A DNA stretch of 64,000 nt from Chiloscyllium plagiosum (taxonomy: Eukaryota), in NCBI RefSeq assembly GCF_004010195.1, contig NC_057718.1:10840460-10904459 (forward strand), in the 5' to 3' direction. Of the stretch, positions 1 to 64,000 are shown in pieces (positions within the stretch are counted from its first letter, which is position 1; the number at the start of each line of letters is the position of its first letter). The notes beneath the pieces were generated by a model, which was not told the origin of the DNA, did not search any database, and worked only from the letters and a program-made list of their open reading frames with translations. The position numbers and the translations under genes are program-made.

Positions 1-1410
1 ACTAATTCAGATGCCTTTTAAATGTTGCAATTGAACCAGCTCCTCTGGCTGCACATTCCATACACATACCACCCTCTGCGTGAAACAGTTGCCCCTTAGG
101 TCTCTTTTATATCTTTCCCCTCTCACCCTAAAACTATGCCCTCTAGTTCTGGACTCCCTGACCCCAGGGAAAAGACTTTGTCTATTTATCCTATCCATGC
201 CCCTCATGATTTTATAAACCTCTATAAGGTCACCCCTCATCCTCCGAAGCTCCAGGAAGAAGAAAGCCCTAGCCTATTCAACCTCTCCCTATATAGCTCA
301 GATCCTCCAACCCTGGCAACATCCTTCTGAATCTTTTCTGAACCCTTTCAAATTTCACAACATCCTTCTGATAGGAAGGAGACCAGAATTGCATGCAATA
401 TTCCAAAAGTGGCCTAACCAACATCCTGTATACTGCACCATGACTCCCAACTCCTATACTCAATGCTTTGACCAGTAAAGGAAAACCTACCAAATGCCAC
501 CTTCGCTATCCTATCTACCTATGACTCTACTTGCAAGGAACTATGGACCTGCACTTCAAGGTCTCTTAGTTGAGTAACAGTCCCCAGGACCTTGTCATTA
601 AGTGTATAAGTCCTGCTAAGATTTGCTTTCCCGAAATGCATTTATCTAAATTAAACTCCTCAGCCCATTGGCCCATCTGATCAAGATCCCATTTTAATCT
701 GAGGTAACCTTCTTCACTGTCTACTACACTTCCAATTTTGGTGTCACCTGCAAACTTCCTAGCTTTACCTCCTATGTTCACATCCAAATTGTTTCTATAA
801 ATGATGGAAAGTAGTGCACCCAGCACTGATCATTGTGGCACTCCACTGGTCACAGGTCTCCAGTCTGAAAAATAATCCTCCGCACCACCCTCTGTCTTCT
901 ACCTTGGAGCCTGTTCTGTATCCACAAGGTTAGTTCTTCCTGTATTCCATGAGATCTAATCTTGCTAACCAGTCTTCCATTGGGAACCTTGTCGAACGCC
1001 TTACTGAAGTCTGTATAGATCATGTCTAACGCTCTGCCCTCATCAATCCTCTTTGCTACTTCAAAAAACTCCATGTTGGTGGGACATGATTTCCCACGCA
1101 CAAAGTTATGTTGACTATGCCTAATCAGTCCTTACCTTTCCAAATAGATGTAAATCCTGTCCCTCAGGATTCCCTCCAACCACTTGCCAATCACCGATGT
1201 CAGGCTCACCAGTCTATAGTTCCCTGGCTTGCCCTTACCACCTTTCTTAAATAGTGGTACCACATTAGCCAATCTTCAGTCTTCTGGTACCTCACCTGTG
1301 ACTATTGACAATACAAATATCTTAGTAAGACGTCCAGCGGTCACTTCCCTAGCTTCCCACGGAGTTCTAGGGTACACCACATCAGGTCCTGGGGATTTAA
1401 CCACTTTTAT
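1..1410 (-). mobile_element. CR1-clade LINE, 3' part of ORF2 (RT), decayed
   Basis: Minus-strand peptides DFSKAFDKVP, KFAGDTKIG, LEYCMQFWSP, RGDLIEVYKI; frameshifts and stops. Confidence 0.9.
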
Positions 1411-2329
1411 AGGGCCCTATTCTTTGCAGACAGTATTTGCAATTCACCTGTTTCAACCCAACAAAAGAATCAGCCAGTTACTAATTCATTTCTATGGACA
1501 ATGCCTTTACCTGTCCAATTTAAGACTGTAGTAATGCTTGGCAGTTAGCTCCGTGTCAGCATTAATGGTGTATTCGCTATGGCAATTGTGGGTGTAATTA
1601 TACAACTACTTTACAGTTATTGCTAGACAAAATCTAACCTATTATTTTAATTGATTTTATCACCTTTTGCATTTTTGTTTATACACACTGTATTTCTTAA
1701 TCTGACACTTTTCCCTTTTTTTTTCAGCCATTGCTTCCATGAACATGAGTTCTTTTGATTGTCTCATACTACAAACCTTTTGCATTTTTCTCTGTGCTCA
1801 AATTTAGTAACTTACATATTTTAAAAGTTGAGAATATGCTAAAGGATGGCATTCAAAGCCATTTTGGACTAGTTGTAGCCACTCCTATCCATTTGCATTT
1901 TATATTATGTTGAACTATTTAAATAAGGATGACTAGTTCTGGGCATAGGTTCTCTACTCGGAGCTTCATTGCATCAAGTGCATGCTAAAAATCTTCTCAT
2001 TATTCAACGTGGGAGCATTGCATGTTGAAAAGTTGAGCTTTTATTGAGCAATAGCAAAAGTAAAGGAAAAACCAAACACAAATAGCTTTATTTGTTTTGG
2101 GCAATGAACAGGGCCTGCTTGTCTTTGAACAATAACAAATTTACAGTTAGTGAGTTACAACTGCATCACCTCCGCTCTATTGGAAGCCAGTGTCAATTAA
2201 GGGCTTTCTGACTTCTGTCAGATGCTGCATTACTCTATCATGCTCAAGGTGATTATTTTCCTGATTGATGTCTTTATTTTTACGTCTTGGAAACTACTGC
2301 TGTTCTCTCAGCTCTTTAGTGTTCATTAC

Positions 2330-3290
2330 ATCCCCTCTTCGCATGGCTATAATTGTGCAGAGCGCAGCATTCTGGGATTATGCAGCACAGGCTGTTGAGT
2401 TACTGCAAAGCCCTCCACTTCCTAAAAGATGCCAGTGCAACCATTTGGAATCTCATCTTCAAGAGACACCATGAAGATTTTGGATCAGGAATAGTTCTAC
2501 TGAATCTATGCTTGGCCTCAGATCAATGGGTCGCATAATGGTTTCTGAGCATAGCCCCTTTCACCTAATAACCATCTTTGTAAGGCAATTGGTCCTTGAA
2601 ATGAAGCAAGACTATAAAGAATTCTTGTGGAAGTAGGAATTGTGCCAGCTTCTAGTATACCTTGCATAGACTTCTCACCTGCGGTGCCAGTGATCAGAGA
2701 TGACTTGTACTTTGATGGAATGGAATGCTTCTGTCTTGAAGTTTGCTGCATTGATGTGACGTGTTAGTCTGTAGCACTGCCCATCTCGGGGAAGCCAGCT
2801 AAATTGACAAAACTTGCTGCACAAGCTTCAGCACTGCCCTCGTCATGGAGGAAACTAGATGAAGTGTCTAGCACAAGCTGCATCACTGACAGCCTTCACA
2901 CACTTGTGGATTGAGGGAAATCCACACAGGTTCCAGTTGATCCTTGGAAGCAGCAGTTGCATAAAACCTGACCACAGCTGTCACCTTGAGAACTACTGGG
3001 ATAGGATGGTCACCCACCTCTTCAGGTCAGATACTAGCAGTTGGAATAGTTCTGCTCTGATGCATCATTAGCCTGTAGTGACATACACCTCACTCATTTG
3101 GACCAATAGCATTGAGAATGATAGACTCTGGACATCCTGTAGAACTTCCACAAGCTGTGGGGACTTTCATCTGCAAACTATTCATGTCGAGGCTATTTGT
3201 CAACTGCTGGAAGTTGCTAATGATTCTGCACTTGCTGGTGCATCTGTTTTCTTCTATTTCTCTGTCTTCATGACACCCGGTCTACAGCAA
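2330..3290 (-). mobile_element. Decayed PIF/Harbinger DDE transposase relic
   Basis: Minus-strand motifs in the expected order: VKAVSDAA, AGFPEMGSATD*HV (cf. GFP.V.GAIDCTHV), WLLGERGY (cf. WLLGD.GY), LKMRF, CALHN. Confidence 0.7.
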
Positions 3291-5039
3291 TGATGACCTA
3301 TTCTGTGGTGGGGTCCATAGGTCACTGCTCCAATGAACCAGTTGGAGGAACATCAAAAACAGGCTCTTAAAATGTAAAATGGCTGCATTGGATATAAGAA
3401 TACGTTGGCTAATACTTACAGTTCAAGTTGAGAGAAAATCATCTTCGTGCCCTAAAGCAACATATGCGATGCTGGATTGTCTCTGTGAATTTGGGTCCTC
3501 AAATGACACTTTTAAGGTTGTCTGTGATGACTCCTCTCTCGTTGACATGACTATTTATCAATCTGTAATGACAAAAGACAAAGTAAGGTTACTTGTGACC
3601 AGGATTTGTATTTCTCACTGTTGGAAACTACATGCATTTCACATGCAAGGTATTATTATTACAGATGTTTTCACCCTGTGTTGTGACAAGTGAATGTGAT
3701 TTGCTTCTTGAAAGGCCTCACATCGCTTCCAGCTGGAGCTTGCGTGTGCAGACAGAGAAAGGTTACTTACTTGGATCTGATTGCAAACATTTTGCATTTC
3801 TGTTGCACATTTGTGATTTGAATGAGAGAGAAGGCAACACAAGTGAGTCACAGGCTTAGCCTGGTAATCAAGGTCACACTTGAGCCTTCATCTTCCTTTC
3901 TCTCTCTCAGTCCCTGGTGACTTTGCAGTACCCAGCTTCCACACATTGCGTCTTATCATCATTCCTTAATGTTCCCCTCTCAACATCACCTTTCGAGCTT
4001 GGTCATGTGAAACATTGTGCTGCATCCCCCACCCCCACCCCCACCCCCACGTAATCATGTTCTTCAATGTACTATTGTCATCCCCTTATCCTTAACTGAT
4101 GTCATCTCTGCATCCCAGCATGCTGCCTCCAATTCCCTCAATTGACTTCCCAAATTGTCCTAGTGGCTCCTTGTAACATCTCTTGATTTTCATTGAGCAA
4201 GCCCCAACTGTGACTGTGACCAAGCCCTGCTGACCAATGTGGATAAACAACAACCGTGACTGAGTGACCAGGCCTCTGACTGATCTTTGTACAGATCCCC
4301 TGACGGGTTTAACTCAAATTCCCAGACTGGTTGGACTAGATTTGCAGGATTAATTTTGTGCAGCCCTCTCAATTGGTAATCCATCACCTTCAACATTCAC
4401 ACCCTTTATAGCTGCTGAGCATTGTGTACCATTTGTAAGATGCATTGCAGCAATTCACAAAGGATACTTTGACAGCCCCTTCCAAATCTGCAACCTATGT
4501 CATTAAGGGCAAGTGCAGTAGATTAGAATTAGATTTAGAATTACAGTTATTGTCACAGATGCTTGGAGATTGGAGGTTTGCACCAAGGGGTTGACTGGAG
4601 GAATCCTAAATGTATTCAATTGTCTCTGTTCCTGCTCAGCCATTGTTTTTAATTACAAGTGGCTAACTTCCATTTTGCCAATTCAATATACTTGTAACCT
4701 TGTATAAGTGAGTTGTTCGAGAGGAATTATGTATGGCTACTCCTTCTAAAATTCTGACTGCCTGCACTTTTTTTAACACTTCATAGTGACTAAAACATGT
4801 TGATCTAGTCTAGCAGTATTTTGAAAAATATCATCTAGTATAATTTGAGAAATGACTGTAACCTATAGTTTGGTATCTGTTTTCAGCCATCAGAAGGTGA
4901 GGTTTGTTTAAAAAAGAACTTGCAATGTAGTTTGGCTTGAGCTATTCTTTACATGTAGCTCTTCGTGAATATGAGTGTTAATGGGCTAGTTACCTGGTGG
5001 GAGATGTGAAGTTATCTGCTACATGATTTTCATGCAGAG

Positions 5040-5260
5040 GATAGTACGTGTATGGAATGAGCTACTAGAGGGTGTGGTAGAGGCTGGTATGATTGCAACA
5101 TTTAAAAGGCATTTTGATGGGTATATGAATAGGAAGGGTTTGGAGGGATATGGGCCGGGTGCTGGCAGGTGGGACTAGATTGGGTTGGGATATCTGGTCG
5201 GCATGGACCGGTTGGACCGTAGGGTCTGTTTCCATGCTGTACATCTCTATGACTCTATAT
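5040..5260 (+). mobile_element. CR1 3' end with CTATGACT-type tail
   Basis: Reverse complement of the 3' terminus at about 22325-22540. Confidence 0.85.
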
Positions 5261-6179
5261 GATGAAACAAGCAGTACCAGCATGTACTGCTCTCATTGTA
5301 AAATAGAGCTTAATTTTCTTTCCCTTATATCAGAGTAGAAATGAAATCAGGAAACTTTGTTCCTTGCTGCATTCCCACTTGTGTTGTATGGTATACGAGG
5401 TTATTCCAAACTCATTACTCAGACTGACAGTAGGATTTCTGCAGTCCTTTGTTAACAAGTGAATCAGCAAAAAATGTGAAGTCGTCTTTTGAATTAAGAT
5501 CATTATGAACTATTCTAGGAATGCTTTGGAGTATAAGGCTCTTTTTTTCTGTGTGAATGTTTTGATAGTTGCTCATTTTTGTTTCTTTATTGAGTAGGAT
5601 AGTAGTAGGAGGAAAAAGGACAAACTTCAAAATGTATCTTTTGAAGCAAAACCAGAGAACAAAATTTTACTTATTAAGCTGTTTTCTTGATGGAAGCTTA
5701 ATTCCCATAAATAAATTTATAATAAGGATGTACACTGAGTCCTTTCCCTGCAAAAGTTTCACCATAATCAAACAATCAACATTGACTTTGCCAGATGATG
5801 TAAAGTAATATGAGCAGATCACTTTAGTTGAATTACTCTCTGTATTTTAGAAATCTTTTTCAAAATTAAGTACATGCAGACCATGATGAAATTTATATTT
5901 TCTTCCAAGCACCATGTTGTGAAGTTGTATCCAAGTCAGCAGATAATCTGTTCCTAGAATTCACTGATAGTTATTGTATTATCTTCCTATGCTTGCAATC
6001 CCTTGCAGACGATAACTTCTGTTCTGTTTCCTTTTGAATAGATTATATGAACCCAGGTCCTACGATTAGAATAGTCCAAACTAATAATTGGGTAGAAACT
6101 GATGAGGATTCCTTGTGCCATGATAGTTAACTGAAATTCCCACACACAACTGTATTGCTAATCATTTCATTGTTTTTTG

Positions 6180-6350
6180 GCAGTCATGCTTGAAAGAGGA
6201 ACTCAGAGGTGGCCTTGGTTTACTATCTCATCGAAAGTGCAACACTCCCTCAGGTTTATACTGTCATGTTAGGTTATTATATTGTAGTCATGTCTTGGGA
6301 ATGGTGCTTGAATCCACAATATCTGACTTGGAGGTGAGTCAACCAATCCA
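6180..6350 (-). mobile_element. Old SINE fragment, DeuSINE-like
   Basis: Resembles the Deu-domain consensus from memory (tctcatcgaaag...gcaacactccctcag...cttgaatccacaa...ctgact); strongly diverged. Confidence 0.4.
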
Positions 6351-9058
6351 GATTGCTACTGCGTAAAAAAAACATGTCTCAGTGCTAGTTCAAGCCTTTT
6401 TGCATTTGTTGCAAAACATGAAATGTCTAGCGGATCCAATATTGATCAGTTTGATGATTGGTTGCTATTGGAAGCTCCACTTGCCAAGTTTACTGTGTTA
6501 AAACCTTCTGCCTATAATTTTGTGAAAATAAGGATCAGATGCTTATTTTGGTTCTGGAAAATTGTTAAATGCTTTCTATATTTTACTTGCCTTAATTATG
6601 GTGGTTCATTTTGTTGGAATAACATCTGATTTGGCTCTGACACCTGAGTATACAATGCATTCTGTTTCTACACGAAACAACATCCGTTCCTTGCTTTGGT
6701 TTCTAGCAAAAGTTAAATTTGCCTGGATTACATCATGACTTTTTTTTGCTAATGTAATTGAAGTTTTGAAGATTGGTTATATGGATCTGCAGTCGTAGGA
6801 AGGTTGGCTACTAGCCCTTAGTTGTTTAATAACAAAACTGTTTTTTATTTCCATAATAGTTAATGATAACACTTTCTCAACTTTATTAATAATGCATTTG
6901 AAAGTAAGACTTCATTTTAGTTAAAGAAATAAAACTCAAAAATTAAGTTACCTTATTTACATTGTCTCATGTGCCTGTTATTCAGTCTGAACGCATAAGC
7001 CATTGGTTCCCATACTCTTATTTCTTGTTTGGCAGCTGTGTTTCTCTATTCAGAATACTTTTGCTTGCCTTTTCTTGATCTGTTCATTACCTGAAATGCT
7101 TGCAAGCATTTGTGAAAATGCGCACTAAATATAAGGATCTGATGGTGTGTCTTAGAATGTTAGAATGAAGAGTCTCACTATCCTATGGTAGAGAATAAGG
7201 TTATTTGGCCCATTGTATCTGTGCTGACATTTTAAGGTGCTATTCTATTAGTTTCACTCTAGTCTCTCAACATGGAATGTTGAGTTCTGAAGAGGGAATG
7301 TTGAGTAAAGACTTCAAAAATATTGTCGTCATTGATGCCTGTGGCACAGAAAATGGTCCTTCAGCCCATCAAGTCTGCGCCCATCAAAACAAACTATTCT
7401 AATCCTGTTTTACACGACTTGGTCCATAGCCTTGACAGTGTGGGTCGCCTGGTTACGTTTTTTCTAAACCATCCACACCCTTATTATATACTAGAAAGTA
7501 AACATGTGGATACCAGTACAAGTCCTCAAGTTATTGACCTATATGTTTGCTCAGACAAAATTATGTTGTACTTTTAACTGTGTTCCCTGTGTCGCTTGTA
7601 GCTCTTACGGATGTAAGGGTGTATCTATATGTGTATTCTCAGTCAATTGGATCAGCTAGACAATTCAATCCCGAAGTTTTCAAGTGTGTTAAGTGACAAC
7701 ATATTCACACATAGTATCTATTATTGAAAATCATCTTTGTACTTTATGCCATTATGTTACAAGTATCCATTATCAAACATTCTGGTAATAGGAACTTTAC
7801 TGATGCAGTGATTTACAGTTGTCAAGGTTCTTTTGTTCATAGAATTTGTAGTTTCATAGCATTTTAAAAATTGGTCAAGGTCAGAATATTGTCCCAAGGT
7901 TAATTTAATTTAATAATGCAAGTTTTGTCAATTATCTGTAAGAGTTGAGAAACCTATTAATTCTTTGATCAAACAGAGACTTTGTAATTTGTTCTGTTAA
8001 GTACATAAAACTTCTCAAACTTTGATTTTAAAGTCCTCCATACTGTGTTAGAAATGCTGCATGGATCCTCTACCACAACTCTAATTTTCTGTATCAAAAT
8101 TAGTTATGCAATTTAACATTTTAATTTGTCTATTTGACTTGCAGTAAAGCTAGCTTGGTGTAAATGCAGTCCAAATCGCAACGTGCAGTAACATCAGGAA
8201 TCTGTTCATCGCTAAGTACTTGAAGCATTTGTGAAAACGCACACTAAACATAAATGGAATGATATAACCCATTCATGAACTTGATTCATTTTGTTTGTGG
8301 TTGCACTTTTTTTTGGTTTAAATATGAGAATTTGATCAATTACAAACCTATTTAATATGTAAGAGAAAGAAACTTTCGAAGATGTAGTATGTGATATTTA
8401 ACAAGCTTATTAAATGAGAAATGCAGCCTGTATATCAAGTGACACTGGCATGTGAAGTAATATGAAATACTGCATTGCGTCCACCCCAAAATGCCCAAGT
8501 CTGTTGCTGAAATCCATTCTTAATCGTTGACCCAAATAAAGTACATTGACTTTTCTACAATTATGAAGCCTTGTAGATCTTATCAATTATTTAAATAGGA
8601 TATTCTGATGTTTGCATCAGTTCAAAAAACTCCATAGGTTTTTGTTTTTACTTTAATAATTAGATATTGGAATAATTTTCAGGCAATTGTCCCACTTTCT
8701 ATTTGAGGTGGGAGTGGAATTCAGATGACAGGTTTTAGTTTAAACTTTGCTCTTGATGTCAATCACATAATCGAGACCTTTTTCATCCTGTTTTGTGGCT
8801 GATCTGACACCATTTGATTGAACATTTTTTCTGAACTTGTGTTGCTGGAAATAACAATTGTTGTTCTGTTGCATGACTCTCTCGTGATCAGCCCAGAGCA
8901 TAATTGCCATAGGCAACCAAATGCATTTCAGTTGTCTATGTGCTTTGCTTTCATTCCATAATTTCAAGCTAATCTTTGACTATAATCAAACTTTTTGTTT
9001 TATTTTTCTTTCCATTTGGGTACTTCTATTTGAAAATTGGGATGTCATTTAACAACAG

Positions 9059-9071
9059 GAGCCAGCCAAAG
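9059..9071 (+). CDS. KIF13B: KIF13B exon ~3, 13-nt micro-exon (xSQPK)
   Basis: caacag|GAGCCAGCCAAAG|gtacgt; corresponds to the (R)GQPK peptide preceding VFAYD; phase 2 to 0. Confidence 0.85.
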
Positions 9072-9369
9072 GTACGTTTGAATTTGTTTCTGCTCTTCTC
9101 AGTGTTAACAGAGACAGTGGAGTGATACAGATTTGCAGTATTATATATACCCACTACATTTAGAAAACAGATCATTGCAGTTCAGTGCAAAAAGTTGGTG
9201 GTGAGGTTTGATCCTTTCCATCAGTGACAAAATGAGAAATCTTATGGAGTATGTCTCACTTGCCTGAATGGGTACTGCTGAAACAATATTGAAGAAGTTT
9301 AGTGTCAACCAAATCAAAGCAGTTCTGCTTCATTAGCAGTTAATCCAGCATCTTAAATATCCTCTCCTC

Positions 9370-9700
9370 TCATTGCCAGTATGACTGCGGTTTATGCTAT
9401 CTGCAGATGTACTGCAGCAAATCCCCAATGTCTTGCAAACACAAGATCTTCACCATTTTAGAAGGACAAGGCAAGCAAGTGGTTACAACTCCAAATTTCC
9501 CTCTAAGTCATGCAGCATTCTGACTTGAACATATTGTATCATGTCTGTATTATTGCTGGGTTTAAATTCTGGAACTCTGAACTCCAAGCATTGTTGGGTA
9601 TATTGATGCTGTAGTTCTACAAGTTGACAAACCATGCCCACCTTAAAGCAAATAAGGATGGTTAATAAATGTCATTGGCACCCATATCATGAACAACAAG
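9370..9700 (+). mobile_element. Old LINE 3' end (L2/CR1-like)
   Basis: Similar to 4400-4520 and to the reverse complement of the region around 54250-54720. Confidence 0.45.
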
Positions 9701-10499
9701 AAAATTAATGAATATTTTGGTGTTGGAGTGCTATGGCTCCTATTCCAAGCCTATTACCTATTTCTCAAATGAATGCAGTACTAGGGAAGTATTATTCCAC
9801 ATTCTATTTCTTATAATGAATTTGATGTTGAATGCCTGCATCCAAATATTAAACTGTGTCACCTTTTATTTACATGTTGGCATCCTAGCTTTTATAAACT
9901 AAACAATTATTTCTCTGGAAGCTTCATGACATCACTTTACATTGTAACTTTACAATAAACAATGTAAGAGTGAAAATTTCATTTCAGTTTTATCAAGTAG
10001 ACCTGAAGGTTTATTAATTTAAATGGTGTTAGAGTTTATACAACGAGCTTTATGTTTCACTTGTGCACATGCTAATAGATTTTGTTAATATTTTATTTAC
10101 TCATTGCTTATTCTTCAGTAATCTGACACTCAATTCTTTTGCTCGGTATCGAACCTACAAGCACTGATGAACTTAAAAGTTTGTGTGCTCTGTTGTGTCG
10201 ATAATTAGTATGTCATAGATTATGCTTGAATTTCTAATCTACTTCAAGATTCCAATGTACATTTTTTTGAGCTGACCTTCTTTAATAACTGGATCAGACT
10301 CCTCTTGATAAAGTGATCAGACCGTGGTAAAGTTAATTCTGATACTTAATTTCTCTATTGTCCTCAAAGTTCATTGAGGCATTTTTTTTTCCTGCAATAA
10401 ACTCAAATTACTCATGAAGGTTAAGGTCTCTTAAAAATCTGAAACAGGTGAAGTTAATCGTTTCATACGCCTGCTGTGCGGTAGCAACTCGAGCAATAT

Positions 10500-11090
10500 T
10501 ATAGAGTCATACAGCGTGGAAACAGACCCTTGGGTCCAACCAGTCTAAAATTCGAAGCTAAAGTAGACTAACGTGCCTGCGCTTGGTCTATAGCCCTCCA
10601 GGCATGTCTTATTCATGTACTTATTCAAATGTCTTTTAAATGTTATAACTGTACCCGCATCCACCACTTCCTCTGGAAGTTCATTCCACACACAAACCAC
10701 TGTGTTTTAAAAAAACCCTCATGTTTTGTTTTAATTTTTCTCCCCTCACCTTGAAAATATGCCCCATAATCTTGAAATCCCCCACCCCGGGGAAACTATA
10801 CCTGCCATTCACCTTATCTATAACCCTCATTATTTTATAAACCTTCATAAGGTCACTTCTCAACCTCCCTAGTCTCCAGTGAAAAAGGTCCCAGCCTCTC
10901 TTTATAATTCCATTCCTGGCAATATCCTGGTAAATCTCTTCTTAATCCTCTCCAGTTTAATAAAATTCTTCCTGTAACAGGGAGACCAGAACTGGACGCA
11001 GTACTCCAGAAGAGGCCTCATCAGTGTCCTCAACATAATGTCCTTACTTTTGTACTCAAAGCTCTGAGCAATGAAGGCAAGCCTGCTTCA
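10500..11090 (-). mobile_element. CR1 LINE 3' fragment
   Basis: ATAGAGTCAT tail; RSDLMKVYKIMR peptide. Confidence 0.85.
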
Positions 11091-12226
11091 ATATTCTTCA
11101 TTAACAGGATATTGTTGCCAAGCCCAAAAGATATTCTAGTCACCACACAAATGAACAATGTAGTACATGAATATTAATGCTGATGTGATGCTGGCCATGC
11201 AGGTCATATGTCCCAGTGACTGATGGATTGTATCAGTTATCAAATCCCTTTTGCTGTTTACAACAGACTGGGTACAGACTGCACTGCACCTGCCCATGCT
11301 GTCAAAACTCAGAACTATTAGGTGTGATTAGGCAGAAATCACTGAACAAACAGGCATGTGTCAAGAATTACACCAGCATCCAATTCAAGATTACCAGTCA
11401 TGCTTGCAATATGGCTCGCTTACAGTTACTGGAAACAACATATTCATTCAGAAGACCTTGGTCTCATAGAATCATTGAATTCCTAGTGGAAGTGGGCAAA
11501 GGAAAAATGTACAAACTCTCACCTGAGGGTGAGAATCAAACCTGGGTCCCTGGCACCGTGATGCAGCGGTACTAACTACTGTGTCATCCTAACTATAGAC
11601 AAGAAAAAATTTTGTGGCTTTCAGTTAAAAGCTTTGGGATAACTGTCCCCTGATGCATTGGTTGAGGCAGTGTGCACTTGTCAACGAATTATCATCCTGT
11701 TCCTCAATCAGTATAAATTCATGTTCCCTTTGAAATTGGGTATTCTTGCATCTGTTCTGACAAATGCAAGATGAAAAGCTTGACAGTATGTCTGTCTTTA
11801 TTTCCAGTAATAATCAAGTTCTGTGTTACAAAGTGACTAAAATGAGTATTACTTTGGTCTTGGCTAATCTCCTGATTGGAGGGGGAATGGCCAAGATGAA
11901 GTGACATTTTGAATTTCAAATTGTGAATAGTACAAATCTAACATTTAAAAACTGCTGGAAATGTACAGCAGGTTAGTCCAATGAGCATGAGAGAGAAGAT
12001 TTCAGGTCGGATTCGTCAATCCTAGAATGAAAGGTCTTGGCTGTAACAGCTTTCAACTGAAATGCATTCTGTGTATTTAAAGCATGAACTATATCTTAGT
12101 CTTCCATTTTTATTTAAGACCTATATATATCATTTTAATTTTATTTTAGTTAAGTATACGTGTCCTTTCCAAGACCAATCTGAAATGAATGCTGACCAAG
12201 TTATTTTTCCCTTTTTATGTACGTAG

Positions 12227-12287
12227 GTTTTTGCATATGATCACTGCTTTTGGTCAATGGATGAGTCCGTTAAGGAGAAGTATGCAG
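12227..12287 (+). CDS. KIF13B: KIF13B exon ~4 (VFAYDHCFWSMDESVKEKYA)
   Basis: cgtag|GTTTTT...GCAG|gtatgt; 61 nt. Confidence 0.95.
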
Positions 12288-13381
12288 GTATGTTGCATTT
12301 ATTCTACAGTAAAGCTTTCAGGAATTAATATGGTGTCTGTGAGATATAGCTTGCTTGTGATATTAAGCTGATTTCTAGTTATCCTTTCGCCACCTCCTGT
12401 TTGTTTGGGTCCTTCTGCCTCTGACACCATTTGAGAAGGTGAAACAGGGAAGTGTGGAGTCAGAATAGGAGCTTATCTTCTGGATTGTATCGAAATGGCA
12501 TTTCATTCTCTTGCTCCCTAACTACTTCTGTTAACCTCTGATGTCAGGAACTTGCTGTATTCACTTAATAATTAAGACGTTGGTGGCAGAGCAAGCTGAA
12601 AAGCAAGAATTCAACTCTTTTATTCTTTATATTGAAGCCTTGTCTGCCACTTTTCATCCACTTGAAATTATTCATAGGTTACAAACTCTTTCTTAACTCA
12701 CAATATATGTGCACAGGCTGACCAGGCTTAGGCTAGTGTGATGAAATAATAAATGTGGTTTATTTATTTGACTATATCAAGGCCTTTTTCATACTGAGTA
12801 AGAGCTATTGGACACCCTGATCACTTTTCTGACTCTTGGCATCCACAAAGGGACAATTAAAATACCTAGCATGAAGTGCATTGGTGTCTGGTTCTTTTTC
12901 TTTCATTCAAAAATGTTGTTCCAACTGTTCCACTGTTTCAAATGCACTGACATGTATTGAGTATAGTTTGGAAGATGCTGGTAGTCTACTTGAGAGCCAC
13001 CTAAATAGTGATTTTTTTTGTATGTGTACCTGGACAATGATGAGGATAGCATTGCAGCTGAATCTACTTCTGGTAGCTCCCACCATCCGTATGTGCATTC
13101 ATCATTGCATAACTGCTGCTGGGAAGTGTGAAATCCAGAATAAGGTCAAAGTTGCTGAAGAAATGCAGCAGGTCAGGCAGCGTCTGTGGAGAGAAAAACA
13201 GTAACTTATTGGGTCCATTGGAGTTGCCAGAAGTACCCGCTTAAGATTTACAGTCCTGTCCGACAATGTGTTGACCTCATTAAGTGCACATTTGTACTGC
13301 TACTTATCAGTCATTATTCTTCATTTTATATAACTGTACAGTTATTTCCATTTTTCTCTCCTCCATTCTTTCTCGTTCTAG

Positions 13382-13474
13382 GTCAAGACATAGTGTTCAA
13401 ATGTCTTGGTGAAAATTTGCTGCAAAATGCATTTCAAGGATACAATGCTTGTATATTTGCTTATGGACAGACTG
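13382..13474 (+). CDS. KIF13B: KIF13B exon ~5 ([11 protein letters not shown]...AYGQT)
   Basis: ttctag|GTCAAG...ACTG|gtaaga; 93 nt; first half of P-loop. Confidence 0.96.
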
Positions 13475-13694
13475 GTAAGATATTTCAATAGTGTATTTCT
13501 TTAAATGAATGTAACTTGTAAAACAATGTGCAATTACCAGAGCAGCTTAGCTGTCATATGAAGTTCTAGCTAACTATCTTAGTCAAGTGAATAAATGTAA
13601 ATATGATTTTACAGGGATCCTTGCAAGCTTTTACTATAGATCGTTTTGATCTGATGTTACTTCTGTCAAATAGGTGCTGCTTAAACTGATGAAA

Positions 13695-13995
13695 ATGGGG
13701 CTCAGTGGTTAGCACTGCTGCCTCACAGCACCAGGTCCCAGGTTCGATTCCAGCCTTGGGCAACTATCTGTGTGGAGTTTGATCATTCTCCCCGTGTCTG
13801 CGTGGGTTTCCTCCGGGTGCTCCGGTTTCCTCCCACAGTCCAAAGATGTGCAGGTCAGAAGAATTGGCCATGCTAAATTGCCCATAAGTTAGGTGCGTTA
13901 ATCAGAGGGAAATGGGTCTGGGTGGGTTACTCTTCGGAGGATTGGTGTGGGCTTCTTGGGCCAAAGGGCCTGTTTCCACACTGTAGGGAATCTAA
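13695..13995 (+). mobile_element. tRNA-derived V-SINE (HE1-like)
   Basis: A box ggctcagtgg, B box ggttcgattcc, V-domain core gtgtctgcgtgggtttcctccgggtgctccggtttcctccc, CR1-like tail. Confidence 0.85.
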
Positions 13996-14136
13996 AAATA
14001 AGACAAAGACAACTATATTTGTAAAGTAACTATTCATTTCAGACTGCCCTATTTTCCATAGTGTTTGGAAGAGTGAAGCTGAATTTATTTTGTGTTTTAA
14101 TACCTTATTAATTATCTATCCATACCTATTGGTTAG

Positions 14137-14317
14137 GCTCAGGGAAATCTTACACAATGATGGGTTCAAAGGACAAGCCAGGTTTGATCCCCCGATTATG
14201 CAGCAAACTATTCGAGCGAGCATTGCAAGAGGCCAATGAGGAACAAACTTTCACTGTTGAAGTGTCATACATGGAAATCTACAATGAAAAGGTCCGCGAC
14301 CTCCTTGATCCAAAAGG
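14137..14317 (+). CDS. KIF13B: KIF13B exon ~6 (SGKSYTMMG...[18 protein letters not shown])
   Basis: gttag|GCTCAG...AAAAGG|gtaagt; 181 nt. Confidence 0.96.
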
Positions 14318-14451
14318 GTAAGTGAGAGAAAATAAAGGTGAAGAGCAAGCATACTTAAATCCGGAAGTGGAAGTCATTTTGTTGGGTATGCATTAACACA
14401 GTACTTCTGTACTGCTTTAACTTTAATTCACCATTGACATTTTTTCAACGA

Positions 14452-15950
14452 GGAGAAAGTGAGGACTGCAGATGCTGGAGATCAGAGTAGAGAGCGGGGT
14501 GCTGGAAAAGCACAGCAGGTCAGGCAGCATCCGAGGAGCAGACGAATCAACGTTTTGGGCACATGCCCTTCATCAGGAATGAGGCTTGTGGGCCAGGGTC
14601 TCTGATAAGCTGGAGAGGGATGCGACTGGGGGGAAGGTAACTGGGAATGCAGTAGGTAGATGAAGGTTGGGGAGAAGGTGATAGGTCGGAGAGGAGGGTG
14701 GAGTGGATAGATTGGAAAGATGATGGACAGGTCAAGTGGGCGGTGCTGAGTTGGAGGCTTGGGCCTGGGATAATGTTTGGGGGAGGGTGTGGGGAAGAGG
14801 TGGGGAGGGAATGATGAAACTGGTGAAATCTACATTGATCACATGTGGTTGCAGGGTCCCAAGGCGGAAGACATTGGTGGTTAGGGCTTGGTTATGGAGG
14901 ATGCCCAGGACCTGTATGTCCTTGGTGGAGTGGGAGAGGGAGTTTAACTGTTCTACCAAAGGGTGGTGGGGTTGATTGGTGCGGGTGCCCCAGAGATGTT
15001 CTCTGAAATGATACACAAATAGGCGTCCTGTGTCCCCGATATAGAGGAGACCACATCGGGTGTAACAGATACAGTAGATGACATTTGTGAAAGTACAGGT
15101 AAATTTCTGTCAAATGTGCAAGGACCTTTGGGGCCTTGGAGGTGAGGGGGAAGGTGTGGATGCAGGTTTTGCACCTCCTGTGGTGGCAGAGCTGGTTGGG
15201 GGGGGGGCTGGAATCTGTCAAGGGAGCTACAGAGGGAATGGTCTCTCTGGAGTGCTGATAGAGGTGGGGAGGGAAAAATATCCCTCGTGGTGGGGTTTGT
15301 ATGTAAGTGGTGGATGTGGCGGAGGATGATGCGATGTATTCGGAGGTTGGTGGGGTGGAAGGTGAGGACCAGAGGGGTGGGATTCAAGGGCAGAGTTGCG
15401 GGAAGTGGAGGAGATGCACTGGAGGGCATGGTTGACCATGTGGGAGAGGAAATCGCAGTCTATGAAGGAGGAGGCCATGTTGGATTTTCAGTGGTGAAAT
15501 TGGTCCTCCTGGGAACAGATGTGGCAGAAGCAGAGGAATTGGGAATAAAGGATGGCATTTTTACAGGAGGCAAGGTGGAAGGTGGTGTAGTCCAGGTAAC
15601 TCTGGTAATTGGTGGGGTTGTAGTAGATGTCTGAGATTAGATGGTCGCCAAAGGTGGATGCGGAAAGGTCCAGGAATGGGAGGGAGGTGTCTGTGATAAT
15701 CCATGTGAATTTGAGGGTGGGGTGAAAGGTGTTAGTGAACCGTTCAACCTCCTTGTGGGAGTATGAGTTAGTGCCGAAACAGTCATTCATGTAGCAGAGG
15801 AAAAGGTGTGGGTTGGCGCTGGTGTAGTTGTGCAAGATGGACTGTTCCACATACACGACAAAGAGGCAGGGATAGCTGGGGCCCATGCGGGTGTCCATGG
15901 CTACCCTTTTGGTTTGGAGGAAGTGAGAGGATTGGAAGGATTTCTTCCAC
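14452..15950 (-). mobile_element. Penelope-like retroelement, 5'-truncated (RT, GIY-YIG region, terminus with mutated hammerhead)
   Basis: MDTRMGPSYPCLF...LFLCYMND...LPFLDL, HFREHL; terminus 14452-14580 with CUGAUGA...AAAA core. Confidence 0.9.
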
Positions 15951-16084
15951 GAGGCAATTTTCTGTCTCTTTACACCTCGTGATGTGTGTCAACAGTATTA
16001 ATTTTTCTTCTTGCATGGATTAAACTTCATTGGTCTCATTTGTTGACACTTCAGTTGAGATCTACTTTTTGATCATGATTTCTT

Positions 16085-16270
16085 CAGCAAGATTTGCACA
16101 ATGTTGCCAGGGCTGGAGGATTTGAGCTACAGGGAGAGTCTGTATAGGCTGTGGCTGTTTTCCCGCAAGTGTTGGAGGCTGAGGGGTGACCTGATAGAGA
16201 TTTATAAAATCATGAGAAGTGAGGATAGGGTAAATAGACAAAGTTTTTTGCCTGGGGTGGGGGAGTCCTT
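16085..16270 (+). mobile_element. CR1 LINE fragment
   Basis: MLPGLEDLSYRE...LRGDLIEIYKIM. Confidence 0.85.
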
Positions 16271-17050
16271 GTTGCAATTAGAGAGGTGGGGTTCAAGTGC
16301 GGAAGTGTGGCAAGTAGAGGTGTACACACCCTGGCTCGTGTGCTCATGTGCACCGCCTCCCGCCCTGGCTCGTGTGAAATGCTATCCCTTATTCCCAATT
16401 CCTCCCCTCCCACGTGGTGGATGATGCCCTCCAGCGTATTTTCTCCACTTCCCACACCTGTAACCACAAGGACAGAATCCCTCCAGTTCTCACCTTCCAC
16501 CCCACCAACCTCTGTATACATCGCATCATTCTCTACCATTTCCATCACCTAAGAACAGACCCCACCACCAGGGAAAAATTTCCCTCCCCACCCCAATCTG
16601 CGTTCTGGAGAGACCATTCCTTCCACGACTCCCTTGTTAGGTACATGGCCCCCCACCAACCTTCCCTCCACTCCCGGCACCCTCCCCCGCCACCACAAGA
16701 AGTGCAAAACCTGTGTCCACACCTCTCCCCTTACCTCCATCCAAGGTTCCAAAGGATCCTTCCACATTCAACCGAGATTTACCTGTACTTCCACACATGT
16801 CATCTACTGTGTCCATTGCTCCTGATGTGGTTTCCTCTACACTGGGGAAATAGGATGCCAACTTGCGGATCGTTTCAAAGGACATCTCTGGGACGCGCGC
16901 AGTAAACCATCTCATCGTCCCATAACCAAACATTTCAACTCCTCCACCCACTCTACAAAGGACATGCACGTCCTGGGCTGCCTCCATGCCAAATCCTAAC
17001 CACCCGATGTCTGGAGGAAGAACGCCTCATCTTCTGCCTTGGGATCCTTT
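16270..17050 (+). mobile_element. Penelope-like fragment (GIY-YIG region) with a short inverted 5' piece
   Basis: PVLTFHPTNL, CKTCVH...FTCTSTHVIYCVHC; 16270-16322 is reverse-oriented PLE sequence. Confidence 0.85.
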
Positions 17051-17092
17051 CTGGAGATTGACATCACAAAGCACCTACTTTCTTGGAGGTGC

Positions 17093-17684
17093 TGCATGCA
17101 TACTCTTTATTCCAACATGGAATGAATGTGTTGGTTTTACTGTCCAACTCTAATTCTGCTTCAGGTGGAGATGAGCTACTTTTTTGAACCTCATACCTGT
17201 AGTTCATCACATGTTTTCAATTCATATGTAAAGAACCAGAGAATCTCATCACTACATATGACTTTTCTCTTAATGCTGACTGGAGTGTGGCTTAAACAAA
17301 TCCTGTCTTTAGCCATATTTATCTCTTGATATTAGAAAAAACTTATTTTAGTGGGTTGTGTGAGGATGAATAATAGGTGAGGATACCCTGCTTGATGGAG
17401 AAGATAAAGTAAGTGGTATTTTAATTATCTTATTTCCTCACATATCTGCCTGTAGCATCATGCGCGACGAAATGTATCCAGTCAGCCACAACGGGCCAAT
17501 GAGCCTCCTGCACTGATGAGAAGAATGAGATTCTCTGGTTTTTTACATAATATGAATTGAAAACATGTGGTGAACAACAGGTATGAGGTTCAAAAAAGCA
17601 GCTCACCTCCACCTGAAGCAGAATTTGAGTTGAACAGTAAAACCAATACATTCATTCCATGGTGGAATAAATAGTATGTATGCA
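17093..17684. repeat. Long imperfect inverted repeat (arms 17093-17249 and 17525-17684)
   Basis: Arms are reverse complements; ORF-track peptides 17126+ and 17430- are near-identical. Confidence 0.9.
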
Positions 17685-18092
17685 ATAGAACAGTTTTACA
17701 GAATATATTCCAAGACATGCCAACCCATTGGTCAGCCACCCCATTCCAATTGCTACATTCTAACCAATGTGCAATTAACAATTTGCATTAGAAATGATCC
17801 AGAGAAGCTTCAAAATGGTGAACTAAGAAAATAAAATTAGAAACGTTTCAGAATTTTGATCTCCTGAATGAAAGGTTCTTACTTCTTGATTGAAGAGGAA
17901 CATTATGGCATTGGTTCCACTTTGTAAAGTGCATCACCAGCTGCTCAAAATGCAGACCTTGCAGTCTCATTATTGTTTCATATCTGTCAGCACTATTCTG
18001 ATATGAAACCAGAGATACAAATACAATTTGTTTCTCACCTGAATTTTTTAAAATTTTATTTTGTTATACATTTTTGCGCACTTGTTTTATAG

Positions 18093-18180
18093 GAGCCGAC
18101 ACACTTTGAAGGTGAGGGAACACAAAGTTTTAGGTCCATATGTGGACGGTCTGTCCAAACTGGCTGTGACAAGCTACAAG
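18093..18180 (+). CDS. KIF13B: KIF13B exon ~7 ([29 protein letters not shown])
   Basis: tatag|GAGCCG...TACAAG|gtaagg; 88 nt. Confidence 0.96.
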
Positions 18181-19061
18181 GTAAGGAATATAATTAATCA
18201 AACTGTGTCAAACATGATTTTGTGGGTAGCAACTTCTAAAATGTAGCAGAAGTAAGGTTTTCAAGTGGTTGGTGTTACCACAAACCAAAACACTGGTTAC
18301 AATTGAAGTCGCTACAAAAAAAAATTACTACTTTATTCAAAGCCTTCAGTTTAAAATTTAGTGGTTAAAAATCTTAAGATTTATGCTATTGGATTTTATT
18401 GCCAACATGACAGACTGTTTTGTGTACACGCTATTGCTTGAGGTGTTATTTACTATATTTTGGTTGAAGCAAATGGCTGAACGGTTGTAAATATTCTTGG
18501 AAACAATGCTGACTTTGTTTTAATTTTCAACATGCTGGAAGTTTTTGACAACTGAAATTTTCAGAAACTTTGGTTTTCATCTCTTACTTTTCTTCTTAAA
18601 CCAAAGTTAATTCAGTTACACTTGCTCTCCTCTATTCCCTGCCACCAAGTAAATTTAAAAATAGCATATTGTGGGAGTCTCCCAAGTTGTGTGTCTGAAG
18701 TTGCGCATCTTTCTGACTTGGGTGTATATTGTTGTTTCCTTCTAATCTACAACATACAACTCTTAAGGGGTGCACCAACAGAGAGACCCAGTGTTTGGGC
18801 GACAGGGTATTCTTGGTGGTATGTCACTCCTACACATGACGTATGGTCTAATATAATGCATTAAAATAGTTGAAATTTTGCCAAGCATGCAAAGAAGTTT
18901 TAGACTGGACTTGACTTGCAGCTGCTGTCTAAGCTTCCCCAGTTTTCTTAAAGATGTGACTAAGATGCTTTCAACATAAAGTGACAAAAATTCTTAAATG
19001 CAGCATATGGAGGTAACACATTATCTGCAGTACACCACTCCAAGTATTATATTTCCCCCCA

Positions 19062-19410
19062 GGTCTGGCAGTATCTGTGGAGAGAAAGCAGACTTAACAT
19101 CTTGGGTCCAGTGACTCCTCTTCAGAATGGACTGTAGCTAGAAAAAGTTTGGTAGATATGGAGTGGGGTGAGGGGGAGGAGTAAAGATAAGTGGAGATGG
19201 AGCCCAGAGAGAGAGAGAGAGAGAAACAATTGAGCAGACAAAGGAATGCCTGAAGGTCAGCCTGGGATAATAGCTGCTAATGTGAACTGTTAGTGACTGA
19301 CAATGGGTTTTTGTGGGGTTGTTACCCACAAACTCTCTAGGCTCTATCTGCTGCCAGACCTGCATTTTTCCAGCAATTACAGATTTTGTTTCTGATTTAC
19401 AATATCTGCA
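19062..19410. mobile_element. Old Penelope-terminus element with inverted ends
   Basis: ggtctggcag at left versus ctgccagacc at right; degenerate hammerhead region near 19095-19128 (-). Confidence 0.55.
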
Positions 19411-19669
19411 CTTGTGTGTTTGTTTGTTTTTTCAAACCATATCCCCTGTCTCACAAGAAAATAGTTTTTTTCTTGGAACAAGACAAGTGACAAGTTATTT
19501 GCAGCTCTCAAGCTTTTAAGAGGCTGTCTGTTGGGAGCTGTCATAAGATTTGAAATGAATGACCTTGATTGTACCTATTTTAAGATAACAGGAAATTCGA
19601 ACAGAATGGGAAAAAAGTTCTATGGGAGAGGGCAATATTTTAAAAAAACATGTTTCTCTTATTCAACAG

Positions 19670-19804
19670 GACATTGAGTCTTTGATGTCAGAAGGGAATA
19701 AGTCTCGAACAGTTGCTGCAACGAACATGAATGAGGAGAGTAGTCGTTCCCATGCAGTATTCAACATTATCCTTACACACACACTATATGATCTCCAATC
19801 TGGG
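19670..19804 (+). CDS. KIF13B: KIF13B exon ~8 ([11 protein letters not shown]...NEESSRSH...QSG)
   Basis: caacag|GACATT...TCTGGG|gtgagg; 135 nt; switch I. Confidence 0.96.
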
Positions 19805-19985
19805 GTGAGGAAATATGCATTGAAATCTATTTGAATTTTAGAGGTGCTGCTTATGTGCAGGAGGTAGCCTGGGTGCTCAGGTGAAGTAGTTGCAAATGGG
19901 TATCAAGTAGAAAACAGTAAGAGATCTCTATGACTCTAATACTCAATAAGATGAAGATTTAATGGGAAAATTGGCTTCTAAAAGC

Positions 19986-20184
19986 TGGGAGGCAAGCAGG
20001 AGGCTGGAAGAACACAGCAAGCCAGACAGCATCGGGAGGTGGAGAAGTCAATGTTTCTGGTGTAACCCTTTTTACGCCTGAAATGTTGACTTCTCCACCT
20101 CCTAATGCTACCTGGCTAGCTATGTTCTTCCAAGCTCCTGCGTGCCTACCTTGGATTTCAGTATCTGCAGTTTTTTTTGTCTCT
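19986..20184. mobile_element. Palindromic Penelope-terminus mini-element with 10-bp TSD
   Basis: Arms about 19991-20064 and 20072-20147 are reverse complements; TTCTAAAAGC at 19976-19985 and 20185-20194. Confidence 0.75.
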
Positions 20185-20399
20185 TTCTAAAAGCAAGGAG
20201 GCTATTTTGAACTATGCCCAGAGTTCCAAAATGCACTGTGGCTCATTGAGTGGGCTGTGGTGGAGTGCAATGGAGAAAACAAGATCTCATTTTAGGCAGA
20301 GTGTGCTTGGACCAAATTATGGTTAAATCAAAGTGGGGTGGTGCCATGTGGAATTTGAAAGCCAAGGTGACAATTTTGAAGTCAAATGGTGGAATTATT

Positions 20400-20965
20400 C
20401 ACAATTACTGAAACCGATGATTGTCAGGGTTGTGTGGATCAATTTCTATAAGGCAGATTACACCTTATCAACTTTATAGGCTTCTTAGAAGCAGGAACTG
20501 GGCATTAGAAAAAGTGGATGTGGTTTATTTGCAATTTCAAAAACATCTGAAAGGTGTCGCATGGAGTTACAGCAAGCATAATATTGTATTTGTGGCAATG
20601 TGTCACACAAATAGAAAGACAGATGTTGGAGAAGAAAACTTCTTGGTCTGTGAAGGTCTGAAGGAATATAGCACAGATGCAGTCTTAGGGTAAGGGGCCA
20701 ATTATTTAGAATTGAGATGAGGCGTTTCCTCATTCAAAAGGTTGTGAATCTTTGGAGTTTTATGCCAGTAGAGGGTTGTGGAGTTTCCACTGCTGAATAC
20801 ATTCATCATTGGGATAGGTAGGTATTTGCTGTTCAGGGAATTGAAGGACATAGAATGTGGGCGGGAAAGCTGAGTTGGAAGCCCTAGATCAGCCACTGTT
20901 ATATTAAATGGTGGAACAGGCTTGACAGACTGCATGGCCTAAGTCTGCTCCTATTTCATGGGTTC
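20400..20965 (+). mobile_element. Old, internally deleted CR1
   Basis: VDVVYLQFQK peptide; CR1-type 3' UTR ending ctgctcctattt. Confidence 0.6.
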
Positions 20966-21086
20966 TTGGTTTTATATCTTGGGTCATCTTGGGAAAGAAA
21001 AGTGGTTTGGATTAGGAGAGGAATTAATTTTTGAGATTCCTGTATAGCCAGATGTGAGCTAACTGCAGTATTTTCTTTCTATATAG

Positions 21087-21199
21087 ACTTCAGGTGAGAA
21101 GGTGAGTAAACTGAGCCTTGTGGACCTGGCAGGCAGTGAGAGGGCAGCGAAATCTGGAGCTGCTGGAGATCGATTAAAGGAAGGAAGCAACATTAATAA
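21087..21199 (+). CDS. KIF13B: KIF13B exon ~9 ([19 protein letters not shown]...EGSNIN)
   Basis: atatag|ACTTCA...AATAA|gtgagc; 113 nt; switch II. Confidence 0.96.
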
Positions 21200-21739
21200 G
21201 TGAGCTTTCGTGATCGCTGTGATGAAATGTTCAATTTACAGCTACTTACTAATTGGTGCTTATAAAAATAATATTCCAAAGCTATAGGTGTCAATTGTGC
21301 AGGATTACTACCCCTTAACTCCAAATCAGATGGGCAAGCCATTATCTAAACATAAGAACTATTGGCATTGTGACTTGTTGAGGGAGTCGCTATTCATCCT
21401 TGCCTCTTTTTCTTTAGAAGTCTAATGTTGAAAGGAACATATTCATTTTTCCAACTCTTTTAAAAAGGATCTTAGATTTTGTGTAGGACGTGCAATTCTC
21501 TATCAACCCCTCTCGGAATATTTTTGGCCATTCAAAAGGATTCAATAAAAAAATCCTACCTTTTAATTTTTGACCTGAATTGTAATAGTTGAAGGAGAAA
21601 CGTTCCATTTACTTGACATTCCAAGTCCAATATGGCAGGTTGATGTATACTGAATCTACTGCATTATCTTTCCCAGTAATCTGTGAAGTTGTTTATATTT
21701 AAACAACTCCTTACTATCCTTGGCTTGGCTACTTGATTG

Positions 21740-22324
21740 AGTCATAGAGATATACAGCACAGAAAAACACCCTTAGGTCCAATTAGTCCATGTTGACCAA
21801 ATAAATCCAGTCCCATTTGTTAGCATTTGGCCCACGTCCCTCTAAACCCTTCCGTTTCATATACCCATCCAGATGCCTTTTAAATGTTAGGATTGTACCA
21901 ACCTCCACCACTTCCTCTGGCCTCTCCATTCTATACGTGCACCAACCTCTGCGTGAAAAAGTTGCCCCTTAGGTCCATTTTAAATCTTTCCACTCTCACC
22001 TTAAACCTATACCTTCTTGTTTAGGCACCCCCATCTTGGGGAGAAGACGTTGTCTATTTACCCTATCTATGCCCTTCATGACTTGATAAACCTCGATAAA
22101 GTTATCCCCTCAGACTCTGGTCCAGCAAAACGACCCCCAGTCTATTCAGCCTTCCTCTCTAGCCCATACCCTCCAGCCCTGACAACATTCTTGTAAGTCT
22201 TTTCTGAACCCTTTCAAGTTTCGCAACTTCCTTCCAATAGGAAGGAGACCAGAATTGCATGCAATATTCCAAAAGGGGCCTAACTGATGTCCTGTATAGC
22301 CACAATATGACCTTCCAACTCCTA
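21740..22324 (-). mobile_element. CR1 LINE 3' fragment
   Basis: GAGTCATAGAGA tail; colinear with 1-450. Confidence 0.85.
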
Positions 22325-24860
22325 TAGAGTCATAGAGATGTACAGCACGGAAACAGACCCTTCGGTCCAACCCGTCCATGCCGACCAGATATCCCAACCC
22401 AATCTAGTCCCACCTGCCAGCACCTGGCCCAAATCCCTCCAAACCCTTCCAATCATATACCCATCCAAATGCCTCTTAAATGTTGCAATTGTACCAGCCT
22501 CCACCACATCCTTTGGCAGCTCATTCCATACACATACCACCCTCTGTGTGAAAACGTTGCCCTTTGGGTCTCTTTTATATCTTTCCCCTCTCACCCGAAA
22601 CCTATGCCATCTAGTTCTGGACTCCCCGACCCTGCCTATTTATCCTATCCATGCCCCTCATAATTTAGTAAACTTCTATAAGGTCACCCCTCAGCCTCCG
22701 ATGCTCCAGGGAAAACAGCCCCAGCCTGTTCAGCCTCTCCCTGTAGCTCAGATCCTCCAACCCTAGCAACATCCTTGTAAATCTTTTCTGAACCGTTTCA
22801 AGTTTCGCAACATCTTTCCGATAGGAAGGAGATCAGAATTGTATGCAATATTCTAACAGTGGCATAACCAATTTCCTGTACGGCTGCAACATGACCTCCC
22901 AACTCCTGTACTCAATACTCTGACCAATAAAGGTAAGCATAGCAAACGCCTTCTTTACTATCCTATCTAACTGCAACTGCACTTTCAAGGAGCTATGAAC
23001 CTGCACTTGAAGGTCTCTTTGTTCAGCAACACTCCCTAGGATCTTACCATTAAGTGTATAAGTCCTGCTAAGATTTGCTTTCCCAAAATGCAGCACCTCA
23101 CATTTATCTGAATTAAACTCCATCTGCCCATTTGCCCATCTGGTCCAGATCCTGTCGTAATCTGAGGTAACCCTCTTCACTGTCCACTACATCTCCAATT
23201 TTGGTGTCATCTGTAAACTTACTAACTGTACCTCTTATGTTCGCATCCAAATCATTTATGTAAATGACAAAAATTAGAAGACCCAGCACCGATCCTTGTG
23301 GCACTCCACTGGTNNNNNNNNNNNNNNNNNNNNNNNNNNNNNNNNNNNNNNNNNNNNNNNNNNNNNNNNNNNNNNNNNNNNNNNNNNNNNNNNNNNNNNN
23401 NNNNNNNNNNNNNNNNNNNNNNNNNNNNNNNNNNNNNNNNNNNNNNNNNNNNNNNNNNNNNNNNNNNNNNNNNNNNNNNNNNNNNNNNNNNNNNNNNNNN
23501 NNNNNNNNNNNNNNNNNNNNNNNNNNNNNNNNNNNNNNNNNNNNNNNNNNNNNNNNNNNNNNNNNNNNNNNNNNNNNNNNTTCAAGACATCCAGCACTTC
23601 CTCCTCCTCTGTAATCTGGACATTTTGCAAGATGTCACCATCTATTTCCCTACAGTTTATATCTTCCATATCCTTTTCCACAGTAAATACTGATGCAAAA
23701 TATTCATTTAGTAACTCCCCCATTTTCTGTGGCTCCACACAAAGGCTGCCTTGCTGATCTTCGAGGGGCCCTATTCTCTCCCTAGTTACTCTTTTGTCCT
23801 TAATATATTTGTAAAACCTCTTTGGATTCTCCTTAATTCTATTTGCCAAAGCTATCTCATGTCCCCTTTTTGCCCTCCTGATCACCCTCTTAAGCATACT
23901 CCTACTTTCTTTATACTCTTCTAAGGATTCACTCGATCTATCCTGTCTGTACCTGACATATGTTTCCTTCTTTTTCTTAACCAAACCCTCAATTTCTTTA
24001 GTCATCCAGCATTCCTATAGCTATCAGCCTTCCCTTTCACCCTGACAGGAATATACTCTCTCTGGATTCTTGTTATCTCATTACTGAAGCCTTCCCATTT
24101 TCCAACCGTCCCTTTATCTGCGAACGTCTGCCTCCAATCAGCTTTTGAAAGTTCTTGCCTAATACCATCAAAATTGGCCTTTCTCCCATTTAGAACTTCA
24201 ACTTTTAGATCTGGTCTATCTTTTTCCATCACTATGTTAAAATGAATAGAATTATGGTCGCTAGCCCCAAAGTACTCCCCCACTGACACCTCAGTCACTT
24301 GCCCTGCCTTATTTCCCAAGAGTAGGTCAAGTTTTGCACCTTCTCTAGTAGGTACATCTACATACTGAATCAGAAAATTGTCTTGTATGCACTTAAGAAA
24401 TTCCTCTCCATCTAAACCTTTACCACTATAGCAGTCCCAGTCGATGTTTGGAAAGATAAAATCCCCTACCATAACCACCCTATTATTCTTACAGATAGCT
24501 GAGATATCCTTACAAGTTTGTTTCTCAATTTCCACCTGACTATTGGGGGGGTCTATAATACAATCCCAATAAGGTGACCATCCCTTTCTTATTTCTCAGT
24601 TCCACCCAAATAACTTCCCTGGATGTACTTCTGGAAATATCCTCCCTCAGCACAGCTGTAATGCTATCCCTTATCAAAAGTGCCACTCCCCCTCCTCTCA
24701 CTGTTTGACTCACTTCGTTTCTCAGCTGTACCCATCTAAGATCGATCTCTTTCCCTGGGTCGTCCTCCTCTCTCCCCCCCCCCCCCCCCCACTTACTAGT
24801 TTAAACCCTCCCAAGCATTTCTAGCAAATTTCCCTGCCAGTACTTTAGTCCCCTTCACAT
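22325..24860 (-). mobile_element. Younger CR1 LINE (endonuclease and RT parts; spans N gap)
   Basis: VVMVGDFIFPNIDW, LDLLLGN, GASDHNSI (APE endonuclease); PQGSVLG...YINDLD...KFTDDTKIG (RT). Confidence 0.92.
23314..23580. other. Assembly gap (267 N)
   Basis: Run of N inside the CR1. Confidence 1.
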
Positions 24861-25149
24861 ATTTTTTAAATAAATGTTAGAACAAACCTTAATGACTCTC
24901 AGCTATCTATCTAATATGAGGGATCTACTACCGTGAAAAATTTTGAAGTCCTTCTGCTCTATGACTTAATTTCTTTTTTTCTCATGTTTGATTCTGAAAG
25001 CCCTTTTAACTTGGTGTCCATAATTTACCTTCAGGAGTAAATTCTAATTTGTATTCTAAATTTGCATTAGTATGGAAAATGTCCTTTGAGCAATCAGAAC
25101 TTTCCATTTCCATGGAACATCAGTGTTGAATATGAATGTATGAATTGAG

Positions 25150-25510
25150 CCAAATTGTGGTAATGTCACTGGAATAGCATTCCAGGACACCAGCCATTCA
25201 TTTTCCATAGACGTGAGTTTGAATTCTAACATGACAAGTGATGAAATTCAAATTCAGTAACTATCTGAATTAAAAGCCAGCATGATGGAAACTAGAATGC
25301 TGTCAATTGTAATAAAAATCCATTTGGTTCATTTAAGTCCTTCAAAAGAAGGAAAACATGTCCCTGTCTGGTTTGGCCTACATGTAACTCCGGACCACAG
25401 GAGTGTAGTTGTCTTGTAACTACCCTTGGAAAAGGCCTAGTAAGCCATTTGGTTCCAAGGCATATAGGGATGGCCATAAGGGTTGGCCCTGCTATCGATG
25501 CTCTCATGTG
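25150..25510 (+). mobile_element. tRNA-derived SINE, second family (older copy)
   Basis: Colinear with the reverse complement of 53710-54012 (ggttca.taa.gtc, tggcctacatgt.actcc). Confidence 0.7.
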
Positions 25511-25653
25511 TAAATTAAATTTTTAAAAAGTTCCTGTTAGAATGAAAAATATTATTAGATGGTCCTCACGATTATTGGTCTTGCTTGCGAATGGATGAAA
25601 GTACATTTTCTTAGTGATATAGTGTTTCTTTATGTTAAATCTTCCTTCCCCAG

Positions 25654-25765
25654 ATCTTTAACAACACTAGGCCTAGTAATTTCTGCTTTGGCAGATCAGG
25701 CTGCTGGTAAAAACAAGAACAAGTTCGTTCCTTACAGAGACTCTGTACTGACTTGGCTACTCAAG
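25654..25765 (+). CDS. KIF13B: KIF13B exon ~10 ([14 protein letters not shown]...[13 protein letters not shown])
   Basis: ccccag|ATCTTT...CTCAAG|gtaaat; 112 nt. Confidence 0.96.
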
Positions 25766-26894
25766 GTAAATTGTTACTTTACACCTGGTTTACGATTTTT
25801 CAAAGTTAAGACCTCCAGCCTTTGTTTTGTCAGATGTCTGTCTGTACTTCTGTATCCTGTGAAAGCAGAGCAGAGGCTAAGTGATTAGGTGAGAGAAGGA
25901 GAAGTTGGTATCTTAAAAACTGACTGATTTTATTGAAAGCTACCTATCTGTTCTTGTTCCCAAGAGTGGTATATTGTATGAGGAGAAAATAGAAACATTT
26001 TTCTTCCAGTGGAGAGGTGATATAACAGACACAGTCACAAGATTTGTATTGAAACTTGTTTACAGTCAGCTTTGCCTTTTGTAAACTTTGAATGTGGACT
26101 GCTGTCATGTGTACAGCTCTGGTTCAATAGAACAGTGTTTAGTGTTCTTTATCTTGTTATGTAAATATACCACACCCAGTAATTCTCTTTTCTAGACCTG
26201 TTTTATGCCTAATTGGCTGATTCGAGCCATGAGGCTTCATGTGGCTGAACACCATCCTGTGGTGTCTGCTATGAAGTGGACATCTGATCATAGAATCAAG
26301 TTCTGACAACCTGCTATCCCCAGATTGCGTACCCTGCTTCTTTAGAGTTTCTAGAATACTATTTGGTTACTGGTGACTTGGATGTGGTGCTGGGTTCATA
26401 GTACTTCACCCCACACCCAGACTTTGGAAGAGTAGAAAGAATGTGGTGATGAAGATTAGATGATTATGAAGGGCTGTACATCTATTCAACTATTTGAGAG
26501 TCAGTTTTGTTAATTACTTCGCTCTGCTTCTTTCAGATGTGGAAAGTAGTTTAGCTAGCTCTTACTGACCTGCACCAAAGGTGGATTCAAAGTTTGCAGT
26601 CTGAAGCACCAGTTGAATTCTTTCAGCTAACACTTTCTGTTTCTGGTTATGTTTGCCTGTTGTTTGAGGGCAACCAGAAGAAGAAAGATGACTTCGTAAT
26701 AAGGAGCTGATGTTTTTATTGCTGCTGCTGCTGTTGTCCTTTCTGGCATAGATATCTGAACGGGTCTAAATTCCGTCCTCCTCAGCCAATAAGGCTGGGT
26801 GGAACTAGGTGAGATTTGTTTGGCATGATGAGTAAGAAAGTAGGGGTATATATATGTTTTTCTTGATCTAACCTTCCTCTGTTTCTCCACGATG

Positions 26895-27095
26895 AAGCAA
26901 GCATAGATAATAGGAGCAGAAATCGGCCAGTCAGCCCTTTGAGCCTGCTTTGCCATTCAATTTGGTCATGGTTGATCATCCAGCTCAATACCCTGGTCCA
27001 GCTTTCACTCATACCCTTTGATCCGTTTACCTCTGAGTTTTGTCTAACTCCTTTGTGTTTTGGCCTCAACCATTGCATAGAATTCCCAAGCCTCA
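26895..27095 (-). mobile_element. CR1-type 3' end fragment
   Basis: ataggagcag...ggcc..tcagccc terminus, shared with about 38460 and 60700. Confidence 0.6.
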
Positions 27096-27918
27096 TGAAA
27101 ATAATGATGCATTAATTGTATCTAACTCTTAGCACCACTGCTGCAGTGGCAACCACAGAGCAATCTGCAAGCAGTCCTTTTCTCCAAGTATTGTATCTCA
27201 GGTTAGTTCTCATTGTCATCTGATTAATATTCATTAAATAAATATATTTGTAAACAAGGAAATGGATGAATTCTATCCTTCATTGCTGGCACCATGCACT
27301 TTGACTTCTCATTGGTCAAGTGTTTGGCTGAAACCCAGGTTAGGATGAAAGTAATCTTTATACTCCTGATTATCAGGTGCTGTCTGAAAACCGGTTTGGT
27401 CAGTCTAATCTTGCAGCTTCTTTTGGAATGGAGCATAGATATGTAAAATAGCCCATAATACTTGAAGGCGCTGAGTAGTAGTGGATGTGATTATTTCAGC
27501 ATTGATTCTTCCTAGTACTTTAGCAAGAAATCTTTCCTTGTGTGAGCTTTGATAGATTGTATTGGTGGTGTTTTGACCATTGAGAAGGAGAAACGTGAAT
27601 ATGGTAGAATTTAATCCTGCTATCACCCTATGTGTATGCATTCTCTTTTTTGTACACTATATTAAAATAATGATTAGCAATGGGATATTGGTACTTAACT
27701 GTTTGATCATTGACCCACCATGAACGTCAGTATAGCTCCTGCCTCTGAACCAGAAATTCTGGATACAAGTCCTAATCTCGGACGTGTTTTCCATGAAAGA
27801 TGTGTTCAGATCTGTACTCCATTTGGGACACTTATAATTGAGATTATGTACATATTCAGATATAGATAGTTCAGATATTTAGTCCAAATCATTGCTTTTT
27901 TTTTAAACATAAACGCAG

Positions 27919-28131
27919 GATAGTCTTGGTGGAAATAGCAAAACAGCAATGATCGCAACAGTGAGCCCGGCAGCAGACAATTATGATGAAACCCTGTCAA
28001 CACTGAGGTATGCAGACAGAGCCAAAAACATAATTAATCATGCTGTGGTGAACGAGGATCCCAATGCCCGAATCATCCGTGAACTCCGTGAAGAAGTAGA
28101 TAAACTGCGTGAGCAGCTGTCCAGAGCAGAG
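27919..28131 (+). CDS. KIF13B: KIF13B exon ~11 ([11 protein letters not shown]...[10 protein letters not shown]...SRAE)
   Basis: acgcag|GATAGT...GCAGAG|gtatga; 213 nt; end of motor domain and neck. Confidence 0.96.
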
Positions 28132-28334
28132 GTATGATGTGATGGGAGTTTCTGATTTTAAACCAAATGTTATTAAATCCGTTATAAATAGATTAGTAGA
28201 GTGCATGTTTAACCTGAAGGAAGGAATAGACTTAAATAATTCAGTCAATATTAGGCACAATTTTAAATGGCTCATGGCATTAAGTATTACATATATAAAA
28301 TTCTAATGTTATAATGCTAAGAAAAGTTCTTAAA

Positions 28335-28530
28335 ATGAAGAATGCAAATGCTGGAGATCTGAAACAATAATAGAAATTGGTGGAGAAACTCAGCAGGCTG
28401 GCAGCAAATTTTGGAAGAAAGCAGAATTAATGATTCGAGTCTGGTGACTCTTCATCAGAACAGAGTTTAACTCTGCTTTCTTCCAGATGCTGCCAGACCA
28501 GCTGAGTTTCTCCAGCCACCTGTGTTTTTG
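28335..28530. mobile_element. Palindromic Penelope-terminus mini-element
   Basis: ggagaaactcagc..ctggcagca..ggaagaaagcaga versus tctgctttcttcc.gatgctgccag..gctgagtttctcc; hammerhead-like motif on - strand at about 28428-28461. Confidence 0.7.
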
Positions 28531-28899
28531 TTTTTAAAAAAAAATCCTAATCACTCAGTTAATAAATGCACTGATAGCTGTTATGTTGTTATGTTAGATT
28601 GGAAGGTCCAGGTTCAGATTCTAGTTAATATTCAATTGAAAGGCTGTTTCCGTCTACGAATTTCTGAGACAAATACGAAAGTTGGAAAAGAGGAGCATGC
28701 AGAGCCACAGTGACCCCTGCTGGAGAATGCAGATTTGTTCATTTTTAAAAATCACATGACACCAGGTAAAAGTCCAACAGGTTTATTTGAAGGCACTAGC
28801 TTTCAAAGTGCTGCTTCAGGTGGTTGGCACAATTTGGTGTTATGTGTTTGTCCATCCCAATCCAACAGCAGCTCCTCCAAATCTTGTTCATTTTTGATA

Positions 28900-29848
28900 G
28901 ATTCATAGAAGCAAATAGCACACAAAGGAGCCACCTGGTCTAACACGTTTGTGCCCCCTCATCATGCTTCATTCCATGCACTTTGTCCATTCTCCACTAA
29001 TCAACTACCTGGCTAACTCACTTTATTTGTGGAATTCTTCCAAAATAGTTTCATGTGAAGGATTGAACAATTGAGTAAAAGCACTTCTCTTTTTACTGCT
29101 GTCTCTAATCTTTCACCGATGAAGTTGAAGCTATACCTTCTTTATCATTAACAATTCCTCAATGTTTAGTTTTTCCTTTATTCTATCAAAATCTCTCTTC
29201 ACCTTGATAACCTCTATGTTCTAAGGAGAAACATTTCTAATTTTTTTCAACCTTCCCTCATAATTCAAAGTCCTTGTCCCTGGTAAGGCCCTCTCTGCCT
29301 CTTCTCAGGCCAATCCATCTTTCCTGAAGTATGGTGTTCAGAATTGTCCACAGTACTCCCACCTAAAGTGTAGCCAGTGAATTAGAGTCATAGAGATGTA
29401 CAGACCCTTTGGTCCAACTCATCCATACTGACCAGATATCTTAAATTAATCTGGTCCCATTTGCTAGCACCTGGAATCGAATCGAACCTGGGACTGTGAG
29501 GCAACAGTGCTAACCACTGAGCTCGCCCTTTTTTAAAGGGTAGATTAGATGATATTCCCTACAGTGTGGAGACAGGCCCTTTGGTTCAACCAGTCCACAG
29601 CAACCCTCCGAAGAGTAACTCACCCAGATCCATTCCCCTCTGACTAATGGACCTAACACTATGCCCCTATCCCCCTCAACTCTGTCCATTCATGTACCCA
29701 TCCAGATACATTTTAAATGTTGTAATTGTACCAGCATCTATCATTTCCTCTGGCAGCTCATTGCATACATGCACTACCTTCTGATAAAGATTCCACTTAG
29801 GTCCCTTTTAATACCTTTTTCTTCTCAGCATAAACTTATTCCACCTCT
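28900..29848 (-). mobile_element. Nested CR1 3' fragments with V-SINE pieces (about 29470-29660)
   Basis: CR1 tail at 29385; reverse-complement SINE head and tail; CR1 resumes near 29660. Confidence 0.7.
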
Positions 29849-31455
29849 CTAGGTAGTTGTGGGAGTCGGTCGGTTTATAGTAAATGTCCGTGTTGAGTCG
29901 GTCGCCCGAGATAGAAATGGAGAGGTCTAGGAAGGGGAGGGAGGTGTTAGTAAAGTGGATGAACTGTTCAACCTCCTCGTGGGAGCACGAGGTAGCGCCG
30001 ATACAGTCATCGATGTAGCGGAGGAAAAGGTGGGGGGTGGTGCCAGTGTAGCTGCGGAAGATGGACTGTTCCACATATCCGACGAAGAGGCAAGCATAGC
30101 TGGGGCCCGTGCGGGTGCCCATGGCTACTCCTTTGGTTTGGAGGAAGTGGGAGGATTGGAAAGAGAAGTTGTTCAGAGTGAGGACCCGTTCAGTCAGTCA
30201 AGGAGGGTGTCAGTGGAAGGGTACTGGTTGGGTTGGTGGGAAAGGAAGAAACGGAGGGCTTTGAGGCCTTCGTGATGGGGGATGGAGGTGTATAGGGACT
30301 GGATGTCCATGGTAAAGACAAGGCGTTGGGGGCTGGGGAAGCGAAAATCATGGAGGAGGTGGAGGGCGTGGGTGGTGTCCCGAACGTAGGTGGGGAGTTC
30401 TTGGACTAAGGGAGACAGGACCGTGTTGAGGTATACAGAGATGAGTTTGGTGGGGCAGGAGCAGGCTGAGATAATGGGTCGGCTGGGCAGGAGGTAGAAA
30501 TGGGCGGTGCAGGGTTGTGGGACTATGAGGTTGGAGGCGGTGGATGGGCGATCCCCTGAGGGGATGAGGTTATGGATGGTCTGGGAGATGATGGTTTGGT
30601 GGTGGGAGGTGGGGTCCCACCTAGACTACACCTTCTCCCACCCTGCCCCCTGTAAAAACGCCACCCCATGTTCCCAATTCCTTCACCTCTGCCACATCTG
30701 CTCCCAGGAGGACCAATTCCAATACCGAACAACCCAGATGGCCGCCTTCAAAGACCGCAATTTCTCCTCAGACGTGATTGACGGTGCACTCCACCGCATC
30801 TCCTCCACTTCCTGCTCCTCTGCCCTTGAACCCCGCCCCTCCAATCGCCACCAGGACAGAACCCCACTGGTCCTCACCTACCACCCCACCAACCTCCAGA
30901 TACATCGTATCATCCTTCGTCATTTCCGCTACCTCCAAACAGACCCCACCACCAAGAATATTTTTCCCTCCCATCCCCTATCAACGTTCCGGAAAGACCA
31001 CTCGCTCCGTGACTCCCTCGTCAGGNNNNNNNNNNNNNNNNNNNNNNNNNNNNNNNNNNNNNNNNNNNNNNNNNNNNNNNNNNNNNNNNNNNNNNNNNNN
31101 NNNNNNNNNNNNNNNNNNNNNNNNNNNNNNNNNNNNNNNNNNNNNNNNNNNNNNNNNNNNNNNNNNNNNNNNNNNNNNNNNNNNNNNNNNNNNNNNNNNN
31201 NNNNNNNNNNNNNNNNNNNNNNNNNNNNNNNNNNNNNNNNNNNNNNNNNNNNNGCCTATCACCCTCACCTTAACCTCCTTCCACCTATCGCATTCCCAAC
31301 GCCCCTCCCCCAAGTCCCTCCTCCCTACCTTTTATCTTAGCCTGCTTGGCACACCTTCCTCATTTCTGAAGAAGGGCTTATGCCCAAAACGTCGATTCTC
31401 CTGCTCCTTGAATGCTGCCTGACTTGCTGCGCTTTTCCAGCAACACATTTTTCAG
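29849..31455 (+). mobile_element. Penelope-like element with 5' inversion (29849-30616 minus; 30617-31455 plus)
   Basis: Minus: MGTRTGPSYACLFVGYVEQ...FLRYIDD...YKPTDSHNYL. Plus: LDYTFSHPAPCKNA..., then the terminus with a hammerhead motif at 31366-31393. Confidence 0.88.
31026..31253. other. Assembly gap (228 N)
   Basis: Run of N inside the PLE. Confidence 1.
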
Positions 31456-31765
31456 TATCGCTAATCATCCTTGACTTTTCAAATACATGTACGTCCTGTC
31501 CCTCAGGATTCCCTCCAACAACTTGCCCCCCACCGTGTCAGGCTCACCGGTCTATTGTTCCCTGGCTTTTCCTTACCACCTTTCTTAAATAGTGATACCA
31601 CGTTAGCCAACCTCCAATCTTCCAAATCTACCTATGACTATAGACGAACCATGCATCTCAGCAAGGGAACCAGCAAAACCTTCCCGAGCTTCCCACAGAG
31701 TTCTAGGGTACACCTAATCAGCTCCTGGAGATTTATCCACCTTTGTGCTTTTCAAGACATCTAGC
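31456..31765 (-). mobile_element. CR1 RT fragment
   Basis: Colinear with 1115-1410. Confidence 0.85.
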
Positions 31766-32679
31766 ACCAATTATATGCTCAGGATTGGCTATAGTAGTAA
31801 TGGTGAAACTATCACCTTTTGTCATCTTTGTTCCACTGAAACTGATAACTTAGTGCCCATGTATGTGCAAAACATCAAAGAAAATGCAAAAAAATTACTG
31901 TCAGGGAATTTATGTCCCTTTATAGAATGAACTGTAAAGGTCATACAGACTGCTCTTCGCCTTTGCAGTCACGAATTGTTGAGAATTTCCATCTTAATGT
32001 GTTTAAAAGTCCTGGAAAAAGTTGCTTCTTGAATATAGTGTAATGGGATTCTTACGGATGTGTTACCTTCATACTTATTGCACATTATGACACTTCACCT
32101 GCTGAAGGAGCAGCCCTCTGAGATCTTGTGATTTTAGATAAACCAGTTGAACTATAACCCGGTGTGACTTCTGACTTTGCCCACCCCAGACCAAGACTAG
32201 CATCTCCATATCTTCCCTGTCTGGTAATATTATTCCTGCTTCGTACCACAACTTGCCTGTTATTTGGAGTCAAATTTGAACACCCGTCAGGAAAGGGGAA
32301 ATTTCTGCTGTAGAGATTGCTGGATTTTTGTGGGCGGCTTTCTTTAAGGACAGCAGAGTGTCCTTGCTTTCCACCAACCTTGGAATCCAAGGCATAAAGC
32401 ACCAGTTCAGGATTTAGGCTCTGCTGTAACCTTCATAGTTAAAAGATTTGCTGAGTGATAACTCAAACAATGCAAAGCTCCCTTTTCTTTATCAATGTAT
32501 GCTAAAGGCAGTCTGTTTCATAGGATGCAAAGAATAGACTGCTTGAAGAGATTATAAAAGCATTAATCTAATTGAAGGATTCAGATGTGCATTTAAAGGC
32601 TTGCAAACATTTGCTTTCATCGTTTAATTTCAGGACTCTTTACACAGTAAATACCTGTTCTATTTAAGAATATAAAATC

Positions 32680-33003
32680 ATAGAACCTTTACATGCGGAA
32701 GGAGGTCATTCAGCCCATCACATCCACACTGACCCTCAGAGCATCCCACCCAGACCCAGCCCCCTACCATATCTTGTAACACTACATTTACCATGGCTAA
32801 TCCACCGAACCTACATAATTTCAGTATGGCCAATCCACATAATCTGCACTATTTTGCTCTGGAGGAAACCCTGGCACCCAGAGAAAACCCATGCAGACAT
32901 GGGAAGAATGTGCAAGCTCCATACAGACAACCCAAGGCTGGAATTGAACCCCAGTCCCTGTTGCTGTGAGGCAGCAATGCTAACCACAGAGCCATCGTGC
33001 CGC
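32680..33003 (-). mobile_element. V-SINE (HE1-like), diverged
   Basis: Reverse complement of the tRNA head (gctgtgaggcagcaatgctaacca) and V-domain. Confidence 0.8.
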
Positions 33004-33135
33004 AGATTATCACAGCCACCATGTGGACTGTAACAAGATTATTTTTGTGATTATTGTGGTGTACCTTGTTCTTGTGATCCTGTTAATATTCATTGAATTA
33101 AATTAATACAAATGCACAAATTCTGTTGACTGGAT

Positions 33136-33698
33136 ACCTGGTCAGGTCCACGCCCCCTACAACCCACCCTCCCATCCTGGCACCTTCCCCTGCCACTGCA
33201 GGAACTGCAAAACCTGCGCCCACACCTCCTCCCTCACCTCCATCCAAGGCCCTAAAGGAGCCTTCCACATCCATCAAAGTTTTACATCCACTAATATCAT
33301 TTATTGTATCCGTTGCTCCCGATGCGGTCTCCTCTACATTGGGGAGACTGGGCGCCTCCTAGCAGAGCGCTTTAGGGAACATCTCCGAGACACCCGCACC
33401 AATCAACCAAACCGCCCCGTGCCCCAACATTTGTCCTACCTGCCTATCTTCTTTTCCACCTATCACCTTCATCCCCTCCCCCACTCACCTATTGTACTCT
33501 ATGCTACTTTCTCCCCACCCCCATCCTCCTCTCACTTATCTCTCCATGCTTCAGGCTCTCTGCCTTTATTCCTGATTAAGGACTTTTGCCCGAAATGTCG
33601 ATTTTACTGCTCCTCGGATGCTGCCTGAACTGTTGTGCTCTTCCAGCACCACTAATCCAGAATCTGGTTTCCAGCATCTGCAGTCATTGTTTTTACCT
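33136..33698 (+). mobile_element. Penelope-like 3' fragment with internal deletion and terminus
   Basis: CRNCKTCAH, LYIGETGRLLAERFREHL (GIY-YIG); terminus nearly identical to the reverse complement of 63251-63376. Confidence 0.88.
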
Positions 33699-34521
33699 AT
33701 CTGGTTTGTATTGCAGAGTGATGCTAACAGTGTGGGATCAATTTCTGTACCACTTTCTCAACCTTGCTCCTCAGCTAAGGCATTGTGACCCTCATATTAA
33801 ATTGATGACCCAGTTATCTTGCTGTACCAAATGAGCAGCCTTATGGTCCTGAGACCATGCCAACTTTACCTTGCAAACTTGATTGTTGTTATTTCCATTG
33901 AACATTCAGTTAATCTGCTTTACTGCTTGGGAAGCACATATTGTGTGCCTATTTTCAAACTCTGTTTAAAACAAAATCAATATACGCACGTTCATTCATG
34001 TTCACATGAGCCTCCACACCATTGCATCCCAAATGCCAGGTTGTTTTTTTACCTGTCAGGCGAGTGAAAATTGGATACTGGTTTAAAGCCTGGGGTTGGG
34101 CACACTAATATTATTTTGGTTGTTCTGGGGCTGAGATATTTGAAATGAAATGTTCACTGGAATATAGGTTTGAAAGTTGTATGGCCTAGCGAAGCTGTTG
34201 GTCATTAATTGTAAAAGACTGAGTTCCTTTATGGAACTGATAGAATGGTTGCAACAGAGGAAGCTGTTGGCCATTGTGCCAGAACCAGGTCTCTTTAAGA
34301 GTAACGTCTCTGGTCCCACTTGCTGCCCTTTACCTGTAGCCATGTAAATGTTTTTCTTTTAGATGCTTATACAATTCCTTTCTGAAAGTCTCTGACCACT
34401 TTTCTGCATTAAAAAAAAAGTTCTTTCCCATGTTCCCAAGTTTATCTTAGTTTTGGTTTTTAATGCTGAATTTAGAATTGTTCATTTTGGTTTAATTGCA
34501 TGTTTACATTTTCATTCCAAG

Positions 34522-34632
34522 GCAATGAAAGCCCCAGAGCTGAAGGATCGTTTGGAAGAATCTGAAAAGCTAATTCAGGAAATGACTGTTACGTGGGAAG
34601 AAAAGCTTAGGAAGACTGAAGCCATCGCACAG
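34522..34632 (+). CDS. KIF13B: KIF13B exon ~12 (AMKAPELKDRLEESEK...AIAQ)
   Basis: tccaag|GCAATG...GCACAG|gtatgt; 111 nt. Confidence 0.95.
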
Positions 34633-34769
34633 GTATGTTCTGCAATATAACCTTGAGAAGTCAGAAGGTGAATCTTGCTGAGGCTGGTTAGTGTGCTGCA
34701 TTTTTAACTCATCTACCTCAATGAGTGACCCAAGTTTGAATCTTTACTTGACCGATGAGATCATACACT

Positions 34770-35340
34770 TTTGCAATGAACTGTACAGGTTCCGCCAACT
34801 GCAGTCTTCCTTTTGTGCTAGGTATGACTCCAACCATTGGGGAGTTTCCTGCCCAATTCCCATTGACTTCAGTTTTGATTGTGCTTCTTGATGCCACTCA
34901 GTCAACTCCAAGGCTGTAATGAAATCAGGGTTGAGTGATCCTCATGGAACCAAAACTAAATGTCCATGAGCAAGTTATTGCCATGTAGGTGCTGTTTGAT
35001 AACACTGTTGATGACCCCTACCATTTCTCTACTGATGACCAAGAGTAAATTCAAAAGTGATTGGTTCGGATTTATCTTGTCTTTTATGCCTGGGCAACTT
35101 TTGACCTTGTCAGGTAGATGCCAGTGTTGTAGCTGTACTGTCACAGCTTGGCTAGGGGCGCGGCAAGTTCTGAAGCACATGTTCAGTACTATTGCCGTTT
35201 CTTGAGATTACGGAGTGAATCAAATTGATTGAAAATTGGCACCTGTGATGCTGTGGACCTCTGGAGGAGGCAGAGATGGATTGTCCACTTTGTATTTCTG
35301 GTTATAAGTTGTTGAATGAATTTCCACGGACGCTGCTGTG
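34770..35340 (-). mobile_element. Old LINE RT fragments (same family as 54190-56500)
   Basis: Shares gtatgactcca, ccaaggctgtaatg, tagatg.cagt.ttgta.ctgtact with about 55120-55500. Confidence 0.65.
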
Positions 35341-36346
35341 TCCAGATTCTTTTTGCTCCCTGCTCACTAATCCACTCTGTGTCATTTCAACAACCCTCTT
35401 GGTTTTTGGATATCTGAGTCAATGTTCAAGAGTAGATGCATGCTTCTCCATCTCTCTCTAGTGGTGAACAGCTAGTAAATTAAAATTCACATGTTGCCTC
35501 AGTTAACAAAAAGCCCTTATTGGTCCTTCATATATCCATAGTACAAGAGTTGAAAGTCAGTTATCACATTTATTCAATACTGTTGATCTAAATATTTTAA
35601 TTATTTTAATTTTGCAATTTTTAAAAAACTCCTGTTAAGTATCCCTTTTGCATTTTCTCATCTGTTTAATGTTGTTTTGATTATTTGTTTAGTTCTCTAT
35701 ATCAACCATTTTATCTATGTGCCCTATTTCCATACTTTTTTACAGTCACATCCTGCAGGGTTCTTACTTGTTATTATTAATATTGGCTTGTCATGCTTGT
35801 TTTCATTCTTATTCCAAAGTCTATTTGATCATCTTGTGGATCTGTTTATCATTTTTCATGTGTCATGCACTGTTACACTAAGCACTCTGTAATTGCAGTC
35901 TTATCAATAATCTTGATCCTAACTTCCAAGTCTGCCGTTGATTATAAAGCAGTGGGTAATCGAAGCAAGAAGTTCAGATAACTTAAAATGCTAATTTGTT
36001 TTTGATGATATCAGAATTTCCTGATTTAATTACTGATTTGTAATTGTGCTCAATTATCTGTTACTGTTTCAAGTAAGGAATCAACAAACCTTGAAAAGTT
36101 GAAGGTTCACTACGTACAATAGAAATGTAACTAAATTGGTTGATGTTTAAACAAGCCTTGATGCTTTCAGCAGATAAGGGATGCATTTACTGCTCTGTAA
36201 TGATGGCTGACGTTTCTACCTTTGTCAGTTTCCCTGCTTCTCTGTCTTAGCTGTTCATTATTGAAATCCTACTGTATTGAATGTATCCTAGTATCTTCCA
36301 CAGAAAGTTTTTAAATAGATTTTTATGATTTGCGGACTGTTTACAG

Positions 36347-36481
36347 GAGCGTCAGAAACAATTGGAAAGACTTGGTATTTCTCTCCAGTCCTCGGGTATC
36401 AAAGTTGGTGATGACAAGTGTTTCTTGGTGAATCTGAATGCAGATCCAGCCTTAAATGAGTTGCTTGTTTACTACTTAAAG
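36347..36481 (+). CDS. KIF13B: KIF13B exon ~13 (ERQKQLE...LVNLNADPALNELLVYYLK)
   Basis: ttacag|GAGCGT...TTAAAG|gtatgg; 135 nt. Confidence 0.96.
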
Positions 36482-36881
36482 GTATGGTAACTTGTGGATA
36501 ATGCTTTGGCTATGATTTATGCAGAGCGCTCACTATTGCCACATTTTGCCTTTGCACAGCTGAGAAAAAAACTAATAAATTGTTTTGACTTGCGTATGAA
36601 AGGGCAGCTTGTGGTTTTTTTCCAACCTTTTGCTTATTCTATTGAGTTAAAGGTCACTAGAAGCCCTTTCATACATTGCTAAATGCCAGACCTTAATTGG
36701 ACATGGTCAGGTTAGGCGACTGAGGGCCTTAGACTTGAATTTGGTCCTAATCCCATCCATGCATATATATATATGTTAGTTCCAAGCTGCAACTGAATTA
36801 ATGTTGTATGGAGTTTGTGCACAGATCAGCCATAACTTTATTGAATGACTGACCAAGCTCAAGGGCCAGCATGAACTCCTA

Positions 36882-37215
36882 GGGCGGCACAGTGGCTCAG
36901 TGGTTAGCACTGCTGCCTCACAGCGCCAAGGACCCGGGTTCGATTCCCTCCTCGGGTGACTATCTGTCTGGGGTTTGCACATTCTCCCCGTATTTGCATG
37001 GGTTTCTTCCAGGTGCTCTGGTTTCCTCCCACAATCCAAACGATGTGCAGGTCAGGTCAATTGGCCATGCTAAATTGCTTGTAGAGTTAGGTGCGTTAGT
37101 CAGGAGTAAATATAAGGTAGGGGAATGGGTCTGGGTGGGTTACTCTTTGGAGGGTCAGTGTGGACTTGTTGGGCCGAAGGGCCTGTTTCCATATTTTAGG
37201 GAATCTAGTCTAGTC
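36882..37215 (+). mobile_element. V-SINE (HE1-like), full length
   Basis: gggcggcacagtggctcagtgg (A box), ggttcgattcc (B box), V-domain, tail. Confidence 0.88.
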
Positions 37216-38020
37216 CTATTTGTAAATGAGCTGCAAGCATGATGGATTTCCCTGCCCCCATTAAAAATAATAGTTTCCAGTATTGGCTGAGAATTTAACA
37301 TGGATTTTATTTAGTGTTTTACCTACTGAGAAGTAGAGTTCATAAATATTATCAAATTGCAATGATTTGTAAGTTACACAAATCGAGCTTAACAAATCTT
37401 TTGGAGCAGTGCTTCCTCATTGCTGAACTAGAGGACAAGCAGGAAAGTTACTTTGAAATGTGAGCAGAAGGCAAGGGGAAAAGCAAATCCCAAAGATTGG
37501 TACCTTTTCCTTACTGGCTTCTTGTTTTTGTGTTTCCCTCATTACGTCAAGGAATTTGTGTGTAGTGATTTGTTTTTCCAAGAAATATTGTATTGTTGTC
37601 TCAGCAGCCAATCACTGGATATGAGTGGCCATATAAAAGAACTAGAAAATAGCATGTGTTAGTTCAAGTTTGCACGAATATAATTATACTCTTTCGGGTG
37701 ATCCTTATTTATAGAACTTGACTGCACAGAAGGAGGTCATTTGACTTGTCTTGCTTATTTGAAACATCTAATAATTAGTGCCACACACCTTGTTTTTCTT
37801 CATAGCCCTACAAGTTTCTTGCCTTCAGTTATTTGTTCAGCTGAAAGTTAATACTGAATCTACTTTCACTGCCCATTCAGCAGTATGTTCATAATACACT
37901 GAAGTACTGACAACTTGTCGGTGTTGTTGGTATCTAAATCAGGTCTTCTGGTTGTTGGGAAAACTCATCTGTGTTGTGGAACGGAGGGATTTGATTTTTG
38001 TATTTATTTTCATCTGGCAG

Positions 38021-38151
38021 AACCACACTCTAGTTGGGTCTGATGATTCCCAGGATATCCAACTGTGTGGCATGGGAATACTTCCGGAACACTGTATCAT
38101 TGATATCTCTCCTGAAAGACGAGTCATTCTCTCACCAAAGCAAAACTCCAG
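38021..38151 (+). CDS. KIF13B: KIF13B exon ~14 (NHTLVGSDDSQDIQLCGMGILPEHC..., FHA)
   Basis: tggcag|AACCAC...TCCAG|gtgaga; 131 nt. Confidence 0.95.
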
Positions 38152-38751
38152 GTGAGATTCTTTTATTCAAATTTGGCTGGTTGATTTAAAAATATGACTA
38201 ACATTAATCCTAATCTGATCAGGTGGACAGGATTCTTGCACCTAGACTCTGGAAGTTATGGTTTTTAAGCCAAAAGATAAACACTGAGTCATTATGACAA
38301 ATGATTGTAAAGCTTATCCATTTGTTTATGGAAACATCCGGTTCCTTCCAGATATCCCAATTTGTTTCTCTGGCTTCTTTACATGTTAATAACTGTAGCA
38401 TTGGCAACAATGTTATCCGTTGTTTGTCCATTGAATTTTGGTATTCCCTTTCTAAACATATGAGCAGGAGTAGGCTATTTGGCCTTGTGACCCTATTCCA
38501 CCATTGGGTATTATGGCTAATCATCCAGCTCAGTATCCTCTTCCCACTTTCTCCCCGGACCTCTTATCCATTTAGCTTTAAGGAAATTAACTCCTCCTTG
38601 GAAACATTTAATGTTTTGCCCTTAACTGCTTTTTGTGGGTGCATAGAGATCTTTTGGTCTTGTAAAGGCACAAGTTGTTGAAATTAATTGTGTGTTGTCA
38701 ACTTCACCAGAATTTTCACAACTTCTGGTTGTAATCTTTCTTCCTTGCTAG

Positions 38752-38838
38752 AACATTTGTGAATGGCTCCCTGTTGACCACCCCTGTGCAGCTTCACCAC
38801 GGTGATCGAATCCTTTGGGGAAACAACCATTTCTTCAG
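38752..38838 (+). CDS. KIF13B: KIF13B exon ~15 (TFVNG...LHHGDRILWGNNHFF, FHA)
   Basis: tgctag|AACATT...TTCAG|gtaaat; 87 nt. Confidence 0.95.
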
Positions 38839-39301
38839 GTAAATTTGTGTGATCATGTAAAATTAAAGTTTGCTAGTTCTTCTCTAATCTGTTATCATAT
38901 GGCACTTTAAATTAAAAACTAGGTCAAAATACTTTTGTTGTGTAGTTAGTGAATTGAGATTCAGAAGATTTTTCTTATTTAACGGCAATAAAGTATAGTG
39001 AATTTTTGAGGCCTGGTTCGTTGTATTAATTATTGCACTGTTGTTGCAAAAGATGCTGGGTAAATGTTGCATATTCCAAATCCTGTGAAACCTGTTCAGC
39101 TGCATTCTCCAGGATTCAAACAGGGGCGGAACCAGGGTTTACCCAGAGACGGTTTAAGGAGGAGGAAACTTGATTGTATTTATTGGAGCTATGACTGTAA
39201 GGCCGTAAGAAAGGAAGCAGCTGCCAATTTGGCATATTTGAAATATAAATTTTCAAAGTCCACTGAATATGAAATAACATCTTTGTTTTGACCCTGAACA
39301 G

Positions 39302-39492
39302 AATTAATTTGCCAAAAGCCAAGCAGAAAAGAACACAGGAAGAGGACGGGCAGGAGAGTCCAATGAAGCTAAGTTACAGCAGTGAGCAACTGGATGGAGA
39401 TGGGGACAGTGTTAGTGAGGGCTCCAGTGAAAGCAATTACAGCTATGAGTTTGCACAGATGGAGGTCACTATGAAGGCGCTTGGAAACAACG
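39302..39492 (+). CDS. KIF13B: KIF13B exon ~16 (INLPKAKQK...YEFAQMEVTMKALGNN)
   Basis: gaacag|AATTAA...AACG|gtaagt; 191 nt. Confidence 0.95.
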
Positions 39493-39829
39493 GTAAGTAA
39501 CAAACACTTACTACCCTCATCTTAAAGAATCAGTCTTGTTTAGATAGCTGTATGTTAAGGAAAGAAAGGCTTGTATTCAGCTTTCATCACCACAAAATGT
39601 GCTTTGTCCCATCTGGATATGCATTAAAGTTGTGGTTGAAATAATCACAACCAACAAAAATAAAAATATAGGATCAGGTAGAAGGCTGCTCTTGCGTGGA
39701 TTTTATCCATCTAGGTGCAGCTTGGGCTGAGGAAGTGGAAGACATAAGAGTACTTAGTGAGTTTTACAGTACAGAAAGTGTCTGCGCAGATTATCAACAC
39801 CCATCCACTCTATTTTTAAAAAAATGGAC

Positions 39830-40168
39830 TAACTGTGGATCCTGGATATCAAACAAAATCAGATATTGCCAGAAAAGCTGAGCAGGTCTGGCAGCATCTG
39901 TGGAGGGAAATCAGAGGGTGATGGGCGTTTGGAACGCGTTGCCAGCAGAGGTGGTAGAGGCAGGCACAGTAGATTCATTTAAGATGCGTCTGGACAAATG
40001 CATGAGTAAATGGGGAGCAGAGGGATACAGATGCTTAGGAATTGACTGACAGGTTTAGACATTACATTTGGATAGGCTTAGGCTTGGAGGGGCGAAGGAC
40101 CTGTTTCTGGGCTGTAAATTTTCTTTTCTTTGTTAATATTTCATGTCCAGTGACCCTTCCTCAGCACT
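39830..40168 (-). mobile_element. Penelope-terminus element interrupted by a + strand CR1 3' end (about 39917-40132)
   Basis: gcaggtctggcagcatctgtggag...cagag | CR1 | ttaatatttcatgtccagtgacccttcctcag. Confidence 0.7.
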
Positions 40169-40789
40169 GCAATTCAACTAATATGTTAATGCGGAGTTTT
40201 ATTACATTTGTCTTTAAGTGAGTTGTCTTTGGAGAGAAGAATATTGGTGTTAGCAGACAGTCCAGAGCATCTTTAGAAATTCTGGCAAGTAATGTTTAAA
40301 GCAGGTAATTGAAATATTGATAAGAGGTGCCTCTGTCAATGCATGAAGATCTGAGGTTAAGGCATCAAGGGCAATATGTTGTATAACAGAAAATAGTAGA
40401 AATACATAGCAGATTTGGCAGCAGAAGAGAAGTTCAGGTAGATGGTTCAGGTTTTAACTCCAGTCTCAATTTGAAGCACTAATTGTTTTGATCTTCAGAT
40501 ATTGCCAGACCTCCTGAGAATTAGTGAGTTTTGAGAAGATTTGAGGATTGCTAGAAACTTTTTATTTTATATCAGATTTCTATCACCCGGTGTGTTTTTA
40601 TTTTGAAGTACGAAAAGGTAACTTGTTAAATTTCTGAAAGGTAAAGAACTTGTCTTTGATGAATATCCAACTTCTCTGACGCATTCCTTATATTAATCTT
40701 GCCCCTTACTCCTTTATGGATATGGAACAGTGCAAGTGGCGGTAGGACTTTGCACATTGTGCTAATTCCATGATTTATTGGATTGGCAG

Positions 40790-40997
40790 ATGCAATGCAG
40801 TCGGTGCTGCAGAGGTTGGAACGTCAGCATGAGGAAGAGAAGCGGTTTGCACTCGAACAGCAGCGCCTAATGTACGAGCGGGAACTGGAGCAGTTACGTA
40901 GGCGTTTGTCTCCAGAGAAACATTACCGTAGCATGGAGCGCCTTTCATTCGGCTCCCCTAGTACTCAACAGCGGCTACGTCAGTGGACAGAAGAGAG
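40790..40997 (+). CDS. KIF13B: KIF13B exon ~17 (AMQSVLQRLERQHEEEK...RQWTEE)
   Basis: tggcag|ATGCAA...GAGAG|gtaagt; 208 nt. Confidence 0.95.
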
Positions 40998-41301
40998 GTA
41001 AGTCAGTGGCAAGCTCAGTGTTTTTCTTTATAATGACCTCATTGTAGGATTGTACTGAGTGATTCTTTCCTGCTCATTTCAAGAAGATGCACGTTGTTTC
41101 TTTGGCAAACATTTCTAGCCCTGAATTAAAACTCGCTTAGAAGTTATGTCAGCATAACTAGAGGCCAGGATCAAAATTGATCTACTGGATTTTGGTTCTT
41201 GTGTGGAATTTTACATCTTGCATTCTTTAATAATTCAGTGGTATTGTGAATAGCTATTTAGGACTATTTTGCTTTTCACCATGGATTTCTGATCATTACA
41301 G

Positions 41302-41464
41302 AGAAGCAATGCTCAATGTCAGTCTCCTGAAGTTACAAGAGCAGATTGCCAAGGCAAATCATTATGTACATGAAGCAAATTATATAGCTGAAGAGATGGA
41401 AAAGAAGACAGAGTATCAAGTGACTCTACAGATTCCAGCATCTAGCCTAGATGCTAACCGAAAG
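41302..41464 (+). CDS. KIF13B: KIF13B exon ~18 (EAMLNVSL...VTLQIPASSLDANRK)
   Basis: ttacag|AGAAGC...CGAAAG|gtaaaa; 163 nt. Confidence 0.95.
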
Positions 41465-43830
41465 GTAAAAATTGGTGTATTGCATGTTCTTAAGTTAAGA
41501 TGGAAATTGAGATTATTTATTTGCTTTCCTTGATTTTATTGCTACTGAAGTGCTGTGAGCTTTGATATATCCTGTGTTTCAATGCAACTCCCAAAATTTT
41601 GCTTTGTTAGATGTCCTAGTAATTTAAAATACTAATCTTAAGAACTGCTTTAAAAAGAAAAATTGTACAGATGGTCATGAATGTTAGTCCTTCTACCATG
41701 AACAAAACAAGAGGAAGAGATTTCATGAAGCAGCTCATTATGGAGAAGAGGAACCTTGAGGTAACTTCACCCTACAGAGATCTGAAAGAATTGTGGCCAA
41801 GTAGTGTGAGCAGAGGCACTGTTAGACTGAATATGGTCATCCACAATCTAACACTGAAAAATATGTATTTCCATATGTGCCACCTGGCTTATCAGAGTGA
41901 AGTTGAAATTTCTTAGAGGACAAGAACGAATTAGCAAATGAATGATTTTGATAAAATACAGTCCTTAAAAGTGAGCAAGAAATGATCAAGCAAGTCATCA
42001 TCAATAGGGGTTCTGTAATGACAGGTTGACATCCATTCATAAGGAAGTTGGAAATTCACAAGGCAGATGAAACATTTTCCCCTTTTCAAATTGAATCTCA
42101 GATGTGTTGGTTTAGGAAAGCTCCAAGGATATGGGCTGTAAAGTTTCCCCTAAGCCACCCTATTAAAGTTCTTCGGCTACAGTCTTGAGAAGAATGTTGT
42201 ATCTTGGATGTAAGTTTCATTTCTCCATCAGATCTTTTTATCCCTATTTGTTAGGATATTGCCTGGTGTGGGACTGAATTAATTGATATAAAAATAGCTT
42301 TTGTACATTTTGCAAATAGCACTCTGCTGACCAAACACCCTGAAATTCACATTATCTTGGATCTCATTTGCATGATAAAAGAACAACAGTGCTTGAAGTC
42401 AGAAATGAACTGCCGTTATTGTGCAGAATGTAAATCATCTTCATTAATGTCGATTCTTACTGCAGGCATCTGTTTGTGCCTGTGACTGATCCCACAGTAT
42501 TGGGATTAATCTCTGCTTTCATTCCTTGCTTGTGAATGAGGTAATCGCTGACGAAAGATGGAGCAATCCTATAGTTAGTTTCAGTTGGTCCAGCAAGGCA
42601 TCTGCTGTTAAATGTGTATTCAGTAAACAATGCAAACGAGTAATTTCCTAAACATTGAAGACATGAGAGAACAAATGAGTGTGCAATTTATATTTGTGAA
42701 GACAAATGCATTTAACAGAAACGTTGAATTCTAGATCTTCCAACAATAGTTATTGACTCACTTCAACTATTTAGCACAGAAAACTGTATCATACGCTATT
42801 TCCTTTGTAATAAACACAAATTACTAGGAACACTGAGCAGGTCAGAAAGCATTTTTGGAAAGAGAAGCAGAGTTAATATCTCATATCAGAATTGAAATGT
42901 TAACTAATTTCTCTCACCACAGATGATAGCAAATGTACTGCATATTTCTGACACCTTAGATTTTTTTATATCCACAAAATTGTGCCGCCCATCATCTGAC
43001 TTGCATATTGTACTTGGTATGATGTTAAAGAGTCCTTCAAACTATAGTTATTCATTTAATATGATACAAATAATTTCATCAGTAAAACATGATACAGAGT
43101 CCACATTAATTATTTATTTTATCTGACTGTTGCTGGAGGCTTTCAAAATGGGTGATTATGAATGTAGATGTTATTTTCGTGCAGATTGAAACTGCAATAC
43201 AGCTCATTTTATCTTAAATATGCATTGCATCATACATTAGTTTGCCTCATCAGTTTCTGTTCGCCCACTAGTACAGTCTGTGGTTGCAGCTAGTATTCTG
43301 CTTGTGCCTTGTTTAAATATATCATGTGGGATAAATCCCAACCTCAATTTACCAGATCTAGATTCCATTGGTGAATGAGATTAATCAGTGTTTCATGGCA
43401 CTGTGAGACTTATTTGGCTCATGTAAATGATCACTGAATTTACAGAAGGTGACCGTGGATTGTCAAGCAACCTATCTTGTAGTTATCTTGTTCCAGGCAG
43501 AAGTATCTTACTTTTTTTTCCCTTCTCTCCCCCTCAGTTGCTCTACCCCTACACTCTCACGAAGTTGGCAAGATTTCAGTCTTGGAATCTTCCTAGATCT
43601 GAATTTCAGCATGTCTTTGGCAATCATTGCACAGAAGGGTTTAGAGTCACTTGTAGCACTTATTCTGGTGCTTCCCCCAGTATTTCAGTTACCGGTCTGC
43701 ACAGATCTTATCTTAATAAATAGATTCTGAATTGTTTGTGTAGCTCTAAGTTCTTGTGTGTGTCTGTTGGGATATTTTGGATGGATTTTGGGTAGGAAGC
43801 CACTGCTTTTACATTTTTTGTTTCCAACAG

Positions 43831-43977
43831 CGTGATTCCGTTCTCAGTGAACCAGCCATTCAGGTACGAAGGAAAGGTAAAGGCAAACAGATCTGGTCAT
43901 TGGAGAAACTGGAAAATCGATTAATTGATATGCGTGAACTTTACCAGGAGTGGAAAGACTGTGATGAGGACAATCCT
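43831..43977 (+). CDS. KIF13B: KIF13B exon ~19 (RDSVLSEPAIQVRRKGKGKQIW...EDNP)
   Basis: caacag|CGTGAT...AATCCT|gtaagt; 147 nt. Confidence 0.95.
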
Positions 43978-45071
43978 GTAAGTAGATTTATGTCACCTTT
44001 TAATACGTTGTTAAACTTTAGGAATGTGGGAATATGCTGAAAGAGCTCCTATACCTCCTTGACGCACTCTATCATATGTAAATATTGTATCTTCATGAGC
44101 TTGCAAGTTTGGTTCTCTTCTGTGATGTCATGTTGGTCATCCTATGATATATTCATTACTCCTTGAAATAACTGTACCGGAAGTATATTTTCAGATAAGT
44201 ATACTTGATTTTTGATGTTGACATTGTATAAAAGGAGTTGTTAGAACCCTTGCTGAATTTACATCAGTTTATTTTTAATCTTGTACAATTTGGGGCTGGA
44301 AATGACTGGTGGACATTGGGACAGATTGTATTAAAAGGGGAAAAAGCAGAATAACCAAGCTTTCCTTTGTTTGTGAGGCAAAACCTGGAAAATAATTACA
44401 GGCTGAGCCTCGATTTTAAAAAGGTACTAACAGATGCAGTGACCTCCTAAGAAGAGCATTGTGTTTTAAACCGATAACAGAAGTTTGCTATTTACAAGGT
44501 CAGTACCTTGGATATGGTTCCAGCAAATCTGAAAGAGACCCTATATTCAAGTTGGTGGCAATATTTGAATTGAGGCCTTGGAAGTGTCAATTAGTTGGGG
44601 TGGAACCAGAATTCAAGTTTTTTTTTAACCATGTTTTATGAGAAATAAATCCAGACTGCTGCTAAAGCAGTCAAGATCCGAAAGCTCCCTGCCTAGCCTG
44701 ATACCCTCGACACGTTACTGAAACCTAAAGAGTAGAGAGTTGAGTTGGAAGCATTGCTGCTTTTGCTAGGGTTAACCGAGGAAGTGACCTAAATCAATAT
44801 TTTAGAAAAGTAGCCAAGGGATCCACATTTATGTCTGAAACAATGCCTTCAGGAAATCCATTTAAATTATTTGTCTAGATATGTTGTTTTCTTTTATTTA
44901 ACCCATAACTATGCTTGCTTGTTTGTTTTTGTTGGTTTGTCTTTTGTGCAAATGGGGCCTGAAAATAAATGCTGTGGGTTTTAAGCACAGATGTTAATCA
45001 GCTTACTGTGTTTAATTTTCTCTTTGCTGAAGTTATTGTGTGATTGAAAAGTTAAGTCTCTTGTTTAAGAT

Positions 45072-45199
45072 GGAGAAAGTGAGGTCTGCAGATGCTGGAG
45101 ATCAAAGTTGAAACTTTATTGCTGGAACAGCACAGCAGGTCAGGCAGCATCCAGGGAACAGGAGATTCGACGTTTAGGGCACAGGCCCTTCCTCAGGCC
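45072..45199 (-). mobile_element. 128-bp Penelope-terminus insertion with 12-bp TSD
   Basis: CTTGTTTAAGAT at 45060-45071 and 45200-45211. Confidence 0.88.
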
Positions 45200-45219
45200 C
45201 TTGTTTAAGATACAAAACT

Positions 45220-45430
45220 GATGGCTGGTGCGTGTATCAAATGATTGGCCAGAGGAAGTGGTGAAGGCTGGTACAATTACAGCATTTAAATGGCATCTGG
45301 ATGGGTACATGAATAGGAAGGGTTTGGAGGGACATGAGCCAAGTGCTAGCAAATTGGACTAGATTAATTTAGGATCGCTGGTCGGCATGGATGGGTTGGA
45401 CTGAAGGGCTGTACAACTCTGACGACTATT
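45220..45430 (+). mobile_element. CR1 3' end
   Basis: Colinear with 5040-5260. Confidence 0.8.
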
Positions 45431-48327
45431 TAAAAAAAAAGTTTAAGATTGGTTATTCAATAGTCTGGTTAGGAACCATTGAATTGACTATTTGGGGTCT
45501 TGGTTTAATTTTACTGTGTTGTGAATGCTGAGGTAGAAACGCTGGTTTGGTTCGGCTGTTCCTGTGTTGTCATGTTATAAAATGATATCACATGTGGAAT
45601 GCTCTTATTTCAGGTATAACCCTGAAAAGTCAGTTCATGTGTCAGGTACCTTCCTCATCATTCGCTGGTGATGATCTGTAGCATTGAAAGATCAAATAAC
45701 AGACTAGGAAAAGTGGGAAATTTCATTTTAAAAAGTATATCGAATAACATTTATAAGGCATGATTTACCACCTTAGGACATAAATAATCAAATGCATATT
45801 GTGAAAATGGAGTTCAATGGGCACCAGTAGGAATGACAAGTTCTCTTCCATGTAGATAAATAGAGAACCAGTTGTGTTCTTAGTGCATATCAACACCTTT
45901 TTCCAAGTGCTAGCTTACAAAGTACTGCATTGAATTCAGTTTATAGCTTTCCATGACAGGATTTTAACTGTTCATTCTCTGAATTTCTCATGCTGTGCCA
46001 TACAATTAAGTTATTCTGCTAGCACCTCTTACACATTGTGAGCATTCTAAGGGCAGTTTTTTAACTGCATTCTTGCAGTAGTTTCATAAGTTTAATTTAA
46101 TAAGTCTGTTTAATTGCTTAGAAGTATCCTTAAGCAATAATGCTATATTAATAGGAAGATGTTCATATGTGGCAAAGTCTTATCTGAATTCTGCCTCCAT
46201 GTTTTAACATAAATCAAGTTTTAAGCACTGAGATAGTTTTGGTCCCTGGGCAGTTATCCCTCTGAAGTGTTTAGGTCTGTGTTAAGGCCCGGAACTTGAT
46301 ATGAATTACTGTGAGCTACATAATGAATTGGAATTATGATATTTTGTTTCTAATTTGTACAGGATTGCAATTGTAGTTGGGCATTTATGCCTATAACTTT
46401 GCAAAACTTTCTTAGGAACTTAGGCAGGAGCCATTTAACCCCTGGGGCCTGTTATCCTCCCTCTTGTGGCTGAAATACTTATTGTTGAACAAAGTACATG
46501 ACTCATATTGAACCTTGTCATGCCTCTCAGAAATATCCTAAATGTTTCATGTGTAACAAATTTCTTTGAAATTGCAGTGATCATTACCCAAACAAATGTG
46601 GCAATCAGTTTATTTGTTACAAAATTTCTCAACTCTAGTGCGATATCAATAAATCTGTTTTTGGTGATGATCCTTGAAGAAAAATTGCTCAAGACACGGA
46701 AGAAGGCTGCAATTAATGGTTTATCCAGTTATTTTCAATTTTTGGTAGGACATCACACACCACCAGCCACTCTCTCCCACCTCTCCTGTTTGATTATCCT
46801 TTATTATTTTTAAACATACATTTTGTTACAGACGCCTAAATGAGTACATGATGCCGTTTATACAAGGGTTCTACAGTGTGCCATTGTTCAGAATGAAAGT
46901 TGCATTACTAAACTTCCTCCAATGAATTTAGGGATGGGCAGTGAATGATGGCCTAACCAGTAGCACCCATATCTCATAAAGGAATGAAAGAAATTAGTGC
47001 ATCTACTTGATCTAATTTAACTAATATGTACCAGTCCTTTCAGAGGAACAGCCTTGCAGAATTCTATCTCTAAAGAGTAATTGACTACTAGTCTTAAAAG
47101 GTTGTCAGCAGTTCATGGATTTTAATGATCTGTGTGAGGATTTTTAATTTAAAATCAAATAGACTCCATTTTAACCACCCATGTTAATAAAATAAAACCT
47201 ATGATATTTTCATTCTAAATCAAATTTATTAACAATACCAAATTACTCTAGTGCTTAATCCAAATGTTGCCTTTTGCAATGGAGCATTCTTTTTAGTAAT
47301 ACATGAATCTTGCGACATGGAGAGCACCCATTGATGCTTGTTTGCTCAGTTTGATATTGGAACTTAAAACTACTTCATTTAGAAATGTGTGTGTCATCAG
47401 TTGAGCCAAACAAAATTAAAATGTTCTTCCTATAGTGGACCACTAACATTAGGCTGATATGTGCATATACCCTGAATTCTGTCAGTGGTGCTTTCAAAAT
47501 GTTCACTTGAGATACAGGTGAGCAACTTGGGATGAAGTTGCTTTTAGATAAGAAAATAAGATTGTAAAATATCTTCCTTTCAAATCAAGTTTACCTACCG
47601 CATGCCAAATCTGTCATCTGTTTGCCTCCAGATATAATCTGCTTTGGTACTTCACATTTAACTGTCAGTTTTTGAATTGCCACTTTATCTTCTATCAGCT
47701 TATAAAGGCTGTAACTACATGCAAGTCAACCATTTGACCCAACTCTCTGTACTTTGGTTTTAAATTGGAAACAAACTTTAGTTCTGAAACAGCTAGTTGT
47801 AAGCTAGACTTTAGTGATAGTCTGAGGTCTAACAAATGGCATTGAATTTTATTTGGAAGATTGTTTCAATATATTAAAAATAACATGAACTGATACTGAA
47901 AGAATAGGAAGAAAATCCTGCACTCCAAATCCTCCTGCCTCCTTGAATATTCAACTGCTCATGTTCAAAGATCTATTGGTCAAGAATTGGCCTATCCCAT
48001 CACATGGCAACCCATGGCAGAAACTCAACTCTGAGATGACATCCTCTTCCAACTGAGGACAGCTGATGACGATAAGTGTTGAATGGAGTGAATGTTCAGA
48101 CAGAGTTTCTCATGCGATGTTAATATGCTGATGAACTTGCATATTTTAGGCATTTTCAGTTTTATTTCAACTTTAAACATTTCCTGTTTTCCTTCGTTTT
48201 AGTTATTCATGAATTGCCTCAGTGATTCTGAATTTATTGAAGATACCTGAGCATATTCTGACACTTTGTTTGTATGGATTCCATGCATTTGCAGGCTGTT
48301 GGTTGAATGATGATCTTTCTTTTGCAG

Positions 48328-48477
48328 ATGATGAGATCCTATTTCAAGCGAGCTGACCCGTTCTTTGACGAACAAGAAAATCATAGTCTTATTGGGGTTG
48401 CAAATGTATTTTTGGAATTGCTCTTTTACGATGTTAAATTGCAGTATGCAGTACCCATCATTAACCAGAAGGGAGAG
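48328..48477 (+). CDS. KIF13B: KIF13B exon ~20 (MMRSYFKRADPF...IINQKGE)
   Basis: ttgcag|ATGATG...GGAGAG|gtatgt; 150 nt. Confidence 0.95.
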
Positions 48478-49009
48478 GTATGTGATAGTCCACTGTACTT
48501 CGCTGGTAATGTTGAAAGGCTGCAGTTAGAAAATGTTGAATGTTATCCTTCCACCTCTGAGATATTGATGTTAACTCCAACCTCTGAAAACCTTAAATTC
48601 TCAAATAATATGCAAGGGAATTACCCACTTGATAAGATGATAATTGTGTATTGTAAAGCTCTTGGGTTGCTGTTTCCTGCATCATAATTGCTATGGAGAT
48701 ACAAATTCACATCCAAGCAAACATCAACATTAGCTACTAAATTCACTCTGATGCAGCTCTATTGATAGTCAGAACGTTTTTGAAAGGGAGTGCCTCAGGA
48801 TGACCTTATACCTTCAGTATCTGCTCTGATTTCTGACGTTTTCACTTCACAACAATCTTTCCTCATACCAAGTTGATGTTTTGCAGAATGGAGCAATTTT
48901 AAAATCCACAGAATTAAGTTTAAAAAGTGTCGACAGTGCACACAATGTGTACTGGGATTTGAACACTTCAGCTTGCATTTCACACAGAGGTGCTTTGCCA
49001 GATTGTGGG

Positions 49010-49225
49010 TTGCTATCCAAAAGCCTGTGGAATTCACTGACAAAGTGGTTGAGGCCAAACTATTGAATAAGTTCAACAAGGGGTCGGATATTGTTTTTAG
49101 GGCTGAGGGGGTCTCGGAGATGGGGAGAAAGTGGGAACAGAGTACTGAGTGGGATGATCAGCTATGATCACATTGAATGTTAGAGCAAACTTGAAGGGCT
49201 GATTGGACTATTCCTATTTTCCATG
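49010..49225 (+). mobile_element. CR1-type 3' end
   Basis: gatcagctatgatcacattgaatg...gaagggctga..ggact..tcctatt terminus. Confidence 0.65.
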
Positions 49226-49589
49226 GTAACTGTATTTCCCATTCAGATTGTGTGATCTCCCATTTGCAATTTTAATTAAAGTTTTACTTTTTCAGCATTT
49301 TAGGTTTTTATTTTGTATCTATAGGCCTGCCCAGAATTATGTGGGAATTAAATGCAATCCTGCTTTGAACTTTAAATGTGTTTTTAAAGTAACTATTTAG
49401 TTGATCCATGTTTAGCTGAATTAAGTATTAGGAAGATTGAGTTGCTATTTTTGGCTTCCACTCCAAAATCCATCCATCCGAAAAACGTTTGCAACTTCTG
49501 TCATGTTTGAGCCTAAGATGAGGTTCTAAACCACATATTTGTACCATCACTAAGACTTCTCATGTCTGCTGTTCCACATTTTTCCAACT

Positions 49590-50070
49590 TCAAATTTGAA
49601 GAACATACTGCTGCTCATGTCATAACTCAAATCAAGTTCCAATCTCCCATTAACCCCAATGACCTGTTTTGGCTCTTGATCAAACAACACTTCAGTTTTA
49701 AAATTCTTACCGTTGTTTTTGCATCCCTCCTTGCTTTACTCTTTCTCTGTGTTTTCCTCCAGCACCACAACCCTCAAATATCTGTGCTCATCTAATTCTG
49801 GTTTCTTGAGCATCTCTGATTTTAATCACTCGCACCATTGATAGTTGTAGCTTTAGTTACCTATGACTTAAATTCCTAGAAGCCTTCTCTGCATCTCTCC
49901 AGCTTCATTTTCATCCTTTAGGCCACTCATTGAAACCTAACTCTCATGATCAAATATTTGGTCAATAGCCTAATCATTGTATCGCTCAGTGTCATTTTGT
50001 TTTATAATGTTTTGTGAAAATGCCTTGAAAATGTATTGCGATAAAGATCTTAAATAAATTCAAGTTGTAA
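49590..50070 (+). mobile_element. L2-like LINE 3' end, old
   Basis: SPINPNDLFWLLIKQHFSFKIL resembles the L2 C-terminal ITP.L..LHWLP...RI.FKIL; tail aaataaattcaagttg. Confidence 0.55.
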
Positions 50071-50719
50071 CTGTGAAGGATTTAGCCTAAAGTCAAATGA
50101 CTTCATTCCTAGATGATTTCTAGCTTTGTGAACTGAATTACATAAACTATCTTGAGAGTCTTTTCTGTCAGACAGCTAACTAGTATCTGCATAAGTGAAT
50201 CAGATATAATAATGCTGGTATCATGAGGGAAAAATAATTATGAATGTAGATGGCCCTAAAATCAGTGTTGCAATGTGTCTACATGTTTGACCTAGCTTCA
50301 TTGTTCTACAAACAAGCTCTGCTGTTCAGAGCTATGGGGCATAGTTGACTGTGTACTGAATACACCAACCTTTGCTTAAATCTGTGATGGGATGAAAGGA
50401 ACACTGCCAAACAATGCCACGAAATGTAATTAGGTGATAACTCATTTAACTATTCTCTGTGGCAAGAATGGCAGTGTTTTCATAACAATGGAATCTAAAT
50501 AAGTTATTACCATTGTTGCCTTTTGATGAAGCTGTGTGGTTCACCAGGCCGTACGAGTCATAATTCCACCCTCTTCTTTTAGGCATACAAGGAAGATTTC
50601 CCTAAAGTTTGGATTTGTGATTGAACCCTCAATTCAAATGTAATATACATATTAGGTAATTTTGAGCATCAAAATTTGTCATCAGCTGGTATGAGTTGCA
50701 TTATTTGTCCAATTTTTAG

Positions 50720-50860
50720 GTGGCGGGCCGCCTGCATGTGGAAGTGATGCGAACAAGCGGGGATCTTAGTGATCGAATTGCTGGTGGGGACGATACTTTG
50801 GACAGTCCAAATGAAAGTGACATGCAGGAGAGAGAAACAGTGCGCAAAATAGTCTGTAGA
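50720..50860 (+). CDS. KIF13B: KIF13B exon ~21 (VAGRLHVEVMR...RKIVCR)
   Basis: ttttag|GTGGCG...TGTAGA|gtaagt; 141 nt. Confidence 0.93.
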
Positions 50861-51763
50861 GTAAGTGTGACTCCAGTTCGCTGCAACACTGTGCATAAGA
50901 GGGAATTTGTTGTCTGGAAATTGGCTGAAAACAGTACTACATATGCAGTAGTCCAGAATTGGTTATTGCTTTGTCATAGAAATGAAGAGTAAGTATGGTA
51001 AAATTGTCTTAGTCCCAGAGGACCATTTGGATTGCGTGCTCATTAGAGAGAAAGAGAACTGGTGATGAGATTAATCTGAGGTCACCATGTCTCTGGCAAG
51101 GCATGAGGTTGAGAAGGTGAGACCTTCATGGTGACCTTTGCCAGTATGGGGATTGAACCCACGCAGTTGACATCACACTGCATCGCCATTCAGCCAATTG
51201 GGCTATCTGACTCCAGTTGAAAAAAGCTATGTAATCCATTTAGCAGTTTGTATCATCTGTAAATTATGCGGTAAAGTAATTTCACTGTTTTCTTGGGAAA
51301 AAGCAGAACTTGTGCAAGTGACATTCACAACTATAAGGATTGAATATGCAGTAAGTAACTGCCTGTGAAAACAGTTTACTTAATTAGTTTATTTTAATAT
51401 TCTGTTATTGAATTTCACAAAGATGTGATATGGTAACTGAAATCTAGGATTGGAATTCGGCTAAATATGATTTTTCCTGAGAGATTCCTTTCCCTCCTGC
51501 ATTCTGTCTTCCAACAATTTCAGCAGTGGTTTCTACAACTGTTACAAATTGTTTTGTCCTTTCTGCATAAGTCCTGCATCCCACATTTTGATCACTGAGT
51601 TGAATAATTCCTTGATATAAGGGTCTTTAAAAGCCATGCTACTGGTCACCTGTTTAAATCTCTCCCACTGATTTTTTAAAAATCATTGGTGATTTTGTAA
51701 GATCTCTGTATTGTACCGCGTACGCTAAATGAGTATCCCGGTGAAATTTAACATGTATAAAAC

Positions 51764-51843
51764 TCTCCCTCCCTCCCTCCCTCACCTCCCTCCTCCCTCC
51801 CTCACCCCCTTCCTCCCTCCCTCCCTCCCTCACCCCCTTCCCT
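51764..51843 (+). repeat. (CCCT)n-type microsatellite
   Basis: Imperfect CCCT repeats, about 80 bp, ending about 20 nt before the exon ~22 acceptor. Confidence 0.95.
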
Positions 51844-51864
51844 GTCATTCCCCACCACACTTAG

Positions 51865-52038
51865 ATAAAAATTCTTCAAGCGACAGGGCTGCCTCGACAC
51901 CTGTCAAACTTTGTTTTCTGCCAATATACCTTCTGGGATCAGACTGAACCGATCATTGTTGCACCAGAGGTGGATCCTTCCTCCTTAACCCCACCTGGCA
52001 AGGATCCAGAATGCATGGTTGTTTTTGATCACTGTAAG
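51865..52038 (+). CDS. KIF13B: KIF13B exon ~22 (IKILQATGLPRHLSNFVFC...VVFDHCK)
   Basis: acttag|ATAAAA...TGTAAG|gtaagg; 174 nt. Confidence 0.94.
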
Positions 52039-53052
52039 GTAAGGGAATAAATCTTGAAACTTCTGCTGACTTTCTGTTGCACCTTCTAATTTGCTCAGGT
52101 ATTTGGCTTGATTTTGTTGAAGAGATTTCATATTGAATCAAATGTCATATTGCTTGGGAGTCTGAAAATCCGCAAATGTTTAGGCATTTTTTCTAGAAGC
52201 CTGCAGAGTTGGAATGGGGAGACTAAAGTACTCAGTAATTTTTAATGATGGTATGTACTGTTGTGCCAGAGCTTGGTTAATTGAGGGCATATAGTGTCAG
52301 AAGCAATTGGTCTTCATTTTGATGTCAGTTTAGAATGCTAGAATTGCATAGCAGGTCAGTGAATAGCTGGTGAAAATGCCGTTGCTCGTTAGGGAGACAT
52401 GTTGCAGAACATTGTCATCAGGGGAAATGCAAACAGGCTACCTCTCAAAATTAGGCTCTGCTTAACTCCAGCATTGCACAGAGTGAAACAACAAGGAATA
52501 GTAGGGTCAGTCTATAAGACCAAAGGCCTGAATATTCTTTTTGTTTGCACAGAATGTGTTCCTACATATGAATGCATCTCACTTCCAAAAAGCATAAATG
52601 AACCATATTAAAATATTGACTAATTATTTTAAATTTCTTGTTAGTGTAGCTATTAACACACTCTCGATTGTGGAGCAGCTGCTGCCCAGTTGCAGAATCA
52701 AATCTCATGGTTCTGGGTTTTGCAAATGTGGGCTTATTCAGTACAATTGCATTCTGTCTATTATAAACCATTAAAGGTACATGCTCAAGCCGTATATAAG
52801 GAATATGTTTAATTTGGCATTCTTACGTTTGTGCAAGTGGGTGCAAAATGACAAGCTTAGGTAACATGTCTCCTTCTCCAACAATAAATAAATTGATTTT
52901 TTGGTGTAAATCTTCACGAAACAATTGCATATCAATGTATGAATTTCTGTGTTTTTTAAATTTCTGTTTCCGGCATTTCTGGTTTTATTTTTGTCTCATT
53001 ATTTCAGCATTCAAAACATACTCCTAGATGTAAACCATAAATATTTATGAAC

Positions 53053-53183
53053 CAATATATTCCAGTGTCCAACACAGAATTACTCAGGGATACATTTTCT
53101 GGAGTATAAATATTTGTGTTAAATATTTATACTCTGGAAATGTATTCTTGAGTAATTTCTGCATGTTGGATGTTGGCATATTG
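53053..53183. repeat. Imperfect palindrome/hairpin (about 60-bp arms, 5-nt loop)
   Basis: Perfect core GAGTATAAATATTT-gtgtt-AAATATTTATACTC with imperfect extension. Confidence 0.85.
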
Positions 53184-53227
53184 ATTTGAAGTTAATGTAT
53201 AACCACATCTAGTTGATTTTTTTTCAG

Positions 53228-53385
53228 GAATTCTCACTCATCCTTTCTGAAGATCTGTTGGAATATCTCTCAGAAGGAGCACTGGCATTTCAAGTTTATG
53301 GTCATAAATCACGTGACTCTCGGAAAAATCCCTCCATATGGGACCTGGGAATAATACAAGCCAAAACCCGATCGCTACGGGATAG
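53228..53385 (+). CDS. KIF13B: KIF13B exon ~23 (EFSLILSEDLLEYLSEGAL...KTRSLRD)
   Basis: tttcag|GAATTC...GATAG|gtgatt; 158 nt. Confidence 0.95.
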
Positions 53386-53554
53386 GTGATTATTCTGATA
53401 CTGAGTGTTGATTTCTGTTAGATCGTTACCCTTCTAGCTTATGTAGTAGTGAAAGCTGTGTTATTGAGACTGAATTAAATTTTAAAGTAACATCTCACTG
53501 CTCTGATAGTTACCTCCAACCTTTCTATTGATGTCTCTCTGACTTTGCTCTGAC

Positions 53555-54012
53555 CTTTTATTTATCCATTTGTGGGACATGGTTGGCCAGCATTGATAGC
53601 CTGTCCCTATTTGCCCTCGAGAAGGTGGTGGTGAACTGCCTTCTTGAATCGCTGCAGTCCACTTGCTTTGGGTTTGTTTCTTTGTGACTTTCTAGCAATT
53701 GATACAACTGAATGGCTTACTAGGCCATTTCAGAGGACAGTTGAGAGTCAACCACTCTGCTGTGGCTCTGGAGTCACATGTAGGCCAGACCAGGTAAGGA
53801 TGGCAGATTCCCTTCCCTCTGAGACATTAGTGAACCAGATGGGTTTTTCCCACAATTGACAATGGTCATCGGTCGACTCTTAATTCCAGATTTTTTTAAA
53901 TTGCATTCAAATTCCATCATCTGCCGTGACGGGATTCGAGCCCAGGTCCCTAGAACATTATTCTGGGTTTCTGAATTAATAGTCAAGCGATAATACCACT
54001 TGGCCATCGCCT
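53555..54012 (-). mobile_element. tRNA-derived SINE (second family) with LINE-derived tail
   Basis: Reverse-complement head aggcgatggccaagtgg (A box)...ggctcgaatcc (B box). Confidence 0.75.
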
Positions 54013-54249
54013 ACCCCTTTCTCTGTCATGATTAGGCGCTATCCTCATCGTTTCTTATTTTAGTTGGGTTAGTCTCGTTATTCAACTATTGTTATTCAAA
54101 CCAATAGCAATTTCAATTTTCTATGTGCCATATTCCACCAAATAATTATGGAATTATATTTTTCAAAAATTTCATTTCAATTTTACAGTAATCAACAAGG
54201 CCTTCCCCCATCCAACTATACATATTTTGAACAGAACAAACCTTTTAAA

Positions 54250-56640
54250 AGCATTAGTGGTAAAGCCAGCATTCATTGCCCGTTCTTCTGGAGAAGATCT
54301 TGGTGAGCTGCTTTCTTGAGGCTCTGTAGTGCTCAGCATGTGGCGACTTCCAGATTGCTGCTGGGCAGGGAGTTCCATAATTTTGATGTAGCAACCCAAG
54401 ATCTTATGTGACTTGGAGGTGTTGATGACCCAAGGCATCTGCTGCTCTTGTCCTTTTAGAGATCATGGATGTGGAACCTGTGGTCAGAGAGGCCTTGAAG
54501 AATTAGTGCTATGCATAGAGTAGATGGCACACATTGACAGCAATTTGTATTAGTGTGAAGGGAGTGAATGTCGAAAGTTTTGGATCGAGGTCTGCGTCAA
54601 GGACAGACTATTTTGAGCTTGAGTGTTAGTGGAGCTGGACTCATCCAGGCAAGTGGAGAGCATTCTATGACATTCCTAACTTCTGTCTTGTAGATGGTGG
54701 ACATGCACTGCAGCAGAATTCCTAACCTTTGACCTGCTCTTGTAGCTACAATATCTATGTGACTTGTCTGATGGATGGTAACACTCAGGATTTTGAAAAT
54801 GTGAATTTCAGTGATGGTAATGCTGTTGAGTTTCAAGAGGATAGTTATATTCTTCTTTATTGGAAATGATCAGTGCCTGATACTTGTGTGGTGCATGTAC
54901 TTGCCACGTAACAGCTCAGTGGATAATGTCCAGGTTGTCCAGGTGTATGGGATGTTGTGCAATGAGAGAACACTCCATTCTGATCTTCTGATGGAGGGAA
55001 GATCACTGTTGAAGCAGCTGAAGATTATTGGACCGAGGAAACTACCTTGAGGAACACCTGCAGAGGTACCTTTGGGCTGAGATGATTGGCCTCCAGTAAC
55101 CAGAACCATTTTAATTTTGCTCGGTATGACTCCAAATAGCAGAGAGTTTTCCCTCTGATTTCATTTGAATTGAGTTTTGCTCAGGTATCCTTTCTGCAAC
55201 CTCAATGTCAAAGGCTTATTACTTTCACCTCTTCACTAGGTCAGTTCTTATGTCCCTGTTTGGACCAAGGCTGTAATGAGGTCAGGAACTGAGTGGCCCT
55301 GGGGCATCCCAAGCTACTATGTTCAGTTCATTCCTTTGTAAATGCCATATGGTAACACTGACAAATGAACCTTTCTATCACTTTATTGATGATCAAGAGT
55401 AGAATGCTAGAACCATTGCACAGGACAATGTGGACAGGACTTAACTATGTAATTTTCCACATTGCTGGATAGATGTCAGTATTGTAACTGTACTGGAACA
55501 ACTTATCCAGGATACAGTTAATTCTGGAGCACACCTTCAGTGCTGTTGCTGGAATGTTGTCAGGCCCAGACTTTTGCAGGATTTGGTGTCTTCAGCGGTT
55601 TCTTGATATCATGTGGAGCGAACAGAATAAGTTGAAGACTGACATCTGTGATGCTGGGGATCTGTGGGGAATACAGAGATTGCCACCTTTGGCTGAAGAT
55701 AGATACAAATGCTTGAGCCTTGGCTTTTGCACTAACGTGCTTTGTTCCTCCATCTTTGGGGATGAAGTATTTGTGGGACGCTGCCTCTAGTTATTTGCTG
55801 AACTGTCCACCACAATTCCTGATTGGACTTAGCAGGACCACATTGTTTAGCTCTGATCCGTTGCTCGTGGGATTGCTAGCCCTGCCTGTTGCATGCTGCT
55901 TCCGCTACTTAACATGCAAGTAGTCATGTGATGCCCACTGCTTAACATGCAAGTAGTCATGTCATGCAGCTTCACCGGGTGCCTTATTTTTGTGGATGCT
56001 TGGTGCTGCTCCAGGCACATCCCCCTGCACTTTTCATCAAGCTAGAGTTGGTCTCCTGGCTTGATGATACTAATTAATTCTAGATATCCAGATTTTGGTT
56101 GTTAGATATGTTTGAAGTTGGTCCCATTTAGCATATGTTTGACCTGCTACTGAGAGAGTTTGGGAGGGTCTGGAATAAATGTTGAGTATACCAGGATAAC
56201 TCCTCCCTGATTGAATACCACTGTGCTAACATATCTGGGTGGATCTTGTCCTGCAAGTGGAACAGGACATAGTCAGAAATGGTGATGGTGGTGTTTGGGA
56301 TAATAGCTGTGTAGTATGATTCTGTAAATATAACAGTTGGGCTGTTGTTTGACAAGTCCAAGGGACAGCTGTCCCAATTTTGACACAACTCTCTGCGTAT
56401 TGGTAATGATGATTTTGCGGGATTGATGGGCTGTGTCTAACATTGTAGTTTCCAATCCCAGGTGGTTTGTGCAGTTTCATTCCTTTGTTCAGATTTTGTA
56501 GTTATTCATTGCAATCGCATGGCTCGCTAAGTCATTTCAGAGATAAGTCAACCACATTGTTATGGACCCGGAGTCTCAAATGATCAGACTCTGTAAGGAT
56601 ATCAGATTGACTTCCCTGAAGAATAATAGATTTTCCAAAC
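54250..56640 (-). mobile_element. Old decayed LINE (L2/CR1 group) RT region
   Basis: SAGVPQGSFLGPIIFSCFNSDLPS; TIYKTEVRNVIECSPLAWM. Confidence 0.75.
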
Positions 56641-57478
56641 TCAAACAAGTTTATTGTTGCCAAATTCAGTTGATAGTCCTGATGAGTCACTTTCAATTCT
56701 TTCACTCAAATTGTCACCTTCTATTTTTTAACTGTCTGCTGTAGTATCTACTGCACCCTTCCTGGGCTGATACCTGGGCAAAATTTACATTAGAAGTACA
56801 TACCATTGCCAGGAGATACCATAGTCTTAATAACTTGAGAAACAAATGTATAAGTATTCATTTTCTGGGGATTGCTTTCGAAAGAGAAGAACAGTAGTTT
56901 CCAGGCACATGCTGTTCATGGCTGGATTTCAGTGCACTTAATTGGTACATTATATGTGCAATATTTGGACTGCATGCTTTTTCTTTCCCCTACATCAATG
57001 CTAATGTGCTCAGTAGGTTTTCTTGACCTATTTTTCTCATGAGTCTGCTCAGAGATGCTCACATCAGTCTGCTCACATGCCTGGAGAGGGTAGGACTTTA
57101 ACCTGGGCCTCCCACTCCAAGGGTAGGGACACTACTACTGTGCCATAAGAGGGCTGAATGATTAGGTTTCATAAGTATGTTCAGTTTGCACCTTTAAACC
57201 AGAAACTGATTTGTTTTGATGTTCTGATCAAAGTGCATCGTGGTGGAACATATGATATTTAAGGTAAGATGAAGTAATAAATTATTTATATTTCATTCAA
57301 CCCACCATCAGAAAGAACTAAATCTTAAAATAAACCTCTTGCTGTGACTGAAAATAACATTGTCTAAATATCGCCACTAATAACTTGTTATACAGGAGGA
57401 ACTTAGATGACTATTCAGCTTAACCATTGTTTCACAGCATAATAATTTGTGTACCTGGGCGATTATTTATATCAACAG

Positions 57479-57611
57479 GTGGAGCGAAGTGATGCGAAAG
57501 TTAGAACTCTGGATCCAAATATTGGAACTGAATGAAAATGGAGAGTATGTTCCTGTGGAGGTGACCTTCTCGAAAGATGTTTTCACCGGTGGCATCTTTC
57601 AGCTACGGCAG
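57479..57611 (+). CDS. KIF13B: KIF13B exon ~24 (WSEVMRKLELW...GGIFQLRQ)
   Basis: caacag|GTGGAG...CGGCAG|gtaact; 133 nt. Confidence 0.95.
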
Positions 57612-58979
57612 GTAACTGGAGGGCAGGAGAGTTCCAAGCTGTGCGTCAGTGAGGATAGAGGTCTGGAAGTCCTTTTGGAGTCTAATGTTGAGGTGGAATG
57701 GAAAGAATATGATTTTGGCAGAAGGAAGACAGTGCAATTGTTCATATAAGGTCCTAGTATGATGTATTAATGTGTTTTCTGTGTGCAACCCACACTAAAT
57801 AGTCCTTATTGTCCGAGTTAAAATACACAGTCAAAATACATCAAGCATCAACCATATAGTGCAAGAATCTAGTTAGTCATGTGGAAGCCAGAATTGTAGG
57901 AGAGGAGTTGTGAGCCATTTCCTCTCGGAGAAGTTAGTGATGCAGTTGGGTTGTCAGAGTAATACGACAGCAGTTCCTTGTACTTGTTCACAGATGATCA
58001 GGTTTTATTCAGTATCATAGCATTGAGGTCTGGTCTGCCAACCAGTATCCAAAGTATCTTGTCATATGATGGGTTGGGTTCTAAGTTCCTGTTTCTTGTG
58101 GAATATTTTAGCAAATTTTATCTGTATAGGTGATACCATTGTGCCAGCAATCAGTTGATGATGCAGCAAGAAACTAGGATTTTTTTCTTTAGTCAAGTAA
58201 GCCTTCAAAAAGTGGCTTGGTGAATCTGGAGGACCTCCTCATCCCTATTATTATTGGATTTCAACTGCTTATTACTATGTTATTATAGCTGGCTCTCAAA
58301 AAACATGTGATGCACATTCTCATAGAGAAAGACTTGTACTTCTGAATGTAGATAATGCTAACATCATTTCCCTGGACCAAACGTTTGTAAGTATAGTTCA
58401 AAACATTGTCAGATAGTTACAGATTATGGAGGGTTATTCAGCATATTTTCAGTTCATCCATTCAAAAAAGAACCTCTCTCACCACTGTGATAATATTCAA
58501 TAAGTTCTGAAATGTTTTCAGAATTTTGCCTGCACTAATAAACTGTGCACTCCATTCAGTGTACTGGTTGATGAGTGTAGAGAACATCATGGTATTAATC
58601 CTAAACTTGTCTCCTATTCATACACCTATCTTCCATTTTAATTCTCATTTAATTTCTCATTCACATATTAATTCTCTCCATTTTCCAAACACTTGCCCTG
58701 CTTTATGCGCATCTCTTGAGATCATGCCTCAGGCAGGAATGTGTTTTCAAGGCTAAAAGCTTTGATTTTACTTGTAGCTCAGCCCTTTGTAACTTCCAGA
58801 TCATGCATGTTCCCCTTGTATAGCAATGATCAGACTGTCCACAGTATATAAAGTGTAGTCAGCTGAATATATTAGGTAGTTTGATCATGGCTTTGTCTGT
58901 CTGATATAGTAATATTTTGGCTATGCAGTTCACTATTTTCTTGCCTTGTTGATTGGTGTTCTGCATTTAATTGGGCATG

Positions 58980-59060
58980 AAAATGTGTTGCTGGAAAAGC
59001 GCAGCAGGTCAGGCAGCATCCAGGGAACAGGAGAATCGACGTTTCTGGCATAAGCCCTTC
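58980..59060 (-). mobile_element. 81-bp Penelope-terminus insertion with 13-bp TSD
   Basis: TTAATTGGGCATG at 58967-58979 and 59061-59073. Confidence 0.88.
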
Positions 59061-59749
59061 TTAATTGGGCATGTCTAGCATCAAGCTAACTAAGTTTTCT
59101 AGATGTAAAACTCCATCTGTAGTTATTTTTGCGCCATTTATGCAAATGTGGATCATCCATTTTTCTTTTCTCTATGTAGCATTAAATTGAATCGAGCATT
59201 GATTTCTAGCTATTGTATTTAACTCATTTGATTGAGTGTCTCCTTTAATTTCACCAACCCTTTCTAGTTTGATACCGCCCGAAAATATGACCAATGTGTA
59301 AAGGGGTTATGAGTGCAGGTTACAGATCTAGATGAGAAATTTAGTGACCCCAAATGCCAGTTCTTGGGGTCTACACATTTCCATATCATTTCACAAGTTT
59401 GTGCTCATTCCAATGATACAGCCAGTTTTTTTCAAAATTTTGTTCCCAAGATTTACAGTAAATTTATTGATGGCTTTTTAAAGGAAATTTTGACAAATGG
59501 GTTTTGAACGACTGGGTACGATACATCACTGTTCATTTCAATGTGAAGGTTGTTGGTCAGAGAGGAACTTTCTTTGAATTTATGTTGGTTGCTATTCACT
59601 TGATTTCATTTCTTATGATTCGTACATTAGTTTGAAAGTTGCCTTATGAGCCTGTTGTTGTCTCTGATGTATTCTGTCTTTTTTTAATGTGAACAACATA
59701 TTAGTCTTTTGATAAAAATGTGCTTCATCTTTGTTCCATCATTTTTCAG

Positions 59750-59896
59750 GGTCAATCTCGACGTATTCAAGTTGAAGTGAGGTCAGTCCAAGATTCTGGG
59801 ACGTTGCCTTTAATTGCTGAAGCAGTTCTATCTATTGCTGTGGGATGTGTCAAAACCAGACCTGCTAGAAACCAGAAATATCCAGATGCTCACATG
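59750..59896 (+). CDS. KIF13B: KIF13B exon ~25 (GQSRRIQVEVRSVQDSGTLPL...DAHM)
   Basis: tttcag|GGTCAA...CACATG|gtaaga; 147 nt. Confidence 0.93.
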
Positions 59897-60408
59897 GTAA
59901 GAGGTTTCAGGTCTGTTACTGTTGATAATGGCAGAACAATTTAAAATGATTAATTAGAAATGGCACAGAGGAGCACACAATGGGGGATTTAACTATTGGA
60001 ATCAAAACTATGTTTTTATCTTGTATTAGGAATTTGGCATATGTTGCATTTTGAATTGGCAAAGGCGGTTTGAATGGAAAGAAAGCAAAATGCGAACTAA
60101 ACATTTGAGATAACTGAGTTGTAGACTATAACTATAGTTGCAATCTCTGCTGCTATGACTGTTCCTGGTTCTCTGTTGCTTGATTCCAAGTGAGTTCTGG
60201 TGCTGACTCGATCTGGCATAGTCAACCTTGTCTACTTCAAGTCATGCTCTGTAGGAAAAGAACTTAATGCATGTTGTGTAACTGTGAAGTAAACATGTTG
60301 TGCTTTATAAAGTGATGCTGCTTAGGTGAAATGTTCACCCAATTAATAAATCTGTATACCTCACCTATATTAGCAATGCTTTGACATTTGCTATTACCTT
60401 TTACACAG

Positions 60409-60438
60409 GAAGAGGAAGATGACATGGACAGTTACCAG
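60409..60438 (+). CDS. KIF13B: KIF13B exon ~26, 30-nt micro-exon (EEEDDMDSYQ)
   Basis: acacag|GAAGAG...TACCAG|gtatga; matches the conserved EEEEDMDSYQ peptide. Confidence 0.93.
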
Positions 60439-60699
60439 GTATGATTTGATAACTTTACTATTCTGCTGTCTATTCTGGCCTTCATTTTATGCAAATTGCT
60501 CTCTCTTGGCTGTCACTGGTACAATTGCCACACAAATGTTGTTGTAAATCAGCTTTCAACAAGTATAAAAGCTTAAGCAATTCAGCTCTGGTACGTCTGG
60601 TAGAGTTGCATGAGACTGAGAACCAAGAAAGCACTATTGGCTTTCCTTTGATTAGATTATTGTTGAATGAAACTCACTCCTTGTTCCTACAAAATTATT

Positions 60700-60985
60700 C
60701 GTGCCATTCAGCCCATTGAGTCTCTTCTGCATTTCTATCATGGCTAATATGTATCTCAACTTCATTTTTCTGCTTTGTCCCTGTAGCCGCTGTTCTTCTT
60801 ACTACTCAAGAACCTGTCTTAAAGGCACTCAATGACTTGACCTCTCAGCCTTCTGTGGCTGAGTTCCACAGATTACCATCCTCTGCTGAAGAAATTTCCC
60901 CTCATCTCCACTCTAAAGGGTCGTCCCTTCACTCTGCCTTTAGGTCCTAGTCTCTCCTACTAGTGGAAACATCATTACCACATCT
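60700..60985 (-). mobile_element. CR1-type 3' end
   Basis: gccattcagccca..gagtct terminus; gagttccacagatt, gaagaaattt. Confidence 0.65.
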
Positions 60986-61379
60986 TCTGTATAAAAGTAC
61001 ATACCTTTTTAAACTGTCATACTGTCAGCTTTTGATGGAGACAGTATATGGCATGTTTTATATGAAGGGGTTATTGTGAATTGAGCGTCTTTTCATTTCA
61101 CCATTCCATTGAGCACTGTCAGGTTAAGTGTAAGATGTGAGCAAAACTCCCCATAGTCCAACATCTTGTTTATGGTCATGCAAGAGAGTTCCTGACTGTA
61201 ATGGTGCAATATTTTTTTCATTTAAAACAACAAGCATCCTAGAAACATAAGGAAAAATGCTCAAGAGGACAATATTATGTTTATAGTTTACATTTATCAA
61301 AAATCCGATCTAGATTGCCTAGTTAATTTTAGTTGTACTAATATCCTAAAATTAACTGAAATGTACTTTATTATACGGA

Positions 61380-61880
61380 GACATCCATCTGTTTTGGGAA
61401 ACGAGGGGCTGGATTGACATGGCAAGACCAATTTGTGAGCATAAGTCACTTCTACAGCTGGTATAAGTGAATAACTTTGGACTGAAGTTGACTGATGGTT
61501 TTGTCCGCTGGTGCGCTGTCTTGCAATATCTGGTCACTTCTTTGTTCCTCTGCTTTTATCATGCCCTTCCTGACATATTGTCTCCAGGCAGTCCAGTCAG
61601 CAGAGAGGACTTGCCATGCTTCAGCTCTGATCCTGGCCAACTTGAGGACTTGCTTAAAGACATTCTTGAAATGTAGATGTGAACAATTTGTTTGTCTTGT
61701 GTCGATAGCATGCGTGTGATAGAACGTGATTTTGAGATCTGCCTGTAATCTATTTGAAATGTGTGACTCCTCCAACAGTGTTGCTGATGACTTGAGTCCC
61801 AATGTGTTGGAGATCCCTTTGATTGGTGTACTTCCATATCTGGCACTCTGTCTTGCCAGGAGATGATAAATGTATTGTAA
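61380..61880 (-). mobile_element. RTE-clade LINE 3' fragment
   Basis: HLHFKNVFKQVLKLARIRAEAWQVLSADWTAWRQYVRKG resembles the RTE C-terminal motif R.KD..K..LK...I....WE.LA.DR..WR. Confidence 0.65.
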
Positions 61881-61939
61881 AGGGACAGAAATGGATGATA
61901 CGTTGAGCAAGAACATTAACTCTTTCTAATATATTACAG

Positions 61940-62039
61940 GAGAGGGATTTAGAGAAGCTACGTCGGAAATGGTTAAGTGCGTTGACCAAGAGGCAAGAAT
62001 ACCTTGACAAGCAGCTACAGAAACTTGCTAGCAAACCTA
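61940..62039 (+). CDS. KIF13B: KIF13B exon ~27 (ERDLEKLRRKWLSALTKRQEYLDKQLQKLASKP)
   Basis: ttacag|GAGAGG...CCTA|gtaagt; 100 nt. Confidence 0.94.
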
Positions 62040-62680
62040 GTAAGTGAAGCAAGCTCAGAGGCAACAATTTTGAATAATCAGTCTGTTACTGTAGCATTTC
62101 TTGATTACAGCCCATCCGCTAAATTCTGTCTTTGCTGCCCTAGTCTTTCCAATTCTTACCCTTTGTCCCTTTCAGGCCGTAAGCCACAAGAGATGTCAAT
62201 CTGTGAGCATCATTCACCCATCAGAACTCACTCAGCTATAATTGTATGAGCCTGAATAGTAAGTATCAGCAGGCTCCTCTATGTGTGTGCTATCTGTTCT
62301 TGTCCTCAGCAATCTGATTTTCAGACTCCACACACTAGTAGAGGTCATCACAGCCCCATGGTGTCATTAAAAGTAATGCAGAGAAAGCTGCATTATGAAT
62401 TCAAATGTTCTTAATATACTGTTATGAATCTGAGGTTGAAATAAGTATTTTGCTGATCAAGTTCATTTCTGTTTTGAGCACGCCAATATACCGCCTAAAT
62501 TAGATGTGAAATGTCCTGTCCATGGTTGGTGACGTATGAGTTCTGACATAATGCATGTGCTGGCAGTCTCCCATCATTCTCCGTGGTTTGAACAGGATTT
62601 TTGCTATCTTACTTCAGGCACCAGTTTCTCCTCTCGTTATGTTGGAGTCAGATGTGAATTTGATGCCATGTATCTTTCAG

Positions 62681-62807
62681 ATAAATCTGAAGATGATGCA
62701 GACCGAGAGGCGCAGTTGCTAGAACGAAGATTAACTCTAACTGAGGAGAGGAATGCTGTCATGGTCCCGTCAGCAGGAAGTGGAATCCCAGGATCCCCAG
62801 CGAAATG
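62681..62807 (+). CDS. KIF13B: KIF13B exon ~28 (KSEDDADREAQLLE...GSGIPGSPAKW)
   Basis: tttcag|ATAAAT...AAATG|gtttgt; 127 nt. Confidence 0.93.
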
Positions 62808-63247
62808 GTTTGTCCTAAAATTGATTAACCAAAATAAAATTCTTCAGCTGAATGTTGTGAATTGCCATGGTGAGAGCCACTGATAGACTCAGAGATGTAC
62901 AGCATGGAAGGAGCCATTGATTGAGTTATAGACATATACAGCACAGAAACAGACTCTTCAGTCCAACTTGTTCATGCTGACCAGATATCCCAACCCAATC
63001 TAGTCCCACCTGCCAGCACCTGGCCCATATCCCTTCAAACCCTTCCTATTCATATATCCATGAAGATGCCTTTTAAGTGTTGCAATTGTACTAGACTTCA
63101 CCACTTCCTCAGGCTGCTCATTCCATACATGTACCACCCTGTGCATGAAAAAGTTGCCCCTTAGGTCTTTTATATCTTTCCCCTCTCACCCTTAACCTAT
63201 GCCCTCTAGTTTTGGACACCCTCAACCCAGGGAAGAGACTTTGTCTA

Positions 63248-63473
63248 CTTAGGTAAAAACAATGACTGCAGATGCTGGAAACCAGATTCTGGATTAGTGG
63301 TGCTGGAAGAGCACAGCAGTTCAGGCAGCATCCGAGGAGCAGTAAAATCGACGTTTCGGGCAAAAGCCCTTCATCATTTATTCCTGATGAAGGGCTTTTG
63401 CCCGAAACGTCGATTTTACTGCTCCTCGGATGTTCCCTGAACTGCTGTGCTCTTCCAGCACCACTAATCCAGA
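63248..63473. mobile_element. Palindromic Penelope-terminus mini-element with 10-bp TSD
   Basis: Arms about 63287-63376 and 63385-63474 are near-perfect reverse complements; ACTTTGTCTA at 63238-63247 and 63474-63483. Confidence 0.9.
63378..63417 (+). ncRNA. Putative minimal type I hammerhead ribozyme (PLE-associated)
   Basis: auuc-CUGAUGA-A-GGGC-uuuu-GCCC-GAAA-C-GUC-gauu: intact core, stem II, loopless palindromic stem III (ACGU), predicted cleavage after C63411. Confidence 0.7.
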
Positions 63474-64000
63474 ACTTTGTCTAAATACTCTATCCATGCC
63501 CCGAATGATTTTATAAACCTCTATAAGGTCACCCCTCAGCCTGTGATGCTCTTGGGAATACAGCCCCAGCCTATTCAAATTGTCCCTATAGCTCAAATCT
63601 GAGGAGCCACGTAGGATCAACTTCCCAATATGGTCCCGCAGTCAGGGCAGTCGATAGAAACTGCCGTAAAGACTACTTTTTGCCTTCCTGTTGTAAGTCC
63701 CAGGTTTCCTGCCTGTCTCAGCAGTGGTCTCTGACTTTGAAGATAGCAGCCTTCCTTCATAGGAAAGCAGCCCCTGTATCTGACTGCTGAAAAATACAAC
63801 CCTGTTTCCAGCTGTCTGTTGAAGCCAAAGTACCCAGCCCTGTTGTCACCTTCCTGTTGTGTCTGGGCAACTCTGGAACCTGGTGACTGAAAACCCAATT
63901 TCAAAATTGCAAGCATCTCTTCTTTGTTCCATTTTCAAATGTGGTGTTACTCCTGTTTCTGTTACTCCTCCACATGCAAATACACAAGCTGTATTTAAAT

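Follow-up and report, generated by a model that had tools for sequence, protein, structure and literature searches.

The window, a 64,000-nucleotide stretch of DNA, contains hammerhead motifs, which are known minimal hammerheads (min-HHRs) of the pseudo-LTRs (pLTRs) that Penelope-like elements (PLEs) carry. A sequence-only reading had pointed to hammerhead-like motifs at ten places, and the described PLE terminus is present at all ten; RT and GIY-YIG fragments identified with Pfam adjoin hammerhead motifs. We numbered bases from the predicted cut, between GAAACGUC and G, so that +1 is the first base past the cut, C3 lies at -28 and the first base of helix I at -32. Four copies are long, with a C/T-rich UTR upstream (14576, 19125, 31366 and 33572) and ORF fragments adjoining three of the four, and six are short (45197, 59060, the 63248 palindrome, 28461, 40168 and 20069). 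The features are listed below, with strand in brackets.

14452..14760 (-), 3' UTR, min-HHR and terminus of a long family-A PLE copy; C3 14576, predicted cut 14549/14548
14732..15988 (-), broken PLE ORF with RT-like and GIY-YIG-like pieces, upstream of the 14452..14760 terminus; over 53 aa it is 62% identical to the GIY-YIG piece at 33107 that Pfam matches, but has no match of its own in the Pfam search
19061..19300 (-), long copy of family-B type with C/T-rich UTR and decayed min-HHR, its 3' side cut short; C3 19125
19987..20150 (.), palindromic stub with its arms head to head, from a third family; each arm starts inside stem II, centre ~20069, no CUGANGA; a search for a TSD at this stub found none
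28335..28533 (-), family-B palindromic stub; forward arm from 28461 (C3-3; C3 28458), inverted arm ending near the cut site, with a possible TSD of 6 bp
29808..30625 (-), fragments of a PLE reverse transcriptase; two Pfam RVT_1 matches (E=0.0016 and 0.0018), each under the curated cut-off
30498..31451 (+), long family-A copy with ORF end, assembly gap, UTR, min-HHR and short 3' end; C3 31366, cut 31393/31394
33107..33699 (+), long family-A copy with Zn-finger linker and GIY-YIG piece, UTR, min-HHR and tailed terminus; C3 33572, cut 33599/33600; Pfam GIY-YIG E=2.8e-5, above cut-off
39871..40168 (-), family-B stub beginning at 40168 (C3-4; C3 40164), later broken by an unrelated insertion of ~215 bp
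45072..45197 (-), stand-alone stub beginning at -29; C3 45196, cut 45169/45168; 12-bp TSD 45060-45071 / 45200-45211; the 5' junction carries two additional G
58980..59060 (-), stand-alone stub without tail, beginning at G8 (-23); cut 59038/59037; 13-bp TSD 58967-58979 / 59061-59073
63248..63473 (.), palindromic stub; inverted arm to -27, tailed; forward arm from -35 (63377), untailed; C3 63384, cut 63411/63412; 10-bp TSD 63238-63247 / 63474-63483

The protein fragments suggest an endonuclease-bearing PLE, with an RT followed by a C-terminal GIY-YIG domain. A GIY-YIG match above the Pfam cut-off lies directly upstream of the UTR and HHR, and RVT_1 was matched weakly (E about 0.002, under the cut-off), both in fragments from the window. 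A Cys-x4-Cys-x2-Cys motif, pointing to the extra Zn-finger linker of Neptune and Nematis, precedes the GIY-YIG domain; we take its exact spacing to be that of the Neptune/Nematis linker, and Neptune is presumably the likely PLE clade for a vertebrate. Elsewhere in the genome, copies L038 and L039 consist of terminus, ORF start, a deletion, UTR, HHR and terminus, and a word spanning the junction of pLTR and ORF has 309 exact matches. The likely ORF start lies ~35 nt past the pLTR end. The stubs end where PLEs end, at +99, or at ~+62 without the tail, often with a TSD. They are short copies of the ribozyme-bearing PLE end.

The motifs combine a conserved core, an extra base after A9, a paired stem II, a palindromic 15.1-16.1 and a short helix I, as in min-HHRs. 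Four motifs in the window satisfied a strict hammerhead descriptor, compared with an average of 0.03 (maximum 1) in 200 Markov controls, and the other motifs are decayed; a canonical descriptor missed most of the motifs. An Rfam scan of the window gave 14 matches at E<=10, none to hammerhead families and all to hairpin-type miRNA models on the palindromes. The idea that stem II varies among subfamilies and yet stays paired was borne out (GGGC/GCCC, GGGUC/GACCC, GAGUC/GACUC): stem II had at least 4 bp in 135 of 170 motifs, compared with 5.5 after shuffling (maximum 14). Compensatory changes between families occur in stem II and in helix I pair 2.1-1.1 (C-G/U-A), in few lineages and below the level of R-scape. 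Helix I pair 2.3-1.3 is U.U in family A, and the monomer hammerhead fold was no better than shuffles (z=-0.85). The pairing of helix I ends at the base where 5' ends pile up (see below), as pairs 2.1, 2.2 and 2.4 are formed in 85-91% of the 170 motifs and pairs 2.5 and 2.6 in ~30%.

To map 5' ends, copies were chosen as the first-listed exact matches to words of the 3' end, a selection blind to the 5' end. For family A we took 100 listed of 29,595 matches, all within the first 5.6 Mb of C1, and for family B alternate matches among the first 80 on the C1 list, or 40 of 3,732. One family-A copy (L127, with the same flanks as L126) was dropped before counting, which left 99 copies; 21 of these were censored at assembly gaps or locus edges, leaving 78 uncensored 5' ends. 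Breakpoint calls were automated, without hand correction; those of L033, L059 and L111 look off by 7-30 nt, and several family-B copies with internal deletions were under-extended. An apparent cluster of 5' ends at +12 was an artefact of a single reference sequence and was gone with 12 references.

In very many stubs the 5' end coincides exactly with the hammerhead's first base rather than with the cut site. In family A, 28 of the 78 uncensored forward-arm ends fall within the 14 nt from -37 to -24, a hazard of 4.2% per nt against 0.5% elsewhere (~8-fold, p=3e-14); over 5000 simulations with a constant hazard, the highest count in any 14-nt window was 27. Because a TSD or inverted arm abuts 16 of the 28 ends, and because the UTR lies upstream in 0 of 40 copies found by a search for -32 ends (22 of the 40 have an inverted arm), these ends are real junctions. 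On the same evidence we rejected the possibility that -32 ends reflect a mere drop in homology where a different UTR lies upstream. Across the genome, apparent ends numbered 2318 at -32, compared with 163 at -38, 115 at -8, 40 at -2, 69 at +2, 75 at +3 and 66 at +18; corrected for capture, this is ~6400-7200 per position at -32 versus 190-620 at controls, so that -32 ends are ~10-35 times commoner than those at the six control positions. The sequence-only reading had proposed that breakpoints cluster, to be refuted by a smooth genome-wide truncation distribution with no excess at the hammerhead core; an excess of ends does exist across the genome, and the counts did not refute the idea. The clustering stands, but its place has to be corrected from the ribozyme core and stem II to the 5' edge, that is, the 5' strand of helix I and CUGA.

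A second family, B, which has other sequence upstream, starts at the same structural base. Thirteen of its 40 forward arms were called within C3-6..C3+4 and six are long, while five of its inverted arms begin at C3-4..C3-1. Both families carry YYANWYY at the edge, with the A at C3-4, a word that we take to resemble the Inr consensus. There was no signature of a cap-derived G before -32: G precedes the end in 47 of 100 listed matches, about as at control position -8. An adjacent inverted arm was found in 30 of the 99 family-A copies. These inverted arms end at +52..+68 in 24 of 30 cases, versus +99 for the anchored arm, and the two arms tend to end close together in these 30 palindromes (Spearman 0.40, p=0.027). 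Microhomologies of 1-6 nt are common at the junctions.

A smaller spike exactly at the cut site is suggested by the +1 ends. The raw count of 687 is misleading: among 100 listed matches, 62 had the prefix TCG and 11 TCA, and only the other 27 were used. Three TCG matches that were fetched proved to be two local duplications and one palindrome with a short duplicated piece; among the 27 cleaned matches, 12 of 16 fetched were terminal ends. The +1 ends are 2-4 times as common as their neighbours, but after cleaning only 1.3-1.7 times as common as those at the GAT-matched control +18. An ATT-cutting nuclease as the source of this spike is ruled out by the background count at +2. It had also been proposed that the stubs are retrozyme-like units bounded by ribozyme cuts. 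This identity is not supported, as unit boundaries do not sit at the cut: three of 78 uncensored ends lie at +1, against the 28 at -37..-24, and the copies are single and TSD-flanked, starting ~30 nt upstream of the cut site and stopping at PLE tail sites. The window held no retrozyme-type head-to-tail array, and sampled copies were single or head-to-head. One tail-to-+1 tandem junction was seen (L203).

How did these stubs originate? We lean towards target-primed reverse transcription by autonomous PLEs, with run-off at an RNA 5' end at helix I and the stubs as by-products. The enzyme would prime internally at the pLTR 3' sites (+99 or ~+62), as the Anolis PLE does in vitro, and copy uncleaved RNA through the ribozyme until it runs off at -32, or in some cases at -33..-37. 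This RNA end would most likely be a transcription start on the initiator-like word, or else result from trimming back to a protein-bound fold. The 95-130-nt cDNA could then join the target by microhomology or fold back to give head-to-head palindromes. Long copies may come from priming at a downstream pLTR or from a jump past the -32 end. Counting against run-off at -32, upstream-extended templates or jumps exist: among 20 copies continuing into the ORF start, one arm extends past -46 in five, and only two stop at -36/-38. A minority of ribozyme-cut templates might give the small +1 spike. The first base of helix I probably marks the start of the copied RNA.

The part of the Anolis study used here describes two internal priming sites, products whose length depends on where the template's 5' end lies and uncleaved RNA as the main substrate (PMC11167929), and PLE transcripts are known to begin in the pLTR (PMC2377424). 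Against run-off, the start in D. virilis, as given in the portions of the sources consulted, lies 46 nt before a 75-nt intron ending at helix I, ~120 nt upstream of the ribozyme (PMC2377424, PMC4209133). The brevity of the initiator-like word and its frequency in C/T-rich DNA also count against run-off. In a single-cell polyA run (2026), 2104 reads covered both strands alike and almost none crossed the ORF junction, with no pile of molecule ends and no GT-AG joint; a second RNA run placed no reads on the element. The top loose RNA-read ends at -32 mix truncation with subfamily divergence and were left out of the evidence.

A more tentative extension, which we consider possible but doubtful, is that the stubs represent a PLE 'strong-stop' cDNA, primed in the 5' pLTR tail, run off at the hammerhead's first base and meant to jump to the identical 3' pLTR. 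Thousands of failed transfers would then remain as stubs and hairpins that map the RNA start to a single base, and the +1 ends would reflect min-HHR cutting in the germ line, with the cut RNA sometimes copied. If true, this would bear on the regeneration of pLTRs and on whether min-HHRs are active in vivo.

In an unlikely alternative, the RNA itself continues upstream and RT stalls, or changes template, on meeting the ribozyme fold or a protein bound immediately upstream of it. The edge coincides with a structural element in two families, with a pyrimidine tract and AG just upstream, the Anolis ribozyme is described as protein-assisted (PMC11167929, in the part used) and 34 of 99 copies, roughly a third, are long or gap-censored and pass the site. 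However, arrest by a fold would be expected at its 3' foot (+5 or -9), and counts there are at background level, whereas the hard edge lies on the far, 5' side of helix I, reached after RT moving 3' to 5' has unwound the fold; in vitro, product length tracked template 5' truncations (same part of PMC11167929). Of the proposed stalling or template switching, then, switching or fold-back at the ends holds, as seen in the inverted arms of 22 of the 40 copies ending at -32, and stalling in the fold is not supported. We also give a low probability to stubs being copied mostly from trans-mobilised master stubs, SINE-like and non-autonomous, with a start at -32, a reading compatible with run-off. In rotifer PLEs, pLTR sequences are enough for trans-mobilisation, and subfamily II of family A consists mostly of stubs (18 of 23 are edge copies, compared with 14 of 61 in another and 6 of 15 unclassified). 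But stubs and long copies share the same diagnostic variants, 5' ends scatter over 14 nt, palindrome centres vary from copy to copy and sampled stubs have no common flank or 5' exon. The strong differences in edge share between subfamilies, which count against run-off, fit master stubs too.

It is very unlikely that the edge is made at the DNA level, by the GIY-YIG nuclease cutting its own cDNA at ATT or by microhomology or later palindrome-centre deletion favouring the spot. The Anolis enzyme prefers 5'-ATT-3' (PMC11167929, part used), family A has ATT at -32 and the junction microhomologies would fit, but family B piles up despite AGTT there, the other ATT at +2 stays at background (69), non-palindromic TSD-flanked stubs also begin at the edge and a microhomology-weighted null alters the normalised -32 count by only ~10%. 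Least probable is an edge due to splicing, with a 3' splice site located at helix I and RT dropping off where exons join: the family-B AG after a pyrimidine tract at C3-4/C3-3 recalls the D. virilis intron ending at helix I but the family-A AG lies at -47/-46, 14 nt from the peak with few ends there, and sampled stubs share no upstream exon.

Min-HHRs in pLTRs, their solo and opposite-strand copies, the inverted pLTR and the tail have already been described. The literature searched contained no description of a 5'-end pile-up at the helix I edge, although the genome coverage in Fig. S2 of PMC11167929 may already show one in Anolis. Exact matches to one terminal word number at least 29,595 in this genome and record, at base resolution, where reverse transcription ended. 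The RNA ends predicted from them, a major one at -32 and a minor one at +1, are directly testable. Annotators should be aware that PLE stub hairpins mimic MITEs and miRNA precursors.

The motifs share with metazoan PLE pLTR min-HHRs, in the part of Cervera and de la Pena 2014 used here (PMC4209133), CUGANGA with one extra base, stem II, GAAA, a palindromic 15.1-16.1, the absence of helix III, a 4-bp helix I and many families per genome. Both sets consist mostly of solo copies and opposite-strand pairs, there ascribed to truncated PLEs; stem II is 4-5 bp here versus 7-8 in Schistosoma, and that part reports no 5'-end mapping and names no cartilaginous fish. Insertions of endonuclease-bearing PLEs show 5' truncation, an adjacent inverted copy, a 30-40-bp tail and self-priming palindromes (Arkhipova 2013, PMC3846280; Craig 2021, 10.1101/2021.04.23.441226). 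Our copies likewise have an inverted arm adjacent at the 5' end, the tail on one arm, TSDs of ~8-16 bp and microhomology junctions, but truncation there is variable, whereas here it has a hot spot with a mode one base wide. Arkhipova 2013 (PMC3846280) argues for an antisense template, while our data would fit fold-back of sense-templated cDNA. Like non-LTR retrozymes (Cervera and de la Pena 2020, PMC7229834; Li 2026, 10.64898/2026.07.22.740005), the stubs are short, non-coding and PLE-related, with a type I hammerhead; retrozymes, however, are head-to-tail tandem units (150-450 bp with a canonical HHR in PMC7229834) expressed as circles, and the stubs are single or head-to-head, TSD-flanked and carry a minimal HHR. 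A further comparison is with Poseidon of Anolis carolinensis, as described in the part of Frangieh 2024 (PMC11167929) used here. Both have two tail-defining internal priming sites, the main one ~85-92 nt past the cut there and ~+62 and +99 here, and uncleaved RNA, the main template in Poseidon, is proposed to be so here. The Poseidon ORF starts in the ribozyme; here it likely starts ~35 nt past the pLTR end and the protein has an extra Zn-finger linker. For Poseidon, that study found no RNA reads ending at the cut; in the copies studied here, the +1 spike would serve as evidence from the genome that some cleavage takes place.

All ten hammerhead-like motifs that the sequence-only reading had listed in the window were confirmed. 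Their pattern is CUGANGA, a single extra A, a stem II of 4–5 bp, GAAA and then CG-UH; A15.1-C-G-U16.1 is palindromic and helix III has no space. A strict descriptor recovered four motifs in the window, against 0.03 expected. Stem II had been said to vary and yet stay paired, and this is borne out, albeit in few lineages: at least 4 bp are paired in 135 of 170 motifs from the window and the fetched loci (shuffled: mean 5.5, maximum 14), and changes in paired positions between terminus families, such as A and B, are compensatory. In helix I, pairs 2.1, 2.2 and 2.4 are formed in 87%, 91% and 85% of the 170 motifs; about 30% form pairs 2.5 and 2.6, and pair 2.3, which is U.U in family A and G-C in family B, is formed in 19%. 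Three motifs among the scanned loci represent a further minimal hammerhead type (min-HHR), with an extra U and a stem II of 6–7 bp.

The window, C9:10840460-10904459, is vertebrate DNA, largely intron, with repeats of shark-like appearance. Four of its copies have a C/T-rich UTR upstream, three of them lying downstream of RT or GIY-YIG fragments. The other six are short stubs, of which three have clear target-site duplications (TSDs) of 10–13 bp, and several stubs are inserted within LINE or related repeat pieces.

Surroundings of the copies in the window
48390-48480 (approximate), + strand: exon of a kinesin-3 gene, presumably KIF13-like (Pfam KIF1B, E=1.2e-5)
23274-24595, - strand: fragment of a high-copy LINE of the APE type (Pfam Exo_endo_phos_2, E=5e-6)
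1-850, 5027-5262, 21733-23313 and 62917-63251: shorter LINE or related repeat pieces, among many
53057-53181: AT-rich palindrome, not a hammerhead terminus
17093-17684: 160-bp inverted repeat (91%), not a hammerhead terminus

The terminus is part of an endonuclease-bearing Penelope-like element (PLE). The end of the PLE ORF encodes GIY-YIG with a Cys-x4-Cys-x2-Cys linker, and the same terminus, a pseudo-LTR (pLTR), also precedes the ORF start; it has two alternative 3' ends about 35 nt apart. In the 3.56-Gb genome, a family A 23-mer has 29,595 exact matches, a family B 30-mer 3,732 (control words 0 in both cases) and a pLTR-ORF junction word 309. The ORF likely starts about 35 nt past the pLTR 3' end (L038:1570 onward). 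Many long copies (L002–L025) carry differing internal deletions that fuse the GIY-YIG region to the UTR; the query itself has one, so these copies are selected. A pyrimidine tract with AG, resembling a 3' splice site, occurs at approximately 33553-33555 (+) and 19132-19134 (-) in the window and in L181 and L182. In family A the AG is found 14 nt ahead of helix I; in family B it falls within the helix I 5' strand. This resembles the D. virilis intron arrangement.

For breakpoints, +1 denotes the base that directly follows the predicted hammerhead cut, so that C3 is -28 and helix I starts at -32. All 100 listed matches of a family A tail word, from the first 5.6 Mb of C1, gave 99 copies after removal of one duplicate, each aligned to 12 natural long copies. 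L126 and L127, 4 kb apart with identical flanks, are a local duplication. As 21 copies were censored at gaps or locus edges, 78 5' ends were usable, and 28 of these fall in -37..-24. The hazard per base was 0.3% (+63..+15), 0.7% (+14..+1), 0.9% (-1..-23), 4.2% (-24..-37), 0.8% (-38..-70) and 0.5% further upstream, a ratio of 8 for -24..-37 (p=3e-14); in 5000 flat simulations the best window reached 27 ends, against 28 observed. As a TSD or inverted arm (an adjacent opposite-strand copy) abuts 16 of the 28 ends, the edge is not a homology loss. In the long copies among L031–L130, assembly gaps often start 40–150 nt ahead of the ribozyme; such copies are therefore under-assembled.

Whole-genome patterns, in which the element from a given position is preceded by mismatching bases, gave 2318 apparent ends at -32, against 163 at -38, 115 at -8, 40 at -2, 69 at +2, 75 at +3 and 66 at +18. 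Correcting for capture with three sets of microhomology weights gives 6400–7200 at -32 versus 190–620 at controls; these values are rough because the patterns span somewhat different subfamily pools. We fetched 40 matches at -32, 20 with preceding G and 20 with preceding A, excluding two palindrome-centre prefixes: the upstream UTR was absent from all of them, and an inverted arm was present in 22. Among 40 family B copies, 13 forward arms were called within C3-6..C3+4 and six were long; five inverted arms begin at C3-4..C3-1. The clustering of breakpoints proposed earlier is thus real genome-wide, at the 5' edge of the ribozyme and not at its core; the smooth truncation without excess named as evidence against it is not what the ends show.

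At the cut site, a modest spike is suggested. The +1 pattern has 687 raw genome matches; among the 100 listed, the prefix is TCG in 62, where it mostly marks a local duplication, and TCA in 11. Of the 27 others, 16 were fetched; in 12 of these the longer arm starts at +1, and a fold-back arm beginning further 3' accompanies it in most cases. Normalised, this gives 660–810 ends, versus 190–360 at the uncleaned controls -8, -2, +2 and +3 and 435–600 at the likewise uncleaned +18, which also starts with GAT. In the unbiased set of 78 ends, +1 accounts for three, and +2, -1 and -2 for none. Hundreds of copies (L192, L207, about 60% of the 687 matches) duplicate +1..+17 between two GAT words; RT slippage or membership of a small subfamily would explain this.

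How might stubs form? Copies end 3' at about +62 and +99, helix I marks a sharp boundary of their 5' ends, and their junctions show microhomology. In palindromes, the end points of the two arms lie close together (Spearman 0.40, n=30), and the centres vary from copy to copy. In the Anolis PLE, priming is internal and uses two sites, both target strands are extended, product length is fixed by the template 5' end, and uncleaved RNA is the main substrate (PMC11167929). On the reading favoured here, reverse transcription would run off an RNA end at -32, to be followed by end-joining, fold-back or a jump. In both families an initiator-like word lies at the edge, and helix I pairing ends at that point, which fits an RNA that starts with the ribozyme. 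Against run-off at -32, neither a cap-derived G nor an RNA end was found at the edge, 5 of 20 ORF-junction copies have upstream-extended pLTRs, the D. virilis PLE start lies about 120 nt further upstream (PMC2377424), and the stub share differs strongly between subfamilies. RT stalling, master stubs, a DNA-level cut and splicing are less likely rivals to run-off. Target DNA 3' of the element is T-rich at the first, fourth and fifth places (38–46 of 80 family A copies), possibly a nuclease preference.

From the portions available, min-HHRs in pLTRs, with solo and opposite-strand copies (PMC4209133), and the inverted copy, tail and palindromic junctions of PLEs (PMC3846280; 10.1101/2021.04.23.441226) are already described, alongside promoter work (PMC2377424) and a review (PMC6765202). 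The available part of PMC13725137 has nothing on 5'-end pile-up. Among the papers listed in literature searches, judged by title, opening of the abstract or the passages covered, and with subscription journals and Repbase reports outside this coverage, we found no report of PLE 5' ends piling up at the hammerhead edge or cut site. A likeness to retrozymes (available parts of PMC7229834; 10.64898/2026.07.22.740005), also proposed from sequence, fails in both the tandem and the boundary test. The unit is a PLE terminus carrying a min-HHR and works like one: real, and a known kind of element with a testable, apparently unreported property.

Follow-up and report, generated by a model that had tools for sequence, protein, structure and literature searches.

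The window (the whole stretch of 64,000 nucleotides of Chiloscyllium plagiosum DNA that was analysed) contains exons of a KIF13B-like gene on the + strand, and the insert described here lies in an intron of this gene, on its sense strand. The gene was identified by a motor-domain exon on the same strand, which matched KIF13B structures with an E value of 1.8e-28, the next kinesin family listed being at 1.8e-17. KIF13A was absent among the 60 structure matches listed for this exon, and the choice of 13B rather than 13A is in part our assumption. A KIF13B-like coding exon at 62681 to 62807 (+), with AG and GT ends and an exact match to an X5 contig over 62681-62808, has its end 440 nt upstream of the insert; the acceptor that follows, as judged from the locus L002, would lie at the window-equivalent position 64611, beyond the window.

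The insert interrupts a LINE-type repeat on the - strand, which we take to be CR1. The left part of this repeat (62917 to 63247) was delimited by empty-site alignment to its paralogues in the window (66-83%) and the right part (63474 to 63599) likewise by empty-site alignment. When the insert was deleted in silico, the flanks rejoined and gave an unbroken alignment across the site with three of the five window paralogues shown, the 10-mer of the direct repeat then occurring once; the remaining two had gaps at the insertion site. A paralogue at the start of the window had a sub-threshold RVT_1 match upstream (E 7e-5), and Pfam gave no name for the host exons adjoining the insert or for the 3' peptide of the interrupted repeat.

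The direct repeat ACTTTGTCTA was found at 63238-63247 and 63474-63483, with 226 bp in between. The target-site duplication is probably longer, at 14 bp with two mismatches (63238-63251 on the left and 63474-63487 on the right, identity 12/14), which would make the element 222 bp, because the paralogues run on as TTTA past the 10-mer and because 14-16 bp is the length of most duplications (18 of 25) at sister loci. The TTTA of the paralogues is one change from the left duplication copy. Two inverted arms of 90 nt (63287-63376 and 63385-63474) were measured with two mismatches (63326/63435 and 63328/63433), and both changes sit on the + arm by comparison with other copies; the folding z of the insert was -27 (200 shuffles). 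With the family numbered from the hammerhead C3 as 0, the tailed arm (63252 to 63376, - strand) spans +1 to +125 and the tail-less arm (63377 to 63473, + strand) spans -7 to +89. The arms are thus unequal: a tail of 35 nt (63252-63286, - strand, family positions +91 to +125) is present on the - arm only, and 8 nt of the centre (63377-63384, the hairpin loop and the first bases of the tail-less arm) are present on the + arm only.

The insertion is, on these letters, very young, because all eight CpG sites of the insert are intact, including all four of the tailed arm, and because the tailed arm is 100% identical to another genomic copy; its identity to the other scored full-length matches was 96-99%. 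The variant at 63433 and 63435 of the + arm was rejected as a subfamily mark, since it had two matches in the genome and the second lies in an older diverged copy. Two close substitution pairs (63484-63485 and 63433-63435) lie on the right-hand side of an otherwise pristine hairpin, for which multi-base mutation, repair marks or consensus errors may be considered. The original prediction had described a young 226-bp insert between 10-bp direct repeats, splitting one repeat copy on the sense strand of KIF13B about 440 nt past an exon and made of two head-to-head copies with arms of about 90 bp and about two mismatches, and this description was borne out in all of these respects.

Parent element and known insertions of its kind

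From its sequence, the insert is the stump of an abundant Neptune/Nematis-type Penelope-like element (PLE). A longer family copy in the window (33131 to 33699, +), 96.9% identical to the tailed arm over 127 nt and with its own hammerhead core mutated, connects the terminus with a C-terminal region of GIY-YIG endonuclease type (PF01541 above cut-off, E 1.2e-5), and so the Penelope terminus of the original prediction was confirmed; PF01541 was also above cut-off in L076. The endonuclease is of the CCHH type, with the motif IYCIRCSRCGLLYIGET (two cysteines between GIY and YIG) and then histidines in several copies. A CX4CxxC linker was found upstream of GIY-YIG, as CHRRNCKTC in L053 and L076 and as CHCRNCKTC in the window copy, and CX2-5CxxC at this place is given as a Neptune/Nematis mark in the available text of PMC8557442. 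The assignment to this type was made because of the linker before GIY-YIG together with the two cysteines within it. About 900 nt of the parent sequence were reached by an all-against-all search of the loci.

Copies were counted as exact matches in the 3.56-Gb genome. The arm 30-mer had 14,578 copies and the 34-nt hammerhead 14,212; the 31-mer ending at the short end had 13,153, the 32-mer entering the tail 9,012, and 186 copies read past the tail, which are candidate full-length elements. Similar head-to-head centres of up to 12 nt were found at 1,898 places, older subfamilies included. An open frame from L008:1744-1770 onward runs through the hammerhead and the tail and continues past the tail. 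Six further window copies belong to the same or older subfamilies (14464-14575, 20003-20060, 31367-31446, 33573-33699, 45086-45195 and 58985-59060); by eye, the cores of five are damaged, and the copy at 14575 (-) retains CUGAUGA and not GAAA. Older PLE coding fragments with broken frames, encoding linker-like and endonuclease-like peptides, occur on both strands at 15000-17060.

An inverted 5'-truncated copy with a tail of 30-40 bp at one end is the typical layout of EN+ PLE insertions (PMC8557442, in the part available), and the insert has this layout, with a one-sided tail of that size and a target-site duplication. The layout is therefore already published and the insert belongs to a known kind. 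It shares with the EN+ PLE insertions of PMC8557442 and PMC3846280, as far as the available parts of these describe them, the head-to-head pseudo-LTR arms, the one-armed tail (35 nt here), the short duplication, the strong 5' truncation and a parent with GIY-YIG and CCHH. It differs from them in that only the last 90-125 nt are present, with no coding sequence, and in its very high copy number; the duplications are mostly 14-16 bp here and 8-10 bp in the rotifer examples Pen2a_Av and Pen2_Av in the available text of PMC3846280.

The element Poseidon PAc of Anolis carolinensis (PMC11167929, in part) likewise has a hammerhead and, shortly downstream of it, two preferred 3' ends with a tail between them. 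Its main start lies 111-118 nt beyond the point where stem II begins, or at +119 to +126 in the numbering used here, near the long end (+124 to +128), the available text of PMC11167929 being silent on which start this is. The parent element here differs from PAc in its CX4CxxC linker, which is absent from Penelope/Poseidon.

Origin of the head-to-head arms

It is rather probable that the insert is an ordinary, very young PLE retrotransposition product made by two-nick priming, with the hammerhead as a passenger; separate priming at both target nicks, taken by itself, is given a similar, slightly better than even, standing. In this process, the GIY-YIG endonuclease of the element would nick both strands about 14 bp apart and reverse transcription would be primed at both nicks. 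The tail would result from a start at the downstream internal site (+125) at one nick, the start at the second nick being an upstream one, at about +90. Both cDNAs would end prematurely, at +1 and -7, close to the 5' border of the hammerhead, and would then be joined end to end. In the available part of PMC11167929, the lizard PLE protein is reported to nick and extend both strands, two internal starts bracket the tail, and a dimer is predicted.

The ends of head-to-head pairs were recorded in three sets of loci. Sample (a) took, by position, the first 52 arm 30-mer matches in a list of 100 and comprised 18 head-to-head pairs besides 30 solo ends. Sample (b) consisted of 40 loci from among the first 50 centres listed out of the 1,898, and sample (c) of the 30 best matches, biased to tailed copies like this insert. 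L013, from the best-match set and of mixed ages, was excluded from the pair counts. The family has two 3' end classes, the long end and a short end at about +90. In sample (a), a long and a short end were combined in 16 of the 18 pairs, the other two consisting of two long and of two short ends, respectively (p = 0.0013 vs 0.5); among the solo ends, 17 were long and 13 short. In sample (b), a duplication of at least 9 bp was found in 25/40 loci (three of them merely 9 bp and possibly due to chance), against 10/120 in the null; these 25 combined a long with a short end in 21 cases, had one end outside the bins in four, and in no case had two long or two short ends.

The reach of the two arms upstream was compared in 20 duplication-supported pairs from samples (a) and (c), where the tailed arm reached further in seven, the tail-less arm in nine (the studied insert, with an excess of 8 nt, included) and the two were within 2 nt in four, and in 26 short-centre loci, where the corresponding numbers were 13, 9 and 4 (equal); the two sets of nine have L002 and L050 in common. 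The tail-less arm was longer upstream by about 800 nt in L020 (1480-2600, 15-bp duplication) and by more than 500 nt in L078 (3230-4020, 14-bp duplication), extending in both into the endonuclease C-terminus and the 3' region. Because each arm in those nine of the 20 pairs holds sequence absent from the other, neither cDNA can have served as template for the other: fold-back of a tailed cDNA cannot supply the extra upstream bases, and fold-back of a tail-less cDNA cannot supply the tail. As far as genomic copies can tell, the unequal arms thus favour separate priming at both nicks over fold-back copying.

The alternative, a cDNA that folded back and primed its own copying, with a tail remaining on one side after the endonuclease had trimmed one end and with a later deletion changing the centre, is considered rather unlikely. 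Both of its main steps have been proposed for PLEs, self-priming for their inverted repeats (PMC3846280, in part) and resolution by the endonuclease for the tail (PMC8557442, in part), and the 13 short-centre loci with a longer tailed arm and the four with equal arms agree with it. The nine of 26 short-centre loci and the nine of 20 duplication-supported pairs with a longer tail-less arm speak against it, above all L020 and L078 with their hundreds of bases. At the studied insert the loop has the wrong orientation for folding of a tailed cDNA, and no primer pairing was seen; in the other four loci with the same centre, the loop is on the tailed arm, as fold-back predicts. The 8-nt excess at the studied insert could also have arisen from a later one-sided deletion in the palindrome centre.

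A point for fold-back and against two-nick priming is that the arms of a pair are nearly always of the same variant. In the arm-variant test (35 informative among 41 duplication-verified pairs, 8/41 coming from the biased sample (c)), the arms within a pair differed at 8.4% of the diagnostic non-CpG sites, compared with 31% when pairs were shuffled (0/5000); rare alleles in the arms were shared 14 times and unshared 90 times. Fold-back explains same-variant arms directly, and two-nick priming does so only on condition that a single RNA or source serves both primers. The clear mixed-subfamily pair is L094 (G000:C1:15308970-15309330), a young pair with a perfect 16-bp duplication whose arms come from two subfamilies and differ at 5/10 diagnostic sites, which is against fold-back; 2-4 differences were also counted in five further pairs, which are old copies, and on inspection by eye L061, L039 and L105 appear mixed too, their duplication being weaker or absent. 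The short arm of L094 stops early, at about +67, and so does the arm of the same subfamily in L105. It also counts against two-nick priming that, in the available text of PMC11167929, PAc had no difference in start site between the strands in vitro, where the first nick may fall on either strand, in contrast to the one start per arm of the genomic pairs here.

For a more specific version of two-nick priming, the chances are put at about even. A dimeric enzyme would carry out coordinated two-ended target-primed reverse transcription at nicks about 15 bp apart, with one nick always receiving the tail start and its partner the tail-less start. A single RNA would usually serve for both, and occasionally two RNAs would be used; the use of one RNA might proceed by strand displacement or on the two terminal repeats of a tandem transcript. 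If this is true, a single step would explain both the one-sided tail and the inverted repeats of PLEs, with no self-priming on an antisense template. How tandem and inverted PLE structures form is named as an open question in the available part of PMC8557442.

A comparable process is known in L1, where twin priming from opposite nicks produces 5' inversions, with an inverted segment within one target-site duplication; there, overlap between the two segments is minimal and the second start is not fixed, whereas here the arms overlap by about 90 nt and both starts are fixed. In the literature searched, which left key older papers outside, no report was found of shark PLE hammerheads or of twin priming in PLEs. 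The studied insert is a clean, almost unmutated record of a PLE insertion, and the end statistics supply a test that can be run in the existing lizard in vitro system.

The 5' ends in L005, L006, L007, L014, L018, L022 and L026 and in the listed centres often lie 1-12 nt upstream of the hammerhead core and not at the cleavage site, the loci in which this was seen best having been chosen for an intact core.

The hammerhead and its predicted folds

The + arm carries a minimal type I hammerhead (63380 to 63415), whose full core was read directly in the sequence, in line with the CUGAUGA/GAAA/GUC that the original prediction had placed on this copy. C3 is at 63384, CUGAUGA at 63384-63390, stem II (4 bp) at 63392-63403, GAAA at 63404-63407 and GUC follows with C17 at 63411, so that a core of the form CUGANGA / GAAA / NUH is complete on the + strand (63384-63411). 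The cut site is predicted to be after C63411. The - arm begins at U4 with A in place of C3, its core is incomplete and the 5' strand of stem I is absent; it does lack the first C, as had been predicted, but this exact cut is one of many junction positions in the family. Hammerhead models were absent from the Rfam scans, which the original prediction had put forward as a check, among 19 and 6 matches with E values up to 10; the Rfam microRNA hairpin matches were sub-threshold and caused by the palindrome, and they were discarded.

The hammerhead has the features by which minimal hammerheads are recognised in the available part of PMC4209133, namely an extra base after A9 (A63391), the G10.1-C11.1 pair (G63392-C63403) and a palindromic stem III without a loop (ACGU, 63407-63410). 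With the PLE minimal hammerheads of that source it shares the full core, the extra base between 9 and 10.1, G10.1-C11.1, the palindromic 15.2-16.2, the lack of loop 3 and the position in a terminal repeat. Stem II has 4 bp here and 7-8 there, and the hammerhead here is known from its sequence and predicted folds. Stem I consists of 2 bp, a U-U and 1 bp, with a predicted pair probability of about 0.03 in the arm alone, and is weaker than the 4-5 bp of the Schistosoma family hammerheads in PMC4209133 (in part), which also gives a stem I of 2 bp for Drosophila virilis. Dual hammerheads on opposite strands, 100-700 bp apart, have already been noted in the same partial source. Another hammerhead-like motif, with CUGAGGA and a longer stem II, occurs in the window at 40164 (-) and probably comes from another PLE family.

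In the predicted fold of the + arm alone, U4-G8 of the core were paired with the cleavage site, and in the predicted cofold of two free monomers a core-pairing duplex (-24.6 kcal/mol) came ahead of the dimer with stem II and stem III (-18.9 kcal/mol). Within the whole insert, the pair probability of stem I and stem II was 0.0, and a hammerhead-compatible fold was predicted to cost 48.5 kcal/mol relative to the hairpin. There may be little ribozyme activity to silence, because the + arm alone is predicted to be misfolded with a stem I probability of about 0.03. Minimal hammerheads were not cleaved when monomeric and only poorly when dimeric (PMC4209133; review PMC6765202; both in part), and the lizard PLE hammerhead was cut only with its protein, cleavage being unnecessary for insertion (PMC11167929, in part).

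These results bear on the reading that a ribozyme that would otherwise be active in the KIF13B pre-mRNA is silenced by the inverted arm, the insertion being tolerated thereby, and that the hairpin is edited or diced and affects the gene, which is considered very unlikely. An intronic duplex of 90 bp is a plausible ADAR substrate. The complete core on the sense strand and the predicted preference for the hairpin would suit such silencing, and retrozymes are reported to be under-represented in Xenopus introns (bioRxiv 10.64898/2026.07.22.740005). It is opposed by the predicted misfolding of the + arm, by the poor cleavage and protein dependence of minimal hammerheads cited above, and by the absence of an intact-core partner hammerhead on the + strand elsewhere in the 64-kb window; moreover, pairs of this layout are frequent (about 18, against 30 solo ends, in the sample taken by position), and conservation could not yet be visible in so young an insertion. 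The original prediction that the upstream antisense arm covers the ribozyme is upheld by the predicted hairpin, but self-silencing as a feature of this locus is not. As modelled, masking of the ribozyme is automatic in any head-to-head insertion and is not peculiar to the locus, because the antisense arm comes first whichever strand is transcribed; such centres number 1,898. With two-nick priming as the preferred origin, the hammerhead in the KIF13B pre-mRNA would be buried in the 90-bp hairpin, most likely uncut, and removed with the intron; the insertion, one of thousands, probably has no effect. A genome with well over a thousand such hairpins, some of them intronic, offers an opportunity to study the way a vertebrate deals with young dsRNA of non-Alu-like origin.

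Copying of the palindrome and integrity of the assembly

The original prediction had named the insert a palindromic mini-retroelement in its own right. That it is such a non-autonomous, retrozyme-like element copied as a unit is highly improbable, small though it is, with a target-site duplication and with an exact 30-nt centre that recurs, since many whole-unit copies with the same centre and ends would be expected and the centre was found at five loci only. The four other loci belong to other subfamilies and have the tail on the opposite arm, and the centres vary among the 40 junction loci fetched. Because just five loci carry the same centre, in different subfamilies and with the tail side differing, the palindrome is, judging by these copies, made anew at each insertion and is not a self-copying unit. 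Non-LTR retrozymes (bioRxiv 10.64898/2026.07.22.740005) are likewise short, non-coding and PLE-related with a type I hammerhead, but they are defined as head-to-tail tandems with a hammerhead per unit, whereas the arms here are head-to-head with a single intact core; identity with them was therefore rejected. At G000:C1:10199752-10201186, two head-to-head pairs with equal internal spacing lie 1,238 bp apart, perhaps through local duplication.

An assembly artefact, in the form of a fold-back read chimera, is the least probable reading: no contig of the runs X1, X5 and X10 spans the insertion and the two close substitution pairs (63433/63435 and 63484/63485) lie on its right side, but short-read contigs break anyway in a repeat of such copy number, the X1 contigs matched both unique flanks with 0 differences, and a chimera would account neither for the target-site duplication and the one-sided tail nor for flanks that join up again as a single repeat.

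Of the RNA run X21, 2% was read; no reads fell on the exon at 62681-62807, and other family copies dominated at the insert. T>C and A>G places numbered 13 and 2, respectively, in X21, and 11-16 and 1-4 in the contig runs, so that the changes in X21 are ascribed to family variation because about as many occur in the contig runs. At 63407 and 63418 in X21, C for A15.1 was seen in 94/133 reads of one orientation and was rare in the contig runs; it probably comes from one expressed copy elsewhere, with its core broken.
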